64,000 bases of DNA, from NCBI GenBank assembly GCA_965116495.1, contig OZ220696.1, positions 4,192,001 through 4,256,000 on the forward strand, in the 5' to 3' direction. A program made the position numbers and the translations under genes. This DNA is from Gammaproteobacteria bacterium. Lineage in GTDB: Bacteria > Pseudomonadota > Gammaproteobacteria > Eutrophobiales > Eutrophobiaceae. Numbering within the stretch: the stretch's first letter is position 1; each line of letters opens with the position of its first letter. Positions 1 through 64,000 of this stretch are shown piece after piece. The notes beneath the pieces are model-generated. The model was not told the DNA's origin. It saw only the letters and a list, made by a program, of their open reading frames with translations, and made no database searches.

Positions 1-7
1 CAATCAT

Positions 8-1059
8 ATGCGGGAATGCATTAGTCGGGAATATGATGATGCTGCCAATTGGCTCGCATACGAAAGTTCCGAAGGAGGCTATCAGTGGCCAACCATTGAC
101 GCATACGATCTGATTATCGAGTTACAGATTGATTTTCCTAAAGATGAGAGTGGTGCTTTGCTCCAATACGTACTTAGTGATTTTAGCAATCAGGTATGGT
201 GTGAGACTAACCCTTATGGGATGAATTCACTGGAAGTTGCACAATATTCCTGGGAGCGATTCTCCAAAATCGTAAAGCATGAGAGGCGATATTTTTTGAG
301 GCCATAAAGCGGGAAAACAGATTTTCAGAGGCGCTCACTCCGGGAGACCTCCTGGCTCGAATTCTTGATTATGCAGAACAAATGGCCTTGGTAAAAGATT
401 ATGATGCAGGGTTGATTATACAGAGGGCGAGAGCCTGGAAAAATGACCAACCATGGAACAGCCCTGAAGAATTAGGGCCACCCCCCACGGATAAAGCTTC
501 GCAACCTAACCGTATGAGCCCCGCCGGAATACCGATGTTCTATGGAAGCGAGGATTCAAAGACTGCTGTATTGGAGACGGCCTCCCGGCCGGGAACGTTC
601 ACCGTAGGTAAATTCGAGACAAATCGACCGATTGTGTTGCTCGACATATCCAGCGTTCCGCCTCTTCCATCCATATTTGAGATGATTCCGGACTCTTTGG
701 AAGTAGACCCGAGACGAGCGATCGAATTCCTAGCACATATATCCGAGGAAATATCGAAACCTATAACAAGGGACGGTCACCAACATATTGAGTACGTACC
801 CACCCAGGTTGTAACGGAATTTATTCGCGCACAACAATTGCTTGAGTGGAGAGCGATAGACGGAATAAAGTACGAGAGTGCCAGGAACCCGGGTCATTCC
901 TCTTACGTTCTGTTTGCCACTCAAGACGATGTATTCAACGAGAATGACGATAGGAATAAGAACCCATGGCTTGAACTTGAGAGCGTCAGAAACGTCAGGA
1001 CAACACTCACGCATAAGGCTATTGGCCTTCCCGGAGCTTTTGACATCTCAGACGTGTAG
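8..1059 (+). pseudogene. HEPN-associated N-terminal domain + RES domain protein, split by a frameshift (5' end may lie before the window)
   Basis: ORF 382-1059 has RES motifs (NRMSPAGIPMFYGS, YVPTQVVTEFIR, IDGIKYES). Its frame is open upstream to ~301. Adding one T to the T6 run at 292-297 joins ORF 8-307 as ...RRYFFEAIKRENRFSEALTPGDLL. Confidence 0.75.
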
Positions 1060-1147
1060 TTATGTTCACAGTATCCAGGAAAGCGAAAGGCGTGGACGAG
1101 TTATATATGCGCCCAATTCGGCAATTTCCGGGAGATTGTTTTTCGCA

Positions 1148-1564
1148 TTACATTTCTATATCAATATCTTCTGATTTGATAAGGTGCCTACGCGCCATCC
1201 GCATCTGGTGGTCAGCATTTATCAAGGCTACAAAAGGGTTGCTGACATGATACCAATTGTATTTGCTCAGTGCTGGCGAGATATTTAATTCTGACATCGC
1301 CAGCGCATAAAACCCGTACCTCTCTTTTTCTGTAAATCCGTCCATTCGTTCTTCCACAGCTGCCTCTGAGAACCCACCGTCGCGCAATAAAATACTTTCT
1401 GTTTTTTCTATAACACTCTTTTGAACTTCCGTGTCAAGAGTTTCAAAAGTGTACTTTGCGAGCAAGGCATTCATTGCTGCTTTAAATTTGGATGAAAAAA
1501 TTTTGAAATGGAAAAATACAGCCAAACCAACAATAAAAAATAGAAGAAATAATAGTGTGTTCAT
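1148..1564 (-). CDS. hypothetical protein with N-terminal transmembrane helix
   Basis: 138-aa low-GC ORF, hydrophobic N-terminus, GGGGG-type RBS upstream. Confidence 0.7.
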   Translation of the reverse strand: MNTLLFLLFFIVGLAVFFHFKIFSSKFKAAMNALLAKYTFETLDTEVQKSVIEKTESILLRDGGFSEAAVEERMDGFTEKERYGFYALAMSELNISPALSKYNWYHVSNPFVALINADHQMRMARRHLIKSEDIDIEM

Positions 1565-1704
1565 TCGCTTCCCCCGAATAGGTATCAGGTCAACATAACT
1601 GCACAGACAAGCCTTATTGACAGATCAACGGTGCTGATTTTGTGCAGATTTTTTGCGCGAACATTTCTGCGCTGGGTAAATCACTTGGAATTTGTGATTG
1701 GGCG

Positions 1705-1920
1705 TCACACAGGGACAGGCGTCATACTGAACACGCGGGAATACTTTGCAGCAGTCTTGACGTCACCCCGACGCAAAGCCTCTCGCACGTCGTCAAGCCT
1801 GTAAGCGTCATCAACGGACAGGTATGGTGGCCACCCTCCGGGTTTCTCCAGTAACTCTACTTCAACTTCTGCAACAAAGTTGTTTTCATAAATGAACTTC
1901 GTCTGTTTTCTCTTGGTCAT
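1705..1920 (-). CDS. small conserved protein, probable antitoxin partner of DUF4258-type toxins
   Basis: True start likely ATG at 1920 (MTKRKQTKFIYENNFVAEVEVEL...PYLSVDDAYRLDDVREALRRGD); ATGA overlap with an upstream remnant. Confidence 0.6.
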   Translation of the reverse strand: MTKRKQTKFIYENNFVAEVEVELLEKPGGWPPYLSVDDAYRLDDVREALRRGDVKTAAKYSRVFSMTPVPV

Positions 1921-1964
1921 CTGCGTCTCCGCTTGAAATCCGTCTCCCATTTTTCGGGGTTGGG
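1917..1964 (-). pseudogene. C-terminal remnant of a DUF4258-like toxin
   Basis: Reads PNPEKWETDFKRRRR*, resembling the DUF4258 C-terminus; stop overlaps the next ATG; no intact 5' part. Confidence 0.45.
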
Positions 1965-2326
1965 CAAACCAGGACGTTTTAGCGTCTTTGGAGCAGTGTA
2001 CCTTGAGCTTGAGATACACTCGCCATTCAGATCGTGCTTGGAAATAGGCCATTATATCATTTCAAAGTGCCCTACAAGGCGCAATGGCCTGCCACTTGTC
2101 TGGAACTGGAGAGCTCGGAGCACTTGACAACAATAATGTCGAGAAACAACTCAAATGGAATGAAAAAGACAGACTTGGCGAAATCGAGTGGATGAGTCCT
2201 CACTGATAAGCGTGAGTATCTGACTTTCAGTTTTTAGTGAACTTTTTGGTGAACCTTGGCTCTTCGTGGAGATAACACCTGCCAATTCCGAACTTTCAAC
2301 AGACTTTCGATATTTCATATCCCTAG

Positions 2327-2780
2327 CCCGGATATCTCACAAACCATTGTAAAAGGGTCTCAACTTCGCGTATAATGTGAATGTTATCAATAAGTTACAT
2401 GAAAGCGGAGGAGAGACCCCATGAATACAAAGTGTACTGCAACCCACCTTGAATTTCAAGCCTTTGGTCGGCGCCGGGTCACCGGGCTTAGACAACTGCG
2501 AGAGCGCCCCGTGCCCGACCCGCCCGGCTGACCCGCAGGGCCGCCCCTGTCCCCTGACCAACACGGCTGTCCCGCCGTGAACGGCTGCCCTTGGCCCAAT
2601 GAACGCTTCACACCCACTTGGGCAGGGTAAAAGCCGCTATATCACCAGATTTTTACGACAAACGGGCCATGCGCTTCACCTGTTTGTGTGGTGACCTGCC
2701 CTGCGGACCCCATACAGTGTATGAATCAAGGTCCGATAGCCTGTTTATCGCTATATGCCAGGGTTGGTGAGATATGCGGG
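2327..2780 (+). mobile_element. internally deleted IS1380-family element (MITE-like, 454 bp)
   Basis: Terminal IRs CCCGGATATCTCAC (2327-2340) and GTGAGATATGCGGG (2767-2780), 1 mismatch. Mini-ORF 2421-2531 begins MNTKCTATHLEFQAFGRRRVTG, like IS1380 transposase N-termini. Confidence 0.7.
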
Positions 2781-2822
2781 CCAATTACCGGTAATTCAAC
2801 CTGGTATTGTCTGACAACACTT

Positions 2823-2913
2823 ACCATTCCCGCAACAGCGGGAATCCAGTAAACAGCGAAACTCCTTATTACAGAAGGTTTGCTCACTGGATTCCCGTTT
2901 TTACGGGAATGGT
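2823..2913. repeat. inverted pair of ATTCCC-N8-GGGAAT palindromes (REP/dRS3-like)
   Basis: ATTCCCGCAACAGCGGGAATCCAGT ... ACTGGATTCCCGTTTTTACGGGAAT. Confidence 0.75.
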
Positions 2914-2993
2914 CATTATCCGGCAATATTACGTTGAAAAACCACTGGTTGAAAATGTTAGACTCTTGACGAGGGCCAAAAGAGGATAACTAC

Positions 2994-4097
2994 ATGGCAA
3001 GAGTAGACGGTTCGGTTTTATTGGTCGGTAGTGTTCCGGGAAGTGATGCGGAACAGGTGATGCGATTTTGCGCGGGTGAACTGGGGGACAATTTAAGCTT
3101 TTTGCCGGATGGGGAGACCGGTTTCAGAAAAATCTGGATAAACTTTCTCGCCGCCACCATCTACGCTGCCAATGATGCTCTGGAGACGGTAAACCAGCCC
3201 GAACCCGTAAATCCGGATGACCCGGACGAATGGCGGGCAGCAAGCGATTACTGGGTCCCGAAGGGGTATCACGATCACTGGCAATTCAGAATCAGGGAAA
3301 ACAGGCAGGTGCATTTTGATCGCCTGGGTTATGCGCAGGAGGCAATCTCTTCCTACCAGGTATTCAAGCGACTGCGCGCCGAGGGCGTTATCTCTCCGGA
3401 CCAGCGGTTTATGGTGGCCATGCCCATGTGTGAATCCGCGGTGCGTCCGTTCCTGGGCAAGGCCGGGGAGAATGACTACGAAATGATTTCCGCTGCCTAT
3501 ACCGAAGCCATGTCCAGGGAAATACCGACAATGCTGGAAGTTATCCCGGCCGAAGACCTGGTGATCCAGTGGGATATCTGCATGGAGATGCTCGCAGTTG
3601 ACGTAAATGACAACCACTCGGCATTGTTTCCCTGGAAACCCGGGGGCAAGGCCATGGAACGTTATACCGCGACAGTCAGGACCTGTTCGGATTTCGTGCC
3701 GGAGGACGTTTTACTGGGTTTGCATTTCTGTTACGGCGACCTGGGTCACAGGCATTTCATCGAACCGCGCAGCCTGGAGAATGCGACGCGTATTGCAACA
3801 GAATCGGTGAAGGCTATCGGGCGTACGATTGATTTTTGCCATATCCCGGTCCCCCGGGACCGCCACGACGACGCCTATTTTGCGCCGTTATCGGACTGGC
3901 CGGAAAATGCCGGCAAACTGTTTCTGGGCCTGGTGCATCATACGGATGGTGTGGAAGGTACCGGGCGCAGGTTAACGACCGCCAAACGTCATATCGGTAA
4001 CTTCGGCATCGCCACCGAATGCGGTTTCGGCCGCCGTCCCGGTGAGACATTGCCCGAACTGATGCGCGTACACCGGGAAATAGCGGAACTGCTGTGA
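2994..4097 (+). CDS. UROD/MetE-like (cobalamin-independent methionine synthase fold) protein
   Basis: LVGSVP start, PDGETG, IQWD, GLHFCYGD and ATECGFGR metal-binding motifs; RBS AGAGGA. Confidence 0.75.
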   Translation: MARVDGSVLLVGSVPGSDAEQVMRFCAGELGDNLSFLPDGETGFRKIWINFLAATIYAANDALETVNQPEPVNPDDPDEWRAASDYWVPKGYHDHWQFRIRENRQVHFDRLGYAQEAISSYQVFKRLRAEGVISPDQRFMVAMPMCESAVRPFLGKAGENDYEMISAAYTEAMSREIPTMLEVIPAEDLVIQWDICMEMLAVDVNDNHSALFPWKPGGKAMERYTATVRTCSDFVPEDVLLGLHFCYGDLGHRHFIEPRSLENATRIATESVKAIGRTIDFCHIPVPRDRHDDAYFAPLSDWPENAGKLFLGLVHHTDGVEGTGRRLTTAKRHIGNFGIATECGFGRRPGETLPELMRVHREIAELL

Positions 4098-4173
4098 ACT
4101 CCGGTTGTAACCCCTCGTATGACGCAGACCCAGCCAGGTGGCTGGAGCACCAAACCTGTTTGCCGCGACCGGA

Positions 4174-5178
4174 TTAATTCCCGCGGGGCACTCCGGCCAT
4201 CACCAGTAATTCCCCGCGCGAAACCATCCCCCGGTCGATAACGGTCAAAACAACACCATCTTCGATAAAACAGACTTTAACAGGTTCGCGTTCCGGTTCC
4301 ATAACGGAGTAGAGCATACCTGCCACATCACCTGATTTAACCGGCTGCCCGGGACTTGCCGCCGGCACGAATAATCCCTGTCCGTCTGAATATATTTTCC
4401 CGTTCATGCCCACATCAACAAGGAGGCTCTTATTATCCAGCGTTGGTATCTCTACTGAATGATCCAGCATATTCAGGCGATGCATGACCCGTAACAACCC
4501 GTCCCAGGCCAGTTGTACCATGTGGGGGTTGACGTTGCCGCCGCCGCCCAGTTCCGTCGCGAACATGGGCACGTCATTGCGGATTGCAGCGGCGTTGAAC
4601 GTGCTTTGTTCCGTGAACCCGGCGCACCAGGTATAAGGCGCATTGAATGCTTCAGCCAGGGCCAGGCTTGTTTCGTCGGCAGTCCTGGCGCCCAGGTACA
4701 CCATCGTCAGCGGCGCGAAGACATAGGCATTGCCGCCGCTGTGAAAATCAATGGCGGCGTCAGCTTCCGGTAATACCACGTCCTCGATGAAATGGGCAAT
4801 CATGCCGGTCGGGCCGCCAGTTCTACTGCCCGGAAATGCCCTGTTCAGGTTACCGTCATCCAGGGGAGAGCAGCGCGCCCCGGCTGCCACGGCCGGCATA
4901 TTCAGTGCCGGAAACATGATAATCCTCCCCTGCAGGTGAACCGGGTCCAGGGAGTGCAGGAGTCGCAGCAGTAGCGCCGGTCCCTCGTATTCATCACCGT
5001 GGGTGCCGCCAGCCAAAAGCAGGGTGGGACCTGTCCCGTTTTTTAGGACGGCAACCGGGATCGGATGATAGCCCAGCGGTTGCTCGTTGCTGGACCAGGG
5101 CAGGCGCAAATCACCTGTTTGTCTGCCTTGCGCGTTGAAATCAATGGTGGCGCTTATGCCAGTCTTGGTCCAATCCAT
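4174..5178 (-). CDS. succinylglutamate desuccinylase/aspartoacylase family deacylase (DoeB-like)
   Basis: GGTHGDEYEG, NLNRAFPG, IDFHSGG, TELGGG motifs. Confidence 0.85.
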   Translation of the reverse strand: MDWTKTGISATIDFNAQGRQTGDLRLPWSSNEQPLGYHPIPVAVLKNGTGPTLLLAGGTHGDEYEGPALLLRLLHSLDPVHLQGRIIMFPALNMPAVAAGARCSPLDDGNLNRAFPGSRTGGPTGMIAHFIEDVVLPEADAAIDFHSGGNAYVFAPLTMVYLGARTADETSLALAEAFNAPYTWCAGFTEQSTFNAAAIRNDVPMFATELGGGGNVNPHMVQLAWDGLLRVMHRLNMLDHSVEIPTLDNKSLLVDVGMNGKIYSDGQGLFVPAASPGQPVKSGDVAGMLYSVMEPEREPVKVCFIEDGVVLTVIDRGMVSRGELLVMAGVPRGN

Positions 5179-5180
5179 CG

Positions 5181-6050
5181 TCAGGTACTTTCGCTTGTCA
5201 TATTGGTAAACCGGGCAAGTTCATTGTTGAATTTTTTCGATTCTTCCCGGAATGGCATGTGGGCCGAATGTTCATAGATGGAGAGTGTTGATCGGGCACA
5301 TAACTTGTGCAAGTGCTCGGCCGCATCGACCAGGATAAACGGATCATGGCGGCCGTGGATGATCAGCGCCGGTTTACTGAACGAGGCCAGAATATCCGTA
5401 TTGTCGATGACCCGGTTCATCATCGCAGCCCGGACCGCGGGCGCGGTCATCATGGCCTGGGCTGTCAGAAATTGCAGTTGTGCCGGCGTGATATCCAGCA
5501 CCATATCCCGGGTACATCTTTGCATCGCCCGAAATTGTGTCTCCGGATCATCAGTCATCGTATCAGGCATATACTCTGCGGGTCCTATCCCCAGCATCCC
5601 GGCCAGTTCCGCAATGCCGAGGCCATGCAACCCGCTGACCATGATGATACCTGAAATGTCTGCCTGCCCGTGCCGGCGCAGGTAATCACCGATAACCAGC
5701 GCACCGCTGGACCAGCCGACCAGCACAACTTGCTTTTTCCGGTAGTGATTGAGTACGGCCAGCACATCATCCGCGTACAGCCTGGCGTCCAGGTAGTGTT
5801 CCTCACCCGTAGGGCATTCGGAATAACCGTGCCCGCGCAGGTCGAAAGCGATCAGGTGGAATTCTTTTGCCAGTTCACTGTTGAACTGCTTGATCCATGC
5901 CGCATGAGTTTGCGACCAGCCGTGGATAAACAGCACAGCCGGCGCATCCGTATTACCGGTGTCTTTATAATAAAGCCTGATGCCGTCAGCGCCTTGCAGA
6001 TAACCATGATTGAATAAAGCCTTGTCCGGCATGTTTTTCCGATCTGACAT
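5181..6050 (-). CDS. alpha/beta hydrolase
   Basis: FIHGW, DLRGHGYS, GWSSG nucleophile elbow, C-terminal SAHMP. Confidence 0.85.
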   Translation of the reverse strand: MSDRKNMPDKALFNHGYLQGADGIRLYYKDTGNTDAPAVLFIHGWSQTHAAWIKQFNSELAKEFHLIAFDLRGHGYSECPTGEEHYLDARLYADDVLAVLNHYRKKQVVLVGWSSGALVIGDYLRRHGQADISGIIMVSGLHGLGIAELAGMLGIGPAEYMPDTMTDDPETQFRAMQRCTRDMVLDITPAQLQFLTAQAMMTAPAVRAAMMNRVIDNTDILASFSKPALIIHGRHDPFILVDAAEHLHKLCARSTLSIYEHSAHMPFREESKKFNNELARFTNMTSEST

Positions 6051-6075
6051 ATGGAATGTGAAACGTACTATGGAT

Positions 6076-6111
6076 AAAAAAAACAGGCAACCGGTGTTCC
6101 CGGTTGCCTGT
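6076..6111 (-). terminator. intrinsic terminator after the TonB receptor gene
   Basis: 12-bp stem ACAGGCAACCGG/CCGGTTGCCTGT followed by a U8 tract on the minus strand. Confidence 0.8.
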
Positions 6112-6142
6112 CCGCCACATTGGCAGAATACGCTCTCGAGGG

Positions 6143-8389
6143 TTAGAAATTGTATCTCACATTGGCGCCCCAGGTCCGCGGCGGTTGATAAGTCCGCAGG
6201 TTGCCGAATGTCGTTGAGCGAAAGCCGTTGCTCTCGGCGTCTTCATCCAACAGGTTGCGGGCGTAAGCTGCAACACTCCACTTGCCGCTGCCATGGTTGA
6301 ATTGTAACCTGGCGTTGACGCGCGTATAGGAATCGCCGCTGTTCAACGGGTCTTTGAAGACCGACCAGTAGCGCTCATCGTCCATGTAATAGTAGTCGCC
6401 GCGCAAGGTTACATCGCCCGCCTGCACCGGCATGGTGTAGGCGGCCCCGAAGCCGAAAATGAATTCCGGCGAGCGGGGCAGGGGATTGCCGCGCTGGTCG
6501 ATGCTGGTATTCGCCGGGACGTTCAGGTCCGGCGCCATGAGATCCTTCAGTTCCGTATCCAGGTAGGAAAACATGCCGTCTATCACAAACTGATCGGTGA
6601 GGGCCAGCACCATGTCCGCCTCGATACCGAATACTTCAGCATCACCGGCATTGCGCACGTTGGCGAAACCCTGGGCATTGTCGGCCAGGTCCACGTTCTG
6701 GTGTATGTCCTTGTAATCATAGTAGAAGGCGCTGGCGTTAAGGCGCAGCTTTCCATCCGCCAGGGTGGATTTGAAGCCGCCCTCGAACGACCAGATGGTT
6801 TCAGGTTTCACTGCCTCGGGGAGAGGTCCGAACAGGATGGTATTATAGCCGCCCGACTTGAAACCGCGGGTGGCGCCGACATATATCATCAGGTCCTCGT
6901 TCACGAAAAAATCGATGCCGAACCTGGGGGTGACACTGTCGCTGTCGGTCTCATCCTGGTGGCTGACCGTCGGCGGGCCGCTCGGCGTTGGCCTGCTGGC
7001 AACGTATTCCGGGCCGGTCAGGGCCGGGCTGAGGGGCACGAACGAATAACTCTCGAAGTCAATCTCCTTCTCTTCGTCACTGTAGCGGATACCCACGTGC
7101 GCCCGCAGGTGATCGTTAAACCGGTAACTGGCCTGTCCGAACAAGGCCCAGGCAAAGGTGTCCAGGTCTGAAAAACCGTGTATAAAGACCGTGTCGTAGG
7201 TGCCGCCTACCGTCGGTCCGACAGCAAACTGGCCCAAACTGAAAGGAAACGGGTAATCATGCAGCGCTTGATCATCAAACAGGAACGCGCCTACCACCCA
7301 GTTCAGCGGCCCTTTGCCGGTGGATGACATCTGGAACTCCTGCTGGAAGGACTCGGAATCGGTAATGGGGTCGTTAAACCCGCCGGCGTTGATCTCGGTC
7401 AGGTCAAAATCCACCTGGTAACGGTTTTCATCCTCCCGGTAACTGGTCAGGGATTTTATCTCCACGTTGCCCAGGTCCCAGGTGATCTCGGCGCCGATAC
7501 CCCAGGCCTCCGTCTCATTATTGGCCGTGACATCCCGGTACGTGTCCCTGATTCCCGGCAAAACCGTACCGCCGGACAAAGCGACATACGGGTTGTCGTT
7601 CAATGGCGGGCTCACATGGGAAGCGGTGCCGCGACTGGATTGGTCATCCGTGTAGTCGCCGAACAGGCGGATACTGACATTATCCGTTGCCTGGAACTGT
7701 AACTGGGTACGGAAGGCCTTCACGTCCGTCGTATCCTCGCCTTTGCCGGTGAAGCTGTTATCGGAATAGCCGTTGTTGTCATGGTACAGGCCGGCGACAC
7801 GAAACGCGGCGCGTTCACTGATGGGGACATTCACTGCGCCCTCCACCCGGACGGTGCCTTCATTGCCGCCGCTGACATCTAAATAACCGCCTGTTTCCTG
7901 CTCAGGCTTCCTGCTCAGAAAGTGGATCACGCCGCCGGTGGCGTTTCTGCCGAACAGCGTGCCTTGGGGCCCTTTGATCACTTCCACCCGTTCGGCATCG
8001 TAAAAGTCGCTGATAATGGAGGCCAGTCGCGGCAGGTAGACGCCGTCGACATGCACTGCCGTAGTGGGTTCAAGGCCCGGTGTTATGGTATCGGTGCCGA
8101 CGCCGCGCACGTAGGCAAAACCATGGCCTGCAAGCGGCTCAAGGTGCAGTCCGGGAACCTTGAGTTGAAGATCCAGGGTGGAATCAATCCCGATCGCCTT
8201 CAGTTGTTCATCGCTGAAGGCATTGATGGCTATGGGAACATCTTGCACGGATTCTGCGCGCCGTTGCGCCGTTACGACAATTTCTTCAAGCAGGGCAGCG
8301 CTCTGGGCTGATACTGCCGAGGCAGCAGAAACGCCCGCGGCTAAACACAATAGATGAAGCAACGTATTGTTTGGCATCAGTTTTATCAT
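6143..8389 (-). CDS. TonB-dependent receptor
   Basis: Signal peptide, LEEIVVTAQRR, RVEVIKGPQGTLFGRNATGG plug motif, C-terminal RYNF. Confidence 0.95.
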   Translation of the reverse strand: MIKLMPNNTLLHLLCLAAGVSAASAVSAQSAALLEEIVVTAQRRAESVQDVPIAINAFSDEQLKAIGIDSTLDLQLKVPGLHLEPLAGHGFAYVRGVGTDTITPGLEPTTAVHVDGVYLPRLASIISDFYDAERVEVIKGPQGTLFGRNATGGVIHFLSRKPEQETGGYLDVSGGNEGTVRVEGAVNVPISERAAFRVAGLYHDNNGYSDNSFTGKGEDTTDVKAFRTQLQFQATDNVSIRLFGDYTDDQSSRGTASHVSPPLNDNPYVALSGGTVLPGIRDTYRDVTANNETEAWGIGAEITWDLGNVEIKSLTSYREDENRYQVDFDLTEINAGGFNDPITDSESFQQEFQMSSTGKGPLNWVVGAFLFDDQALHDYPFPFSLGQFAVGPTVGGTYDTVFIHGFSDLDTFAWALFGQASYRFNDHLRAHVGIRYSDEEKEIDFESYSFVPLSPALTGPEYVASRPTPSGPPTVSHQDETDSDSVTPRFGIDFFVNEDLMIYVGATRGFKSGGYNTILFGPLPEAVKPETIWSFEGGFKSTLADGKLRLNASAFYYDYKDIHQNVDLADNAQGFANVRNAGDAEVFGIEADMVLALTDQFVIDGMFSYLDTELKDLMAPDLNVPANTSIDQRGNPLPRSPEFIFGFGAAYTMPVQAGDVTLRGDYYYMDDERYWSVFKDPLNSGDSYTRVNARLQFNHGSGKWSVAAYARNLLDEDAESNGFRSTTFGNLRTYQPPRTWGANVRYNF

Positions 8390-8448
8390 GGCTGTCTTCC
8401 CCCGGCGGAAAGTGAATAAAAAACTGTTTGTGATTTGTAAGTAAGTAC

Positions 8449-8462
8449 CTGTCTATATAAAC
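8449..8462. promoter_or_regulatory. possible HutC operator in the divergent receptor/HD promoter
   Basis: CCTGTCTATATAAA matches 11/14 positions of the HutC-type site CTTGTCTATACAAG. Confidence 0.4.
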
Positions 8463-8488
8463 TATAATTATAGATGCGTATTGCTTAT

Positions 8489-8507
8489 TATGCAACATTG
8501 TTGCATA
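8489..8507. promoter_or_regulatory. palindromic operator, regulator unknown
   Basis: TATGCAACA-T-TGTTGCATA, perfect 9-bp arms in an AT-rich divergent intergenic region. Confidence 0.6.
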
Positions 8508-8548
8508 TTATTTCAACTTTTTGAATCAATAACAACGGGAATTCCAAG

Positions 8549-9169
8549 GTGTCACATCAAGCCAAGGCTGTAGAACCAAGCCCGCTGGCCCACGACGACT
8601 GGGAGTACGTGCATAAGCGCTGCCTGGATGATTACCGGGCGGAAGACTGGGAAATACTCGGCCGTCAGCGCAAACTGTACTACGACGAGCAGATGGTGGA
8701 CCAGATATTACGTATGCTGACTTGCCAGAAGGACGATCCCGGGTATGCGTATACGGTCAATAATTACAATCACTGTCTGCAGACGGCTACCCGGATGCTG
8801 CGTGACGAACGGTCTGAGGAAGACATCGTTGTCGGCCTGTTTCACGATGTCGGGTTTATAACCTGCAATGAGACACACGGTGAGTTTGTCGCGGCACTGT
8901 TGCGTCCCTATATCTCGGAACGGAATCACTGGATGTTGATACGCCACGCGGTTTTCCAGCAGTACCATTTCCATGAACTTGAGGGTAGCGACCGCCACGA
9001 ACGGGATAAGTGGAAAGGCCATCCCTACTATGCCTGGACCGCGGAATTTGTCGACAAGTATGACCAGACGACTATCAACTATGATGAAGAAATATTACCT
9101 GTCGATGCTTTTGAGCCCACGGTAAGACGGTTGTTTGCAAAACAACCCCGCAGAATTTTTTACGAATAA
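8549..9169 (+). CDS. HD-domain metalloprotein (PhnZ/TmpB-like oxygenase or phosphohydrolase)
   Basis: HCLQTAT...LFHDVG...HGEF...RHAVFQ...YDQ metal-ligand pattern. Confidence 0.75.
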   Translation: MSHQAKAVEPSPLAHDDWEYVHKRCLDDYRAEDWEILGRQRKLYYDEQMVDQILRMLTCQKDDPGYAYTVNNYNHCLQTATRMLRDERSEEDIVVGLFHDVGFITCNETHGEFVAALLRPYISERNHWMLIRHAVFQQYHFHELEGSDRHERDKWKGHPYYAWTAEFVDKYDQTTINYDEEILPVDAFEPTVRRLFAKQPRRIFYE

Positions 9170-9741
9170 TGGCGGCCTGGATAAAAATGATCCCGGAAAA
9201 TGAGGCAACGGGGACATTAAAGGAGATGTACGCCGGGGCCATGACTCCCCACGGGACGGTCGACAACGTCATGAAGGTCCATTCGCTGCGCCCGCATACC
9301 ATGCACGGCCACGTGACCCTCTATAAAAGCGTACTGCACCATCCCGATATAACCCTGCCCCTGTGGTTCCTGGAAGTGGTCGCCTCATATACCAGTATCA
9401 AAAACCACTGTGAATACAGCCTTACCCACCACTTCATGAACGCACGGAGGTTGATTAATAACGAGCAACGCGCAGATGACATCCATGCCGCCCTGCAGGA
9501 AGGCCGGCCGGAGGCGGTATTTGCCGGGAAAGAACTGGCGTTACTCCAGTACGCGGCAAAGCTGACGACAGGTGTCGCAACCATGACCGAGGGTGACGTT
9601 ACAAGCTTGCGCAATGCCGGTTGCGATGACGGTGAAATCCTTGAGGTCAACCAGGTCGTTGCGTATTTCAATTATTCCAACCGGTTGCTCAACGGCCTGG
9701 GGGTGACCACCGAAGGGGACTCGATTGGTTATTACAAGTAA
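9169..9741 (+). CDS. carboxymuconolactone decarboxylase/AhpD-like peroxidase-related protein
   Basis: MAAWIKMI, VHSLRP, NHCEYSLTHH, AYFNYSNR motifs. Confidence 0.8.
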   Translation: MAAWIKMIPENEATGTLKEMYAGAMTPHGTVDNVMKVHSLRPHTMHGHVTLYKSVLHHPDITLPLWFLEVVASYTSIKNHCEYSLTHHFMNARRLINNEQRADDIHAALQEGRPEAVFAGKELALLQYAAKLTTGVATMTEGDVTSLRNAGCDDGEILEVNQVVAYFNYSNRLLNGLGVTTEGDSIGYYK

Positions 9742-9758
9742 ACACATTTCCGGAGAAA

Positions 9759-9782
9759 GGGGACGGATTTAAATCCGTCCCC
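9759..9782. repeat. REP-like palindrome
   Basis: Perfect 24-bp palindrome GGGGACGGATTTAAATCCGTCCCC; relatives at 12857-12918. Confidence 0.75.
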
Positions 9783-9791
9783 GACAGCCTG

Positions 9792-10835
9792 ATGTATCTC
9801 AGAAACACCTGGTACGTCGCTGCGTTGAGCGGCGAAATTGACCGCCGGTTAAAGCCCTTACGCATTCTCGGTGAGAACATCGTGTTTTACCGGACCGGGA
9901 GCGGCAAACCTGTAGCCCTGGAGGATGCCTGCCCGCATCGCAAATTGCCTTTGTCGAAAGGCACTTTGCAAGAGGATAATGTGGAATGCGGTTACCACGG
10001 CCTGACGTTTAATCGTGCCGGCAAGTGTGTCGCCGCGCCGACCCAGGACAGGATCCCGCCATCGGCGAGGGTCCACAGCTACCCGGTTGCGGATAAATGG
10101 GGGCTGGTCTGGATCTGGATGGGTAATCCTGATGTTGCCGATGAGGCAAAAATTATTGATATCGAGAATTTCGATAACCCCGAATGGCACATCACCAGCG
10201 GTGATGCGTTAACCTGTGAATGCCATTATTTATACCTCACCGACAACCTGCTGGATCCTTCTCATGTCGCCTGGGTGCATCGCACGACTTTTGCCGCGCC
10301 GGGTACGGATATTACACCCCTGGAAACGCAGGAAATTAATGACGGGTTGATCGTGTCCAGGTGGATATTTGGCTGCAAACCGCCGCCGTTTTATGCGCCA
10401 CTGGTCAAGTTCGAGGGGAACTGTGACCGCCTGCAACATTACGAGGTCCGCTATCCGTCCATCGCCATCAACAAGTCGGTATTTTCCCCGGCCGGGGAGG
10501 GCGGCCCGGAAAAGCCGCTGACTGACCGTTCCTACGTCATGATTTCCTATAACTTTCTGACCCCCGCGGATGAAAACGTCACCCGCTATCACTGGTTGCA
10601 ACAGCGCAATACCGATCCCGGTAATGAAGAGGTTACCCGGAAGATTGCAGAGGGCGCCAGGAAGGCTTTTCTCGAGGATCGGGAGATCCTCGAAGCCGTG
10701 CACAAGGGTATAGCCAACGAAACCAGCCGGCACATCAACCTGGGTCTGGACGCCGGTTCACTGAAGTTTCGCAGGATGCTGGATAGGATGATCGCTGTGG
10801 AACAGGCAGGTTTACGGGACGAAAGGCAACCATGA
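9792..10835 (+). CDS. Rieske non-heme iron oxygenase, VanA/demethylase type
   Basis: CPHR...CGYHG Rieske cluster; DNLLDPSHVAWVH iron site; FLED. Confidence 0.9.
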   Translation: MYLRNTWYVAALSGEIDRRLKPLRILGENIVFYRTGSGKPVALEDACPHRKLPLSKGTLQEDNVECGYHGLTFNRAGKCVAAPTQDRIPPSARVHSYPVADKWGLVWIWMGNPDVADEAKIIDIENFDNPEWHITSGDALTCECHYLYLTDNLLDPSHVAWVHRTTFAAPGTDITPLETQEINDGLIVSRWIFGCKPPPFYAPLVKFEGNCDRLQHYEVRYPSIAINKSVFSPAGEGGPEKPLTDRSYVMISYNFLTPADENVTRYHWLQQRNTDPGNEEVTRKIAEGARKAFLEDREILEAVHKGIANETSRHINLGLDAGSLKFRRMLDRMIAVEQAGLRDERQP

Positions 10836-11554
10836 CATTAAATATCGAGAACGCGGTCGGGCCCATATACCAGCGTATCAAATCCCATATCATCGCCCGC
10901 ATAAAAGAAGGCGACTGGCCGCCGGCTCACCAGCTACCGTCCGAAAACGAACTGGTCAACAGTCTCAAGGTGTCGAGGATGACTATAAACCGCGCATTAC
11001 GCGAACTTGCGAATGAAGGTTATCTGACCCGGATCCCGGGCGTCGGCACCTTCGTTGCGGAGATACACAGCCGCAGCCACTTCCTCGAAATCAATAATAT
11101 TGCCGACGAAGTCCGGGCGCGCAAACACAGTTATTCCGCGGAGGTAATTCTGAACCGGCGGGACAGGTTGAGCAGCGATACCGCAACACGACTTCAGCTG
11201 GCGCCCGGCAGCAAGGCGTTTCATTCGATCATCGTACACGAGGAAAATAACATCCCCATACAGGTGGAAGACCGTTACGTGAATCCCCGGGTTGTTCCCG
11301 GCTATGGCGATGTTGATTTTACCCGGACAACACCCACGGAGTACTTGCTTAAAACAGCCCCTCTGCAGGAGGTCGAACACACCGTACAGGCGCGCATGCC
11401 CACGGCGCGGGTAAGGAAACTGTTACACCTGAAAGAGAACGAGCCATGCCTGGTCTTGCTGCGACGCACCTGGAGCCAGGGGAAGATTGCCTCCATTGCC
11501 ACACTTTATCATCCCGGAAGCCGGTATGAACTCAGCGATCACTTCAAGGCATGA
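10832..11554 (+). CDS. hutC: histidine utilization repressor (GntR HTH + UTRA)
   Basis: PIYQRIK...LPSENEL...VSRMTINRALREL; adjacent to hut genes. Confidence 0.92.
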   Translation: MTLNIENAVGPIYQRIKSHIIARIKEGDWPPAHQLPSENELVNSLKVSRMTINRALRELANEGYLTRIPGVGTFVAEIHSRSHFLEINNIADEVRARKHSYSAEVILNRRDRLSSDTATRLQLAPGSKAFHSIIVHEENNIPIQVEDRYVNPRVVPGYGDVDFTRTTPTEYLLKTAPLQEVEHTVQARMPTARVRKLLHLKENEPCLVLLRRTWSQGKIASIATLYHPGSRYELSDHFKA

Positions 11555-11596
11555 GTTCATCTTGATTTCCATTACGCAAAGCCGCATTAATCAGGG

Positions 11597-12841
11597 GTGA
11601 ATAGCGAAGATTATGTCCTGCCGGGGATGCCCAACCTGCACAGCCATGCTTTTCAGCGGGCAATGGCCGGCCAGGCAGAACTGGCAGTGGCAGACAGGAA
11701 TGATTTCTGGTCGTGGCGGGAAAAAATGTACGACTACGCTAACCGCGTTACGCCCGGTCAATTGCAGGCAATCGCCGCGCAGTTATTCATTGAAATGCTG
11801 AAAAGCGGTTATACGTCGGTTGCCGAGTTCCATTACCTGCATCACACGAAACACCACCGGTCCGGCATTCCGTCGACGGAAATGGCGGACGCGGTTATTG
11901 CTGCGGCTGAAGAGGCCGGCATAGGCCTGACCCTGCTGCCGGTGCTGTACATGACGGCCGATTTTGACCGGCCGGAATCCCTGCCGGAACAGGCCAGGTT
12001 CATCAACGATCCGGACGGTTTTTTTTCGCTGTTCAGCAAATTGAAGGGCAGGGAAAACAGCAACGTAAAGATGGGGATTGCCTTCCACAGCCTGCGCGCG
12101 GTGCCTGAACGGAGTTTGCATGAAGTTCTGAAACTGCTCGCCGGGGAGGGTATCGACTGTCCGATCCATATCCATATCGCAGAAACGCTGAAGGAGGTCG
12201 AAGCCTGCAGGAATTTTTATGGCCTGACCCCGGTACAGTGGTTATTCGAAAATATCGATATCGATGGGCGCTGGTGCCTGGTTCATGCAACCCACCTGTC
12301 GGATTGGGAGGTTGACCGGCTGGCCGCGAGCGACTGTGTTGCCGGGCTGTGCCCTGTCACGGAAGCCAACCTGGGAGATGGAATCTTCAGGTTTGAGGAA
12401 TTTTTGGCTAACAGCGGGAAATTCGGTATCGGTTCGGACAGCAACATCTCCGTCAGTCCCGTTGAAGAGCTGAGATGGCTGGAATACGGGCAACGTCTCA
12501 TCACCCACAGGAGGAACGTCAGCGCATCCGCCGCTGAACCCCATGTCGGCAGTTATCTATGGGACGGTGCAGTACGAGGCGGCGCCCAGGCGCTCGGTAA
12601 TGATATTCCCGGTCCTGAAATTGAAGACCCGGTCGACCATATCGTACTGAACCGGGAACATCCTCTACTGTATGGTAAACCCGCACAGCACGTCATCGAT
12701 TCATTTGTCTTCAGCGGCAATGACAATCTGGTCAAGGACGTAATGGCCGGCGGCAAACTGGTTGTCAGGGACGGCATACATATCAATGAACAGGAAATTT
12801 CGGCGCGTTATAAAAAAACCATCAAAGAATTGAATCAGTAA
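11597..12841 (+). CDS. hutF: formimidoylglutamate deiminase (N-terminus appears shortened)
   Basis: LPGMPNLHSHAFQRAMAG, AEFHYLHH, HSLRAV, HIHIAE, TEANLGDG, IGSDSN. Confidence 0.88.
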   Translation: MNSEDYVLPGMPNLHSHAFQRAMAGQAELAVADRNDFWSWREKMYDYANRVTPGQLQAIAAQLFIEMLKSGYTSVAEFHYLHHTKHHRSGIPSTEMADAVIAAAEEAGIGLTLLPVLYMTADFDRPESLPEQARFINDPDGFFSLFSKLKGRENSNVKMGIAFHSLRAVPERSLHEVLKLLAGEGIDCPIHIHIAETLKEVEACRNFYGLTPVQWLFENIDIDGRWCLVHATHLSDWEVDRLAASDCVAGLCPVTEANLGDGIFRFEEFLANSGKFGIGSDSNISVSPVEELRWLEYGQRLITHRRNVSASAAEPHVGSYLWDGAVRGGAQALGNDIPGPEIEDPVDHIVLNREHPLLYGKPAQHVIDSFVFSGNDNLVKDVMAGGKLVVRDGIHINEQEISARYKKTIKELNQ

Positions 12842-12856
12842 CAGTGTCTTTTGAGC

Positions 12857-12918
12857 GGGGACAGATTTAAATCTGTCCCTTCCCCAGTGGGAAAGGGGAC
12901 GGAATTAAATTCCGTCCC
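12857..12918. repeat. tandem REP-like palindromes between convergent hutF and hutI
   Basis: GGGGACAGATTTAAATCTGTCCC and GGGGACGGAATTAAATTCCGTCCC. Confidence 0.75.
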
Positions 12919-12925
12919 TGCGCCT

Positions 12926-14167
12926 TTATTTCATTACCACTCTGCCGTCCTTGATAATACCCACGCAAGGATTACTGCCTATCATATATGCCAGTTCTGC
13001 CGGATGGGCAATATCCCAGATGACAAAATCAGCTTTTTTACCGGTTTCCAGTGTTCCCCGGTCGTCCAGCAAACCCAGTGCCTGTGCGGCATTGCGGGTT
13101 ACCCCGGCCAGGGCCTCCTCCGTGGTCAGAGAAAATAACGTACAGGCCATGTTGAGCATGAGCAGCAATGACAACACCGGTGATGAGCCCGGGTTTGCGT
13201 CGGTCGCAATGGCAATCGGTACCTGGTACCGGCGTAACAGTTCGACGGGCGGTTTCTGCGTCTCCTTCAGTATGTAAAATGCGCCGGGCAGTAACACGGC
13301 GACGGTGCCGGAGCGGGCGAGCGCATCGACGCCGGCTTCCGAGGTGTACTCGAGATGGTCGGCGGACAGGGCCTGGTAGCGGGCCGCCAGGGCGGCGCCG
13401 TCCAGGTTCGATAGTTGATCGGCGTGCAGTTTGACACCCATGCCCAATTCCTTCGCCCGGTCGAACACCGGCTCCATTTCTTCCGGGCTGAATGCTATGG
13501 TCTCGCAAAACCCGTCAACGGCATCGGCCAGGTTTTGCAGGTAAACCTGCGACAACATGTTATCGGCGACAAGACGGACATATGCAGCGCGGTCCGACGC
13601 ATATTCCGGAGGCAGCGCATGCGCGCCCAGGAAGGTGGTCCTGACATCCAGTTGCGGGTCATCTTCCCCGAGCAGCCTGGCCACCCGCAACATCTTTAAC
13701 TCGGTTTCGACGTCCAAACCGTACCCCGATTTGATTTCCAGCGTCGTGACGCCTTCACGTTTAAGCGCCTCGGCCCGCTTTTTTGCCGCAGCCAGCAACT
13801 CTGTTACCGATGCCTTGCGCGTCGCATTCACCGTGGACAGTATGCCGCCGCCCGCCTTTTGCAATTCTTCATAAGTGGCGCCTTTCAGCCGGAGTTCGAA
13901 TTCCCTGGCGCGGTTGCCGCCGAATACGAGATGGGTATGGCAGTCGATCAGGCCGGGCGTTATACAATGTCTTTTTGCATCGAGCACCTCGGGGGTTTTG
14001 AGGTGGGTATCGGCGGGCAGTTCCTCCATTGGTCCCAACCAGCTTATACGGTCGCCCGTGATGGCGATAGCTCCGTTTTCGATCATGCCGTACTCACCAT
14101 TCCCCGTTGTCATGGTAACAAGCCGGGCATTGACCCACAGGTAGTCCCAATCATTCATTATCGTCAA
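12926..14167 (-). CDS. hutI: imidazolonepropionase
   Basis: [44 protein letters not shown]. Confidence 0.95.
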
Positions 14168-14223
14168 GCGGTCGGAGTTTCATATTTGCGGCAATAGTAC
14201 TATTATGGTGTAAATATCTTTAC

Positions 14224-14235
14224 TTGTATATACAA
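14224..14235. promoter_or_regulatory. HutC operator
   Basis: Palindrome TTGTATATACAA (TGTA-N2-TACA core) between divergent hutI and hutU. Confidence 0.85.
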
Positions 14236-14287
14236 ATAGGACAAAATAGTATCGACTCTTGCCCTTTTATTTTGTTGGAGAAATAAA

Positions 14288-15979
14288 ATGAACTTGAACA
14301 GTGCAGGCCAGGCCGGGCAGGCAGAACACCGGCCCCGCGTAGTACGGGCGCCCCGCGGGCCCGAACTCTCGACCAAATCCTGGCAGACCGAGGCGCCCCT
14401 GAGGATGATCATGAACAACCTGGACCCGGATGTCGCCGAGCGGCCGGATGACCTCGTTGTTTATGGCGGCATCGGTAAAGCGGCCCGTAACTGGGCCTGT
14501 TTCGACAGGATAATCGAGACGTTGAAGGAACTGAACCGGGATGAAACCCTTTTGATTCAGTCAGGCAAGCCGGTCGGTGTAGTCAAAACCCACGCCGACG
14601 CGCCGCGGGTATTGATAGCCAACTCCAACCTGGTGCCGGCCTGGGCCGACTGGGACCACTTCAACGAACTCGACCGCAAAGGCCTGATGATGTTCGGACA
14701 AATGACAGCCGGGTCCTGGATCTATATCGCCAGCCAGGGAATAGTCCAGGGCACCTATGAAACCTTTGTGGAAATGGGACGGCAACACTATAACGGTGAC
14801 CTCAGGGGAAAGTGGATACTGAGCGCCGGCCTTGGTGGTATGGGCGGTGCGCAGGCTCTGGCTGCCACCATGGCCGGCGCCTCAATCATCGTTATCGAAT
14901 GCCAGGAGAGTCGCCTCGACTTCAGGCTGCGTACCGGATATGTGGATGAGAAAGCAACAAACCTGGTTTCAGCTTTGACCCTGTTAAACGACGCTGTCGG
15001 TAAGGGTGAAGCAGTATCTATCGGTTTACTGGGTAATGCGGCTGAACTCATTCCGGAGATGGTTGAACAGGGTATCCGTCCTGATGCCGTCACCGACCAG
15101 ACATCCGCGCACGACCCGATAAACGGCTACCTGCCCATCGGCTGGTCGGTCGATGAATGGGAGGCGCAACGTCACAGGGATCCTGGAATGGTGGCTACCG
15201 CGGCAAAACGATCCATGGCGATTCATGTCAGGGCCATGCTGGATTTCCAAAAAGCCGGTATCCCCGTATTCGACTACGGCAATAACATTCGCCAGATGGC
15301 AAAAGACGAAGGCGTTGCCAATGCGTTTGACTTCCCGGGGTTCGTGCCGGCTTATATCCGGCCGTTATTCTGCCGGGGTATCGGGCCGTTCCGCTGGGTG
15401 GCCCTGTCCGGCGACCCGGATGATATTTATAAGACGGACAGAAAGGTCAAGGAACTCATCCCGGATGATCCGCACCTGCACAACTGGCTGGATATGGCGG
15501 AAGAACGGATTCAATTCCAGGGGTTGCCGGCGCGCATATGCTGGGTCGGCCTGGGGCAGCGCCACCGGCTCGGTCTGGCATTCAACGATATGGTAAGAGC
15601 CGGGGAACTGGCCGGCCCGGTTGTCATCGGCCGGGATCACCTGGATTCCGGCTCTGTCGCCAGCCCGAACCGGGAAACCGAAGCCATGAAAGACGGCTCT
15701 GATGCCGTGGCCGACTGGCCCTTGCTGAATGCCCTGGTGAACGCGGTCAGCGGCGCAACCTGGGTGTCGATACACCATGGCGGAGGCGTGGGCATGGGCT
15801 ATTCGATACATGCAGGTCTGGTCGTAGTCTGTGACGGTACTGACAGTGCAGCGCAACGCATCGAGCGGGTGTTATGGAATGACCCGGCAAGCGGCATCAT
15901 CCGCCACGCCGATGCCGGTTATGAGACGGCAATTGAGTGCGCAAAGGAACACGGCCTGTCATTGCCGATGGTCGGATAG
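14288..15979 (+). CDS. hutU: urocanate hydratase
   Basis: [47 protein letters not shown]. Confidence 0.98.
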
Positions 15980-15989
15980 ATCCACGTAG

Positions 15990-17525
15990 ATGGGTAAGCT
16001 GAAACACATACTTGAAGCAGGTAATGCTTCGTTATCACTGCTGCGGACGATCGCTTTCGACCCGGCGGAAGTGACGGTGCATAAATCCGACTATGAAGCC
16101 GTCAACAGGTCGAGTGAAGCGGTCGCACGCTTATGCGCATCGGATAAAGCAATATACGGTATTAACACGGGTTTCGGTAAAATGGCCCAGACCCGGATCA
16201 GCGCCGGCAAGCTTACCGAACTCCAGCACAACCTGTTGCTGTCACACAGCGCCGGCACCGGCCCGTTACTGGACGACAATATCGTACGCCTGATTATGTT
16301 GTTGAAGATCCTCGGGCTGGCCAGGGGACATTCGGGCGTGCGCCGCCAGGTTATCGATGCGCTGATTGCGTTAATCAACCATGAAGTGTATCCGTGCATC
16401 CCGGCAAAAGGCTCGGTCGGCGCCTCGGGCGACCTGGCCCCGCTGGCCCATTTAAGCGCAACTCTGACGGGTACAGGTGAAATGCGCTACAGGGACATAA
16501 CCGTCAGCGCGCCGGACGGTCTCAGCCTCGCAGGACTGTCTCCGTTGACCCTGGCCCCCAAGGAAGGATTGGCCCTGGTTAACGGGACGCAGGCGTCCAC
16601 TGCCATAGCGCTGTATCATTTCTTTGAAATAGAAGACTTGTTTGCTGCGGCACTGGTAACCGGTTCGCTTTCGGTCGATGCGATGAAAGGAAGTGATACG
16701 CCGTTTGACCCCCGGATCCATGAATTACGCGGTCACCAGGGCCAGATCGATGTCGCAAAAGTCTATACCAGGCTACTGTCAGGGAGTGAAATACGCGCAT
16801 CGCATATCGATTGTGAAAAAGTGCAGGACCCCTATTCGTTGCGTTGCCAGCCCCAGGTTATGGGCGCCATCCTGGACAGCATGAGATTTGCAGCCGGCGT
16901 GCTGGAGACAGAGGCAAATGCCGTCACCGATAACCCCTTGATTTTCAGCGATACCGGTGAAGCCGTTTCCGGGGGGAATTTCCATGCTGAACCGGTCGCC
17001 ATAGCTGCGGACCTGCTGGCGATTGCGGCTGCGGAGATCGGCGCCATCACGGAACGGAGAATTGCCAACCTGGTTGACCCGGCGCTGAGCCTGTTGCCGG
17101 CGTTCCTGGTCGATGAACCGGGACTGAACTCGGGGTTTATGGCGGCGCAGGTCACCGCTGCCGCGCTCGCCTCGGAAAACAAGACGCTGGCCCACCCCGC
17201 CAGTGTCGACAGCCTGCCGACCTCGGCCAACCAGGAGGACCATGTATCGATGGCGACGTTTGCCGCCAGGAAGCTGGGCGACATCGCTGATAATATTGCC
17301 GGGATCGTCGCGCTGGAATTTCTGGCCGGCGTCCAGGCGATCGAGTTCCACAGACCCTGGAAGACCTCCGTACCGCTTCAGTCTGCCGTGGCAAAGCTCA
17401 GGACTACGGTTCCCCGTTACGGCAAGGACCACTACTTTTCACCGGACATAGCAGCCGCAAAAAAAATTATCACCTCCCGGGGTTTCGCAGAAGATATCGC
17501 CGAAATCATGCCGAGTCATGCCTGA
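15990..17525 (+). CDS. hutH: histidine ammonia-lyase
   Basis: YGINTGFG, GSVGASGDLAPLAH (MIO), VQDPYSLRC, NQEDHVSM. Confidence 0.97.
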   Translation: MGKLKHILEAGNASLSLLRTIAFDPAEVTVHKSDYEAVNRSSEAVARLCASDKAIYGINTGFGKMAQTRISAGKLTELQHNLLLSHSAGTGPLLDDNIVRLIMLLKILGLARGHSGVRRQVIDALIALINHEVYPCIPAKGSVGASGDLAPLAHLSATLTGTGEMRYRDITVSAPDGLSLAGLSPLTLAPKEGLALVNGTQASTAIALYHFFEIEDLFAAALVTGSLSVDAMKGSDTPFDPRIHELRGHQGQIDVAKVYTRLLSGSEIRASHIDCEKVQDPYSLRCQPQVMGAILDSMRFAAGVLETEANAVTDNPLIFSDTGEAVSGGNFHAEPVAIAADLLAIAAAEIGAITERRIANLVDPALSLLPAFLVDEPGLNSGFMAAQVTAAALASENKTLAHPASVDSLPTSANQEDHVSMATFAARKLGDIADNIAGIVALEFLAGVQAIEFHRPWKTSVPLQSAVAKLRTTVPRYGKDHYFSPDIAAAKKIITSRGFAEDIAEIMPSHA

Positions 17526-18294
17526 GACATTTGAGTATCAGCGCGGCGAAAGCCCGGTTCTCATCAGCTTTCCCCATGACGGTACGGACTTCCCGGACCC
17601 CGTCCAACTCCAGCTCAATGAAACTGGCCTGAAAAACACGGACTGTGACTGGTACGTATACGAGTTGTATAACAGGGTTATTGCGCAGGATATAAGTTTC
17701 ATCAGGGCCGGATTTTCCCGTTACGTCGTCGACTTGAATCGCTCACCTGCCGGCGAATTGCTGTACCCCGGCAAGATGGAAACGGGTGTTTGTCCGTTGA
17801 CGACCTTTGACCGTGTTCCTATATACCTTCCGGGGAAACAACCGGATGACAAGGAAATACAAGGCCGTATCAGGGCTTACTGGCAACCCTACCATGACCA
17901 CCTCCGGGCGGAATTGGAACGCATCAGAAACAAGCACGGGTATGCAATTCTCTGGGATGCCCACTCCATACACGCCGAAGTCCCAAGCCTGTTCGGCGGT
18001 GTACTGCCCGACCTTAATTTCGGCACCGCAGACGGCCGTTCCTGCGCCCGGGAGATCATTAATCGAGTTGTGGATCACGCCGCCCGGGTATCGACTTACA
18101 GTGCGGTGTTAAACGGGCGGTTCAAGGGCGGTTATATAACACGCCACTACGGAGACCCGGCAAAAAGCATCCATTCGATCCAGCTTGAAATCAATCAAAA
18201 CACCTATCTTGAGGACACGGAAGCCCCAAAAATCGATCATATAAAAGCGCAACGCCTGTCCCTTCTCGTACACTCCCTGCTGCAATTGCTCTAA
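17518..18294 (+). CDS. hutG: N-formylglutamate deformylase
   Basis: SFPHDG, TDCDW, SRYVVDLNR, WDAHSI, NGRFKGGYITRHYG. Confidence 0.92.
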   Translation: MPETFEYQRGESPVLISFPHDGTDFPDPVQLQLNETGLKNTDCDWYVYELYNRVIAQDISFIRAGFSRYVVDLNRSPAGELLYPGKMETGVCPLTTFDRVPIYLPGKQPDDKEIQGRIRAYWQPYHDHLRAELERIRNKHGYAILWDAHSIHAEVPSLFGGVLPDLNFGTADGRSCAREIINRVVDHAARVSTYSAVLNGRFKGGYITRHYGDPAKSIHSIQLEINQNTYLEDTEAPKIDHIKAQRLSLLVHSLLQLL

Positions 18295-18299
18295 ACCCC

Positions 18300-18386
18300 G
18301 CCATTCCTGCACCCCTTCGACTTTTCTGCACACACCCGTCGTTCCTGCGAGAGCAGGAACCTGTTCGTCATTCCCCCGCAAGCGGT
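18300..18386. repeat. degenerate cluster of GTCATTCC-type palindromic repeats
   Basis: GTTCCTGCGAGAGCAGGAAC hairpin flanked by CATTCC half-sites. Confidence 0.5.
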
Positions 18387-18485
18387 CAGCCAGTGCCCAT
18401 TTATTATTTTTTATCCGTGTTCTCTGCGCCTTCTATGGCTATAATCCTCATCCACTGAATTCCGAGGGTAATTTCCTGGGCTGAC

Positions 18486-19604
18486 ATGACAGCAACCACT
18501 GACATCATCGTCATCGGCGGCGGTATCGCCGGGGTTTCCGCCGCTTCTGAGCTGGCGGCGACGGCGCGTGTTACCGTCCTGGAGCGAGAGCCCCAGCCCG
18601 GTTACCACGCTACCGGCCGCTCTGCCGCATTCTTCGTGATCTCCTACGGCAATGCCGCGGTGCGTGCGGTAACGGCCGCGAGCGAGCCGTTTTACCGTTC
18701 ACCGCCGCAGGGGTTCACCGATATCCCGTTGATACGGCCCCGGCCCTGTATCTTCTTCGGCCGGCCCGACCAGCGCGAGGCATTGCTGTCGCTGCACGCT
18801 GAAGTTCCATCTCTGCAGAGACTGACCCCTGAACAGGTACGAGAGCAGGTCCCCATCGTACTGCCTGACTACCTGGAAGGTGGTCTCATGGACGAGACCG
18901 GCGGCGACCTGGACGTGGATGCCATCCTGCAGGGCTTTCTGCGGCGCCTGCGCAGCCGCGGCGGGAAACTGTACGCGCAGCGTGAGGTACAGGGTATATC
19001 CCGCAGCGGCGGATTGTGGCGGGTTGCCAGCGGCGGCGAAACGTTCACCGCGCCGGTGCTGGTCAATGCGGCCGGCGCCTGGGTGGATGAGATTGCGCGC
19101 CTGGCGGGACTGGCGCCGCTGGGTCTGCAACCCAAACGGCGCACGGCCATGCTGCTCGACGCCCCGGAAGGCCGGGATATCAGCGACTGGCCCCTGATGG
19201 TTAACGTGGAGGAGGAGTTCTATTTCAAACCGGATGCCGGCGCCTTGCTGCTGTCTCCCGCCGACGAAACGCCCAGTCCTCCCTGTGACGCCCAGCCCGA
19301 GGAACTGGACGTCGCCCTGGCGGTGGACCGGTTCGAGACGGCGACAGGTCGGGCGGTGTCCCGGGTTAACCACCGTTGGGCAGGCCTGCGCACCTTTGCG
19401 CCGGACAAGACCTTCGTCGTCGGTTTCGACCCCCGCACGGAGGGTTTTTTCTGGCTGGCGGGGCAGGGCGGCTACGGCGTGCAAACCTCTCCCGGCATGG
19501 CGCGGTTGGCAGCGTCCCTGATCACCGGGTCGTCACCCCTGGAACAGGCCGGGATCGGGGAGAACCTGGTTAACAGGTTGTCTCCCGCCCGGTTGCTGAA
19601 GTGA
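18486..19604 (+). CDS. FAD-dependent oxidoreductase (D-amino acid dehydrogenase, DauA-like)
   Basis: IGGGIAG, HATGRSAA, NAAGAW, WAGLRTF, GQGGYG. Confidence 0.85.
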   Translation: MTATTDIIVIGGGIAGVSAASELAATARVTVLEREPQPGYHATGRSAAFFVISYGNAAVRAVTAASEPFYRSPPQGFTDIPLIRPRPCIFFGRPDQREALLSLHAEVPSLQRLTPEQVREQVPIVLPDYLEGGLMDETGGDLDVDAILQGFLRRLRSRGGKLYAQREVQGISRSGGLWRVASGGETFTAPVLVNAAGAWVDEIARLAGLAPLGLQPKRRTAMLLDAPEGRDISDWPLMVNVEEEFYFKPDAGALLLSPADETPSPPCDAQPEELDVALAVDRFETATGRAVSRVNHRWAGLRTFAPDKTFVVGFDPRTEGFFWLAGQGGYGVQTSPGMARLAASLITGSSPLEQAGIGENLVNRLSPARLLK

Positions 19605-19619
19605 GATGGGTGAGCCGGA

Positions 19620-20738
19620 TCAGTGTTTCGTATTCAGGCATTCAATATTGCGCTTAATCAGCGACTCAATGGCGCGTAATTGCTTTTTTTCATCCCTGGT
19701 CACGAAAGAGATAGCCTGACCGCTGGCGCCCGCCCGGCCGGTACGGCCAATACGGTGTATATAATCTCCCGGTGCGTGGGGCAGGTCGTAATTGACGACA
19801 ACGGGCAGTAACTCGATATCGATGCCCCGTGCGGCGATGTCTGTGGCGACCAGCACCTGTATCTTGTTCTTTTTGAAGTTATCCAGCACCCTGGTGCGTT
19901 GCGCCTGGGTCTTATTGCTGTGAATTGCAGAGGCGGAGATTGAATTCTTGCCCAGCCGTTTTACCAGCTTGTCTGCGCCATGCTTGGTGCGGGCAAAAAC
20001 CAGTACCTGCTCGTGAGTGTCCTGCACGAGATCACACAACAGCCTGGTTTTGCGTTCCTTCTCGACCCAGTACAGTTTCTGTGAGATTGCCTCGACAGTC
20101 GCGTCGCGAGGGGACACGTCTATTTCTATCGGGTTTTTACAAATCGTGCCGGCCAACTGGCGAATTTCCCTGGAAAATGTGGCTGAAAACATCAGGTTCT
20201 GTCTGCGCTGTGGAACAAGTTTCAGAATCCTGCGTATGTCCGTGATAAAGCCCATATCCAGCATCCGGTCGGCCTCGTCCAGTACCAGCAATTCCAGATC
20301 GTCGAAGCGCACGGCTCTCTGTTGATAAAGGTCCAGCAGGCGTCCCGGTGTTGCCACCAGCAGGTCGACCCCGCGTCGCAGCGCGCGCAGTTGCGGAGTA
20401 ATGTTTACTCCGCCGAATACCACCGCTGAAGTGAGTCGTTCGTTCTTGCCGTAAGTCAGGATACTCTGGTGTACCTGGGCCGCCAGTTCCCGTGTCGGCG
20501 TCAGGATCAGCGCCCGCGCCCGCCCGGGCTTGGCCCTGGCATTAGCGCCTAGTTGCTGCAGCATGGGTAGCACAAACCCGGCGGTCTTGCCGGTACCGGT
20601 CTGGGCGGCCGCCATCACGTCGCCGCCGGATAGAACGGCAGGTATCGCCTGGGTCTGAATAGGGGTTGGTGTTGTATAGCCTGTGTGCGCAACCGAGCGC
20701 AACAGGGAATCGGATAGTCCGAGTGTCGTAAAAGTCAT
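19620..20738 (-). CDS. rhlE: DEAD-box RNA helicase
   Basis: AQTGTGKT, PTRELA, DEAD, SAT, HRIGRTGRAG. Confidence 0.9.
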   Translation of the reverse strand: MTFTTLGLSDSLLRSVAHTGYTTPTPIQTQAIPAVLSGGDVMAAAQTGTGKTAGFVLPMLQQLGANARAKPGRARALILTPTRELAAQVHQSILTYGKNERLTSAVVFGGVNITPQLRALRRGVDLLVATPGRLLDLYQQRAVRFDDLELLVLDEADRMLDMGFITDIRRILKLVPQRRQNLMFSATFSREIRQLAGTICKNPIEIDVSPRDATVEAISQKLYWVEKERKTRLLCDLVQDTHEQVLVFARTKHGADKLVKRLGKNSISASAIHSNKTQAQRTRVLDNFKKNKIQVLVATDIAARGIDIELLPVVVNYDLPHAPGDYIHRIGRTGRAGASGQAISFVTRDEKKQLRAIESLIKRNIECLNTKH

Positions 20739-21215
20739 ATGTATCTCTATAAAAAATTATTTTGCAGGCATGCACAGCCTGTCGACTCCGGGATTAGCGA
20801 AGCGCTTGGCGGTGAATGACCAATGTATGTGTTCCCCGGACGCATGGCGTCTGGTTGCACGGGTGTGCAATCGATAGATAATGTTCGGAGTTCGAAACCG
20901 CGCTTAGACGGGTGACAAAAGCAGAAAAAAGACCTATAGCTAAAGATAATGCACTTGCAACGAGGTATTACTCAAGCTGCAACAACGGACTATATCATGA
21001 AATTAAATTAATTGCTTAAATAAAATAGCGCCAGTCCTGAGCGGCAAGTTTTTGATCTCAGAACTTGTCCCGTTCTATGAACTCTCTTACCTTGATTAAT
21101 GACTATATTCAGTCCATATTGAGTCATGCTGACGCTGACGGACGTTGAGATATGCAAACCCTGTTAAGCAGGCGCCTGCTGGGCGCTTAATCGGTAACTT
21201 TACTATTACCGTTCG

Positions 21216-23396
21216 ATGATCAGGTTGAGGAAAGTTATGGTGAATTACCCGCATCATTTTCTGTTTGCGCTGATTCTCTGCGTAGCATTTGCTCCGAGCC
21301 AGGCCAATGAACCGCAACTCCATATCCAGAGAACGGATAATCCGCCGGTCATTGACGGTGTGCTGGATGACGAAGCCTGGAAAGATGCGGCCCGGGTCAC
21401 GGAGTTTTTTCAAAGTGTTCCGGTTGAAGGCGCGCCAGTCAGCGAGGCGACGGAAGCTTACCTCACCTACGACAGCAACATGCTCTACGTGGGGGCGCGC
21501 TTGTACGATCGGAGTCCCGACGCGATTGTGGCCAGGGAAATGCGGGAGGATGAGGTGACGATCAGCGATGATATCTTTACCGTTGCCGTCGACAGCATGC
21601 TGGACCGGAAAAATGCGTTTGCGTTCTATATAAATGCCCTGGGTACGAAAGGCGATGCCCGCATCGAGAACAATCTCACACTCCGTGGCGAATGGGACGG
21701 CATCTGGTACGGCGCCGCCACGCGTGATGAAAAGGGCTGGGTCGCCGAGTTCGCCATCCCCTTCAGGACACTGTCCCTGGACGCCGATGCGCCCGCCTGG
21801 GGGCTGGAACTGGAGCGCCATATCAAGCGCCGTAACGAATTCGCGACGTGGGCCAATCATGACCAGGACAAGGGCTTCGGCTACGTGGCTGCCTACGGAG
21901 ACCTGCTGGGCCTGGAAGACCTCGACCAGGGAAGGGGCCTGGACATAAAGCCCCAGGCGGCGGGCCGGTACCGCAAGCGGTATGACAACGGCGACGAGGA
22001 TTTCACGATAAAACCGGGCGTGGAAGTGATTTACAAACTGACGCCCTCGTTGAACGGGTCCCTGATCATCAACCCGGATTTTTCCAATACCGTCGTGGAT
22101 GATATCAAGACCAACCTCACCCGGTTTGACCTGTTTTTCCCGGAGCAGCGGGATATTTTTGTGCGGGATGCGGACGTCTTCGAGTTTGGCGGGTTAAAGG
22201 ACGTGAATAGCATTCCCTTCTTTTCAAGGCGTATCGGACTGCCCTTTGACCGGGAAAACCCCGAGCCGCTCGACATCGACATCGGCGCCAAGCTGAGCGG
22301 CCGGATCGGGCGTTATACCATGGGTCTGCTGAATACGCAGATGGGTTCCGGGCAGGGGATCGGTTCGAAAAACCTGTCTGTCGCCAGGCTTGCCATGGAC
22401 GTCCAGGAGGAATCCAGGGTCGGCGCCATGATGACTTACGGCAACCCCACGGGCAGCGACGACAACGGCGTCGCCGGAGTTGATTACCGCTATCGCAACA
22501 GCAACCTGTTCGGTTCGCAGGTATTCGTGGTCGATGCCTATGCCATGAAGTCTTTCAGTGAAGGCATCGACAACGATGACTTGTCGTACGGCCTGACGCT
22601 GGAATTCCCCAACGACCGCTGGAATGTCAAGGCAAAATACCAGGAAATCCAGGAGAACTTCAATCCAGCGCTCGGTTTTGTCAATCGCTCCGGCATCAGG
22701 CTGTACGAGGGTGATTTGCGTTACCGGATCAGACCGAAAAACAACCGCTTGCTCAGGACCGTCAACTGGGGTTTTATGTCATCGTTCAAGACCACAACGG
22801 ATAACAAGCTTGAGAGCGGCCGGGTTTATATCCGGGTATTTGACCTGGAGAGTCATGACGGCGACCAGCTTCAAATCTGGGGGAACTGGCAGCGCGAAAC
22901 CTTGTTTAACCCCTTTGAAATCCAACCCGGCGTAATCATTCCCACGGGTGACTACGATTTCTACTATGGATGGACCAAGCTGTCCACGTCGGCTCACCGG
23001 CCTGTTTCCGTTGAAGTAAAGGCTAAATTCGGTGAATTCTATAATGGTGATCTCATTGATGTGCAGACGTTATTGCGCTGGCGGCCGACGCCTGATTTTT
23101 TCATCACCCTGGAACGCCATGTCTTCGACGTCGACCTGCCGGCAGGCGATTTCGAGTTTGAGATCAACCGCGCCCGATTCAATATCAACTTCACGCCGAC
23201 CTTGTCCTGGACCAATTACCTGCAACAGGAGTCCGAAACCCATTTCATGACGCTGCAGAGTCAGTTGCGCTGGATTATTGTACCGGGCAATGAACTGACC
23301 ATCACGCTCAACCATGACTGGTCAAAAGACAACGGCTCATACAAGCGCACCGAGGCTGATTTATTCGCCCGGCTGGTGTGGACGCACCGGTTCTAG
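21216..23396 (+). CDS. DUF5916 family protein (CBM9-like domain + probable beta-barrel)
   Basis: Signal peptide, PVIDGVLDDEAW, AEFAIPFRTL, NPDFS, RFDLFFPEQR, FFSRRIG, terminal F; start probably 21237. Confidence 0.8.
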   Translation: MIRLRKVMVNYPHHFLFALILCVAFAPSQANEPQLHIQRTDNPPVIDGVLDDEAWKDAARVTEFFQSVPVEGAPVSEATEAYLTYDSNMLYVGARLYDRSPDAIVAREMREDEVTISDDIFTVAVDSMLDRKNAFAFYINALGTKGDARIENNLTLRGEWDGIWYGAATRDEKGWVAEFAIPFRTLSLDADAPAWGLELERHIKRRNEFATWANHDQDKGFGYVAAYGDLLGLEDLDQGRGLDIKPQAAGRYRKRYDNGDEDFTIKPGVEVIYKLTPSLNGSLIINPDFSNTVVDDIKTNLTRFDLFFPEQRDIFVRDADVFEFGGLKDVNSIPFFSRRIGLPFDRENPEPLDIDIGAKLSGRIGRYTMGLLNTQMGSGQGIGSKNLSVARLAMDVQEESRVGAMMTYGNPTGSDDNGVAGVDYRYRNSNLFGSQVFVVDAYAMKSFSEGIDNDDLSYGLTLEFPNDRWNVKAKYQEIQENFNPALGFVNRSGIRLYEGDLRYRIRPKNNRLLRTVNWGFMSSFKTTTDNKLESGRVYIRVFDLESHDGDQLQIWGNWQRETLFNPFEIQPGVIIPTGDYDFYYGWTKLSTSAHRPVSVEVKAKFGEFYNGDLIDVQTLLRWRPTPDFFITLERHVFDVDLPAGDFEFEINRARFNINFTPTLSWTNYLQQESETHFMTLQSQLRWIIVPGNELTITLNHDWSKDNGSYKRTEADLFARLVWTHRF

Positions 23397-23438
23397 CAAT
23401 AAGAGTACGTGTTTATTCAATCGCTGACGAGGTGTCAT

Positions 23439-25532
23439 CTACGGTGAATACCAGATGGGTGACGTCCATGCCATTTCCTGGATGATATGGCGGGAACTGT
23501 CTTCGCACCCCTCCGGCCTGTCCGGCTTATCATATTTCAGACAGTCCAGCAGGCTCCAGCGCGGGCTGGGATTTTCCACCACGCGCAGGTAGTAGTACGC
23601 AGGCTGCGCCGGATCAAAATCTTCATCCCTGAACATCGCGCACAGGGAAGCATTACCTGCGCCATAACGTGAACCGTCTGCCGCGTTCACCCCGGCCCCG
23701 TTATCCCTGTTGCCGGCGACGCTGTGCACCTTGAAATGGGGAATCCCTGCTGCGCTTACCCAGCCTTTTATCACCTGTAACTGTTGCAGGGGGGTTGCAT
23801 CGGCGGCCGGGTCCTGCAGGGCCGATACGATGAATGCCGGCCTGGCGGCATCATCCGGCCTAGCTGGGAGATCGCTGCCCATGGGCACACCCCTGTTATA
23901 GGCGTCTGCAACCATATCAATCATCTCGCAACTCCCGGCGTCAAAGGCCCAGCCGCCAAAGAAACGCGGTACGATACGGGGTCCCGAGGTGCCGAATACC
24001 TCCCGGCGCTGCATGGCGTCAAAAATCGCATCACGGGAATTCTCTTCGGCCCATACGCCCGCGAGTCCCCCCGGGTTACCAAGAATACCGCTGGGCAAGG
24101 TGCCGGGCTTTAATCGATCCTCAAGCTCCGTCTCGCCGGTGACATAGCCTCGCCATTGATTTTCCTTTACCGAGCCCGGTGTACTGGTATGGCCGTCGCT
24201 GGCGGCAACCACGCCCAGCTTGACGGGATTAATGCCGATCTCCTGTTCTTGTGCCAGTCCGGTCAGCAATGCCGTGCGCAGGAAGTCGTTGCCGGATACA
24301 CAGCCGCCCCCCATCATGCCATGACGCCCCGCCCCATCCTTGCATTCGACCGTTTCCGCGGACGGGTCCTCTACATCGAACACGATTTCAGTTCCGTCGA
24401 GCCTGATATTAATTCGTTTTGCAAGGGATCCGATGTTACGTACCTGCTCGATATCGCACAACTCATCGGGCGCCCCGACAACTCCACTGAGCCCGTTGAC
24501 ACATTCCGAGCCGCCCTTGTGCTGGAACACTTCCATCATCGGTTCATTCCGTTGCCGGGCCCTGGCGTAGGTAACCCGGTTTTCAAGCGTCGGATCGAGG
24601 TTGGCATAGGGGGTGAGCAAGCGGCCGTTGGAGATGTTACTGTTATGGGGAATGGTCAGGTAACCGCAGCCCTCTTCCTCCCTGCAAACCTTGTCCAGTT
24701 GCTGCCACAGGAGATAGTCGAAGGGATATTCCATGTAGGTTACCGGCAGGTCCGGTACGTTATTGTTGCGGAAAATCACGTTGCGATGATAATTGGAGTT
24801 ATTGGGACTACCTGTGTATTCATAAGCGACGAAACTGGAAAACCTGCACTCTGCGCTGCGGTCGTAGGCCTGTTCCGCAGCATCAATCACTACCTGCCAG
24901 GGCCCGGCAGCAAAGTCGCGGCACAGTTGGCCGTCCTCTCCGCACAGCATCCGGATCCTTTGTGGGTATTCACCACTCATTGAAGTGGCAATCATGGCGG
25001 ATCCGCGAAACTCGACCCTGCGATACTCCGTGCAGAACTCACCGTCATAGGCGGGGGAATCCTGTTGCTTGCACAGTGCGGTTTCACCGAGAAACTCGCC
25101 GTGATCGGTCACCGCAACAAAGTCCAGGGGACGATCGATACTGATTTTGCCAAGGATATTACCCTTATCATCTACCGGGAAAAATGGGATGGCCTCACCT
25201 TTAGCGAAGCGGTAGGCATCTGCGGGCAAGGTCCTGGTGCGTCCCGCTGCGGCATCGAAAGACAGGGAGGTATGCACGTGTAGCTCACCGAACAGGGGCC
25301 TGCGCTCAGGGCTGTAGTGTGCGCACGGTTCCCTGTCCTCGCTGTATTTTCGTCCACTGTTGTCTGTGCGCGGGATCGCGGATGGATCCGTTGCGGTCAC
25401 ACTTTGGGCAACCACTACGCCGCCGCTATCGTTCTGCCGGTCCGAGCACCCGGTTGAGATAAAAATGAACAGACCGGTAACGGTAATGAGTAAGTGCTTG
25501 TGCATTGGGGATGATGCTGTGGTCTCAGGCAA
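23439..25532 (-). CDS. DUF3604 domain lipoprotein (PHP-like metallohydrolase)
   Basis: FGELHVHTSLSFDA, VTDHGE, HRNVIF, IPHNSN, GTSGPR, AWTSPIWY; lipobox-like TGC. Confidence 0.85.
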   Translation of the reverse strand: MPETTASSPMHKHLLITVTGLFIFISTGCSDRQNDSGGVVVAQSVTATDPSAIPRTDNSGRKYSEDREPCAHYSPERRPLFGELHVHTSLSFDAAAGRTRTLPADAYRFAKGEAIPFFPVDDKGNILGKISIDRPLDFVAVTDHGEFLGETALCKQQDSPAYDGEFCTEYRRVEFRGSAMIATSMSGEYPQRIRMLCGEDGQLCRDFAAGPWQVVIDAAEQAYDRSAECRFSSFVAYEYTGSPNNSNYHRNVIFRNNNVPDLPVTYMEYPFDYLLWQQLDKVCREEEGCGYLTIPHNSNISNGRLLTPYANLDPTLENRVTYARARQRNEPMMEVFQHKGGSECVNGLSGVVGAPDELCDIEQVRNIGSLAKRINIRLDGTEIVFDVEDPSAETVECKDGAGRHGMMGGGCVSGNDFLRTALLTGLAQEQEIGINPVKLGVVAASDGHTSTPGSVKENQWRGYVTGETELEDRLKPGTLPSGILGNPGGLAGVWAEENSRDAIFDAMQRREVFGTSGPRIVPRFFGGWAFDAGSCEMIDMVADAYNRGVPMGSDLPARPDDAARPAFIVSALQDPAADATPLQQLQVIKGWVSAAGIPHFKVHSVAGNRDNGAGVNAADGSRYGAGNASLCAMFRDEDFDPAQPAYYYLRVVENPSPRWSLLDCLKYDKPDRPEGCEDSSRHIIQEMAWTSPIWYSP

Positions 25533-25539
25533 TCATGGT

Positions 25540-27195
25540 TTAACAGGGGGCTGGATACGCCGCGCCGGCAGGCCTGATGACACCGTTGCAGTTTTTCATT
25601 GGCACACACAGAACTCCCAGGAAACCGCCGGTTGATTGTGTGGTGGTCCAGTACGTGCATGAAGGTGGCGGGGGTTTTGGTGGTTCAGGTGGTTCTATAA
25701 CAGGGGGTTCGCAATTTTTTGTACCACTGACCCGCTGTGTCGATGCAGGCGCATTACCCGGTTTGCAGTTAGCCGGAGAGGACGTAACGGTGCGGGTCTG
25801 CGCGAACGTTTCACCATCGCAGTAGCTGCTTGCTGAGGGCGACCATGAACCTGTCCTGTAAGTGCAGGGTGGGGTGCAATCCTTCGCGCCGGAAACAGTT
25901 TGCGTGGAAGCCGGCGCGCGGCCACCCTCGCATGGGCTGTTGACCAGGGTGACGGTCCGGGATTGGGCGCCGCTGCTGCCCCGGCAGATGCCGGCCGGAC
26001 TGTCACCGGTCCAGGGGCCGGTAGTCCATCGGCAGGTCGGCAGGGTACAGTCCTTGCTGCCGTACACAGTCTGGCTGGCGCTGGGTGCGCTACCGCCGGC
26101 GCAGGGATTATTGACGATGGTCACGGTGCGGGATTGCGCTACGGTGCGGGTATTACACACGCCGCCGGCGCCGGGTGTCCAGGAGCCGGTGGTGTAGCGG
26201 CAGGTCTCCTGCGTGCAGTGTTTGGCGCCGTAAACGTCCTGTGTTTCGGTGCTGCAATCTGAGATGGTACGTGACTGCGTGAACTCATCGTTGGTGCAAT
26301 AACCGGATTGCGAGGGTGACCAGGCAGTCGGTTGACAGACTTGCGGGCAATTCTTCGTGCCGGTGGCGGTCCGGGTGCCGGTTGAACAGTCGCTGTTACG
26401 GCGGGTCTGGGTGAAGGTATCGCCGCCGCACACGGAAGATACGGCGGGCGTCCAGTCCCGGACAGTACAACGGTTGCAGTTTTTGGCGCCGGTCATGATG
26501 CGGGTATCGGTGGAACAGTCGCTCAAGGTACGGGCCTGGGTAAAACTGTTGCCTTGGCAAATGGTGTCGATTTCAGGAGACCAGTCTGTCGCGGGGCAGG
26601 TTGTCGCACACTGTTTTATACCGGTTGCCGTCTGTGTTTCCATGGTGCAATCGGCCAGGGTGCGGGTTTGCTCAAACGTGTTGCCGGCACACACGGTATC
26701 GGTCCCCGGGGACCAATCGGTAACAGTGCAAGTGTCACCCGGGGGTGGAATAACAGGCGGTGTGCCGGCGAGGCACGCGGAGGGTGAACACTGGGCGAGG
26801 GTCAGGGCGGGGGTGCAGGAAAACGGTGCCCCGGTGTCCCATGCACCGCCGTCATCACAAATACACGCGAACAGGTCGGGATCGCTGTCAATCTTGCTGA
26901 GAAATGAACAGAAACCATCTTCGTTCTTCAGGTTGACGGGGAATCCGCCAGCGCTGCGTTCACTCCATAATTTGAACGCTTTAGACGTGGTTTTACTGTG
27001 TCCCTCCGGTCGATGCCGGCGCACGATACTGGGACTGTCACCCGACCACAGGATCAACGCGTTGGTATTACCGGGCTCGCCGCCGCCGAATTTACCTTCG
27101 TCGCCGTATTCGCTGGTTTGCAAGGTATGTTTATCGACTGTATCGGCATGACAAACACAAATTGAAAAGAAAAGGACAAATAGAGTACGAATCAC
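25540..27195 (-). CDS. secreted Cys-rich protein with seven thrombospondin type 1-like repeats
   Basis: Signal peptide; repeats C-x4/6-W-[ST]-P...C...Q-x-R...C...G-x-K-x-C; Pro-rich linkers. Confidence 0.75.
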   Translation of the reverse strand: MIRTLFVLFFSICVCHADTVDKHTLQTSEYGDEGKFGGGEPGNTNALILWSGDSPSIVRRHRPEGHSKTTSKAFKLWSERSAGGFPVNLKNEDGFCSFLSKIDSDPDLFACICDDGGAWDTGAPFSCTPALTLAQCSPSACLAGTPPVIPPPGDTCTVTDWSPGTDTVCAGNTFEQTRTLADCTMETQTATGIKQCATTCPATDWSPEIDTICQGNSFTQARTLSDCSTDTRIMTGAKNCNRCTVRDWTPAVSSVCGGDTFTQTRRNSDCSTGTRTATGTKNCPQVCQPTAWSPSQSGYCTNDEFTQSRTISDCSTETQDVYGAKHCTQETCRYTTGSWTPGAGGVCNTRTVAQSRTVTIVNNPCAGGSAPSASQTVYGSKDCTLPTCRWTTGPWTGDSPAGICRGSSGAQSRTVTLVNSPCEGGRAPASTQTVSGAKDCTPPCTYRTGSWSPSASSYCDGETFAQTRTVTSSPANCKPGNAPASTQRVSGTKNCEPPVIEPPEPPKPPPPSCTYWTTTQSTGGFLGVLCVPMKNCNGVIRPAGAAYPAPC

Positions 27196-27502
27196 TGTAT
27201 TACAACCCCAAATCCATTAAATTGAGAGTTCAGGCTATACCTATTACGGATCAATGTAAATATTTTTTTGATCGCCGGTTACGGCAATCGGGCCTTGCAA
27301 TGACATCAATCAGTACAAGAGGATATAAATCAGCTATAATCTGCGGCCTTTATAGGACCTTAAAGAACCGGTATCCTGTTGCGCTTTACCGTATCGAGTC
27401 ATACATCACCAGATAAAAGCCCCAACGCGACTACTGGTGCAGTGTTGGAACAGGTGATCAAAGTTCTTCCTTAGTGAATTGAACCCAGGAGACGAGACAA
27501 GA

Positions 27503-28588
27503 ATGAGTGTACCTGTCAACCCCAAAGCAGGGGTCATATTCAAATCCTATGAACCCCTGGCGTCCATGCAGGCCTACGCCCGGCAGACCGAGGAATCCAA
27601 CCTGATGGGCGGGTTCTGGATCGCCGAGGCCTACCACTGGTTTCGCCAGTACGGCCTGGAGGCACGCGGCTGTTTTACCACGCTGGCGGCAGTCAGTATG
27701 GCGACCGGCAAAATTCCCATCGGGCTTGGCATCACTTCACCGTACATGCGCCATCCCACCATACAGGCATCCGAGGCGGCGGCCATAGACGAGTTGTCCG
27801 GCGGCCGTTTCATCATGGGCATCGGTGTGGGCAAGGTGGGCATCGAGTACCTGGAATATGATATTGAACAACTGCGCCCGGTCGGGGTCCACCACGAATC
27901 CATGGAGATCATGCGCAAGGTCTTCTCCGGGGAGGCCTACGAGTACAAGGGCAAGTATTTTGAATCCTCCATGCCGGCATACGACCGGGCCGGCGATGGA
28001 CTGCGCACAGAAATTCCCATCTACGTGGGCGCCACCGGGCCGTTCATGCAAAAACTCAGCGGCCGCGAGAGCGACGGCATGCTTCTGGCGGGGCTGACCT
28101 CTCCCCCCTTCGTTAAATACGCCCGTGAGAATATGGCTGCCGGCGCAGCGAAGGCGGAACGCACCCTGCCGGCTGACTTTCCGGTGGGGGGCGTGATCCT
28201 CTGTTCCTGCTCACGGGACGGCGACAAGGCGCGGGACGCAACCCGCCCCTATACGGGTACCTACGTGGTGAACAAGATCAGGAACATCAAAAACGACATA
28301 ATCCTGGCTGGCTCGGGCTTGCCCGACTCGGCCTGGGACCCGTTCCGCCAGGCCATCGCAGACGGTACCCAGGATCATGTCACCCAGCACGTAACGGACG
28401 AGATGATGCGCCGGTTTACCGTCATATCCGGCACCCCGGAGGACTGCCTCGAGATCACCCAGGAACTGGTGGATGCGGGCCTGAACCTGCCGCTGCTGGA
28501 AGTAGTCGGCGCTGATGAAGCGGATAACCTGGAGACCATCCGCCTGATGGGCGAGGAGGTCGTGCCTAATCTTAGGCCTGCGGCATGA
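27503..28588 (+). CDS. LLM-class (luciferase-like) oxidoreductase, possibly F420-dependent
   Basis: WIAE, ITSPYMRHP, ELSGGRFIMGIG, IPIYVGATGP; ATG at 27503 preferred as start. Confidence 0.85.
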   Translation: MSVPVNPKAGVIFKSYEPLASMQAYARQTEESNLMGGFWIAEAYHWFRQYGLEARGCFTTLAAVSMATGKIPIGLGITSPYMRHPTIQASEAAAIDELSGGRFIMGIGVGKVGIEYLEYDIEQLRPVGVHHESMEIMRKVFSGEAYEYKGKYFESSMPAYDRAGDGLRTEIPIYVGATGPFMQKLSGRESDGMLLAGLTSPPFVKYARENMAAGAAKAERTLPADFPVGGVILCSCSRDGDKARDATRPYTGTYVVNKIRNIKNDIILAGSGLPDSAWDPFRQAIADGTQDHVTQHVTDEMMRRFTVISGTPEDCLEITQELVDAGLNLPLLEVVGADEADNLETIRLMGEEVVPNLRPAA

Positions 28589-28688
28589 CGGAATATCGCC
28601 ATACCGGGCTTGGCCATCTTATTCGTCATGCCGGGATTGGCATTCGCCGGAATGACGGGTTGAGTATGAAGATTGAGGAAATAAAACG

Positions 28689-29606
28689 ATGAAACTAGCG
28701 ACATTTGACATTGACAGCAGCGGAAAACGCACCATAGGGGTATACCATAACGGTGTCTACGTGGACCTCGTCACCCTGTCCGGCGGTATGTTGCCGTCGG
28801 ATATGGTCGAGTTTCTCAAAGCCGGCGAGGCCGCCATGGACCAGGCCCGCAGCCTGCTGGTAGGGATCGGAGGCTCGGCCGGCAAGTATATTTATGCGGA
28901 AGATGAGATTACCCTGCAGTCGCCGGTGCCGTTGCCCGGCAAGATAGTGCATACCTCTTGCAATTTTGATTCCCACCTGCAGGAACTGACGACCTGGAAC
29001 GATCCGGAATGGGAGTCCCACAACTGGGGCGATTTTCATTTTGAACACCCTACCGGCTTCCTGGAAGCGCCGTCGTCCGTGGTGCCCAGCGGCGCCGGGG
29101 TCGAGATCCCGGTCTTCACCAGGCAACTGGATTACGAGATCGAGATCGCCATCATCATCGGCAAGGAGGCCTACAAGGTTGGCGTCGAAGAGGCCTTCGA
29201 CTACGTGGCGGGCTATACCATCTTCAATGATCTGTCCGCCCGGGACATCCAGGCCCGGGAGCATTCGAACAAGGTGATCCTGATGGGCAAGAGTTTCAAG
29301 GGTTCCTGTCCCCTGGGCCCCTGGCTGGTCACGCTGGATGAGCTGGACGATCCCCACGACCTGGACATGAAACTGCGCGTCAATGGCGAAGTGCGCCAGG
29401 ACGCTAATACCGGGCAGATGCACTACAAGACCGCGGAACTGGTCTCCTGGTGGTCGCACATGGGCCTGTATCCCGGCGACGTCATCACCAGCGGCAGTCC
29501 TCCCGGTGTCGCGGCCGGCATGGAATCACCCAGGTGGCTGCAGGCGGGGGACACGGTGGATGCGAGCATTGCGAAACTGGGCACGCTGACGACCAAGATC
29601 ATATAA
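28689..29606 (+). CDS. fumarylacetoacetate hydrolase family protein
   Basis: LDYEIEIA, NDLSARDIQ, GKSF, GDVITSGSPPGV. Confidence 0.9.
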   Translation: MKLATFDIDSSGKRTIGVYHNGVYVDLVTLSGGMLPSDMVEFLKAGEAAMDQARSLLVGIGGSAGKYIYAEDEITLQSPVPLPGKIVHTSCNFDSHLQELTTWNDPEWESHNWGDFHFEHPTGFLEAPSSVVPSGAGVEIPVFTRQLDYEIEIAIIIGKEAYKVGVEEAFDYVAGYTIFNDLSARDIQAREHSNKVILMGKSFKGSCPLGPWLVTLDELDDPHDLDMKLRVNGEVRQDANTGQMHYKTAELVSWWSHMGLYPGDVITSGSPPGVAAGMESPRWLQAGDTVDASIAKLGTLTTKII

Positions 29607-29609
29607 TTC

Positions 29610-29791
29610 ACATGGATGTACAGGATATACAGGATTTATTATTGTGTATTATCAATCCAGCCGTATCACGTGTCTGCCTATATCCGCCCCCTTGTGATCC
29701 GGAGTCTCCGCAATTCACGCCACAGGTTACGTTTCTGTGTATGCCCGGATATAAAACCTTTAAATATCCTGTATATCCTGTACATCCATGT
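29610..29791. repeat. 182-bp element bounded by perfect 26-bp inverted repeats
   Basis: ACATGGATGTACAGGATATACAGGAT (29610-29635) and its reverse complement (29766-29791). Confidence 0.8.
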
Positions 29792-29825
29792 TAAGTTATT
29801 ATCCATGTTAAATAAGGTATAAATA

Positions 29826-31100
29826 ATGAATGCTGAAGTGAACAAGGAATTGCTGGCCCGGGCCATCGACCACATCGACCGGCAGCGCCTGGTGAAACTG
29901 GTGATGGACCTGGTCGACATTCCCAGCCCTACCGGTGAAGAGGAGGACGTCGCCCGCGCCCTGCATGAAATTCTCGGCTCGGCCGGATTTGACGCTACCC
30001 TGCAGCCCATCGGCGATGACCGTTATAACGCGATCGGGCGCCTGCAAGGGCAGGGTGGCGGAAAGTCGCTGCTGTTCAACGGTCACCTGGATACCTCGTT
30101 CGGCCCGGAACAGGCCCATCGCGGCCTCGGTTACCAGTGCAAGGCCACCCTGGTCGACAACGAATGGATTTACGGCATGGGCTCTTTCAACATGAAGAGT
30201 GCCATGGGCACGTATATCGTCGCCACGGAGGCAATCAGGAAGGCCGGCATCAAACTGGCTGGCGACGTGGTCATCGCCGGTGTGGCCGGCGAGATAGAGA
30301 AAGCGCCGGTGAACGATTTTGAGGGCAGACAATACCAGGGCTACGGCGTCGGCACCAAGTTTGCGATCACCCACGGCGCGGTGGCTGATTTCTGCATCCT
30401 GGGGGAACCCACCAACATGATGCTGATCCCGCGCCATTGCGGCACGACCTGGCTCAAGATCACCGTGCCGGGGCGCCTGATCCATACCGCCTGGTCCAAG
30501 CTGGAGTCCAACGCGATCAACAAGTCCCGGAAAATCCTGGATGCCATCCACGACTGGATCCCGGGTTATTGCGAACGCAACCAGGTGGGCGATTTCCAGC
30601 CCCGGGTGAACGTCTCCGCCATCGAGGGCGGCTGGCCCTGGCGTGGCGCCAGGACCCCGGACAACTGCTGCATCTACATGGACGTCAGGACCATACCGGG
30701 TGTGATGCCGGTCCAGGTCTACAACGAGGTACGGGAATTGATTGCAGGCGTCGTCGGCGCCAACGAGGAACTGGCCGGCGTCAAGACGGAGATCTTTTTA
30801 TCCGCGCCGGGCACTTCCATACCGGATGACCATGAACTGGTGCAGACCGTCATCAAGGCGCACACCGACCAGCTCGGCAAGCCGCCGCAGATGGGCATGG
30901 AAACCTGGTACAGCGATGCCGCGCACATGAACCGTTACGGCATCCCGACGGTGAATTACGGCTCAGCCGGACGTATCCGCACCACCGGCAGCGGCGGTTT
31001 CTCCACCAGCCAGGGCGAAGCGGTGTATATCGGCGACATGCTGGATATCATCAGGGTCTATATCCAGGCCATATTGATGATCTGCGGGGTTGCGGAGTGA
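29826..31100 (+). CDS. M20 family metallo-hydrolase (ArgE/DapE-like)
   Basis: IPSPTGEE, NGHLDT, GMGSFNMK, LGEPT, SDA. Confidence 0.85.
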   Translation: MNAEVNKELLARAIDHIDRQRLVKLVMDLVDIPSPTGEEEDVARALHEILGSAGFDATLQPIGDDRYNAIGRLQGQGGGKSLLFNGHLDTSFGPEQAHRGLGYQCKATLVDNEWIYGMGSFNMKSAMGTYIVATEAIRKAGIKLAGDVVIAGVAGEIEKAPVNDFEGRQYQGYGVGTKFAITHGAVADFCILGEPTNMMLIPRHCGTTWLKITVPGRLIHTAWSKLESNAINKSRKILDAIHDWIPGYCERNQVGDFQPRVNVSAIEGGWPWRGARTPDNCCIYMDVRTIPGVMPVQVYNEVRELIAGVVGANEELAGVKTEIFLSAPGTSIPDDHELVQTVIKAHTDQLGKPPQMGMETWYSDAAHMNRYGIPTVNYGSAGRIRTTGSGGFSTSQGEAVYIGDMLDIIRVYIQAILMICGVAE

Positions 31101-31102
31101 GC

Positions 31103-31320
31103 AGTCATCAGTCATGCCGCGCTCGTCATGCCGGGCTTGACCCGGTATCCGGTGGAATACTGAGTCGCCCGCAGGGCGACCCGTTGTTTCACTGGATTCC
31201 GGCTTGCGCCGGAATGACGACAGAGCGATTCGAGCGGGCACCCGCCATTCCGGTACAGTGAGCGGGCGCCCGTCATTCGAGCATCTGTCACCCGTCATTC
31301 CGGCGCAAGCCGAAATCCAG
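31103..31320. repeat. cluster of palindromic elements at the M20/fbiC junction
   Basis: GTCATGCCGGGCTTGACCCGGTATCC, CTGGATTCCGGCTTGCGCCGGAATGAC, GTCATTCCGGCGCAAGCCGAAATCCAG. Confidence 0.75.
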
Positions 31321-33693
31321 AGTACTGCTGCACGTTACGTTCTCCCTGGCCTTGAAGAACTGCTGTCATGCCCCGATCAGGATATCGGGGAGCTTATGGC
31401 ACACGCGGCCGCACTGCGCGACCAGGGTCACGGCCGGGTTATCTCCTATTCCCCCAAGGTATTCATCCCGCTGACGAAACTGTGCCGAGACGTGTGCTAT
31501 TACTGCACCTTCGCGCAACCGCCGCGGGCCGGGCAACGGGCCTATCTCAGTGAGGGAGAGGTGCTGGCCATAGCCAAGGCCGGCGCGGATGCGGGCTGCC
31601 ATGAGGCTCTGTTCACCCTGGGCGACAAGCCCGAATTACGCTATAAGGCTGCCCGCAATGAACTGCGGGAACTCGGCCATTCCTCCACCCTGTCGTACCT
31701 GCGCGAGATGGCGCAGCGGGTGCTGGACGAGACCGGCCTCCTGCCCCACATGAACCCCGGCGTGATGAGCGGCGCCGAGCTTGAGGAACTACGCACGGTT
31801 TCGGTGTCCCAGGGATTGATGCTGGAAAGCAGTTCGCCGCGGCTATGCCGGAAAGGCGGTCCCCACTACGGGTCGCCGGATAAAAAGCCGCAGGTGCGCC
31901 TGGACAGCATCGGCGCGGCAGGGGAGGCGCAGGTGCCGTTTACCTCTGGCATCCTGATAGGCATAGGCGAGACCCGCCGCGAGCGCCTCGACGCCCTGCT
32001 GTCCCTGAGGGAATTACATGAAACCCACGGGCACATACAGGAAATCATCATCCAGAACTTCCGGCGCAAACCCGGCACCAAAATGCATGACGCCCCGGAA
32101 CCCACCCTGGACGAATTACTGTGGACCATCGCCATGGCCCGCATCATTTTCGGTCCCGGCATGAATATACAGGCGCCGCCGAACCTGACGCCCGACGCGC
32201 TGCCGGACATCATCCAAGCGGGCATTAACGACTGGGGCGGCGTCTCACCCGTGACGCCGGACCACGTCAACCCGGAAGCGGCCTGGCCGCACCTGGAAAA
32301 GCTCAGGGAGGCAACGGAGTCAACCGGCAAAGCGTTGGTGCCGCGCCTGCCGGTCTACCCGGGCTACATAAAGGCGCTGGACACCTGGATCGATCCGGCC
32401 CTGCACACCCGGGTATTACGAAAAACGGATGCCGCCGGGTTTGCCCGCCCCGATGACTGGGCGCCGGGCACCCACCAACCCGTACCGGCACAACGAAATG
32501 GGGCGCATCACGATAAAGGCGCACTCACCCACGTCATCGACAAGGCACTAGCCGGCAAGCGCCTGACAGAAACCGAGATCGCAGGGCTGTTCAACGCACG
32601 CGCGGCCGATGATGTCCAGGTCCTCCAGGCCGCCGACGAACTGCGCCGCGAGGTCAACGGCGATACGGTCACTTACGTCGTCAACCGGAACATCAACTAC
32701 ACCAATATCTGCTATTTCGGCTGCGGTTTCTGCGCCTTTTCTAAGGGGCGCGTGGCCGAGAACCTGCGCGAGCGCGGCTATAACCTCCCCCTGGCAGAAA
32801 TCCAGGGGCGCGTCGCCGAGGCCTGGCAAAAAGGCGCGACCGAGGTCTGCCTGCAAGGGGGCATACACCCGGATTACACCGGCGAGACCTATCTTGCCAT
32901 CGTCAAGGCCGTCAAGCAGACCCAGCCGGACATCCACGTACATGCGTTTTCACCGCTGGAAATCCGGCAGGGGGCGAACACCCTGGGTATGCCGCTACGA
33001 GACTACTTGGCAGAACTGAAGCAAGCCGGCCTGGGTACCCTGCCGGGCACCGCGGCGGAAATTCTCGATGACGAGGTGCGCGACATTTTGTGCCCGGACA
33101 AGCTCAATACGGCACAGTGGCTGGAGGTCATGAGGACCGCCCACTCGCTGGGTCTTAAGTCCACCGCCACCATCATGTTTGGTCACGTGGACGGACCGCT
33201 GAACTGGGCGCGTCACCTGCTGCGTATCCGCGACCTGCAGGTGGAGACGGGCGGGTTTACCGAATTCGTGCCGCTTCCCTTCGTGCACATGGAAGCGCCC
33301 ATCTACCGCAGGGGCCGGGCGCGCCAGGGTCCCACGTTCCGGGAAGCCCTGTTGATGCACGCCGTTGCCAGGCTGGTCCTGCACCCGCATATCACCAACA
33401 TACAGGCCTCCTGGGTAAAACTGGGCATGGACGGGATGAAGGCCTGCCTGGATGCGGGCGTCAACGACCTGGGCGGTACCCTGATGAACGAGAGCATCAG
33501 CCGCGCGGCCGGGGCCTCCCATGGCCAGGAGTTCACCGTCGCCAACATGCGCCGCCTGATTTCGTCTGCGGGCAGGGTGCCCCAGCAGCGTACGACCCGC
33601 TATGAACTGGTTGATGAGAGTGACGATTACCTTCACCTGACCAGCCTGCGCCAAGGCCCGGATGCTGCGGCCCGCGCCGCCGGCCATGGTTGA
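31258..33693 (+). CDS. fbiC: bifunctional FO synthase (CofG-CofH fusion)
   Basis: Two radical SAM motifs (CRDVCYYC, CYFGCGFC), DWGGVSP, NDLGGTLMNESI; GTG at 31258 taken as likely start. Confidence 0.93.
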   Translation: MSGRPSFEHLSPVIPAQAEIQSTAARYVLPGLEELLSCPDQDIGELMAHAAALRDQGHGRVISYSPKVFIPLTKLCRDVCYYCTFAQPPRAGQRAYLSEGEVLAIAKAGADAGCHEALFTLGDKPELRYKAARNELRELGHSSTLSYLREMAQRVLDETGLLPHMNPGVMSGAELEELRTVSVSQGLMLESSSPRLCRKGGPHYGSPDKKPQVRLDSIGAAGEAQVPFTSGILIGIGETRRERLDALLSLRELHETHGHIQEIIIQNFRRKPGTKMHDAPEPTLDELLWTIAMARIIFGPGMNIQAPPNLTPDALPDIIQAGINDWGGVSPVTPDHVNPEAAWPHLEKLREATESTGKALVPRLPVYPGYIKALDTWIDPALHTRVLRKTDAAGFARPDDWAPGTHQPVPAQRNGAHHDKGALTHVIDKALAGKRLTETEIAGLFNARAADDVQVLQAADELRREVNGDTVTYVVNRNINYTNICYFGCGFCAFSKGRVAENLRERGYNLPLAEIQGRVAEAWQKGATEVCLQGGIHPDYTGETYLAIVKAVKQTQPDIHVHAFSPLEIRQGANTLGMPLRDYLAELKQAGLGTLPGTAAEILDDEVRDILCPDKLNTAQWLEVMRTAHSLGLKSTATIMFGHVDGPLNWARHLLRIRDLQVETGGFTEFVPLPFVHMEAPIYRRGRARQGPTFREALLMHAVARLVLHPHITNIQASWVKLGMDGMKACLDAGVNDLGGTLMNESISRAAGASHGQEFTVANMRRLISSAGRVPQQRTTRYELVDESDDYLHLTSLRQGPDAAARAAGHG

Positions 33694-33735
33694 GCGATGA
33701 CGATCAGCAAGTTTCCAGCATGAATTGCCCGGTGC

Positions 33736-34353
33736 CTACAACACAAAGGATATATTCCCCTGCGCCTGGTCCGCATCGATCAGGTTGACCTGCTTGACTT
33801 CTATTAGCCAGTTCCCGCCGTCCCGGCGTTGCAGCACGTAACCGCCCATACAGGCAAGCGTGCCGTGGTCGCCTTTGCGGTAGGTATGGATGGTCAGGTT
33901 CGTACGCACGCGCAGTTCGGCCTCACCGGCAGCCCAGATTTCGATGTTGCTCAGGCAGTGTCGGGTACGGGTGGGCGGTAACTGCGAAAAAGCGAAGCCG
34001 GTGCGAAACCGGGCGATCTTGTCCTCCAGCCGGCGCCGGTCCTGTATCTCCCAGGTGATCGTGCGTCCCGGATTGTGGGGCGCTGGCTCACTGGGGATCC
34101 AGTAAACGCATTGTTCCTGGAACAGGTCGAGCCACTCCTCGAACCGGCCGTCGTCCAGCAGGCGGCACTCGCGGTTGAGCAGGGCGGTAATTTCGAGGTA
34201 GAGATCAGGCGCAATGGGTGGTCCCGGGTCGGTCCACTCTTTTGCTATTTTGTACAGGCGCCGGTAGTAGTCATTATCGACATAGGTGGAGGGACCCGGC
34301 TCCTGTTGCAGTAACTCCTTATTTGTCACATCAGTCCTCCAGATGCTGGTCAC
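33736..34353 (-). CDS. ring-hydroxylating oxygenase beta subunit
   Basis: RECRLLDDGRFEEWLDLF, YWIP, SQLPPTRTRH; real start may be GTG near 34329. Confidence 0.88.
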   Translation of the reverse strand: MTSIWRTDVTNKELLQQEPGPSTYVDNDYYRRLYKIAKEWTDPGPPIAPDLYLEITALLNRECRLLDDGRFEEWLDLFQEQCVYWIPSEPAPHNPGRTITWEIQDRRRLEDKIARFRTGFAFSQLPPTRTRHCLSNIEIWAAGEAELRVRTNLTIHTYRKGDHGTLACMGGYVLQRRDGGNWLIEVKQVNLIDADQAQGNISFVL

Positions 34354-35656
34354 TGCCAGCGTCCAGGCTCATCAGGCGTTTCCATTCCTTGTAAAAGGTG
34401 CGCACGGTGATATCGCTGGTCACCGGCGCCCTGGTGCCGTCAATGTCAACCACTTCCCGCTCGCTGTGCAGGTGCCGGCTGCAATCCACCCATTCGGCCT
34501 CGGGGATACCGAGGCCGGCCTGGCAGGATTCGAAGTTCTCGACGTCATCCACTTCGCCGAACATGGGAAAATCCTCCTGGGTGCGCATACGCATCGCGTT
34601 CACCTCGTCCGGCAGGTTGGAGACGGTGGTGGCAAACCAGTAGAGATCGGTCTCGGCCACGCCCAGCGGGTCGATCAACTGTACCTGGTTGCCGATCAAT
34701 AACAGGTTCGGGAAAACAGTTAAGTTCATGCCGGCGCCCACCGCCAGTTCGAGCAGTCTATTTGCTTCATCATCACCGTATTTTTCCGGCAGGGACTGTT
34801 CCAGGTGCTCCCGCCCCGGCTGCGGGCGCTGCAATTCCCAGGCAGATACCGCGTGCATCTCCGGGCGCTGGTCCAGGTAGTAGTGCCCGTTCCGGAATGC
34901 CTTCACAAACATATTACTTGCGTCCGGATCAGCCGCAAAATACTGCATGTCCTTGTCTCCATAGCGGGATGCCGCCATCATCAGCAGAGAGCGGTGGGAA
35001 TAAGCCGGATGGTACCCGTCCCCCTGGTTGTCGGTGACGAATTTCCAGTTGGCGGCAATGCGATAGCGCTGGGTGCCGCTTACCTCTACCGCGCCCTCTC
35101 CGTAGCGGTCCAGCCACTCGTCAATAACTTGCTTACTGCCGGCAAGGTAGTCCTCGAGAGGTGCCTGTTCGGGATTGAGGCAACCGAAAATAAAACCACG
35201 GTATGAACTGACCCGCGGCACTGTCAACAGGTCGAATTTACCGCTTTCCCGGTCGGCATCGTAGGCATAGTCCAGGGGTACGGACACGGAACGGCCCGCC
35301 AGGTCATAGGACCATGAGTGATAGGGGCAGACAAATACTTTGGATTTTCCCTTATCTTCACGGCAGACCTTTGCGCCGCGGTGCGCGCAGCGGTTAAAGA
35401 GTACGTGGATACCGGCATCAGCATCACGGGTAATGATCACCGGGCGGCCGCCAAGATGGCGGGTGACAAAGTCACCTGCCGAGGGAATCTCACTCTCGTG
35501 ACCGACGAACACCCAGGTCCTGGCAAAGACGTTGCGCATCTCGCGCCGGAACAGCGATTCATTCGTATAAACCGAACGGTGGATGCGGTCTTCCTGGATG
35601 AAATAGTCCCAGTCAGCAGTAGAATCAGTAACATCCATTGAAGAAAACCTGTGCAT
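34331..35656 (-). CDS. ring-hydroxylating oxygenase alpha subunit (Rieske)
   Basis: NRCAHRG...CPYHSW, NWK...DGYHPAYSH, DDVENF. Confidence 0.92.
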   Translation of the reverse strand: MHRFSSMDVTDSTADWDYFIQEDRIHRSVYTNESLFRREMRNVFARTWVFVGHESEIPSAGDFVTRHLGGRPVIITRDADAGIHVLFNRCAHRGAKVCREDKGKSKVFVCPYHSWSYDLAGRSVSVPLDYAYDADRESGKFDLLTVPRVSSYRGFIFGCLNPEQAPLEDYLAGSKQVIDEWLDRYGEGAVEVSGTQRYRIAANWKFVTDNQGDGYHPAYSHRSLLMMAASRYGDKDMQYFAADPDASNMFVKAFRNGHYYLDQRPEMHAVSAWELQRPQPGREHLEQSLPEKYGDDEANRLLELAVGAGMNLTVFPNLLLIGNQVQLIDPLGVAETDLYWFATTVSNLPDEVNAMRMRTQEDFPMFGEVDDVENFESCQAGLGIPEAEWVDCSRHLHSEREVVDIDGTRAPVTSDITVRTFYKEWKRLMSLDAGSDQHLED

Positions 35657-35778
35657 GAAAGGGTATCGAAAACAGGCGGAAAGTCATGGGTACAACGTAG
35701 CATAATCAGGGGGAAAGGTCACGGTATAGGGCGGGGTGGGTGGGCGCCGGTATCGGGTTGCAGTGAATAGACAGATTA

Positions 35779-35855
35779 ATCACCACATATTATGCGGTGA
35801 TATCTTGTTCTTACCCTGAATAGCGATTATAATCACTGTAAATTATGCGGTGATT
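35779..35855. promoter_or_regulatory. two related imperfect palindromes upstream of the Fic gene
   Basis: ATCACCACATATTATGCGGTGAT (35779-35801) and AATCACTGTAAATTATGCGGTGATT (35831-35855). Confidence 0.6.
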
Positions 35856-35858
35856 AGT

Positions 35859-36980
35859 ATGTGGATACACGAACATCAGACTTGGCCGGACTTTACCTGG
35901 AATATTGAAACGCTTGCTTCCGGGCTGGCCGATTTGCGCCATCGCCAGGGCCGTTTACTTGGACGCATGGAAGGGCTTGGCTTTGAGTTAAAGCAGGAAG
36001 CTACACTCAGTGTGCTGACCAGCGATGTGGTTAAGTCCTCGGCGATTGAAGGGGAGAACCTGGATCCTGTAGAGGTGCGCTCATCTATTGCCCGTCGCCT
36101 GGGTATTGATACAGGCGGGCTCATTCCCGCCGGGCGCGATGTGGAAGGCATTGTCCAAATGATGCTCGATGCGACACAGGGCTTTTCCAGGTTACTGACC
36201 AGGGAACGTCTGTTTGACTGGCATGCTGCACTGTTTCCAACCGGCCGCAGCGCCATGCGGCGCATTATCGTGGGTAGCTGGCGTACTGCTGATGCCGGCC
36301 CCATGCAGGTTGTTTCCGGTCATATAGGCCGCGAGAAAGTGCATTTTGAAGCGCCGGGCGCTGAGCAACTCGAAGCTGAAATGGTTGCTTTCCTGGCATG
36401 GTTTGAGAAACAAGGCGATATTGACCCGGTTCTCAAGGCAGGTATCTCCCACCTGTGGTTTGTCACCATCCATCCCTTTGAGGATGGTAATGGCCGTATC
36501 GGCAGGGCAATCGCCGACATGGTGCTGGCGCGCGCCGACAACTCACCGGATCGTTTCTACAGCCTTTCCACGCAGTTTGAGGCCGAGCGGAAAGATTATT
36601 ACGCGCAACTGGAAAGACAGCAACGCAGTGCGCCGGAGATCACCGGCTGGCTCGAGTGGTTCCTGGGGTGTCTCGGACGGGCCATAACCAGTGCGGAACA
36701 AACGCTGGATAATGTCTTGTTCAAAGCGCTGCTATGGGACAGGATCAACCGAAACCCCGTCAACGAACGGCAACGCCTCGTCATCAACCGCATGCTGAAA
36801 GATGGCTTTGAAGGCTACATGAACACATCCAAATATGCCAGGATGGTCAAGTGCTCGAACGATACGGCGCTGCGGGATATCCAGGATTTGAAGATGCGCC
36901 GGATTTTTGTACAGAACCCCGGGGGCGGCCGCAGCACCAGTTACCGGTTGCCGGACAGGGACGAAGTCGGCCCTGATTAA
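35859..36980 (+). CDS. Fic family protein (DUF4172-Fic-HTH)
   Basis: HPFEDGNGRIGR motif, SSAIEGE inhibitory motif, C-terminal DTALRDI HTH. Confidence 0.92.
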   Translation: MWIHEHQTWPDFTWNIETLASGLADLRHRQGRLLGRMEGLGFELKQEATLSVLTSDVVKSSAIEGENLDPVEVRSSIARRLGIDTGGLIPAGRDVEGIVQMMLDATQGFSRLLTRERLFDWHAALFPTGRSAMRRIIVGSWRTADAGPMQVVSGHIGREKVHFEAPGAEQLEAEMVAFLAWFEKQGDIDPVLKAGISHLWFVTIHPFEDGNGRIGRAIADMVLARADNSPDRFYSLSTQFEAERKDYYAQLERQQRSAPEITGWLEWFLGCLGRAITSAEQTLDNVLFKALLWDRINRNPVNERQRLVINRMLKDGFEGYMNTSKYARMVKCSNDTALRDIQDLKMRRIFVQNPGGGRSTSYRLPDRDEVGPD

Positions 36981-37030
36981 CTCGTTCACGATAAAGATTT
37001 CAAGCAGCTTTCCATAACGGTAGCTGCCGG
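36969..37030. repeat. 62-bp copy of an internal segment of the AAA ATPase gene (41065-41126)
   Basis: Direct repeat with 2 mismatches. Confidence 0.85.
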
Positions 37031-37207
37031 AGGAGATATACGAGATCCGGTCGGCGATGGATATTCGCCCTGGTAGGGCTTAACCCGACATCGGCCCCTC
37101 CGGAGACTCCCTCCCCACAGCCTGAACCACCTGCCGATCAGGAATTATTTGATTGCAATGCAATCATCATTTATCATTCCGGATATTTCAAAGACAGGGG
37201 CAATGTC

Positions 37208-37453
37208 ATGGCAAGCATCACAATTCGTAACCTGGATGACAGCGTAAAGACACGTCTCAGGATTCTCGCAGCCGGACACGGACGCTCCATGGAAGAGGAA
37301 GTCCGCCTGATACTGGCCGGAGCGGTCGAGCAGGATTTGTCGCCTGCGAAAGGATTAGGGACGGCGCTGCATGAACTCTTCAAACCTCTCGGCGGCGTCG
37401 AACTGAAGTTACCCCCTCGCGAGCCGATGCGGGAACCGCCGCCGTTCGAGTAA
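37208..37453 (+). CDS. FitA-like ribbon-helix-helix antitoxin
   Basis: MASITIRNLDD...HGRSMEEEVRLIL. Confidence 0.9.
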   Translation: MASITIRNLDDSVKTRLRILAAGHGRSMEEEVRLILAGAVEQDLSPAKGLGTALHELFKPLGGVELKLPPREPMREPPPFE

Positions 37454-37460
37454 TCCGGCA

Positions 37461-37883
37461 TTGTTCATTCTCGATACCAACATCGTCTCGGAGGTGATGC
37501 GCAATGTCCCGAGTCCGGAAGTTATGGACTGGCTGGATGAGCGTCCCAAACGCGACTTTTACGTTACCGCCGTTACACAGGCAGAGATTCTTACCGGTAT
37601 AGCATTCCTGCCCGAGGGCAGGAGGCGAAGCGAACTTGTCAAGGCAGCCGAGTATGCTTTTAACAACCTGTTTAGTGGACGAGCGCTCACTTTTGACAGT
37701 GCGGCGGCACATGCTTATGCGGAAATCGCTTCGGCGCGTCGCAGCGCCGGAAAACCGATATCCCAGTTCGACGGGCAGATTGCCGCCATGGCGCGGTCGA
37801 GAAGTTTGACTGTCGCAACGCGGAATGTGGCGGACTACGAAGGTTGCGGCATCACTGTTACCAACCCATGGAGTGACAGATGA
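37461..37883 (+). CDS. VapC/FitB PIN-domain toxin
   Basis: ILDTNIVSE, DGQIAA, ATRN, NPW. Confidence 0.92.
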   Translation: MFILDTNIVSEVMRNVPSPEVMDWLDERPKRDFYVTAVTQAEILTGIAFLPEGRRRSELVKAAEYAFNNLFSGRALTFDSAAAHAYAEIASARRSAGKPISQFDGQIAAMARSRSLTVATRNVADYEGCGITVTNPWSDR

Positions 37884-37923
37884 GCCTATTGTTTCCTGAG
37901 CAGGATTATGAGCGAGTTCTTAA

Positions 37924-37973
37924 GGAGGCGCCATGACCGAACTCTACATTGACGATTGCATCAACGAGACCTG
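37924..37973 (+). pseudogene. 5' fragment of the repeated YHS-like gene (copy 1)
   Basis: GGAGGCGCCATGACCGA...GATTGCATCAACGAGACCTG, near-identical to the starts at 42979, 49117 and 60297. Confidence 0.85.
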
Positions 37974-38008
37974 AATGTCCCAATTCCTGAAGAACCTGCC
38001 CGTGGGTA

Positions 38009-38309
38009 GCTGGAACAAGGAAATTCAGGGGATAGCAAACACATCAGGGATCGGTTATTTGAGTTACGTTTATTTTTTGGACCTGGCTATCGAGTCTACT
38101 TCGGCAAAGATGGTGATACAGTTATCGTATTACTGGCCTCCCTGCGCGTCATAGCCAAAGTAAAAGGAATTTCAGCGCTTGCCATAGAGACTGGCATGTC
38201 CAGGCAGGGATTACAGAAAGCGATTTCAAGCAGGGGAAACCCGCGGCTGGATAACATCAATGCGATCATCCGCGCCCTGGGTTATCGTCTGACGCCGGTG
38301 AGAATATAA
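38009..38309 (+). pseudogene. collapsed addiction module: RelE-like killer fragment fused in frame to HTH antidote C-terminus
   Basis: LEQGNSGDSK...ELRLFFGPGYRVYF...VIVLL joined to ASLRVIAKVKGISALAIETGMSRQGLQKAISSRGNPRLDNI; no start codon. Confidence 0.75.
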
Positions 38310-38463
38310 ATCCCGGCCAGTCCAGGCTGAGTTAACGCCTGGCGGCAGAAAATGCGTCCAGGATGTATACCATGAAAAAGACATACCATAAATCGACTGA
38401 ACGCCAACCTTCTGATACGCTAAGGATTAATCACATGCAGACAAATACCGAAGGGGGCTTAGT

Positions 38464-39705
38464 ATGGCAAAACATGTTGTTATTGCAGGTGGGGGCACCG
38501 CCGGCATTACGGTCGCCGCGAGCCTGGCGCGCCAGGTAAAAAACAGTGAAGTAGATATTACCGTAATCGAACCGTCCGCCGATCATTACTATCAGCCCGC
38601 CTTTACACTGGTTGGCGCGGGGACATACAGCCTTGAAAAAACCCGGAGAGACGTAAAGAAACTGATCCCGCCAAAGGTAAACTGGATGAGGGATTCGGTA
38701 ACCGGATTTGACGCGGAAAATAACACAGTTAAGGTCGGATCAGGGGCAACTGTCAGTTACGACTACCTGGTTGTATGTCCTGGTCTCGAATTAAACTGGG
38801 AAAAAATTCAAGGCGCGGAAGACGCATTGGGACAGAACGGCGTATCCAGCAACTACTCGCCTGCGCATGCGGAATACACCTGGGAGGGGATCAAAAACCT
38901 CAAACCGGGTGCAAAGGCCTTGTTCACCCAGGCCCCCCTGCCGTTTAAATGCCCTGGCGCACCGCAGAAAATTGCCTATTTGGCGGCGGACCATTTACGC
39001 AACAAGGGGATATTGAAGGATTGCGAATTACACTTTCTGACCCACGCCCCGGGGATGTTTGCCGTACCCCTGTTTGCTGCGGAACTGAAGGACGTGGCAG
39101 CGCGTTATGGTATCCATGTTCACTTTCAACATAACTTGGTCGCAGTGGATGGGGAACACAAAAACGCCACGTTCGAGGTAGCAGGAGGTGACCAGAAAGG
39201 CAAATCAGTCACTATGGATTTTGACATTCTTCACATGACCCCGCCGCAATCGCCGCCGGAGGTGATAAAGACGAGCGTGCTGGCGAATGAGGGTGGGTTT
39301 GTCGACCTGAATCAAAACACCATGCAACATACCAGGTTTGCCAATGTATTTGGCCTTGGTGACGCAGGTTCTACCCCGAATTCGAAAACCGCTGCGGCAG
39401 TTCGTAAACAGGCCCCTATCGTGGTGAAAAACCTCTTGACACTCATCAATGGCGGCGAACTGGACACAGGTTACGACGGTTATGCGTCCTGTCCCTTAAC
39501 CACGGCATACGGGAAAGTGATCATGGCTGAATTTTGTTACGGGGGAAAAGTCACACCGACGTTCCCGCTGGACCCGCGCAAGGAGCGCTGGAGTTACTGG
39601 TGGATCAAAACAACCGGCCTGCCGGTATTCTACTGGAATTATATGCTGAAGGGCTATGAGTGGTTTTTAAAGCACGATACAGATTTCGTTGAACCGGCAA
39701 CTTGA
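38464..39705 (+). CDS. sqr: sulfide:quinone oxidoreductase (type II-like)
   Basis: GGGTAG, HYYQP, KCPGAPQK, NSKTAAAVRKQ, YDGYASCPL, AEF. Confidence 0.85.
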   Translation: MAKHVVIAGGGTAGITVAASLARQVKNSEVDITVIEPSADHYYQPAFTLVGAGTYSLEKTRRDVKKLIPPKVNWMRDSVTGFDAENNTVKVGSGATVSYDYLVVCPGLELNWEKIQGAEDALGQNGVSSNYSPAHAEYTWEGIKNLKPGAKALFTQAPLPFKCPGAPQKIAYLAADHLRNKGILKDCELHFLTHAPGMFAVPLFAAELKDVAARYGIHVHFQHNLVAVDGEHKNATFEVAGGDQKGKSVTMDFDILHMTPPQSPPEVIKTSVLANEGGFVDLNQNTMQHTRFANVFGLGDAGSTPNSKTAAAVRKQAPIVVKNLLTLINGGELDTGYDGYASCPLTTAYGKVIMAEFCYGGKVTPTFPLDPRKERWSYWWIKTTGLPVFYWNYMLKGYEWFLKHDTDFVEPAT

Positions 39706-40018
39706 GCAGGATTTCCGCCGGATGAACCGTGATTGACACAAGCGGTGAGTCAAGAGTCCTTGGGATCGGACCAGTCCAGTTTTCCGGACAGACACATCCT
39801 CTACGCTGGCTTGCTCCGGGAGCATAAAGCTACCTGCGCGCGACGCTCCGGGCTCAGCACACTGACTATGTCAGGTTCAGTTGCCTGCTGCATATTTCGT
39901 TGACAGGCAGGCAAAAGCCATAATAATTAATTTAATTACGTTGATTAAGTTTCAGGCTTCAAAATGAAGTTATTCCTTGGTCTTCATAAGAAATCAATCA
40001 TATTTTTGAGGATAAATA

Positions 40019-40270
40019 ATGGAAACCTACAGTTCAACCGATGCCAAACGGGAGTTTGGCGAAGTGCTTACCAAATCACAACGAGGGCCGGTGAGTGTCA
40101 CTCGTAATGGCAAACCTATCGCGGTGGTCCTATCCAACGTTGATTATGAAGAAATGAAGTTACAGGCATTGCGAGCCAAACTCATCAGGGGACAAAACAG
40201 CCCCGTCGTGGAAAACTGGAACACAGACGAGTTTTTAGCCAGGGCAAGAAAACGCGTCAGTGAGCAGTAA
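40019..40270 (+). CDS. Phd/YefM antitoxin
   Basis: STDAKREFGEVL...PVSVTRNGKP. Confidence 0.88.
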   Translation: METYSSTDAKREFGEVLTKSQRGPVSVTRNGKPIAVVLSNVDYEEMKLQALRAKLIRGQNSPVVENWNTDEFLARARKRVSEQ

Positions 40271-40571
40271 ACGCAACTTCCAGGTACGCCAGACTGCGGA
40301 TGACGATCTACTCGACATATTCGTCTACGGATGTGAAAAATTCGGTATAGATACTGCCGAAGCTTATATTTACGTGTTGGAAGCCGGCTTCCAGCGGCTC
40401 ACTGAACACCCGAAACTTGGCCGGTCAATTGATCAAACCATAGCGGGCATTCGAGCTCTACCTGCTGTTTCGCATGTAATCTACTACCAGGTAACAGATA
40501 CCACCATCGATATTATCCGTATCCTGCATAAGTCCATGCTTGCTGAACGACATTTCACCGCCGGGTCCTAG
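40260..40571 (+). CDS. ParE-family toxin
   Basis: ADDDLLDIF...FG...HPKLGR...HVIYY...IIRILH. Confidence 0.88.
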   Translation: MSSKRNFQVRQTADDDLLDIFVYGCEKFGIDTAEAYIYVLEAGFQRLTEHPKLGRSIDQTIAGIRALPAVSHVIYYQVTDTTIDIIRILHKSMLAERHFTAGS

Positions 40572-40643
40572 GGAGGCGCCATGACCGACTTCAACAAAGA
40601 GTCAGAAGACTCTGGAAAAAGACTTGAATCTTGCAATGTCCCG
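40572..40643 (+). pseudogene. chimeric scar: YHS-like gene start (copy 2) fused to 48 bp of the RelE toxin gene
   Basis: GGAGGCGCCATGACCGACTTCAAC then 40596-40643, identical to 63425-63472. Confidence 0.85.
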
Positions 40644-40779
40644 AGCCGTTTGGCCGCGTTTGGGGTCGGACCAGTCGAGACTGACATAACCAGCTGAATA
40701 ATAAAAGAATAAATAAAGTAAGACGTGTACTTTAACGCTTAGAGCACAGTTTTTAGAGGCAAAACCAGGGTTTTCGGTA

Positions 40780-41970
40780 TTACCCCCGGAGCAGTGCCTT
40801 TGTACCCTCCTGCCACGGCAATACCTGTATCGGACCGAGGGAATAGTTATGCGTTGTCCGGCACAGGCAGAACAATTCAGCCGTATTATTTTCAGAAGCA
40901 AAGGCCCTGAGTCCTTTCAAATCAGACTCGCCGGGCGAGGATTGTGATTTGATCTCAATGGCCCTGGGCGTATCATGCGGGCCGCGTGTCAAAACCAGGT
41001 CAACTTCCAGTCCGGTATTGGTGCGCCAGTAATAAAAACGGTAACCCGTCTCGTTATAGTCATTGGCCCTGATTAACTCGTTCACGATAAAGGTTTCAAA
41101 CAGCTTTCCATAACGGTAGCTGCCGGGTTTCAGTTCGGTTTGCAACTCTCCCCTGACGGCATTCAGCACACCGCAATCAAAAAAATAATATTTCGGGCTG
41201 TGGCGCAATTGTTTGCGTACCGAATAACTCCAGCCGTCAATGCGGAAAGCAACCAGGGTATCTACCAGTATGTCAAAATACTCCTGCGCGGTTTTCACGC
41301 TGACACCGCTGTCCCGGGCAATGGAGGAATAATTCACGGGTTCGCCGTTGACCTGTCCGGCAATATCAAGCAGGCGCATGAAATGGTCGACTTTCCTGAC
41401 CAGGAGCTCCTGTATGACCTCTTCCTTGAGATAGGTTTCCACGTAGGCTTTCAGTGAGCGCCTTGCCGAGGACAGGGTTTCCTGGTAGAAACCCGGTAAG
41501 GTGCCGATGGTAAGCGCCTTGCGCAGGTCGGGTTCCACCTCCTGTGAGCTCAGGGGGTGCAGCTTCAGCGTCCAGGCGCGTCCGGCCAGGAGATTGGCCC
41601 CGGACCGTTTCAACTTCCTGGCGCTGGAACCCGTTAACAGGAACTGAACCCGGCCTTTATGAGTCTCTATCAGGTAATGTACCTCATCCAGGAGTCCGGG
41701 CAGTTTCTGCACTTCGTCGACAAGCACGGTCAGCGTTTCCTGTGCGGGAATATCCCGCAGACTTTGTTCGATTTCGAGGCGAAATAGGCCCGGTTCGGAG
41801 ATATAGCGCCTGAACGCGTCAAGGCTCAGCAAATCAATGCTTGCAGTGTGGCGCGCCCGGGCCAGGTAATGCTGTGCCAGCACAGTCTTTCCCACCCCCC
41901 TGGGGCCAAACAGGAAGGCGGACTTTTTTCCCTTGAGAAGTTTGACCAGGTTGAGTTTTCTTTCATACAT
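40780..41970 (-). CDS. AAA+ ATPase with DUF4143 C-terminal domain
   Basis: GPRGVGKT, VDEVQK, LTGSS, KYYFFDCG, EVD...AIEIK. Confidence 0.9.
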   Translation of the reverse strand: MYERKLNLVKLLKGKKSAFLFGPRGVGKTVLAQHYLARARHTASIDLLSLDAFRRYISEPGLFRLEIEQSLRDIPAQETLTVLVDEVQKLPGLLDEVHYLIETHKGRVQFLLTGSSARKLKRSGANLLAGRAWTLKLHPLSSQEVEPDLRKALTIGTLPGFYQETLSSARRSLKAYVETYLKEEVIQELLVRKVDHFMRLLDIAGQVNGEPVNYSSIARDSGVSVKTAQEYFDILVDTLVAFRIDGWSYSVRKQLRHSPKYYFFDCGVLNAVRGELQTELKPGSYRYGKLFETFIVNELIRANDYNETGYRFYYWRTNTGLEVDLVLTRGPHDTPRAIEIKSQSSPGESDLKGLRAFASENNTAELFCLCRTTHNYSLGPIQVLPWQEGTKALLRG

Positions 41971-42298
41971 ACTCCATAAATATATTATAAATTTGGAGTA
42001 TAGTCAATATTGTTCTAACTGATCGCGTTCCAGAGACGAGGGTGTGCAATGTGCGACCAGACCCCGTTTGCGCGGAAATTTCCACAGCCCGCTTCCGAAA
42101 AACCTCATAACGCACCCCGGCTTTCCGGCAGGCGATCCTGATCCGGTACTCAAACCGGCCTTCCCGGCCATCCGTGTCATAAATCACCACCGCCGGCCGC
42201 TTGCCGGTCACGTGACTGAAAAACAGCGCTATCAACGACAACATGCTGAGACCCAACAGCTTCATCAGCAACCTTTTGATACGGGTTAATACCATCAT
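41963..42298 (-). pseudogene. internally deleted copy of the secreted nuclease-fold gene
   Basis: Matches 47009-47611 minus 339 bp, deleted between two CAGCGC hexamers. Confidence 0.85.
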
Positions 42299-42620
42299 AA
42301 GGACGTTTTCAGCAGGATGTCGCAGTGTTGAGAATCAGATATCATGCTCGAAAACATAGCTGGCAATATACCATGAAATGATAGGAATATCAAATGGATA
42401 CCTTCATACAAGCTGTTATAAAACGGCACCGGATGAATGTGCCGTGAAGTAATTTCGAAGTCGTCGAAATGCCCTGGGAATACCGTCCCCGGAACTCCAA
42501 ATGTAATATAGCGCTATACGAGATTTTGTATAAAATAGCCTGATGAAACACAATGTCTGCAGGAAGCGTGCTGGCTGACATTCGGTATTTTCCGTCAATA
42601 ATGATTTCAGGGGTGTGATG

Positions 42621-42920
42621 ATGGGCAAGAAAGACAGGCACATTACAGAATCCTCCGGCAATGTCTTTGCTGATTTAGATTTTGAGCGACACGAGGCTAA
42701 AAACCTGCTGGTACGCGCCAGGCTCATGGCAGCGACAAAAACCTATATCGAATCTGAAGGAATCACGCAACGCGAGGCGGCTGAACGCTTCAACGTAGCC
42801 CAGCCCCTCATCAGCGAAATTTACCAGGGTAAGATCGAGTTATTTTCTGCCGACAAGTTGATCAACATGCTTGCCCGGGTAGGGCGGCATGTGGAGATTT
42901 CCATAAATGAAGCTGCCTGA
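42621..42920 (+). CDS. XRE/HigA-like HTH antitoxin (orphan)
   Basis: ITESSGNVFADL...TQREAAERFNVAQP..SEI...FSADKL. Confidence 0.85.
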   Translation: MGKKDRHITESSGNVFADLDFERHEAKNLLVRARLMAATKTYIESEGITQREAAERFNVAQPLISEIYQGKIELFSADKLINMLARVGRHVEISINEAA

Positions 42921-42978
42921 CCTGAAGTAGCTCAGGATGGCAGGATAGATTTACTAAGACGGATACTGAGGAGACACC

Positions 42979-43248
42979 ATGACCGACCTCAACATTGACG
43001 ATTGCATCAACGAGACCTGCCCCTGGTCGGGCAAGCCGGTGCAGGCCGACTCGCTGGCCTTGTACGGCGATGATGTCGTCGGATTCTGCAATCCGGGCTG
43101 CCGTGACAAGTTTGAAAGCGCGGTCAGGCATTTTGAAAAAGCGAGGGCGTCGAGTGTAGAACGTATCAGGCAGGCCATGTCTGAACAGGGAAGGCCGCTG
43201 GAGGAATTCACTGCTGAGTTTGAAGCCGGGAACGGTATCAGTCGGTGA
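42979..43248 (+). CDS. small YHS/TRASH-like Cys protein (copy 3)
   Basis: CPWSGKPV...GFCNPGCRDKF motif; GAGGAG RBS. Confidence 0.7.
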   Translation: MTDLNIDDCINETCPWSGKPVQADSLALYGDDVVGFCNPGCRDKFESAVRHFEKARASSVERIRQAMSEQGRPLEEFTAEFEAGNGISR

Positions 43249-43308
43249 AATAATTCAGGATCGATTTTGCAGAGTTACGGAGTCAACATATCAACAGGTA
43301 CAGAGACA

Positions 43309-43491
43309 ATGGAACAGGAACGCATAATTTATTCACTAAACATTGAAGATGTGCAAACAGTGGCATCCGAGATATTGGATCGTCATTTGTCAACAAACGA
43401 GATTGCACAGATTGAAGATGCACTGGCCGAAAGGATCAACTGGTTTGAAGCAATCGCTGGCGCTATTTCAGAAAATTTGGGTCACCGGTGA
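43309..43491 (+). CDS. small hypothetical protein
   Basis: MEQERIIYSLNIEDVQTVA...INWFEAI; its 3' end is reused at 60537-60569. Confidence 0.55.
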   Translation: MEQERIIYSLNIEDVQTVASEILDRHLSTNEIAQIEDALAERINWFEAIAGAISENLGHR

Positions 43492-43962
43492 CAGCCGGCT
43501 TGTTACAGGAGTTTAAGGAACTGATTTAATCACGCCCATCTGCACCCCTATGCTAATGGAGTATTGTGCGTTCGGATAGGTTGCCTTTCCTGATTGATTT
43601 GTTTAAGGTCTCTGCCTGCAATTATAGGTTTTTGAGGCGCGGATGGCATTTCTATTTGGAAGGGATGGCGCGTTTTTGAAATCAAAATAGACACCGTTAT
43701 TTTCAGGGTCAATATAGAGCGTATGTAGGTTATCAATACCGAAGTCCCAGCGTCTTCGGATACCGTCGAGATAGTAAACAGCCTCTTATGTTCCCGTGCC
43801 GAGTATGGTAACTGCGCCGGATTTTTTATCGTTGTTGACGGTGCTTTGCTATGAAATACACAGAATCGACCCTGACCATGCCTGGTGTTGGGGTGAGTGA
43901 GATAGTAAATTCTTAGCAATAATGAGATCTGTCAGTGACACATCGACTTTTATGAAGATGCT

Positions 43963-44397
43963 TTGATGAGGAATCAACGAGATAACATGGTATTTGTGGT
44001 CGCGTTATCCAAAGCGACATTTAAGCAGGGTGGGGACTATTCATGGATTGATGTTGTTGAGAAGGACAAACACTATTTTCATCCCATAGGAAGAGGATGG
44101 CCGAAAGAACCTCCCAACTACATTGCGTTTCGATATGACGGAATACTCCAGAGTGTTCACTATATTGAAAGCTATGAAGTCGTGACCAACCCTTGCGCTA
44201 TCAACGAGAACTGGCTGGAAGCAGACTACGAACAATATTTATATAAGCTCGGCCCGGCAATGAAGCCATCGGAAACAGTGAGAAGCGGCCCCATTTGGAA
44301 CAGCCGTTGTCGTTGCATTATAGACACCTTGCTATCAGGTTCCTGCAAAACCGTTAGTGAGGCTGTAGCAGAAACGAAAAGGCGAATTATGATCTGA
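43963..44397 (+). CDS. hypothetical protein, possibly a detached C-terminal domain of a nuclease
   Basis: YFHP...GWPKEPPNYIAFRYDG motif; no clear RBS, may be 5'-truncated. Confidence 0.45.
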   Translation: MMRNQRDNMVFVVALSKATFKQGGDYSWIDVVEKDKHYFHPIGRGWPKEPPNYIAFRYDGILQSVHYIESYEVVTNPCAINENWLEADYEQYLYKLGPAMKPSETVRSGPIWNSRCRCIIDTLLSGSCKTVSEAVAETKRRIMI

Positions 44398-44540
44398 GAG
44401 TCAGGTCGAATTAAGATACCTCAAGACTTCAATCAGTCACCCTTCAGGTAATAACCTGTCCCGGCCCCTCACAGTTGCCAGAAGGGTATCCAGGCGTTTC
44501 CGGAATCAGTGTTCACTGGAGGTTGAGTAAGTATTCACCA

Positions 44541-44620
44541 TTACCATATCGGATGCTCTATCCAGTTTTCTGGTACTCCCATAGTTGCCCGCCATTTCCT
44601 GTCTTCTGCAATGGGCTTAA
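44541..44620 (-). pseudogene. 3' remnant of an Abi (AbiD/F-like) gene cut by IS1634
   Basis: Reads KPIAEDRKWRATMGVPENWIEHPIW*, resembling the MGFPxNW...W Abi C-terminus; abuts the IS end. Confidence 0.5.
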
Positions 44621-46707
44621 CCCAAGTTTACCAATCTAAAAAATAAATCGTTATATGTCAATGGGTTAGATTGACATAATTCCGCTTATGGCACTACATT
44701 CGCGCCATGTTGCGGACGCTGTACTCAGACGATCTCTTTCTGCGTACCGCCGGGTGGTCCACGAATTCCCAAGGCGTCCAGGATGGCCTGTTGCGGCGGT
44801 TCCGGACGGGTGGCCTTGCGCACGTGCACGGTACGTCCGTCTTTGCGCCGGACCGTGGCGGTCACCCGCTGACGGGCGCCGAGGATGCGCCGCAGCGTGG
44901 TCCAACTTGCGTTGCGGCAGGATTCATCGCCGTGCGCGGCCAGACGACGGCGGACCACCTGGACCAGTTGGTAGGCGATGACGGTGATGAACAGGTGGCC
45001 CTCGGCGCGTCGGGGCGTGCGGTGATAGATGGGGCGCAATCCCAGCTCGGATTTCAAGGCGCGGAACACTGCTTCGATGTCGGTGAGCAGGGTGTAGGTC
45101 TGCCACAGCCGCGCCTCATCCCAGTCGGTGAGGTTGCTGCGCAGGCAATAGATGCCGGGGTGGGTGAGCATCGAGCCGGTGACCGGCTGGCGCTGCCAGC
45201 GTACGGCCACGGCCCGTTGGCCCTTGGCATCGGTGTCGACCTCGATGGTATAGTGCTGGCCGATGCCGTGGCTGCGGGCTTTCAAGCGTCCGATACGTTC
45301 CCGGACGTAGCCTGGCTGCTTGCGCGTACGCGGCCGGGACAGGCCCTCGTGCAGCGCGCTGAGGCCCTGCTCAAAGCGCGCCATGAAGCGTTCGGCGATG
45401 GCGCGCTCTTTCTCGGCCCGCGCCGCCGAGTAACAGTACAGGCGCACCTCACCGGCCTTGGCATCGGCCACCTGCTCCAGTTGGACCGTCTCGCCCCCAC
45501 GGGTACGATGGGCCAGGGCGGCGTCCACGTCGAACCGGCGCTGTTGTTCCCGGCTCACCACGATGTAACGGTAGTCGTTATCCTTGAGCCAGGTGACCTG
45601 CGCCTCGGTGGCGATGCCCCGGTCGAGAATGACCAAGGCCCCCGGCGGGGTCTTGAGCGCCTCCAGCATCCCGGCCAGGGTGGTCTCCTCGCGCACGTTG
45701 CCGGCAAACACCCGTGAACGGCGCACGAAGCCGCTCGCATCGAGCACCAGCCCCAGGGTGAGCAGCTTGCAGTCGCTGCGTTTCTCTTTCGAATGGCCGC
45801 GCTGCGCCAGCGGCTGCCCGTGGGCCTCGCCCTCGTAGTAGGTGTTGGTCAGGTCATACAGGGTGACCGTCGGCGCCAGGTCAAACAAGTCCATGGCCTG
45901 CGCGAACAGGTGTGTCTCAATGACCGCACGGTGTTTGAGCAGCGCATCGGAAGCCCGGTACAACTGCATGGCGCCCATGCGTTCGAAGTTCACGTCCAGC
46001 AACTCGCCCAGGGCACTGCGCTCGCATAACCAGGCATGGGTGGCCCGCTCCGAGGCCGGGCACGCCAGCCGGCCCACGATGGAGCCGATGGTGGCGGCGC
46101 GCAGGGATGCATTGACGCCCTGTGCCGCGAGTAACTCGTCCAGCCCCACCTGTGCCAGGGCCCACAACCCCACCTGCTCCACGCCCACGCTGCGCGGGCG
46201 GGTCAAGGCCAGCGAGTCCAGATCGACTGCCATCCACGCCGGCGCCGTTCCCGTCTCGTCCGGTCGAGACCGGGCCAGCAGTTGGGCGCTAATCTGTTGT
46301 GCCGCACTCTCCACGCCGGCGGGCAGGCTCGCCAGCAGCGACGTCTGGCCCTGGCGCAACGCCTCAATACGTTGGCACAGGGTCGGCCAGTGTTGTTTAT
46401 CGATAGCAAACTCGCTGCCGAGGTTCAGCAGGGTGCGTTGGCGCACCTTGGTGCCCGCGCGCTCACTGTGCACCAGGCGGTGGGAGTAATAGGCCTGGCC
46501 GTCGGTACGGCGGGTGAGGGTACGGCGGATGAACATAGGGGGAGAGGATACCGCTCTACCACACCGATGTCAATATAAATATTCATATTATGGCACTACA
46601 ATGGCCAGACAACCCGTCACTCACCAAAAATCAATGCGTTACGATGACGAACCCGGCAGAAAATAGCAACATCCAACTAAATGCCAGTGAATCTTGGTAA
46701 ACTTGGG
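44621..46707 (-). mobile_element. IS1634-family insertion sequence
   Basis: Perfect 14-bp IRs CCCAAGTTTACCAA/TTGGTAAACTTGGG; flanks TTAA and TTAG; high GC; internal direct repeat TTATGGCACTACA at 44686 and 46588. Confidence 0.9.
44725..46536 (-). CDS. IS1634 DDE transposase
   Basis: VRQRTLLNLG, YDLTNTY, RGHSKEKRSD, LDRGI, IEAVFRALKSELGLRPIYH. Confidence 0.93.
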   Translation of the reverse strand: MFIRRTLTRRTDGQAYYSHRLVHSERAGTKVRQRTLLNLGSEFAIDKQHWPTLCQRIEALRQGQTSLLASLPAGVESAAQQISAQLLARSRPDETGTAPAWMAVDLDSLALTRPRSVGVEQVGLWALAQVGLDELLAAQGVNASLRAATIGSIVGRLACPASERATHAWLCERSALGELLDVNFERMGAMQLYRASDALLKHRAVIETHLFAQAMDLFDLAPTVTLYDLTNTYYEGEAHGQPLAQRGHSKEKRSDCKLLTLGLVLDASGFVRRSRVFAGNVREETTLAGMLEALKTPPGALVILDRGIATEAQVTWLKDNDYRYIVVSREQQRRFDVDAALAHRTRGGETVQLEQVADAKAGEVRLYCYSAARAEKERAIAERFMARFEQGLSALHEGLSRPRTRKQPGYVRERIGRLKARSHGIGQHYTIEVDTDAKGQRAVAVRWQRQPVTGSMLTHPGIYCLRSNLTDWDEARLWQTYTLLTDIEAVFRALKSELGLRPIYHRTPRRAEGHLFITVIAYQLVQVVRRRLAAHGDESCRNASWTTLRRILGARQRVTATVRRKDGRTVHVRKATRPEPPQQAILDALGIRGPPGGTQKEIV

Positions 46708-46717
46708 TTAGTGTTAG

Positions 46718-46940
46718 GGAAGCTCTGATCAAGTCCGTCCGGGACTTGTCAGAGCACGCACAAATCGGCGGGATAGCCGATTTGCACAACTTGTTGCCGC
46801 CTTGCGGCGAGCTACCAGGATGTAGCGAGTGAAAACAAAAATGCGATTTTTGTTTTGCTCCCAAAATCAATGACCTACAGTCATTGATTTTAACGGCACA
46901 TCCCTGTACCGTAGGAACCTCTGACTTAATCAGAGGTTCC
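46718..46940. mobile_element. 223-bp MITE with IS5-like ends
   Basis: IRs GGAAGCTCTGATCAAGTC / GACTTAATCAGAGGTTCC (16/18); TTAG duplicated on both sides. Confidence 0.7.
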
Positions 46941-47008
46941 TTAGCTTAATAACAGCTGCCACGCCTCTCACTGAAGCGCTACCTTGGCGGCTTTTTTTTG
47001 CCCAGGGT

Positions 47009-47611
47009 TTATATAGACAGGGAGGACGTTAAAAATTTCCCGGAATCACTCCGACCAACAGCCCGCTTCCGAAAAACCTCATAACGCACCCCGGCTTTCC
47101 GGCAGGCGATCCTGATCCGGTACTCAAACCGGCCTTCCCGGCCATCCGTGTCATAAATCACCACCGCCGGTCGCTTGCCGGTCACGTGACTGAAAAACAG
47201 CGCCTGCTGTACGCTGTCCAGGCTGCTGCGCTTATCCAGGCCACCCTCGTAAACCATTGTGCCGGTCTCACAATCCACTTCCACGTAATTGCGGCCGCCG
47301 GCAGACGTGTACCCATGACGGGTTTCCGTCTCCCCGTTGACCATGGTACAAAACCAGCGATTGTAATCATCCTCTGACGCAGTCGTGCGCGGCGCCGATC
47401 GGTCTGTTTTATTCATCGGCGCCAATGGGTTGCCCTGTGCGGGATGGCCGGACCGTGCACCCTCATGGCAATGCCGCGGCAGTTTACCTGCGTGACAGCC
47501 CTCGGAGTTCGTGCGTACGGGATGTCCCTGGATTGGCAGCGCCATCAGCGAGAACATGCTGAGACCCAACAGCTTCATCAGTAACCTTTTGATACGGGTT
47601 GATACCATCAC
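47009..47611 (-). CDS. putative secreted protein: His/Cys (YHYH-like) motif + PD-(D/E)XK-like domain
   Basis: Signal-like N-terminus; HPVRTNSEGCH...HCH; E...VDC...YEGGLDK...QAL..TGKRPAVVIY. Confidence 0.6.
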   Translation of the reverse strand: MMVSTRIKRLLMKLLGLSMFSLMALPIQGHPVRTNSEGCHAGKLPRHCHEGARSGHPAQGNPLAPMNKTDRSAPRTTASEDDYNRWFCTMVNGETETRHGYTSAGGRNYVEVDCETGTMVYEGGLDKRSSLDSVQQALFFSHVTGKRPAVVIYDTDGREGRFEYRIRIACRKAGVRYEVFRKRAVGRSDSGKFLTSSLSI

Positions 47612-47933
47612 AAGGGCCTTTTCAACAGGATATAGCAGTGTTGAGAATCATATTTCATGCTCGAAAACATAGCTGGCAATATACCATGAAATGGTAGGAA
47701 TATCAAATAGATAATTTCAGATAATCTGTTATAAAACGGCGCCGGATGAATGTGCCTTGAAGTATTTTCGAAGTCGTCGAAATGCCTCGGGAATACCGTC
47801 CCCGGAACTCCAAATTTAATATAGCGCTATACGAGAAGTTGTATAAAATAACCTGATGAAACACAATGTCTGCAGGAAGCGCGCCGGCGAACATTCGGAA
47901 TTTTCCGTCAATAATGATTTCAGGGGTGTGATG

Positions 47934-48233
47934 ATGGGCAAGAAAGACAGGCACATTACAGAATCCTCCGGCAATGTCTTTGCTGATTTAGGGTTTGACC
48001 GACATGAGGCTGAAAACCTGTTGGTACGCGCCAGGCTCATGGCAGCGACAAAAACCTATATCGAATCTGAAGGAATCACGCAACGCGAGGCGGCTGAACG
48101 ATTCAACGTCGCCCAGCCCCGCATCAGCGAAATTTACCGGGGTAAGATCGAGTTATTTTCTGCCGACAAGTTGACCAGCATGCTTGCCCGGGTAGGGCGG
48201 CATGTAGAAATTTCCACAAATGTGGCTGCCTGA
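47934..48233 (+). CDS. XRE/HigA-like HTH antitoxin (orphan, second copy)
   Basis: Near-identical to 42621-42920. Confidence 0.85.
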   Translation: MGKKDRHITESSGNVFADLGFDRHEAENLLVRARLMAATKTYIESEGITQREAAERFNVAQPRISEIYRGKIELFSADKLTSMLARVGRHVEISTNVAA

Positions 48234-48253
48234 TCCAGGAAAGCTCAGGGTCG

Positions 48254-48583
48254 CTATTTTACGGCCTGTTCGATGGACCGCTTGACAAACTCATTCAGGT
48301 TGAGATCTCTCTCTTTCGCTGCGATAAGGGCATGCCTGTGCAACTCTGGTCCTATACGGACATTGAATGAGCCTTTGCATGGTTTGGCCGGCTCCCTGCC
48401 AAGCTTTTCGCAATCCAGCAGGTAGTCATCCACTGCATCCTTGAAGGCCTGTTCCAGCTCTTCAATGTTTTGACTTTCATAGCTGACCAGCGGTTCGATG
48501 AATTCCAGTTTTCCGTACAGACAATTATCCTCTACGCTGGCTTGCGCAGAACCGTAAAAGCCCTTGTATCTGAATAAACTCAT
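48254..48583 (-). CDS. hicB: HicB antitoxin
   Basis: YKGFYG...AFKDAVDDYL..C...KGSFNVRIGPELH. Confidence 0.9.
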   Translation of the reverse strand: MSLFRYKGFYGSAQASVEDNCLYGKLEFIEPLVSYESQNIEELEQAFKDAVDDYLLDCEKLGREPAKPCKGSFNVRIGPELHRHALIAAKERDLNLNEFVKRSIEQAVK

Positions 48584-48828
48584 AACATTTTCGCCCGTGT
48601 CAGTTTCTCCAGGACCAGTTTGACCGCATAATGTTTCACTTGGTTGCCCGGGTGTGGTCTATGCAAATTGATTGTATCGTCCGGGTTGCCGTTATCGAAT
48701 TTTACCCTTGAGCCATCCCCCTGGATCTCTTTATAGCCCAGCGACTTCAACAACGTGACTAATTCCTTCCATGTAACAGCTCGTTTGCCATCCAACAATC
48801 TGGCTTTCAATTTATCACGCCTTCCCAT
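48580..48828 (-). CDS. hicA: HicA toxin
   Basis: TWKEL..LL..LGY...GSRVKF...LHRPHP...KHYAV. Confidence 0.9.
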   Translation of the reverse strand: MGRRDKLKARLLDGKRAVTWKELVTLLKSLGYKEIQGDGSRVKFDNGNPDDTINLHRPHPGNQVKHYAVKLVLEKLTRAKML

Positions 48829-48965
48829 AGTTGGATTATATGGAAACTCAGCTTCAAGTGCAACTATAAGTTAGTTGCTATTTATAAAACTGGATAATTT
48901 AGTTTTGTGCCCATAGAATTCACAGAACTCATTGACAGCGAAATTAATCGCAAAGAGGTGGACTG

Positions 48966-49104
48966 ATGAAAAATGAACTGTTCAATGAACTGCTCAAAAG
49001 TATGCACGAGATGGACCGGATAGTTCAGGGCGAGTCAGCGCCGGGCAGGGTAACCCGGTTTACCGAATCGGAGGTCAAGCAGATTCGCGAAAATACCGGC
49101 CTCT
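48966..49104 (+). pseudogene. NadS/HigA-like antitoxin truncated at the start of its HTH
   Basis: MKNELFNELLKSMHEM...EVKQIRENTGL, then joined to the YHS-like gene RBS. Confidence 0.7.
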
Positions 49105-49116
49105 TAAGGAGGCGTC

Positions 49117-49386
49117 ATGACCGATCTCAACATTGACGATTGCATCAACGAGACCTGCCCCTGGTCCGGCAAGCCGGTGCAGGCCGACTCACTGGCCTTG
49201 TGTGGCGATGATGTCGTCGGGTTTTGCAATCCTGGCTGCCGCGACAAGTTTGAAAGCGCGGTCAGGCATTTTGAAAAAGTGAGGGCGTCGAGTGTAGAAC
49301 GTACCAGGCAGGCCATGTCTGGACAAGGACGGCCGCTGGAGGAATTCACCGCTGAGTTTGAAGCCGGGAAGGGTATCAGTCGGTGA
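49117..49386 (+). CDS. small YHS/TRASH-like Cys protein (copy 4)
   Basis: Near-identical to 42979-43248. Confidence 0.7.
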   Translation: MTDLNIDDCINETCPWSGKPVQADSLALCGDDVVGFCNPGCRDKFESAVRHFEKVRASSVERTRQAMSGQGRPLEEFTAEFEAGKGISR

Positions 49387-50032
49387 GATAATTCCGTATC
49401 GATATAGCGGAGTTACCGAGTCAACAATAATTCATTGTCAATGGCCGAGTTAGAACTGAATTTAGTGTTCAGTTGTTGAAAAAAGCGTATCTAATTGACT
49501 ATCGCAAAACAACCAAAAGGATATTCGTACAATAATCACCAAACTTCCCAAAATTTCATAGCTTGGGCTTACTTACGGTAGGCAAAGTGAGCCCAAGCTA
49601 AAGAATCTCAAATAAGGTGTCTTTGGGTTCCCAGGCCACCATGGTGTTTTTTATTTCAGCCCAAAATAAGTCGTCGAGCCTATTTGGATCAGGCAAATGC
49701 ACCAAGTCTGCCTTGACTCTTCTTATTCGAGGTTCGCTCCTCCCATTTTTAGTCATCAGCACCACCGTGCCAGGCGGGTCAAATTTCATTGGTTCGTTGT
49801 ACATATTCTGTCTCCTGATCCTGCATCATTGTAAGGCAAATAGTGGAATATCATCTTAAAGGTTCAGTATTGATATCTCCTAAGATATCGGTGGCCAACC
49901 GGTGCTAAAACAACTGCAGGATAATCAAGTAATGTATCCCTGGAATTTAGAATATTAAATTGTACATTTTAGATCAATAAGTTATGGGCTAAATGATTGC
50001 GAAAATTCATTACATATATTAAAGTTCAGCAC

Positions 50033-51178
50033 ATGGAAAAATTAATTAATATCATCAAGCAATATTTTGATACAGGTTCTTATAGTAGCGAAGAAGCGGT
50101 AAGAGCACAGATATGTTATCCAATTCTACAGAATCTGGGTTGGGATATATACTCTCCCGTTCATGTTGCCCCTGAATACAAAATTGATAATCTAAAAGCG
50201 GATATTGCATTATGCCATTCACCAAATGAACCGGTAATCTTTATCGAAGTAAAAGCTCCAGGTAAATGCTCTCCACAGGGCCAGGATCAGGTTTTCGATT
50301 ATGCTGCCCGGCAAGGTGGAATTCCCATGATCATTTTTACCGACGGCAATGAATGGCATTTTTACAATAGCTATGGCTCGGGAGACTATCTGTCAAGAAA
50401 AGTAAAAAGCATCCAACTTACGAAAGATGATTTAAATGATTGCCTTATCCATTTCAGCCGTTATCTGCAATTTGAACATGTAAAAACGGAACAGGCTTTT
50501 GAGAATTTACGCCTTGATTATGAACGAGCCCGGTCGGCTAATCGAGCTAAATCTAAAATTCCTGAAGCCTGGGACCAGCTGGTTGTCAATTTAGACGAGG
50601 CTTTGATTAAGATTGTTGTTGACAGAGTAAAGCTGATTAGCGATGGAAGGTATACGCCGAAAAAAGAAGATGTAGCGGAATTTTTGAAGGGATTTGGACC
50701 AGAAAATAAAGCCGTAAAGCCAATTAAGCCGCCAAAAGTGACCCATGCCGCGCAGGTAACTCGCGGTGATTTAGAAAGAGAAAAAGTAACATATCGATTT
50801 AAAATTAACGGTCAGGTAAAACAAGGCAAGAATGGTAAAGATGTGTATGTAAAGGTGCTCGATTATGTTATTAATAAATATGGTCGATTTAGTGAACTCA
50901 AAGATCAACAGTGGAACAATACTAAAAGCCGTGAATTTGGCTCAGGATATCATATATCAGAACATGAAAAAGATGTTCCCAAAAGAGCAGGACATAAAGC
51001 GAAATTAACGCAGAGTGGAGTCTGGGTCAATATCAACTTATCCGCGTCTGACATGTCAACAAAACTTCTCGCGGTCGGCAAGTATTATTATCGGGTTACG
51101 AATGGAAAAATCCTGGATGTGTGGGGTAGTGGTGCTGAGGTAGAGTTTGATATTCCAACGCGAATATCCAGCTCGTAG
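50033..51178 (+). CDS. HsdR N-terminal-type restriction endonuclease domain protein with C-terminal putative DNA-binding domain
   Basis: SEEAVR...PILQNLGW...PEY...ADIAL...IEVK...TDGNEW; low GC. Confidence 0.8.
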   Translation: MEKLINIIKQYFDTGSYSSEEAVRAQICYPILQNLGWDIYSPVHVAPEYKIDNLKADIALCHSPNEPVIFIEVKAPGKCSPQGQDQVFDYAARQGGIPMIIFTDGNEWHFYNSYGSGDYLSRKVKSIQLTKDDLNDCLIHFSRYLQFEHVKTEQAFENLRLDYERARSANRAKSKIPEAWDQLVVNLDEALIKIVVDRVKLISDGRYTPKKEDVAEFLKGFGPENKAVKPIKPPKVTHAAQVTRGDLEREKVTYRFKINGQVKQGKNGKDVYVKVLDYVINKYGRFSELKDQQWNNTKSREFGSGYHISEHEKDVPKRAGHKAKLTQSGVWVNINLSASDMSTKLLAVGKYYYRVTNGKILDVWGSGAEVEFDIPTRISSS

Positions 51179-51217
51179 ATTTACAGTCCTCACTAATTCT
51201 GCTTGCAGCAACATAAA

Positions 51218-54200
51218 TCACACACCCTGCAATTGTAGGGAACTCATACCAGTTTGATAGGCAGCTTCTAGCCGTTTTCTGCCTTTTTCACCAATGCGGC
51301 GCATGCCAAGCCATTTGCGCATTTCCACAACAGCATCATCCTGTTTACAGCCGCAATCAATAAAATAACGGGACATGGCTACGAGTTCTGGCATGGCGAC
51401 ATCTTCAGCAGCACGCTGATGAGAAAATTTTTCAACCACGCGAAAACTGTCCCAGTTGAATGCATTTGCGTTCACTAGCCACACAAATCGCAGGCTGCCT
51501 TCCGTGGTAATTTGCAGCCTGTCATTGCTTTTCAAGATCTTACCAAGTACTCGGTTGATCCGGCCTCCCACACTCTTGAACGCATGTGCCCTAGTGATCA
51601 ATTTGAACAGGACCTCCACACGAATCGGCTGCTCATGCTGAACGATCTGCTCCATCAGGCTTGCATGTGTGGCACGGTAGTGAAACTCGTAAAAACTGTC
51701 CTGCTTCAGGTGCAGATCAGTGGAAGTTGCGCTCCAGGGTATGTATTCGCACTTGCCAGGGATATCGGGCGCATCCTCTACTACTGCACCAGCAACTTTT
51801 TGCCATTCCACCACCCGGGAATCAGCATCTGAAGCCAGGCCGTCGCCATCTGTGTTCACAGAATCTGGTTGGGTACCCTCGACAACCTCTTCTTCAGTCA
51901 CGTCCATCGTATCGGTTACTTTTACTGAAGCCACATCACTGTCCTCCCCTGAAGACTCCAGCAATTCACGCAACTGCCGGTCCATCTGATCAGTACAATC
52001 TTCCGGGGTAATCCACCAGTCCGTGGACCAGACTCTCAAAATCTTCCACCCCAGATTCTTAAGGACTTGCTGACGCAGGAAGTCCCGATCTCGTGCCGTA
52101 GCAGAACGATGATAGGTTGCACCGTCACATTCGATCCCGGCAAGATACCTACCTGGCTGGTCAGGATGAACCACTCCAAGATCGATGCGAAAACCGGACA
52201 CTCCAATTTGGCTGTGAACCATCCAGCCCCGTTCCTCAAGTCGTACCGCAACCTGCTCTTCAAAGGGGGAGTCAAAAGTTTTCAAGGGCCGCTCAATCGC
52301 CTCGCCGATTGCCTTCGTGCCCCGCTTGGCAAAATCCAAGAAATGCTTCATGTCTTTCACACCGGCGGCTGCGGTGCGGGACAGGTCAATATCTTCCGGC
52401 TGCATGCTGGAATAGATACGCATTTCATTGCGGGCGCGGGTGATGGCGACGTTTAGGCGTCTTCGCCCGCCCTCCTGGTTCATCGGCCCGAAGTTCATCG
52501 ACAGTCGACCCGAATGGTCTTTCCCGTAGGTCATGGAAAAGTAGATGATCGAGCGCTCATCGCCTTGCACACTCTCAATGTTTTTCACAAAGATGGCTTC
52601 GATATTGTCTTCGGCGAAGAAAGGCTCAATTTCCGTATGATCCTGGCATGTCTTCTCCAGCAGGTCTTCAATAAGAACCTGCTGTTCCTGATTGAAAGTC
52701 ACCACCCCGATCGTCATACCCGTTTGTTTGAATTCCGGATCACGCAACCTGGCTACGATGCTGTCCACCACAGCTCGGGCCTCGGGCAGATTGCTTCGGG
52801 TGCCACCTTTCTCATACAGTCCATCCTCAACATAGTGGAACGAAACCGCGGTATCGGCTGTGGCCGGAGAAGGAAATGTGATCAGCCCGCCCCCATAGTA
52901 GTGGTGGTTGCTGAAAGTAATGAGCGACTCTTGTCGTGAGCGGTAATGCCATTTCAACTGATAGGTGGGCAAATTAGCACCCATGCACTCATCGAGGATG
53001 GACTCCAGGTCCCCGACATCGATGTCGCTATCGTTGTATTCATCCTCCTGGCGGCTGAAAAACGAGGTCGGGGGTAGTTGCTTAGGGTCACCCACCACAA
53101 TAGCCTGACTCGCCCGTGCGATGGCACCGATGGCATCCCAGGGCGTGATCTGGCTGGCCTCATCGAAGATCACCACATCAAAGGAAGCACCCTCGGGGGG
53201 CAGGTACTGGGCCACCGACATGGGACTCATCATCACGCAGGGAGTGAGCTTGAATAGATTGCTGCCAAGTTGTTCCACCAGCTGACGCACCGGCATGTGG
53301 CGGCGCTTCTTCTGAATCTCCCGACTAAGCACATGCCAGGTCGAACCTTGCGGAATATGGGTGCGCGAGGGGATCGCCTGGCTGAGTTTGGCATACACGT
53401 AGTACCGGGTAAGCTCCATGAAGTCCTGGTCGAGCTTGACAAAATCCTCAATCGTTCGCGCATGTTCGGCCGGCACGAACTTCCGGATCACGTCATCATT
53501 GTCTACGGCACAGTTCAGCCACCAGAGGTGATAGTTCACCCGAAAGGCCTCCTCGGCCGTGCTGCCTGCAAGAACGTCTTGCTCCACGGCATCTACCAGG
53601 GATTTCATGCCTTGGGTCAGGGCATCGTTTCGAACCCGCCGCCAGGCGGTCCAGGCCCTCAGCCTCGGCGCCTGCTCCACCCACTCGGCACAAGTATCGA
53701 TGGTCGTTTGCAGAAACGACGTGCCCTCGGGCCCGATATGCAAGTCGCCGCTTGCGGCAATGGTTGCACCGAGTGCCTGCTGGGCCGCCTCGTAGGTCTC
53801 CACTGCTTTTACGAACGTGCTGGCCGAGGCCTGAATCTGGCCGCTTGGGCCCAGCAGGTCGGCAGATTGAAGCAATGAAATCATCGTGGATGTGGCTTCG
53901 CGAAAGGCCTCGGGCGTTGCGAAAAGTCCACCCATGACGCCTCTGATCTGGTGGCCAAACGCTGCCGCCTGTCTAAACAGGGCCAGGTCCGTGTGGATTC
54001 CGTCGAACTTTCTGCCGATAACCGAATCAAGCCCTTTGAGTAGCCCGAATTCAGCCCTCGTTTTTCTAGCCTTGGAGAGCAAGGCGAGATCGGCGGCTTC
54101 GTCGGTGATTTTCGAGCCTCCCGAGAATGGCTTGAGCTTGGCTTTTACGGCTCGCACATCCAGCCATTTCGCCAGGAACCACTTCTCTTCGGCATTGCTC

Positions 54201-57178
54201 AACTGGGCTAGCAGGCCATCAATGTCCAGTTCGAACACGGATTCCTTGTAGGTCGCAGCCGTACTCTCAAATTGTTGGCGGTAGCTTTGTACCAGCTCCG
54301 CACCCTGTTCAAGATCGGCGATCAACTCACGACCTTCGGGGCCGAGCAAGGAGGCGTACGACTGGTTGTAGGCCTGGGGCAGGATACGCTCAAGCGCGCA
54401 AACCTGTTTCAGGTCAGCTCGGCTCATCACCTTAATTGGCAATCCCAGCAGCTTGATCCAGGACTGCAGTGCGGCTTGCAAGTCCTCCGCCGCCCGGTGC
54501 AGGGCCTTGGACTGTGCAATGGTGTCGCGTTGCCAAGAGGGCGACCAGTCGTCGGCCTCGACCCGCTGAAAGCAGCTCTTGCTGATATCGCCGATCTGCT
54601 CGACATTGGCATCAATGCGTGCAGCGATACTGGAGAATTCCTCCAGGTCATCTTCGGTGTGCGCCCGGTAATCCGGCCAGTTGAACTCTAGCACGGCCAC
54701 CGCAAGATTGTTGATAGCCACGCCGATGGCCTGGAAAATGCTGAGGCCGTTGGCGTAGGTTTTGTGGAGTTGGCGGACGTAGGCATTGAGATCTTCGCGC
54801 AGGTTCACTAGGTGCTCCGTCTGGCGTTCCCAGTTGGAGATCTTAGGATGGCTGCTTTGCCACGCCTGATCGAATTGTTGAAGCACATCCGTCTTTCTGG
54901 CTTTGCTCGAGTGCAACTCCAAGCAAAACTTGCCCAACCCCACATCACGCAGACGCCGATAGACGACATCCAGCGCAGCGGTTTTCTCGGACACGAACAA
55001 AACCTTTTTGCCGATACCAAGGAGATGGGTGATCATGTTGGCGATCGTCTGGCTCTTGCCCGTCCCGGGCGGGCCCTCGATCACGAAGTCCATGCCCTCG
55101 GATGCCGCGATGACAGCCGCCATCTGGGTGCTATCGCAGGACATGGGCAGATAGGTGTCTTTCGGATGACATTTGCGATCCATCTCCTCCGGGCGCGGGA
55201 AGTCGACGCCGTCGTTGCCCATGTAGGTGTCGCGAGGGGTATCGATCAGGTGTTTGACCAGGGGGGAGTTCTTCAGATGTTTGGTGCGTGCATCCAGGTC
55301 CGCCCACATCAGGTACTTGGCAAAACTGAACGTGCTCAGGACCATGTCTTGTGAAACCTCCCAGCCTTTGATATCGCGAACCTGCTTGCGCACGATATTC
55401 CAGATGCCTTCCACATCCAGGCCGGAATCATCCTTTGGCAACTCCTTGGACAGTTCCGGGATTTCGAGTCCGAAGTCCTGGCGAAGCATTTGCAGCAGGG
55501 TCGGGTTGAAGTGCGGCTCATCGTCATGGATGCGCAGCTTGAATGCCGCATTCACGGACCTTCTCGAAAGGCTGACCGGGATCAGGATCAGCGGCGCTTG
55601 GCAGGTTCGAGAACGGTTACCCGTCTGGGTCCAGTTCAAAAACCCCAAGGCTAGATACAGGATGTTGGTGCCGCCTTCCTCGATTGCGGCCTTTGAGGCT
55701 CGGTACAATGTGATCAGCGAGGCGCTCAGTTGGCGCTGATCGAGTGCGGTGGTGATTTTGCCGCGTCGCATGGCTTGCAGCACCTGCTCCGCGTGCAGGT
55801 CCTCCGAGTACCGCCTGCGGTGCTCCTCACCGCTTCGCGGATCATCGGGGCTGATGACTTTCTCCAGCGGTGAGAAGGTGAAAACCTGGTCCTCGGCCAG
55901 CATGTCCTCCAGTTTGCCCGGATTAGTACAGATCAAAGGCACAGCCCGCTTGGACCGCTTGAAGTTCAGCAGCCGGTTGCGCAAGGACAGGTCAAGGAGT
56001 TTGCGTTTCCAGTTTTCAACACGACGATTCGCGTCCACCACATCATCCGGGGTGGGGGCATCCGGGTATTCCACATCCTCGGGCAGATCACTCAGGTCAT
56101 CCAGGCCGGCATCGATCACCTCGTCGACTGCGGTAGCCTCCTGGCCTACCTGCGTGATCCGCTCATACAGCGGTCGAATCCGGGCCAGGCGGGATTGCTT
56201 GATATCGACCAGCAACAGAAAGCTGTCTTCATCGAACAGCTTGCCGTTGGCCTCCTGCCTTGCCTGCTTGAAACTGACGGCAGGCCGGCGCGCCACGAAG
56301 GTGGTCTCAAACACCAGAATCTCCTTGAGGTCCACCCGCTTGCGCAAGGCCTGCAGATCCTCGACCACGCTGGTGCCAAACTCCAGGTCTTCCAGCCAGA
56401 CCCCGACAAAGGCATGGCCCTTGGTGAAGATGACCAGCGAATTAAAGCCGGCCTGCTCTAGGACGCCGGCGAATAACAGGGTGGAGTCCATGCAGGTGAC
56501 CAGCCGGTGTCTCTTCACTTCCTCGGGCAGGCGGATTTTCTGGCCAGCATCCTCGAAGCTCGCGGGCGGTTCGGCATAGGCCAGATCCTGGCGAACGACC
56601 GCCGACCAGATGGCATTGACCATCTCACCAGCCCGTTTTCGACTTTTTGACTGATAGCCGTCAAGCATTGGGTTGCGGCCATTGGCCTCCAGTATCTTCG
56701 CTGCGGTTCGCAGGATTTTCTGGGTGAATGGCGAATTCGGTTGCACATAGGCGGCCAGGATTTCCGGCAATTCCTGGATCCCGCCCCATTCGTTTCGACT
56801 CAGGACTTGCACATCACTAGAGGCTGTGGCAAGCACTTCATCCCCTGCATTCAATGTGAAGTCGTAGGTGCCCCGAACTGCCTCGTTGACCTCCTCCAGA
56901 AAGCCCGGGTTGAGCTCGACCATGCAGTCGCGCAAGGAGATCTCGGCGTCAGGAGCCAGTCGGGTGATGTGCCAGACCTTGGGGTTGGCGAATCCCGGGG
57001 TGGTGGTCACCGTCAACTCCAGGTCCTGATAGCTGACTTCCGTGGGATTTTTAAGAACGATATCCCGAAGAACCGGTACCGAGTTTTGCTGCAGCGCCAG
57101 ATTTACCTTGTGGGACGCCGTAATCTCAATGGCGATCTCTTTGTTCTCCATTTCATGAGTCTCTGTCTCTGAATTCAT
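51218..57178 (-). CDS. DUF4011 + SF1 helicase + Vsr-like nuclease + DUF3320 protein (Hhe-type anti-phage protein)
   Basis: WKRKLLDLSLRNRLLN, GPPGTGKSQT, DEASQ, GDPKQL, WHYRS, QGDE, RRLNVAITRA, FDSPFE...IECDG...WSTDW. Confidence 0.9.
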   Translation of the reverse strand: MNSETETHEMENKEIAIEITASHKVNLALQQNSVPVLRDIVLKNPTEVSYQDLELTVTTTPGFANPKVWHITRLAPDAEISLRDCMVELNPGFLEEVNEAVRGTYDFTLNAGDEVLATASSDVQVLSRNEWGGIQELPEILAAYVQPNSPFTQKILRTAAKILEANGRNPMLDGYQSKSRKRAGEMVNAIWSAVVRQDLAYAEPPASFEDAGQKIRLPEEVKRHRLVTCMDSTLLFAGVLEQAGFNSLVIFTKGHAFVGVWLEDLEFGTSVVEDLQALRKRVDLKEILVFETTFVARRPAVSFKQARQEANGKLFDEDSFLLLVDIKQSRLARIRPLYERITQVGQEATAVDEVIDAGLDDLSDLPEDVEYPDAPTPDDVVDANRRVENWKRKLLDLSLRNRLLNFKRSKRAVPLICTNPGKLEDMLAEDQVFTFSPLEKVISPDDPRSGEEHRRRYSEDLHAEQVLQAMRRGKITTALDQRQLSASLITLYRASKAAIEEGGTNILYLALGFLNWTQTGNRSRTCQAPLILIPVSLSRRSVNAAFKLRIHDDEPHFNPTLLQMLRQDFGLEIPELSKELPKDDSGLDVEGIWNIVRKQVRDIKGWEVSQDMVLSTFSFAKYLMWADLDARTKHLKNSPLVKHLIDTPRDTYMGNDGVDFPRPEEMDRKCHPKDTYLPMSCDSTQMAAVIAASEGMDFVIEGPPGTGKSQTIANMITHLLGIGKKVLFVSEKTAALDVVYRRLRDVGLGKFCLELHSSKARKTDVLQQFDQAWQSSHPKISNWERQTEHLVNLREDLNAYVRQLHKTYANGLSIFQAIGVAINNLAVAVLEFNWPDYRAHTEDDLEEFSSIAARIDANVEQIGDISKSCFQRVEADDWSPSWQRDTIAQSKALHRAAEDLQAALQSWIKLLGLPIKVMSRADLKQVCALERILPQAYNQSYASLLGPEGRELIADLEQGAELVQSYRQQFESTAATYKESVFELDIDGLLAQLSNAEEKWFLAKWLDVRAVKAKLKPFSGGSKITDEAADLALLSKARKTRAEFGLLKGLDSVIGRKFDGIHTDLALFRQAAAFGHQIRGVMGGLFATPEAFREATSTMISLLQSADLLGPSGQIQASASTFVKAVETYEAAQQALGATIAASGDLHIGPEGTSFLQTTIDTCAEWVEQAPRLRAWTAWRRVRNDALTQGMKSLVDAVEQDVLAGSTAEEAFRVNYHLWWLNCAVDNDDVIRKFVPAEHARTIEDFVKLDQDFMELTRYYVYAKLSQAIPSRTHIPQGSTWHVLSREIQKKRRHMPVRQLVEQLGSNLFKLTPCVMMSPMSVAQYLPPEGASFDVVIFDEASQITPWDAIGAIARASQAIVVGDPKQLPPTSFFSRQEDEYNDSDIDVGDLESILDECMGANLPTYQLKWHYRSRQESLITFSNHHYYGGGLITFPSPATADTAVSFHYVEDGLYEKGGTRSNLPEARAVVDSIVARLRDPEFKQTGMTIGVVTFNQEQQVLIEDLLEKTCQDHTEIEPFFAEDNIEAIFVKNIESVQGDERSIIYFSMTYGKDHSGRLSMNFGPMNQEGGRRRLNVAITRARNEMRIYSSMQPEDIDLSRTAAAGVKDMKHFLDFAKRGTKAIGEAIERPLKTFDSPFEEQVAVRLEERGWMVHSQIGVSGFRIDLGVVHPDQPGRYLAGIECDGATYHRSATARDRDFLRQQVLKNLGWKILRVWSTDWWITPEDCTDQMDRQLRELLESSGEDSDVASVKVTDTMDVTEEEVVEGTQPDSVNTDGDGLASDADSRVVEWQKVAGAVVEDAPDIPGKCEYIPWSATSTDLHLKQDSFYEFHYRATHASLMEQIVQHEQPIRVEVLFKLITRAHAFKSVGGRINRVLGKILKSNDRLQITTEGSLRFVWLVNANAFNWDSFRVVEKFSHQRAAEDVAMPELVAMSRYFIDCGCKQDDAVVEMRKWLGMRRIGEKGRKRLEAAYQTGMSSLQLQGV

Positions 57179-57193
57179 TATTATTATTACCTC

Positions 57194-57750
<557 letters not shown>

Positions 57751-57866
57751 CCGTGATTCCTACCCGGGCTTCCGCCTGTACCAGGAGTTTTAGGACGCAG
57801 TGCCGCCTGCCTGGGGGGACCGGGCAGCGGTACCTGGACCAGGTCACGGGGAGGGGCTCAAGAATG

Positions 57867-58618
57867 TCAATACATCTCAAAATACTCCCTATGCTCCCAA
57901 TCCGTAGGATGCGCCAGGAACCGCCCAATCTCAGCCCGCTTTATATGCAGAAAGTAATCAATGTACTGATCCCCGAACCCGGTTCTCAATACCTTGCACC
58001 GATCCAGGGCCTCAACCGCCTGCATAAGCGAATTGGGCAACGGCGGCTTGTCGGTCTGCCCGTAGGGATCCCCCCGCACCGGCTCCCCCGGATCCGTCCT
58101 GTTCCGAACCCCGTCCATCCCGGCATATAACTGCGACGCCATGTACAGGTACGGATTAGCCGAGGGTTCCCCCGAGCGGTTCTCGATACGCGTACTCGGC
58201 TCAGCGTAACCTCCCACCAGCCTGAGCATGGCGCCGCGGTTGTCGTGGGCCCAGAGAATGCGGTTCGGCGCCAGCGGGTTGGCGTTGAGGCGCTTGTAGC
58301 CGTTGATGGTCGGGTTGGAAAAGGCGCACAGCGCGGCCCCGTGTTCGACCAGTCCGCCGATGTAATGGTAACCGGTATCGCTCAACAGGTTGTCGTCGCT
58401 GGTGAAGGCGTTGGCCCCGGTTTGCGTATTGCGCAATGACTGGTGCAGGTGCCAGCCGCTCGAATAGACGTTGGGCAGGGCGGGTTTCGCCATGAAACTG
58501 GCCAGCAGCCCGTGACGCCGCATCAGGTGTTTGACCGCGGAGCGGAACAACAGCAGGGAATCGGCCGCGGCGAGGCCGCTCAGGGGATTGAACGTCACCT
58601 CGAACTGGTCCGGTCCCC
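57867..58618 (-). pseudogene. 5'-truncated glutamine synthetase-family (PuuA-like) gene
   Basis: GPDQFEVTF, FMAKP, SSGWHLHQS, DNRGAMLR, RIENR; N-terminal half absent. Confidence 0.85.
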
Positions 58619-58648
58619 CCTTCTTATAGGTGTCCTGGAATCACGCGC

Positions 58649-58960
58649 TCATCTTACCTCTTCAAACTGGTTTATTTTAACCTTCCCGTCAGGGAACTTT
58701 GCAGTGATCTCCAACTGTCCTCCCACTGCCTCAATATAGTTGCGCAGGGTCTGTATGTACATATCTGTACGACGCTCCAGCTTTGAAACACTGGCCTGTT
58801 TTATTCCTAAGGTCCTGGCCAATTGCTCCTGGGATAAAGCGCGTGCCCGACGCAGCTCCTGAAGCGGCATTTCATCCAGCATTGCCCGACTCAGGCCGGC
58901 TGCTTTCTCAAGCGCTTCGGGACTCATCTTCGCCCGCAATTCAGAAAATCTTTTAGCCAT
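58649..58960 (-). CDS. HigA-type XRE antitoxin
   Basis: MAKRFSEL...LQELRRARALSQEQLA...SKLERRTDMYIQTLR. Confidence 0.9.
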   Translation of the reverse strand: MAKRFSELRAKMSPEALEKAAGLSRAMLDEMPLQELRRARALSQEQLARTLGIKQASVSKLERRTDMYIQTLRNYIEAVGGQLEITAKFPDGKVKINQFEEVR

Positions 58961-58961
58961 G

Positions 58962-59315
58962 TTACCTGTCACCTGCTGTTTCCTGTAAATGCTCGTCGTA
59001 TAAATCATCAGCGATTGGCAGGTACTTGTCATACCAATCATCATTGCCCGCTTTGTTTCCTCCGATGAGAAGTATCGCCACACGCCTCGGGTCGAAGGCA
59101 TAAAATATCCTGTAAGGGTCGCCTTTGTATTGAATTCTTAACTCCCTCATACGGGAATGCCGCGAATTTTTTATCCCGGAGGAATGTGGAAAAGGCAGGT
59201 TGGAACCTCTCGCTTCTAACAACCTGACTTTCGCGTCAATCGAAACCTGCAAGTCCTCATCCAGTGTAATCCACCATTCCCCGAATTCATCCGTATACTC
59301 CACTTCATATTCCAT
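58962..59315 (-). CDS. HigB/RelE (Gp49-like) toxin
   Basis: MRELRIQ...RIFYAFDPRR.AILLIGGNK. Confidence 0.9.
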   Translation of the reverse strand: MEYEVEYTDEFGEWWITLDEDLQVSIDAKVRLLEARGSNLPFPHSSGIKNSRHSRMRELRIQYKGDPYRIFYAFDPRRVAILLIGGNKAGNDDWYDKYLPIADDLYDEHLQETAGDR

Positions 59316-59469
59316 TCAGTGAATATAGCCTAAAGAGAATATTTTTCAAGTGGCGGTTGCGTCCCGGTTCGGCAGGGGGAGGGAGGGGGCCAGGTATCAG
59401 AGCGGGGTGAGGACGTCGCGCAGGGCCTCACCCTGTCGGGCGGCGTAGTGCCGATGTGCCTGTAACTGG

Positions 59470-59559
59470 CTGTTAGCCTGTTATAAGCCGAATGTCAGGA
59501 CTCCAAATTCGTACAATCGATATAGAGCGAGCCTTGTCACTGAGTCGGTAACGAACCAT
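59470..59559 (-). pseudogene. ParE toxin remnant
   Basis: MVRYRLSDKA, then frameshifted LYEFGVLTFGL*QA. Confidence 0.6.
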
Positions 59560-59797
59560 CTTTCCTTAATTGCTCCCGTACTTCCTTCCTGACATCTTCC
59601 GGTGTTTGTTGGCTCAATCCGCTTTTTTCACCTTCAATCAAAGCAAGACGAACCGCTTCAATTCCGGTATTACGGTTCTGTCGCTCGCGAATGAGATCAC
59701 TGATAACCTCGCTTTCCGAGCGGTATTGACCGCTGGCGACCTGAGCTTTTAACCACTCATCATGGGTATCTGTAAAGGTGATGCTTTTTCTTGGCAT
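59537..59797 (-). CDS. ParD-type RHH antitoxin
   Basis: QVASGQYRSESEVI...LIEGEKSG. Confidence 0.88.
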   Translation of the reverse strand: MPRKSITFTDTHDEWLKAQVASGQYRSESEVISDLIRERQNRNTGIEAVRLALIEGEKSGLSQQTPEDVRKEVREQLRKDGSLPTQ

Positions 59798-59960
59798 GGT
59801 CTTAGTTGCTTGGGTGTAAATGTGGTGTAATTATGCATCACAATAACTTTGATCACAAACTGACATTTACATTCAGTATTGATGTGTAAACCCGGATCAT
59901 CTATCCTTTGCATACGTCTGAATGGTTTCTGACCCTTTCTGAGAGTATTGAGGTATTAAC

Positions 59961-60167
59961 ATGAATTTCACGGCAGTTGTCGAACACTGCAAGGAAACGG
60001 GGCTGTATGTAGGCTATGTGCCAGGTTTTACGGGTGCCCATTCCTAGGGAAAACCCCTGGATGAGTTGAATAAAAACATGCAGGAAGTCATTGCCATGTT
60101 ACTTGAAGATGGTATGCCTGAACTGGAAACTGAATTTATAGGCACGCAACAAATCGCTGTAGTCTAG
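59961..60167 (+). pseudogene. HicB-like antitoxin with in-frame TAG at 60045; hicA start truncated after 60170
   Basis: MNFTAVVE...YVGYVPGFTGAHS*GKPLDELNKNMQEVI. Confidence 0.75.
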
Positions 60168-60191
60168 AAGTGTCAAAAGTCCCTGTTCTTA

Positions 60192-60544
60192 ATGGACCGG
60201 GTAGTTCGGGAGAGTTAGCGCCCGGCAGGGTAACCCGGTTCACCGAACCGGAGGTCAAGCAGATTCGCGAAAATACCGGCCTCTCAAGGAGGCGGCATGA
60301 CCGATCTCAACATTGACGATTGCATCAACGAGACCTGCCCCTGGTCCGGCGAGCCGGTACAGGCCGACTCACTGGCCTTGTACGGCGATGATGTCGTAGG
60401 GTTCTGCAAACCGGGCTGCCGCGACAAGTTTGAAAGCGCGGTCAGGCATTTTGAAAAAGCGAGGGCGTCGAGTGTAGAACGTATCAGGCAGGCTATGTCT
60501 GAAGAAGGACGGCCGCTGGAGGAATTCACCGCTGAGTTTGAAGC
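60192..60544. repeat. ~350-bp duplicate of 49011-49364 (NadS-like fragment + YHS-like gene)
   Basis: Direct repeat with scattered substitutions. Confidence 0.9.
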
Positions 60545-60584
60545 AATCGCTGGCGCTATTTCAGAAAAAACAGGAGAATCTTGA
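60297..60584 (+). CDS. small YHS/TRASH-like Cys protein (copy 5, chimeric C-terminus)
   Basis: Same as copies 3 and 4 up to TTTGAAGC, then continues with the sequence of 43452-43476. Confidence 0.7.
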   Translation: MTDLNIDDCINETCPWSGEPVQADSLALYGDDVVGFCKPGCRDKFESAVRHFEKARASSVERIRQAMSEEGRPLEEFTAEFEAIAGAISEKTGES

Positions 60585-60647
60585 AATTCTGTATGGTGGT
60601 ACGATACGAGACCGGTCTCAAAACTACTTCCTTGGTTAAAATATAGT

Positions 60648-61427
60648 TCAAGCAACGCGACGCAGGAGTTTACGTTCAAGATCGTCAACCGAGGCAAGAG
60701 ACGAGATCATTTCACCCCCCACGTCAGATAACCGTGCAAGATCATTCCTCGGTATCTCAGACTGGTCTTCAAAGATCAGTAAAGATTCGAATGTGACCTG
60801 GTGCCGATGGAAATGAGATAGCATTATCGTCGTGAGACGTGCCTTATCCCGATTCGGCACACCGTATAGAAACAGGGGGGTATCAACGCCCTCTATCCTG
60901 TAGTCTACCGGATACGCTTCCCGGTTTGGTATTTCTTCCAACAGGTAATCGACCTGCATCCTATCCTCATCAACCAGACTCGTAAGTAAATCTGCAAGGT
61001 CATCATAAAACGTTGACTGTACCCTGGAACGTGAAAGAAAAGTCAGATCGTAAACTCTCGTAAGCGCCTGGCCGAAATGGAATATGGCCTCCGGCAATTT
61101 CTCAATAGACGTATCCAGACTAAATTCACCGTTATTCCAGCTTACACTTGCTTCTTCCACAAGACGTTCCAGTAGCTGTCTTCTTGTTCCTTCAAGGAAT
61201 GAATCTATGTCGTGGTCATAGCTGATATGCATAATGGTGTGACCACGGTCCGACAGGCGTACTCCACCTGCGTTGGACGCAGCAACGTGAATAGGAAACC
61301 TGTCACCGTCCGGGAACTCGAAATGAGTGCTCAGCATCAGATCACCGTCAGGGCGCGATGATAAATGAACATCTTCACAAAGCCGCTCGCACAAAAGTTG
61401 CCGTAATGAGTTGACGTCAAGAGTCAT
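60648..61427 (-). CDS. DUF1828-like domain protein
   Basis: THFEFPDGD...RLSDRGHT N-terminal motif; YPVDY in C-terminal half. Confidence 0.7.
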   Translation of the reverse strand: MTLDVNSLRQLLCERLCEDVHLSSRPDGDLMLSTHFEFPDGDRFPIHVAASNAGGVRLSDRGHTIMHISYDHDIDSFLEGTRRQLLERLVEEASVSWNNGEFSLDTSIEKLPEAIFHFGQALTRVYDLTFLSRSRVQSTFYDDLADLLTSLVDEDRMQVDYLLEEIPNREAYPVDYRIEGVDTPLFLYGVPNRDKARLTTIMLSHFHRHQVTFESLLIFEDQSEIPRNDLARLSDVGGEMISSLASVDDLERKLLRRVA

Positions 61428-61565
61428 TAAAATAACCTCGGCTGGTCACGCTCAGCCTGAATGCCCATGACGCTGTAATCTTCGATCAAGCAGGCTAAAG
61501 CACCTTCAAGAGTCACATAGCGATCGGTTTCTTCGGCCCCCCGTTCCGGTTTTTTGCCCGACGCC
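61427..61565 (-). pseudogene. 3' remnant of the upstream partner gene of the DUF1828 protein
   Basis: GKKPERGAEETDRYVTLEGALACLIED...QPRLF*; TAATG coupling to the next gene. Confidence 0.45.
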
Positions 61566-61568
61566 CCG

Positions 61569-62255
61569 TTAAGGAGCGTTTCTTTTTTCGTCCTGAAATA
61601 TACCAGGAACATCAGGATGAAAAATGCGTGCAGAAACTACCTCGTTTCTGGAGATGACAATTTGAAAATCTTCGTGTTGCAGTCCAGAAACATCTTCAAG
61701 TGATTTCTTGACCGCAGGCGTGTAATTGGTCGTAATTTCCAGTTCCAGGGTATCCTTGTCCCGATAACCACTGGCCAAGGGAATCAACGCAATATCAGGT
61801 TCGCCATGTCTTGTTATTTCGCTCCCGAGAATCAGCCCGATGTAAGACTTCCTGCTCTTCAGTGAAAGTTCAATAAATTCTTGTTCTTTAACGGACTGCG
61901 CCAGAAGCAGGTCCAGGCGGTAACCATTTTTTTGCGCTATGTGCGCGGCGGACTTTTCCCGATCGTAGAATATGTTGCCTGCAAGCGGCAACACAAGCCC
62001 TGACAGGGCGCTCCCGATAAACGGGGCAGAGTTGGAAGCCAGCGCTGATGAGATAAATATCGCATTGTCGGCAGCGCATAACTTCAAAAGAAAAATTATC
62101 ATTTACGCGAACACAAATAAAAACCCGCCTGCAATCGCTGACTGAAAAAAGACGTGGTATCCCGAAGCCCTGACCACATTGTAATTTGTGTAATGCAGGT
62201 GGGTAAGGAACCAGTAGCCGCTCAGAACGGGAACAAGATACAGACCAAACTCCAT
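61569..62255 (-). pseudogene. membrane protein gene with in-frame TAA at 62103-62105
   Basis: MEFGLYLVPVLSGYWF...GFLFVFA* continues in frame into ORF 61569-62102. Confidence 0.65.
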
Positions 62256-62296
62256 GTGCTACGGCTCCTCAGGAAAAAGACTACTGAATTGATGTC

Positions 62297-62467
62297 CTAC
62301 GACCGTCCCTCAGGAGCAGCAGGTTTACGCTGTTTGAAAAACTGTGCCATTTTATTCACCGCGGCGCGACCTCTTTTACTTTTCAGCAATTCATCCGCCT
62401 TGACATACACCGTTCCCGAGTTTGTGACATAGACTTTGGGCCGCTCCCTTTGTGCACTATCTGACAT
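62297..62467 (-). CDS. 56-aa basic hypothetical protein
   Basis: MSDSAQRERPKVYVTNSGTVYVKADELL...; GGAG RBS; below the ORF-track cutoff. Confidence 0.5.
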   Translation of the reverse strand: MSDSAQRERPKVYVTNSGTVYVKADELLKSKRGRAAVNKMAQFFKQRKPAAPEGRS

Positions 62468-62562
62468 AATCTTCTCCAGTAAAAATCATGTTTTTACTTT
62501 CTTAAAACTCTAGATCATTTTTTGTGATCTTTCAATGGAACTCATAACCGCCATCCACTTAA

Positions 62563-62946
62563 TTATGTAGAAATTTCCACAGTCCGCTTCCGAAAAACCT
62601 CATAACGCACCCCGGCTTTCCGGCAGGCGATCCTGATCCGGTACTCAAACCGGCCTTCCCGGCCATCCGTGTCATAAATCACCACCGCCGGTCGCTTGCC
62701 GGTCACGTGACTGAAAAACAGCGCCTGCTGTACGCTGTCCAGGCTGCTGCGCTTATCCAGGCCACCCTCGTAAACCATTGTGCCGGTCTCACAATCCACT
62801 TCCACGTAACTGCGACCGCCGGCAGACGCGTACCCATGACGGGTTTCCGTCTCCCCGTTGACCATGGCACAAAACCAGCGATTGTAATCATCCTCTGACG
62901 CAGTCGTGCGCGGCGTCGAACGGCCTGTTTCATTCATCGGCGCCAA
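62563..62946 (-). pseudogene. 5'-truncated third copy of the secreted nuclease-fold gene
   Basis: Near-identical to 47058-47425; signal peptide and His/Cys motif missing. Confidence 0.85.
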
Positions 62947-63137
62947 ATCCCATCCCCAGAACTCCAAAGTCAATATTGTACATAAATTTTGGGGTCAGGT
63001 CGCACAATGCATATCATTACGCTGAAGGGATGTGTCGCGAGTGCGTAATATGCGATCTACCCCTATCCTACAACTTACGTGAAGAAAATTCTTGAAAATT
63101 ACCTTGCGAGGTATATTGTATAAGGTAGTACTGATTG

Positions 63138-63500
63138 ATGCTGGAATTGAAAAAGAAATTGCCAGCCGCTTTTTACCGCTCACTATCGGACACAGAGCCG
63201 GTACGTGATTGGATTAAAGCGCTGGATGCGAAAGATCAAAAGTTAATCGGAAGGGATATTGCAACACTCGAATTCTGTTGGCCGGTGGCCCAGCCAAAAT
63301 GCAAACCCGTTAAGGGTAGAAAAGGGCTTTGGGAAATCCGTTCGAACATTTCGAGTAAACGTATTGCACGAATTCTTTTCTGCATCCATGACCGTGAGAT
63401 GGTATTGCTGCATGGATTCGTGAAAAAGAGTCAGAAGACTCTGGAAAAAGACTTGAATCTTGCAATGTCCCGTATGAAAGAAGTAAAGAAAAGTGACTGA
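63138..63500 (+). CDS. RelE/HigB (Gp49-like) toxin
   Basis: EPVRDWI...GLWEIRS...RILF...MVLLHGFVKKSQKT. Confidence 0.9.
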   Translation: MLELKKKLPAAFYRSLSDTEPVRDWIKALDAKDQKLIGRDIATLEFCWPVAQPKCKPVKGRKGLWEIRSNISSKRIARILFCIHDREMVLLHGFVKKSQKTLEKDLNLAMSRMKEVKKSD

Positions 63501-63783
63501 GAAGAAAAATCCACGTATTGGCTCAAGCGCTGATGATCTGTGGCAAGAGCTTGGCATTCTCGAGGACATCACAGCGACTGCGATAAAGCGCACCATCGCG
63601 ATGCAAATCGAAAATGAAATGTCTACACAGAAAATCTCAAAAGCAGAAATGGCGCGCAGGATGAGGACCAGCGCCTCTCAGCTTGAACGTATTCTTGATC
63701 CGGATAATCAACGCGTTCAACTCGACTCTCTGGTCAAAGCCGCTCATGCCGTGGGTAAAGAGCTTTCTGTAGCGCTGCATTAG
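63493..63783 (+). CDS. XRE HTH antitoxin
   Basis: IGSS.DD...ISKAEMARRMRTSASQLERILDP. Confidence 0.88.
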   Translation: MTEKKNPRIGSSADDLWQELGILEDITATAIKRTIAMQIENEMSTQKISKAEMARRMRTSASQLERILDPDNQRVQLDSLVKAAHAVGKELSVALH

Positions 63784-64000
63784 ACTTTGCAGAGCACCAT
63801 GTAGAAATTTCCATAAAATGCTTGCCGAATTGTACGGCTGTTTCCCCTTAACCTAACCAACCTGTCGTTTAGCAATTTACAGCAATGGATTGCCCCTTGA
63901 AAAAAATCTTACTGTCTACTATAGTTTGCATAACTATTATTGTGATATATGGACATGTCAGGGACATCAGGAAATAAAACGCTTCTTGTTTACAAGGACA

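Follow-up and report, generated by a model that had tools for sequence, protein, structure and literature searches.

A toxin–antitoxin and defence island of uncultured marine bacteria that probably grows by stacking of alleles without an integrase

Position and gene content of the island

In a genus of uncultured marine bacteria, the island described here sits at one fixed spot between two conserved metabolic genes, and in the genome under study (G000) it is bounded by a dioxygenase gene on the left and a glnA-like gene on the right. It is 44 kb long (43.9 kb), extending from 35.7 kb of the window, the whole 64,000-nt stretch of DNA that was analysed, to 15.5 kb beyond the window end. The preliminary description of this DNA had let the array start too late: the island begins at about 35.7 kb and reaches position 79547. 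Interspecies homology at the left border stops at about 35645–35751, the dioxygenase gene is strongly matched in 16 of the 22 congeners, and no tRNA was found in the window or the following 34 kb. The features below include two repeated genes, A and B, that had been taken for anchors.

33736–35740, minus: left conserved border, ring-hydroxylating dioxygenase alpha (34331–35656) and beta genes with the upstream region
35741–64000, strand not assigned: window part of the island, which extends beyond the window to position 79547
35850–36980, plus: Fic protein (SoFic model), its stop codon falling within a 62-nt relic of the AAA gene (36969–37030)
37208–37883, plus: FitA-like antitoxin and PIN toxin, ORFs intact
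37918–37973, plus: A copy 1, a 56-nt stub of 13 codons and then a stop
38011–38389, plus: fused remnants of a killer/antidote pair and a GFA start, joined at 38138 on a 3-nt microhomology; intact copies at 63949–65001
38464–39705, plus: SQR-like oxidoreductase, copy 1
40019–40571, plus: Phd/ParE pair, ORFs intact
40572–40643, plus: A copy 2, a 24-nt stub that runs into 48 nt of internal sequence from a relE-like gene (gene at 63425)
40780–41970, minus: AAA_14 + DUF4143 ATPase (PDC-S01 model)
42084–42298, minus: B copy 1, with an internal deletion on CAGCGC
42615–42920, plus: XRE/HTH_37 antitoxin-like gene, copy 1, toxin partner not seen
42979–43248, plus: A copy 3, a YHS-like domain followed by a Phd antitoxin C-terminus
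44618–46943, strand not assigned: IS1634 and a multicopy miniature element of about 230 nt, internal and not bounding the island
47009–47611, minus: B copy 2, a full-length gene of 200 aa without family match
47933–48828: XRE copy 2 (plus) and a HicB/HicA pair (minus)
48966–49386, plus: A copy 4 (YHS-like domain and Phd tail), to which a truncated NadS-like antitoxin is fused
49997–57178: HsdR_N protein (plus) and DUF4011 helicase / Hhe-like gene (minus)
57362–57676, minus: IS remnant (rve core fragment)
57866–58623, minus: stub of the glnA-like border gene, its 3' 756 nt, beginning at the stop codon
58649–59797, minus: HigB/HigA-like pair and a ParD antitoxin whose toxin partner is cut after about 10 codons
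60192–60584, plus: NadS-like stub and A copy 5, which runs into the end of the 43267 ORF across a 9-nt microhomology
60648–62467, minus: DUF1828 protein and small ORFs without family match, part of it common to G016, G018 and G020
62563–62946, minus: B copy 3, 5'-truncated on a 9-nt microhomology
63135–63783, plus: RelE-like (Gp49) toxin and XRE antitoxin, 98% identical in G015 and G016
Beyond the window (a): killer/antidote pair, GFA, second SQR, FitA/VapC, ParD/ParE
Beyond the window (b): sixth A copy (68185), two HNH, UDG-like, SLATT, TIR
Beyond the window (c): QueC, Ogg-like, TIR-TGT, IS630, PfkB
79548–81029: intact glnA-like gene, the right border of the island

The cargo labels assigned earlier held up apart from the "Abi remnant", at 43963–44397, for which Pfam, PADLOC and NCBIfam gave no match. 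The island contains eight families of repeated segments, and the repetition of the SQR and XRE genes, the NadS-like stub, the killer/antidote pair and the 3' half of the glnA-like gene had been overlooked. SQR copy 1 is 98.7% identical to the copy beyond the window and 96–98% identical to those of three other species, and the DUF4011 helicase / Hhe-like gene shares 94.8% identity over 6.3 kb with the island of G020. IS1634 has seven more near-identical copies in the genome; together with the rve remnant and IS630 it is internal to the island, and the repeated blocks are not bounded by these elements.

The repeated genes A and B

Gene A had been reported to start five times in one orientation, each time downstream of a toxin–antitoxin (TA) gene. 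A relaxed motif of ribosome-binding site and start codon gave exactly five matches, all on the plus strand (ATGs at 37933, 40581, 42979, 49117 and 60297), and none in 100 shuffles; the strict motif as originally written matches three of the five starts and misses the other two. Every copy does lie downstream of a TA gene, yet the contexts number four rather than five, because the copies at 49117, 60297 and 68185, the last lying 4.2 kb beyond the window, share one inherited junction. The junction of the first A stub also occurs in G008, G018, G019 and G020. Gene A is a passenger without a special site, three of its copies consisting of a YHS-like gene fused to a Phd antitoxin tail.

For gene B, the starts at 42298 and 47611 were placed correctly, as were the divergent XRE and RelE-XRE genes beside it, whereas the third position (62946) is a deletion junction rather than a start. 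The 3' end of B copy 1 is joined to the end of an XRE gene, a go-back junction common to other species. B is dispersed and marks no special site: it occurs at three further places elsewhere in this genome, with nine matches across the genome of one relative.

Comparison across the genus

The interval could be read with both borders in 10 genomes, ranging from 0.3 kb in G009, which serves as an empty-site control, to 63 kb in G003. The intervals are built from one shared pool of TA and defence pieces, reshuffled. Among the BLAST matches of the islands of 13 relatives against this island, 174 of 178 have the same orientation, a count that omits IS, miniature-element and hairpin matches and whose matches are not independent. 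Within G000, the locus ranks first of 174 genome bins: 22 of its local repeat pairs are direct and none is inverted.

Pieces shared between species are nearly identical (SQR 96–98%, RelE-XRE 98%, and FitA/VapC 96–98% in G016, G005 and G022), whereas the flanking genes of the same species pairs are only 82–87% identical. A replacement flexible genomic island, in which alternatives have negligible mutual similarity, does not fit, as the island versions share pieces at 88–98% identity. On the right flank, identity to G022 and G015 is 94% over 4.5 kb of core DNA, compared with 86% on the left, so the right flank appears to have recombined.

Stubs of the border genes lie inside several islands, those of the dioxygenase (left border) in G003, G019 and G022 and those of the glnA-like gene (right border) in G000, G001, G015 and G019. 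The glnA-like stubs of G001, G015 and G019 share 80–84% identity with the resident gene, cluster with the alleles of G005 and G009 (support 0.99) and probably trace to one old event. The stub of G000 (57866–58623), which marks the end of the first stacked block, is 95.6% identical to the intact copy. Changes on its own branch comprise 11 synonymous and 4 non-synonymous ones, whereas decay expects 27% synonymous (p=2e-4), indicating that it diverged while functional.

Junctions, mobility genes and competence genes

Thirteen junctions were picked by hand where both parents could be found. Microhomology of 3–9 nt is present at 7 of the 13 and of at least 6 nt at 5 (random joins, 5.4% and 0.2%), and the remaining 6 show 2 nt or less. 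Both microhomologies named in the preliminary description, CAGCGC (6 nt) and GTTTGAAGC (9 nt), were recovered. Such marks are also left by deletions.

The reported lack of an integrase and of attC sites in the window was confirmed and the negative widened to the whole genome. No match to the IntI model TIGR02249 exceeded the cut-off in G000 (best 83.5 of 265 bits) or in any of the 22 congeners, and two of two other genera of the family, as controls, were positive. The attC model R1, built from integron-bearing relatives of the family, finds 6 held-out sites in G024 and gave no hits in the window, its extension or 15 island stretches from 10 relatives; an attC pattern scan of the island returned background density. 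No tyrosine recombinase match lies within 300 kb, and no resolvase-family match was found in the genome.

Genes for DNA uptake and recombination (recA, comEC, dprA and comM) are intact in this genome, comEC being intact in all 16 congeners searched, and the PilQ match falls under its cut-off. The presence of competence genes is no proof of transformation. Intact copies of mutS and recJ, two genes that limit such illegitimate events, are also present. A G005 junction absent from G000 was found in the same three samples as the DNA of this genome, so that a related donor was at hand.

Probable stacking of alleles and its alternatives

Considering the fixed spot without an integrase, the near-identical interspecies pieces and the broken border copies, the island probably grows by stacking, in which one end of an incoming allele is held by homology while the other is joined illegitimately, so that alleles accumulate in tandem and then erode (probability about 0.6). 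The fixed position, the shared pool, the single orientation, the cross-species near-identity, the border stubs and the microhomology joins were observed directly. Donor DNA, derived from a different strain or species within the genus, would enter, probably via natural transformation, and pair by homology at one end with a border gene or any piece already shared, while the other end would close by a short-homology illegitimate join. Donor and resident versions would lie one behind the other in the same orientation, at times separated by a stub of the far border gene; the border stubs on either side fit a one-sided homologous anchor. Deletions would then erode the stack and would tend to halt where genes still under selection begin or end, so that TA pairs would stay intact and become enriched. 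Ordinary double crossover between the flanks would spread whole islands as well.

Set against 13 congeners, the earlier proposal of serial addition of locus versions followed by microhomology deletion is supported, without special arms at the anchors: rather than A or B, it is more likely the conserved border genes, together with any shared piece, that serve as homology arms. The term "integron-like" suits the outcome only, since the units have no defined ends. More tentatively, and at odds below even, enzyme-free allele stacking may be genus-wide, each version acting as landing pad for its successor as co-resident species pile up whole versions of the locus in tandem, with microhomology deletion shuffling and fusing genes and addiction modules acting as a filter. 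On an allele-stacking reading, the YHS-Phd fusion would be one product of deletion shuffling that itself spread. Stacking may even be a general habit of the lineage, as is suggested by milder cases at further TA clusters in the genome.

Several points weigh against stacking, among them the 6 junctions with little microhomology, the sub-threshold PilQ match, the intact mutS and recJ genes and the IS elements inside the island. No single event was caught with donor, recipient and product, and among the 10 duplicate pairs of this genome that have an outside homologue, only 2, both with the sixth A copy, are more than 1 point closer to another species than to each other. Over all islands this holds for 12 of 26 duplicate pairs, several not independent. 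Given how few pairs are closer to outsiders, most copies here could be in-place duplicates or same-species imports.

In-place tandem duplication by unequal crossing-over between own repeats, followed by foreign allele replacement through double crossover and then by deletion, is accordingly a serious though rather unlikely alternative. Growth would start from the cell's own chromosome, the duplication possibly being triggered by transformation as in pneumococcal merodiploids. In 8 of the 10 pairs the copies are at least as close mutually as to any sampled species; go-back junctions, such as the XRE end joined to the B end on a 3-nt microhomology, are an expected product; and the mechanism has been demonstrated in S. 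pneumoniae (PMC3784515). Against it stand border stubs of another lineage, at about 80–84% identity to the resident gene, and the synonymous excess on the stub of this genome; moreover, no long identical duplicate exists (best 98.7% over 1.3 kb) and no IS copies bound the blocks.

An unrecognised site-specific or single-strand (HUH/RAYT-type, or IS-driven) cassette system, inserting for example at the A start, is improbable. Four left partners reach the A ribosome-binding site within 2 nt, several pieces meet the dioxygenase upstream region at 35723 and three meet the Fic 3' end; these recurrent ends, however, are functional edges (ribosome-binding site, upstream region, C-termini) with no common motif by inspection, and the cuts within pieces fall at many different positions. 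Elsewhere in the genome there is a Y1 transposase-family gene whose reading frame is open, and GGGGTC[AG]G hairpins look similar to a consensus given in PMC6006769; yet the hairpin motif is about as dense in the island (2.7 per 10 kb) as in the genome (2.3 per 10 kb), and only 1 of the 13 junctions has it within 30 nt (p=0.23). The tyrosine recombinase and resolvase searches likewise speak against such a system.

A chimeric assembly joining haplotypes of co-occurring strains or species is very improbable. A congener with a different arrangement is present in the same samples, none of the listed contigs covers the stretch from end to end, the source sample may be among the runs, and depth in X21 falls to 144–150 at 40.6–44.5 kb vs 172–182 leftward. 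Against this, unique pieces over 35.0–50.5 kb show flank-like depth (77–89 vs 78 in X19, 81–93 vs 92 in X22), SQR depth is 1.4–1.7-fold, and all three samples have a mismatch-free 2.4-kb contig that links Fic, VapC, A stub 1 and the killer remnant. Three right-hand block junctions are present at comparable depth, and the same build recurs in independent genomes, several of them single contigs. Read depth thus argues against a chimera for the left part, where the strain-haplotype artefact considered in the preliminary description could be tested and did not appear; the right part was checked indirectly. A decayed integron array (CALIN) left after integrase loss is largely refuted by the attC and IntI searches, even though two other genera of the family carry integrons and TA-rich content is described as typical of large integrons (PMC2654758).

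Relation to known systems

Hotspots of horizontal transfer that lack mobile elements have been described, their content being exchanged through recombination within the core genes on either side (Oliveira et al. 2017, PMC5635113). The present locus resembles them in its fixed interval between conserved genes, fast turnover, recombined flank and host with competence genes. Their double-crossover model, as outlined there, spreads and replaces without lengthening or border stubs, whereas several self-versions are stacked here; and set against their criterion of no mobility-associated proteins, the island has no integrase, yet holds two IS transposases and a remnant. The additive flexible genomic islands of Alteromonas, as described in PMC4898812 and PMC4033161, are similar in genus-wide position, variable unit number and order, near-identical units across species and a partial target repeat left behind. 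They differ in that the present island has no tRNA target, no integrase and units without fixed ends, and its border repeat is a stretch of a protein gene, variable in length and hundreds of bases long, on either side.

Like the core defence hotspots of P. aeruginosa (PMC10250203), the island is defence-rich and core-flanked, with no single mobilising mechanism. Those hotspots, whose construction that account leaves open, are presented as multiple discrete integrations, often at tRNAs; self-duplication and border stubs are features of the present locus. Homology-facilitated illegitimate recombination, described in A. baylyi, S. pneumoniae and P. stutzeri (PMC6382021, PMC2884548) with joins in a 3–10 nt microhomology range (PMC6382021), compares well with the putative homologous anchor plus microhomology join, the 3–9 nt at 7 of 13 junctions and the competence genes. 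The reported cases are laboratory single events; here the process would act as a repeated, net-additive natural builder.

The transformation-induced merodiploids of S. pneumoniae (PMC3784515) also carry tandem region copies without a transposase or integrase, but are described as IS-repeat-bounded duplications of own DNA of 100–900 kb, whereas the blocks here reach at most about 20 kb, are 91–99% identical, carry different cargo and have no bounding IS pair. Sedentary chromosomal integrons share the stockpile of small genes rich in TA pairs, unlike the present island with no IntI, no attC, mixed gene orientation and genes cut internally. No published description of such a self-stacking island was found in open-access full text. 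The parts and component mechanisms are already known, and what is unusual is the natural, repeated, cross-species record.

Significance

The usual explanation, double crossover in the flanks as set out in PMC5635113, accounts for how hotspots spread and not for how they grow. The present locus keeps, in many near-complete genomes, the scars expected from growth by one-sided recombination, and the signature can be scanned for in any genus: divergent border-gene stubs inside an island, one orientation and microhomology joins. If true, stacking would add a third route to defence islands, next to integrases and simple replacement; foreign border-gene stubs within an island would reveal it anywhere, and it would stockpile defences without dedicated machinery.

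Extent and setting of the island

The genome under study (G000) is assembled as one contig of 4.34 Mb that is 99.5% complete, with the window at C1:4192001-4256000, and the relatives compared with it are metagenome-derived gammaproteobacterial genomes. A related strain is present in a sponge metagenome, in a run to which it contributes a small share, so that a sponge is the likely habitat. The preliminary description of a repetitive TA/defence array in the window was partly confirmed, and the true object is larger, extending from 35.7 to 79.5 kb (window numbering, continued past 64000) between a dioxygenase gene on the left and a glnA-like gene on the right. Eight TA pairs in the island keep intact ORFs, and several antitoxins are lone or cut; no lone intact toxin was seen in its gene content. 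Its genes of defence type are Fic, AAA-DUF4143, Hhe-like helicase, HNH, TIR and QueC/TGT.

42979, 49117 and 60297: copies of gene A with an extra Phd antitoxin C-terminus
47009-47611: full copy of gene B, 200 aa (also in L155, a stretch outside the window)
68185: sixth copy of gene A, beyond the window end; native gene, 64-aa YHS-like protein
79548: start of the intact right-border glnA-like gene

At 70585-77997 (L001:12585-19997), a cluster contains UDG-like, SLATT, TIR (ThsB-like), QueC, Ogg-like glycosylase, TIR-TGT fusion and PfkB genes, the last separated by IS630; it is possibly a base-modification defence system of unusual make-up. Other TA/defence loci occur elsewhere in G000. A second mosaic (L173:4077-9412; C1:4,334-4,339 kb), in which an antitoxin gene is duplicated and two AAA_14 ATPases and an NYN protein are encoded, directly precedes a cas9-like gene that overruns the contig end. 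A dense TA cluster with small direct repeats (L174:2056-11002; C1:2,190-2,199 kb) comprises Xre/RES, an AbiE pair, three HigBA/RelE-XRE-type pairs and AAA-DUF4143.

A fixed hotspot with exchange between species

The site is fixed. Of 22 congeners, 16 have a strong match to the dioxygenase gene; the adjoining DNA was read in 13, and both borders were reached in ten genomes, G000 included. The interval measures ~0.3 kb in G009 and 8, 9-14, 16, 23, 31, 33, 41, 44 and 63 kb in the others. The G009 interval holds miniature elements only; the pieces that fill this empty site are all related to a ~230-nt element at 46712-46943 with many copies genome-wide. The islands share one pool of pieces in differing order, and the same orientation is kept in 174 of 178 matches.

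Transfer across species is evident in identities of 96-98% for SQR and 98% for RelE-XRE, against 82-87% for flanking genes; the FitA/VapC pair likewise reaches 96-98% to G016, G005 and G022 and 92% to G020, and the helicase region is 94.8% identical over 6.3 kb in G020. A junction of G005 that is absent in G000 was found in the same samples as G000 DNA. Moreover, identity to G022 and G015 is 94% over 4.5 kb of core DNA right of the island and 86% on the left; on this measure the right flank is recombined. Pieces evidently move between hotspots too: at another G000 locus, beside a B stub, a 508-nt stretch (L005:6620-7127) matches part of the G019 island at 98.4% identity. In G003 the resident dioxygenase genes (C1:1785834-1787753, L033) are only ~75% identical to all congeners, whereas an internal dioxygenase stub reaches 89% to G019, as if the border gene had itself been replaced.

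Repeated genes and relics

Five starts of gene A had been reported, and a motif scan places them beyond chance, although two are stubs. The nearest Atlas clusters to native A encode 57-74 aa, and the last 33 residues of the 49117 copy are 67% identical to an intact Phd preceding a ParE gene in relatives. The proposal that A is a dedicated anchor does not survive, as the gene is cut at many places and fused. Matches to the Phd tail alone are also labelled 'A' in the segment-order table, so the number of A copies it gives for a relative is a maximum.

In the island gene B occurs once in full and twice with deletions, and G000 has three further copies elsewhere; it is found in 12 of 22 congeners, with up to nine matches in one relative, and is multicopy and dispersed in the genus. 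The protein, which may be nuclease-like, has a hydrophobic N-terminus, a conserved His/Cys motif and 487 relatives. Family searches returned no match, nor did a fold search at E<=0.001 with a low-confidence predicted structure (pLDDT 58). Copies of the gene recur with the same 669-nt limits, one at the stop codon and the other ~100 nt upstream of the start; by inspection the flanks carry no target motif, and a mobile cassette with defined ends was rejected.

Also repeated are SQR (1309 nt, 98.7%), killer/antidote, XRE, a NadS-like stub, a 226-nt segment and 756 nt of the glnA-like border gene. Between unrelated sequences lie short relics (16-62 nt) of the interiors of neighbouring genes. In local, non-genome-wide repeat pairs the island tops 174 bins of 25 kb, with 22 direct and none inverted, and at least one labelled segment is repeated in 11 of 14 islands. 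At 43963-44397, the supposed Abi remnant is a 144-aa ORF with no family match in three libraries. Elsewhere in G000, C1:2,504-2,521 kb is repeat-rich, with long tandem repeats at 2.50-2.52 Mb, and C1:3,631-3,670 kb combines repeats of both kinds, direct and inverted, at 3.63-3.67 Mb, with a tyrosine recombinase match close by.

Border-gene stubs

Stubs of the right-border gene, beginning from its stop codon, lie inside the islands of G000, G001, G015 and G019. In the latter three, identity to the resident gene is 80-84%, and the stubs group in a clade adjoining the alleles of G005 and G009 (support 0.99); they probably go back to one old event. The G000 stub is a separate case, 95.6% identical to the resident copy. 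Its branch carries 11 synonymous and 4 non-synonymous changes where 27% synonymous would be expected (p=2e-4), and this excess indicates that the divergence arose before the copy lost its function. G003, G019 and G022 contain stubs of the left border; a search to the left of the duplicated border in G022 revealed no donor tract.

In-place duplication with later replacement is a possible, if tentative, alternative to the addition of donor versions, and the duplicates themselves speak against addition. In G000 only 2 of 10 pairs show a clearly closer match to another species than between the two copies, and most stacked copies there could therefore be of same-species origin or products of in-place duplication; over all islands the figure is 12 of 26 pairs, which are not independent.

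Junctions

Thirteen hand-picked junctions with both parents available overlap by -2, -1, -1, 0, 1, 2, 3, 3, 6, 7, 9, 9 and 9 nt, while a random-join null gives >=3 nt in 5.4% and >=6 nt in 0.2%; microhomology joins are thus present. From an automatic count over 89 junctions only this null was retained, since independent breakpoints that lie close together in intact sequence raise the apparent microhomology. The A ribosome-binding site, the dioxygenase upstream region and the Fic and SQR C-termini recur as ends with different partners; these are functional edges that, by inspection, share no common motif.

Dedicated machinery and assembly

Searches for tRNA, tyrosine recombinase, resolvase and VirB4 matches turned up nothing that would explain the site. 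A tRNA-targeted island was rejected, as was conjugation, the genome having no VirB4-family match. IS elements lie inside the island, and block boundaries are free of them. GGGGTC[AG]G hairpins, considered as recombination sites, are not enriched, including at junctions. A site-specific system of some other kind is unlikely.

A chimeric assembly is very improbable. Contigs from three sequencing samples (X19, X21, X22; runs may include the source sample) were placed on 35.0-50.5 kb, where unique pieces have flank-like depth in X19 and X22 and 80-100% of the flank in X21. In each of the three samples the first A stub is spanned by a mismatch-free contig of 2.4 kb, and three junctions of the right-hand block, itself covered only through them, have similar depth in the same samples; no single sample contig spans the whole stretch. 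The architecture shared with other genomes is a stronger argument against artefact than depth.

The absence of integrase and attC claimed for the window was upheld and extended: IntI gave nothing over cut-off in G000 or 22 congeners, and an attC model built from nine sites of the other family genera, both of which possess IntI, recovered six held-out sites in G024 (a family member of another genus) and had no match in the islands searched. An integron or CALIN was rejected on these grounds, a relic integron being hardly credible.

Proposed mechanism

In its behaviour the island resembles additive flexible islands and the integrase-free hotspots of PMC5635113; it differs from integrons, tRNA-targeted additive islands and replacement islands. 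The literature covered, mostly non-subscription journals, yielded no account of islands that stack on themselves and hold foreign border stubs. The proposed join corresponds to homology-facilitated illegitimate recombination as summarised in PMC6382021 and PMC2884548, and tandem copies arising from transformation are shown in PMC3784515.

The genes recA, comEC, dprA and comM are intact; a FitA/VapC pair 79% identical to the island's lies ~2 kb from comM (L154:12079-12849). The earlier interpretation is partly supported: the process it proposed is probably right, the anchors are not. We favour, with a probability of roughly 0.6, stacking by one-end pairing and a microhomology join, followed by deletion. 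A donor version would pair at one end, its other end being joined through microhomology, so that donor and resident versions come to lie in tandem, and each shared piece would offer a further landing pad. Deletions would then fuse and trim the pieces, and we infer that they extend up to what selection keeps; that TA pairs would resist deletion is what the stabilisation model proposes, reviewed with cautions in PMC2654758.
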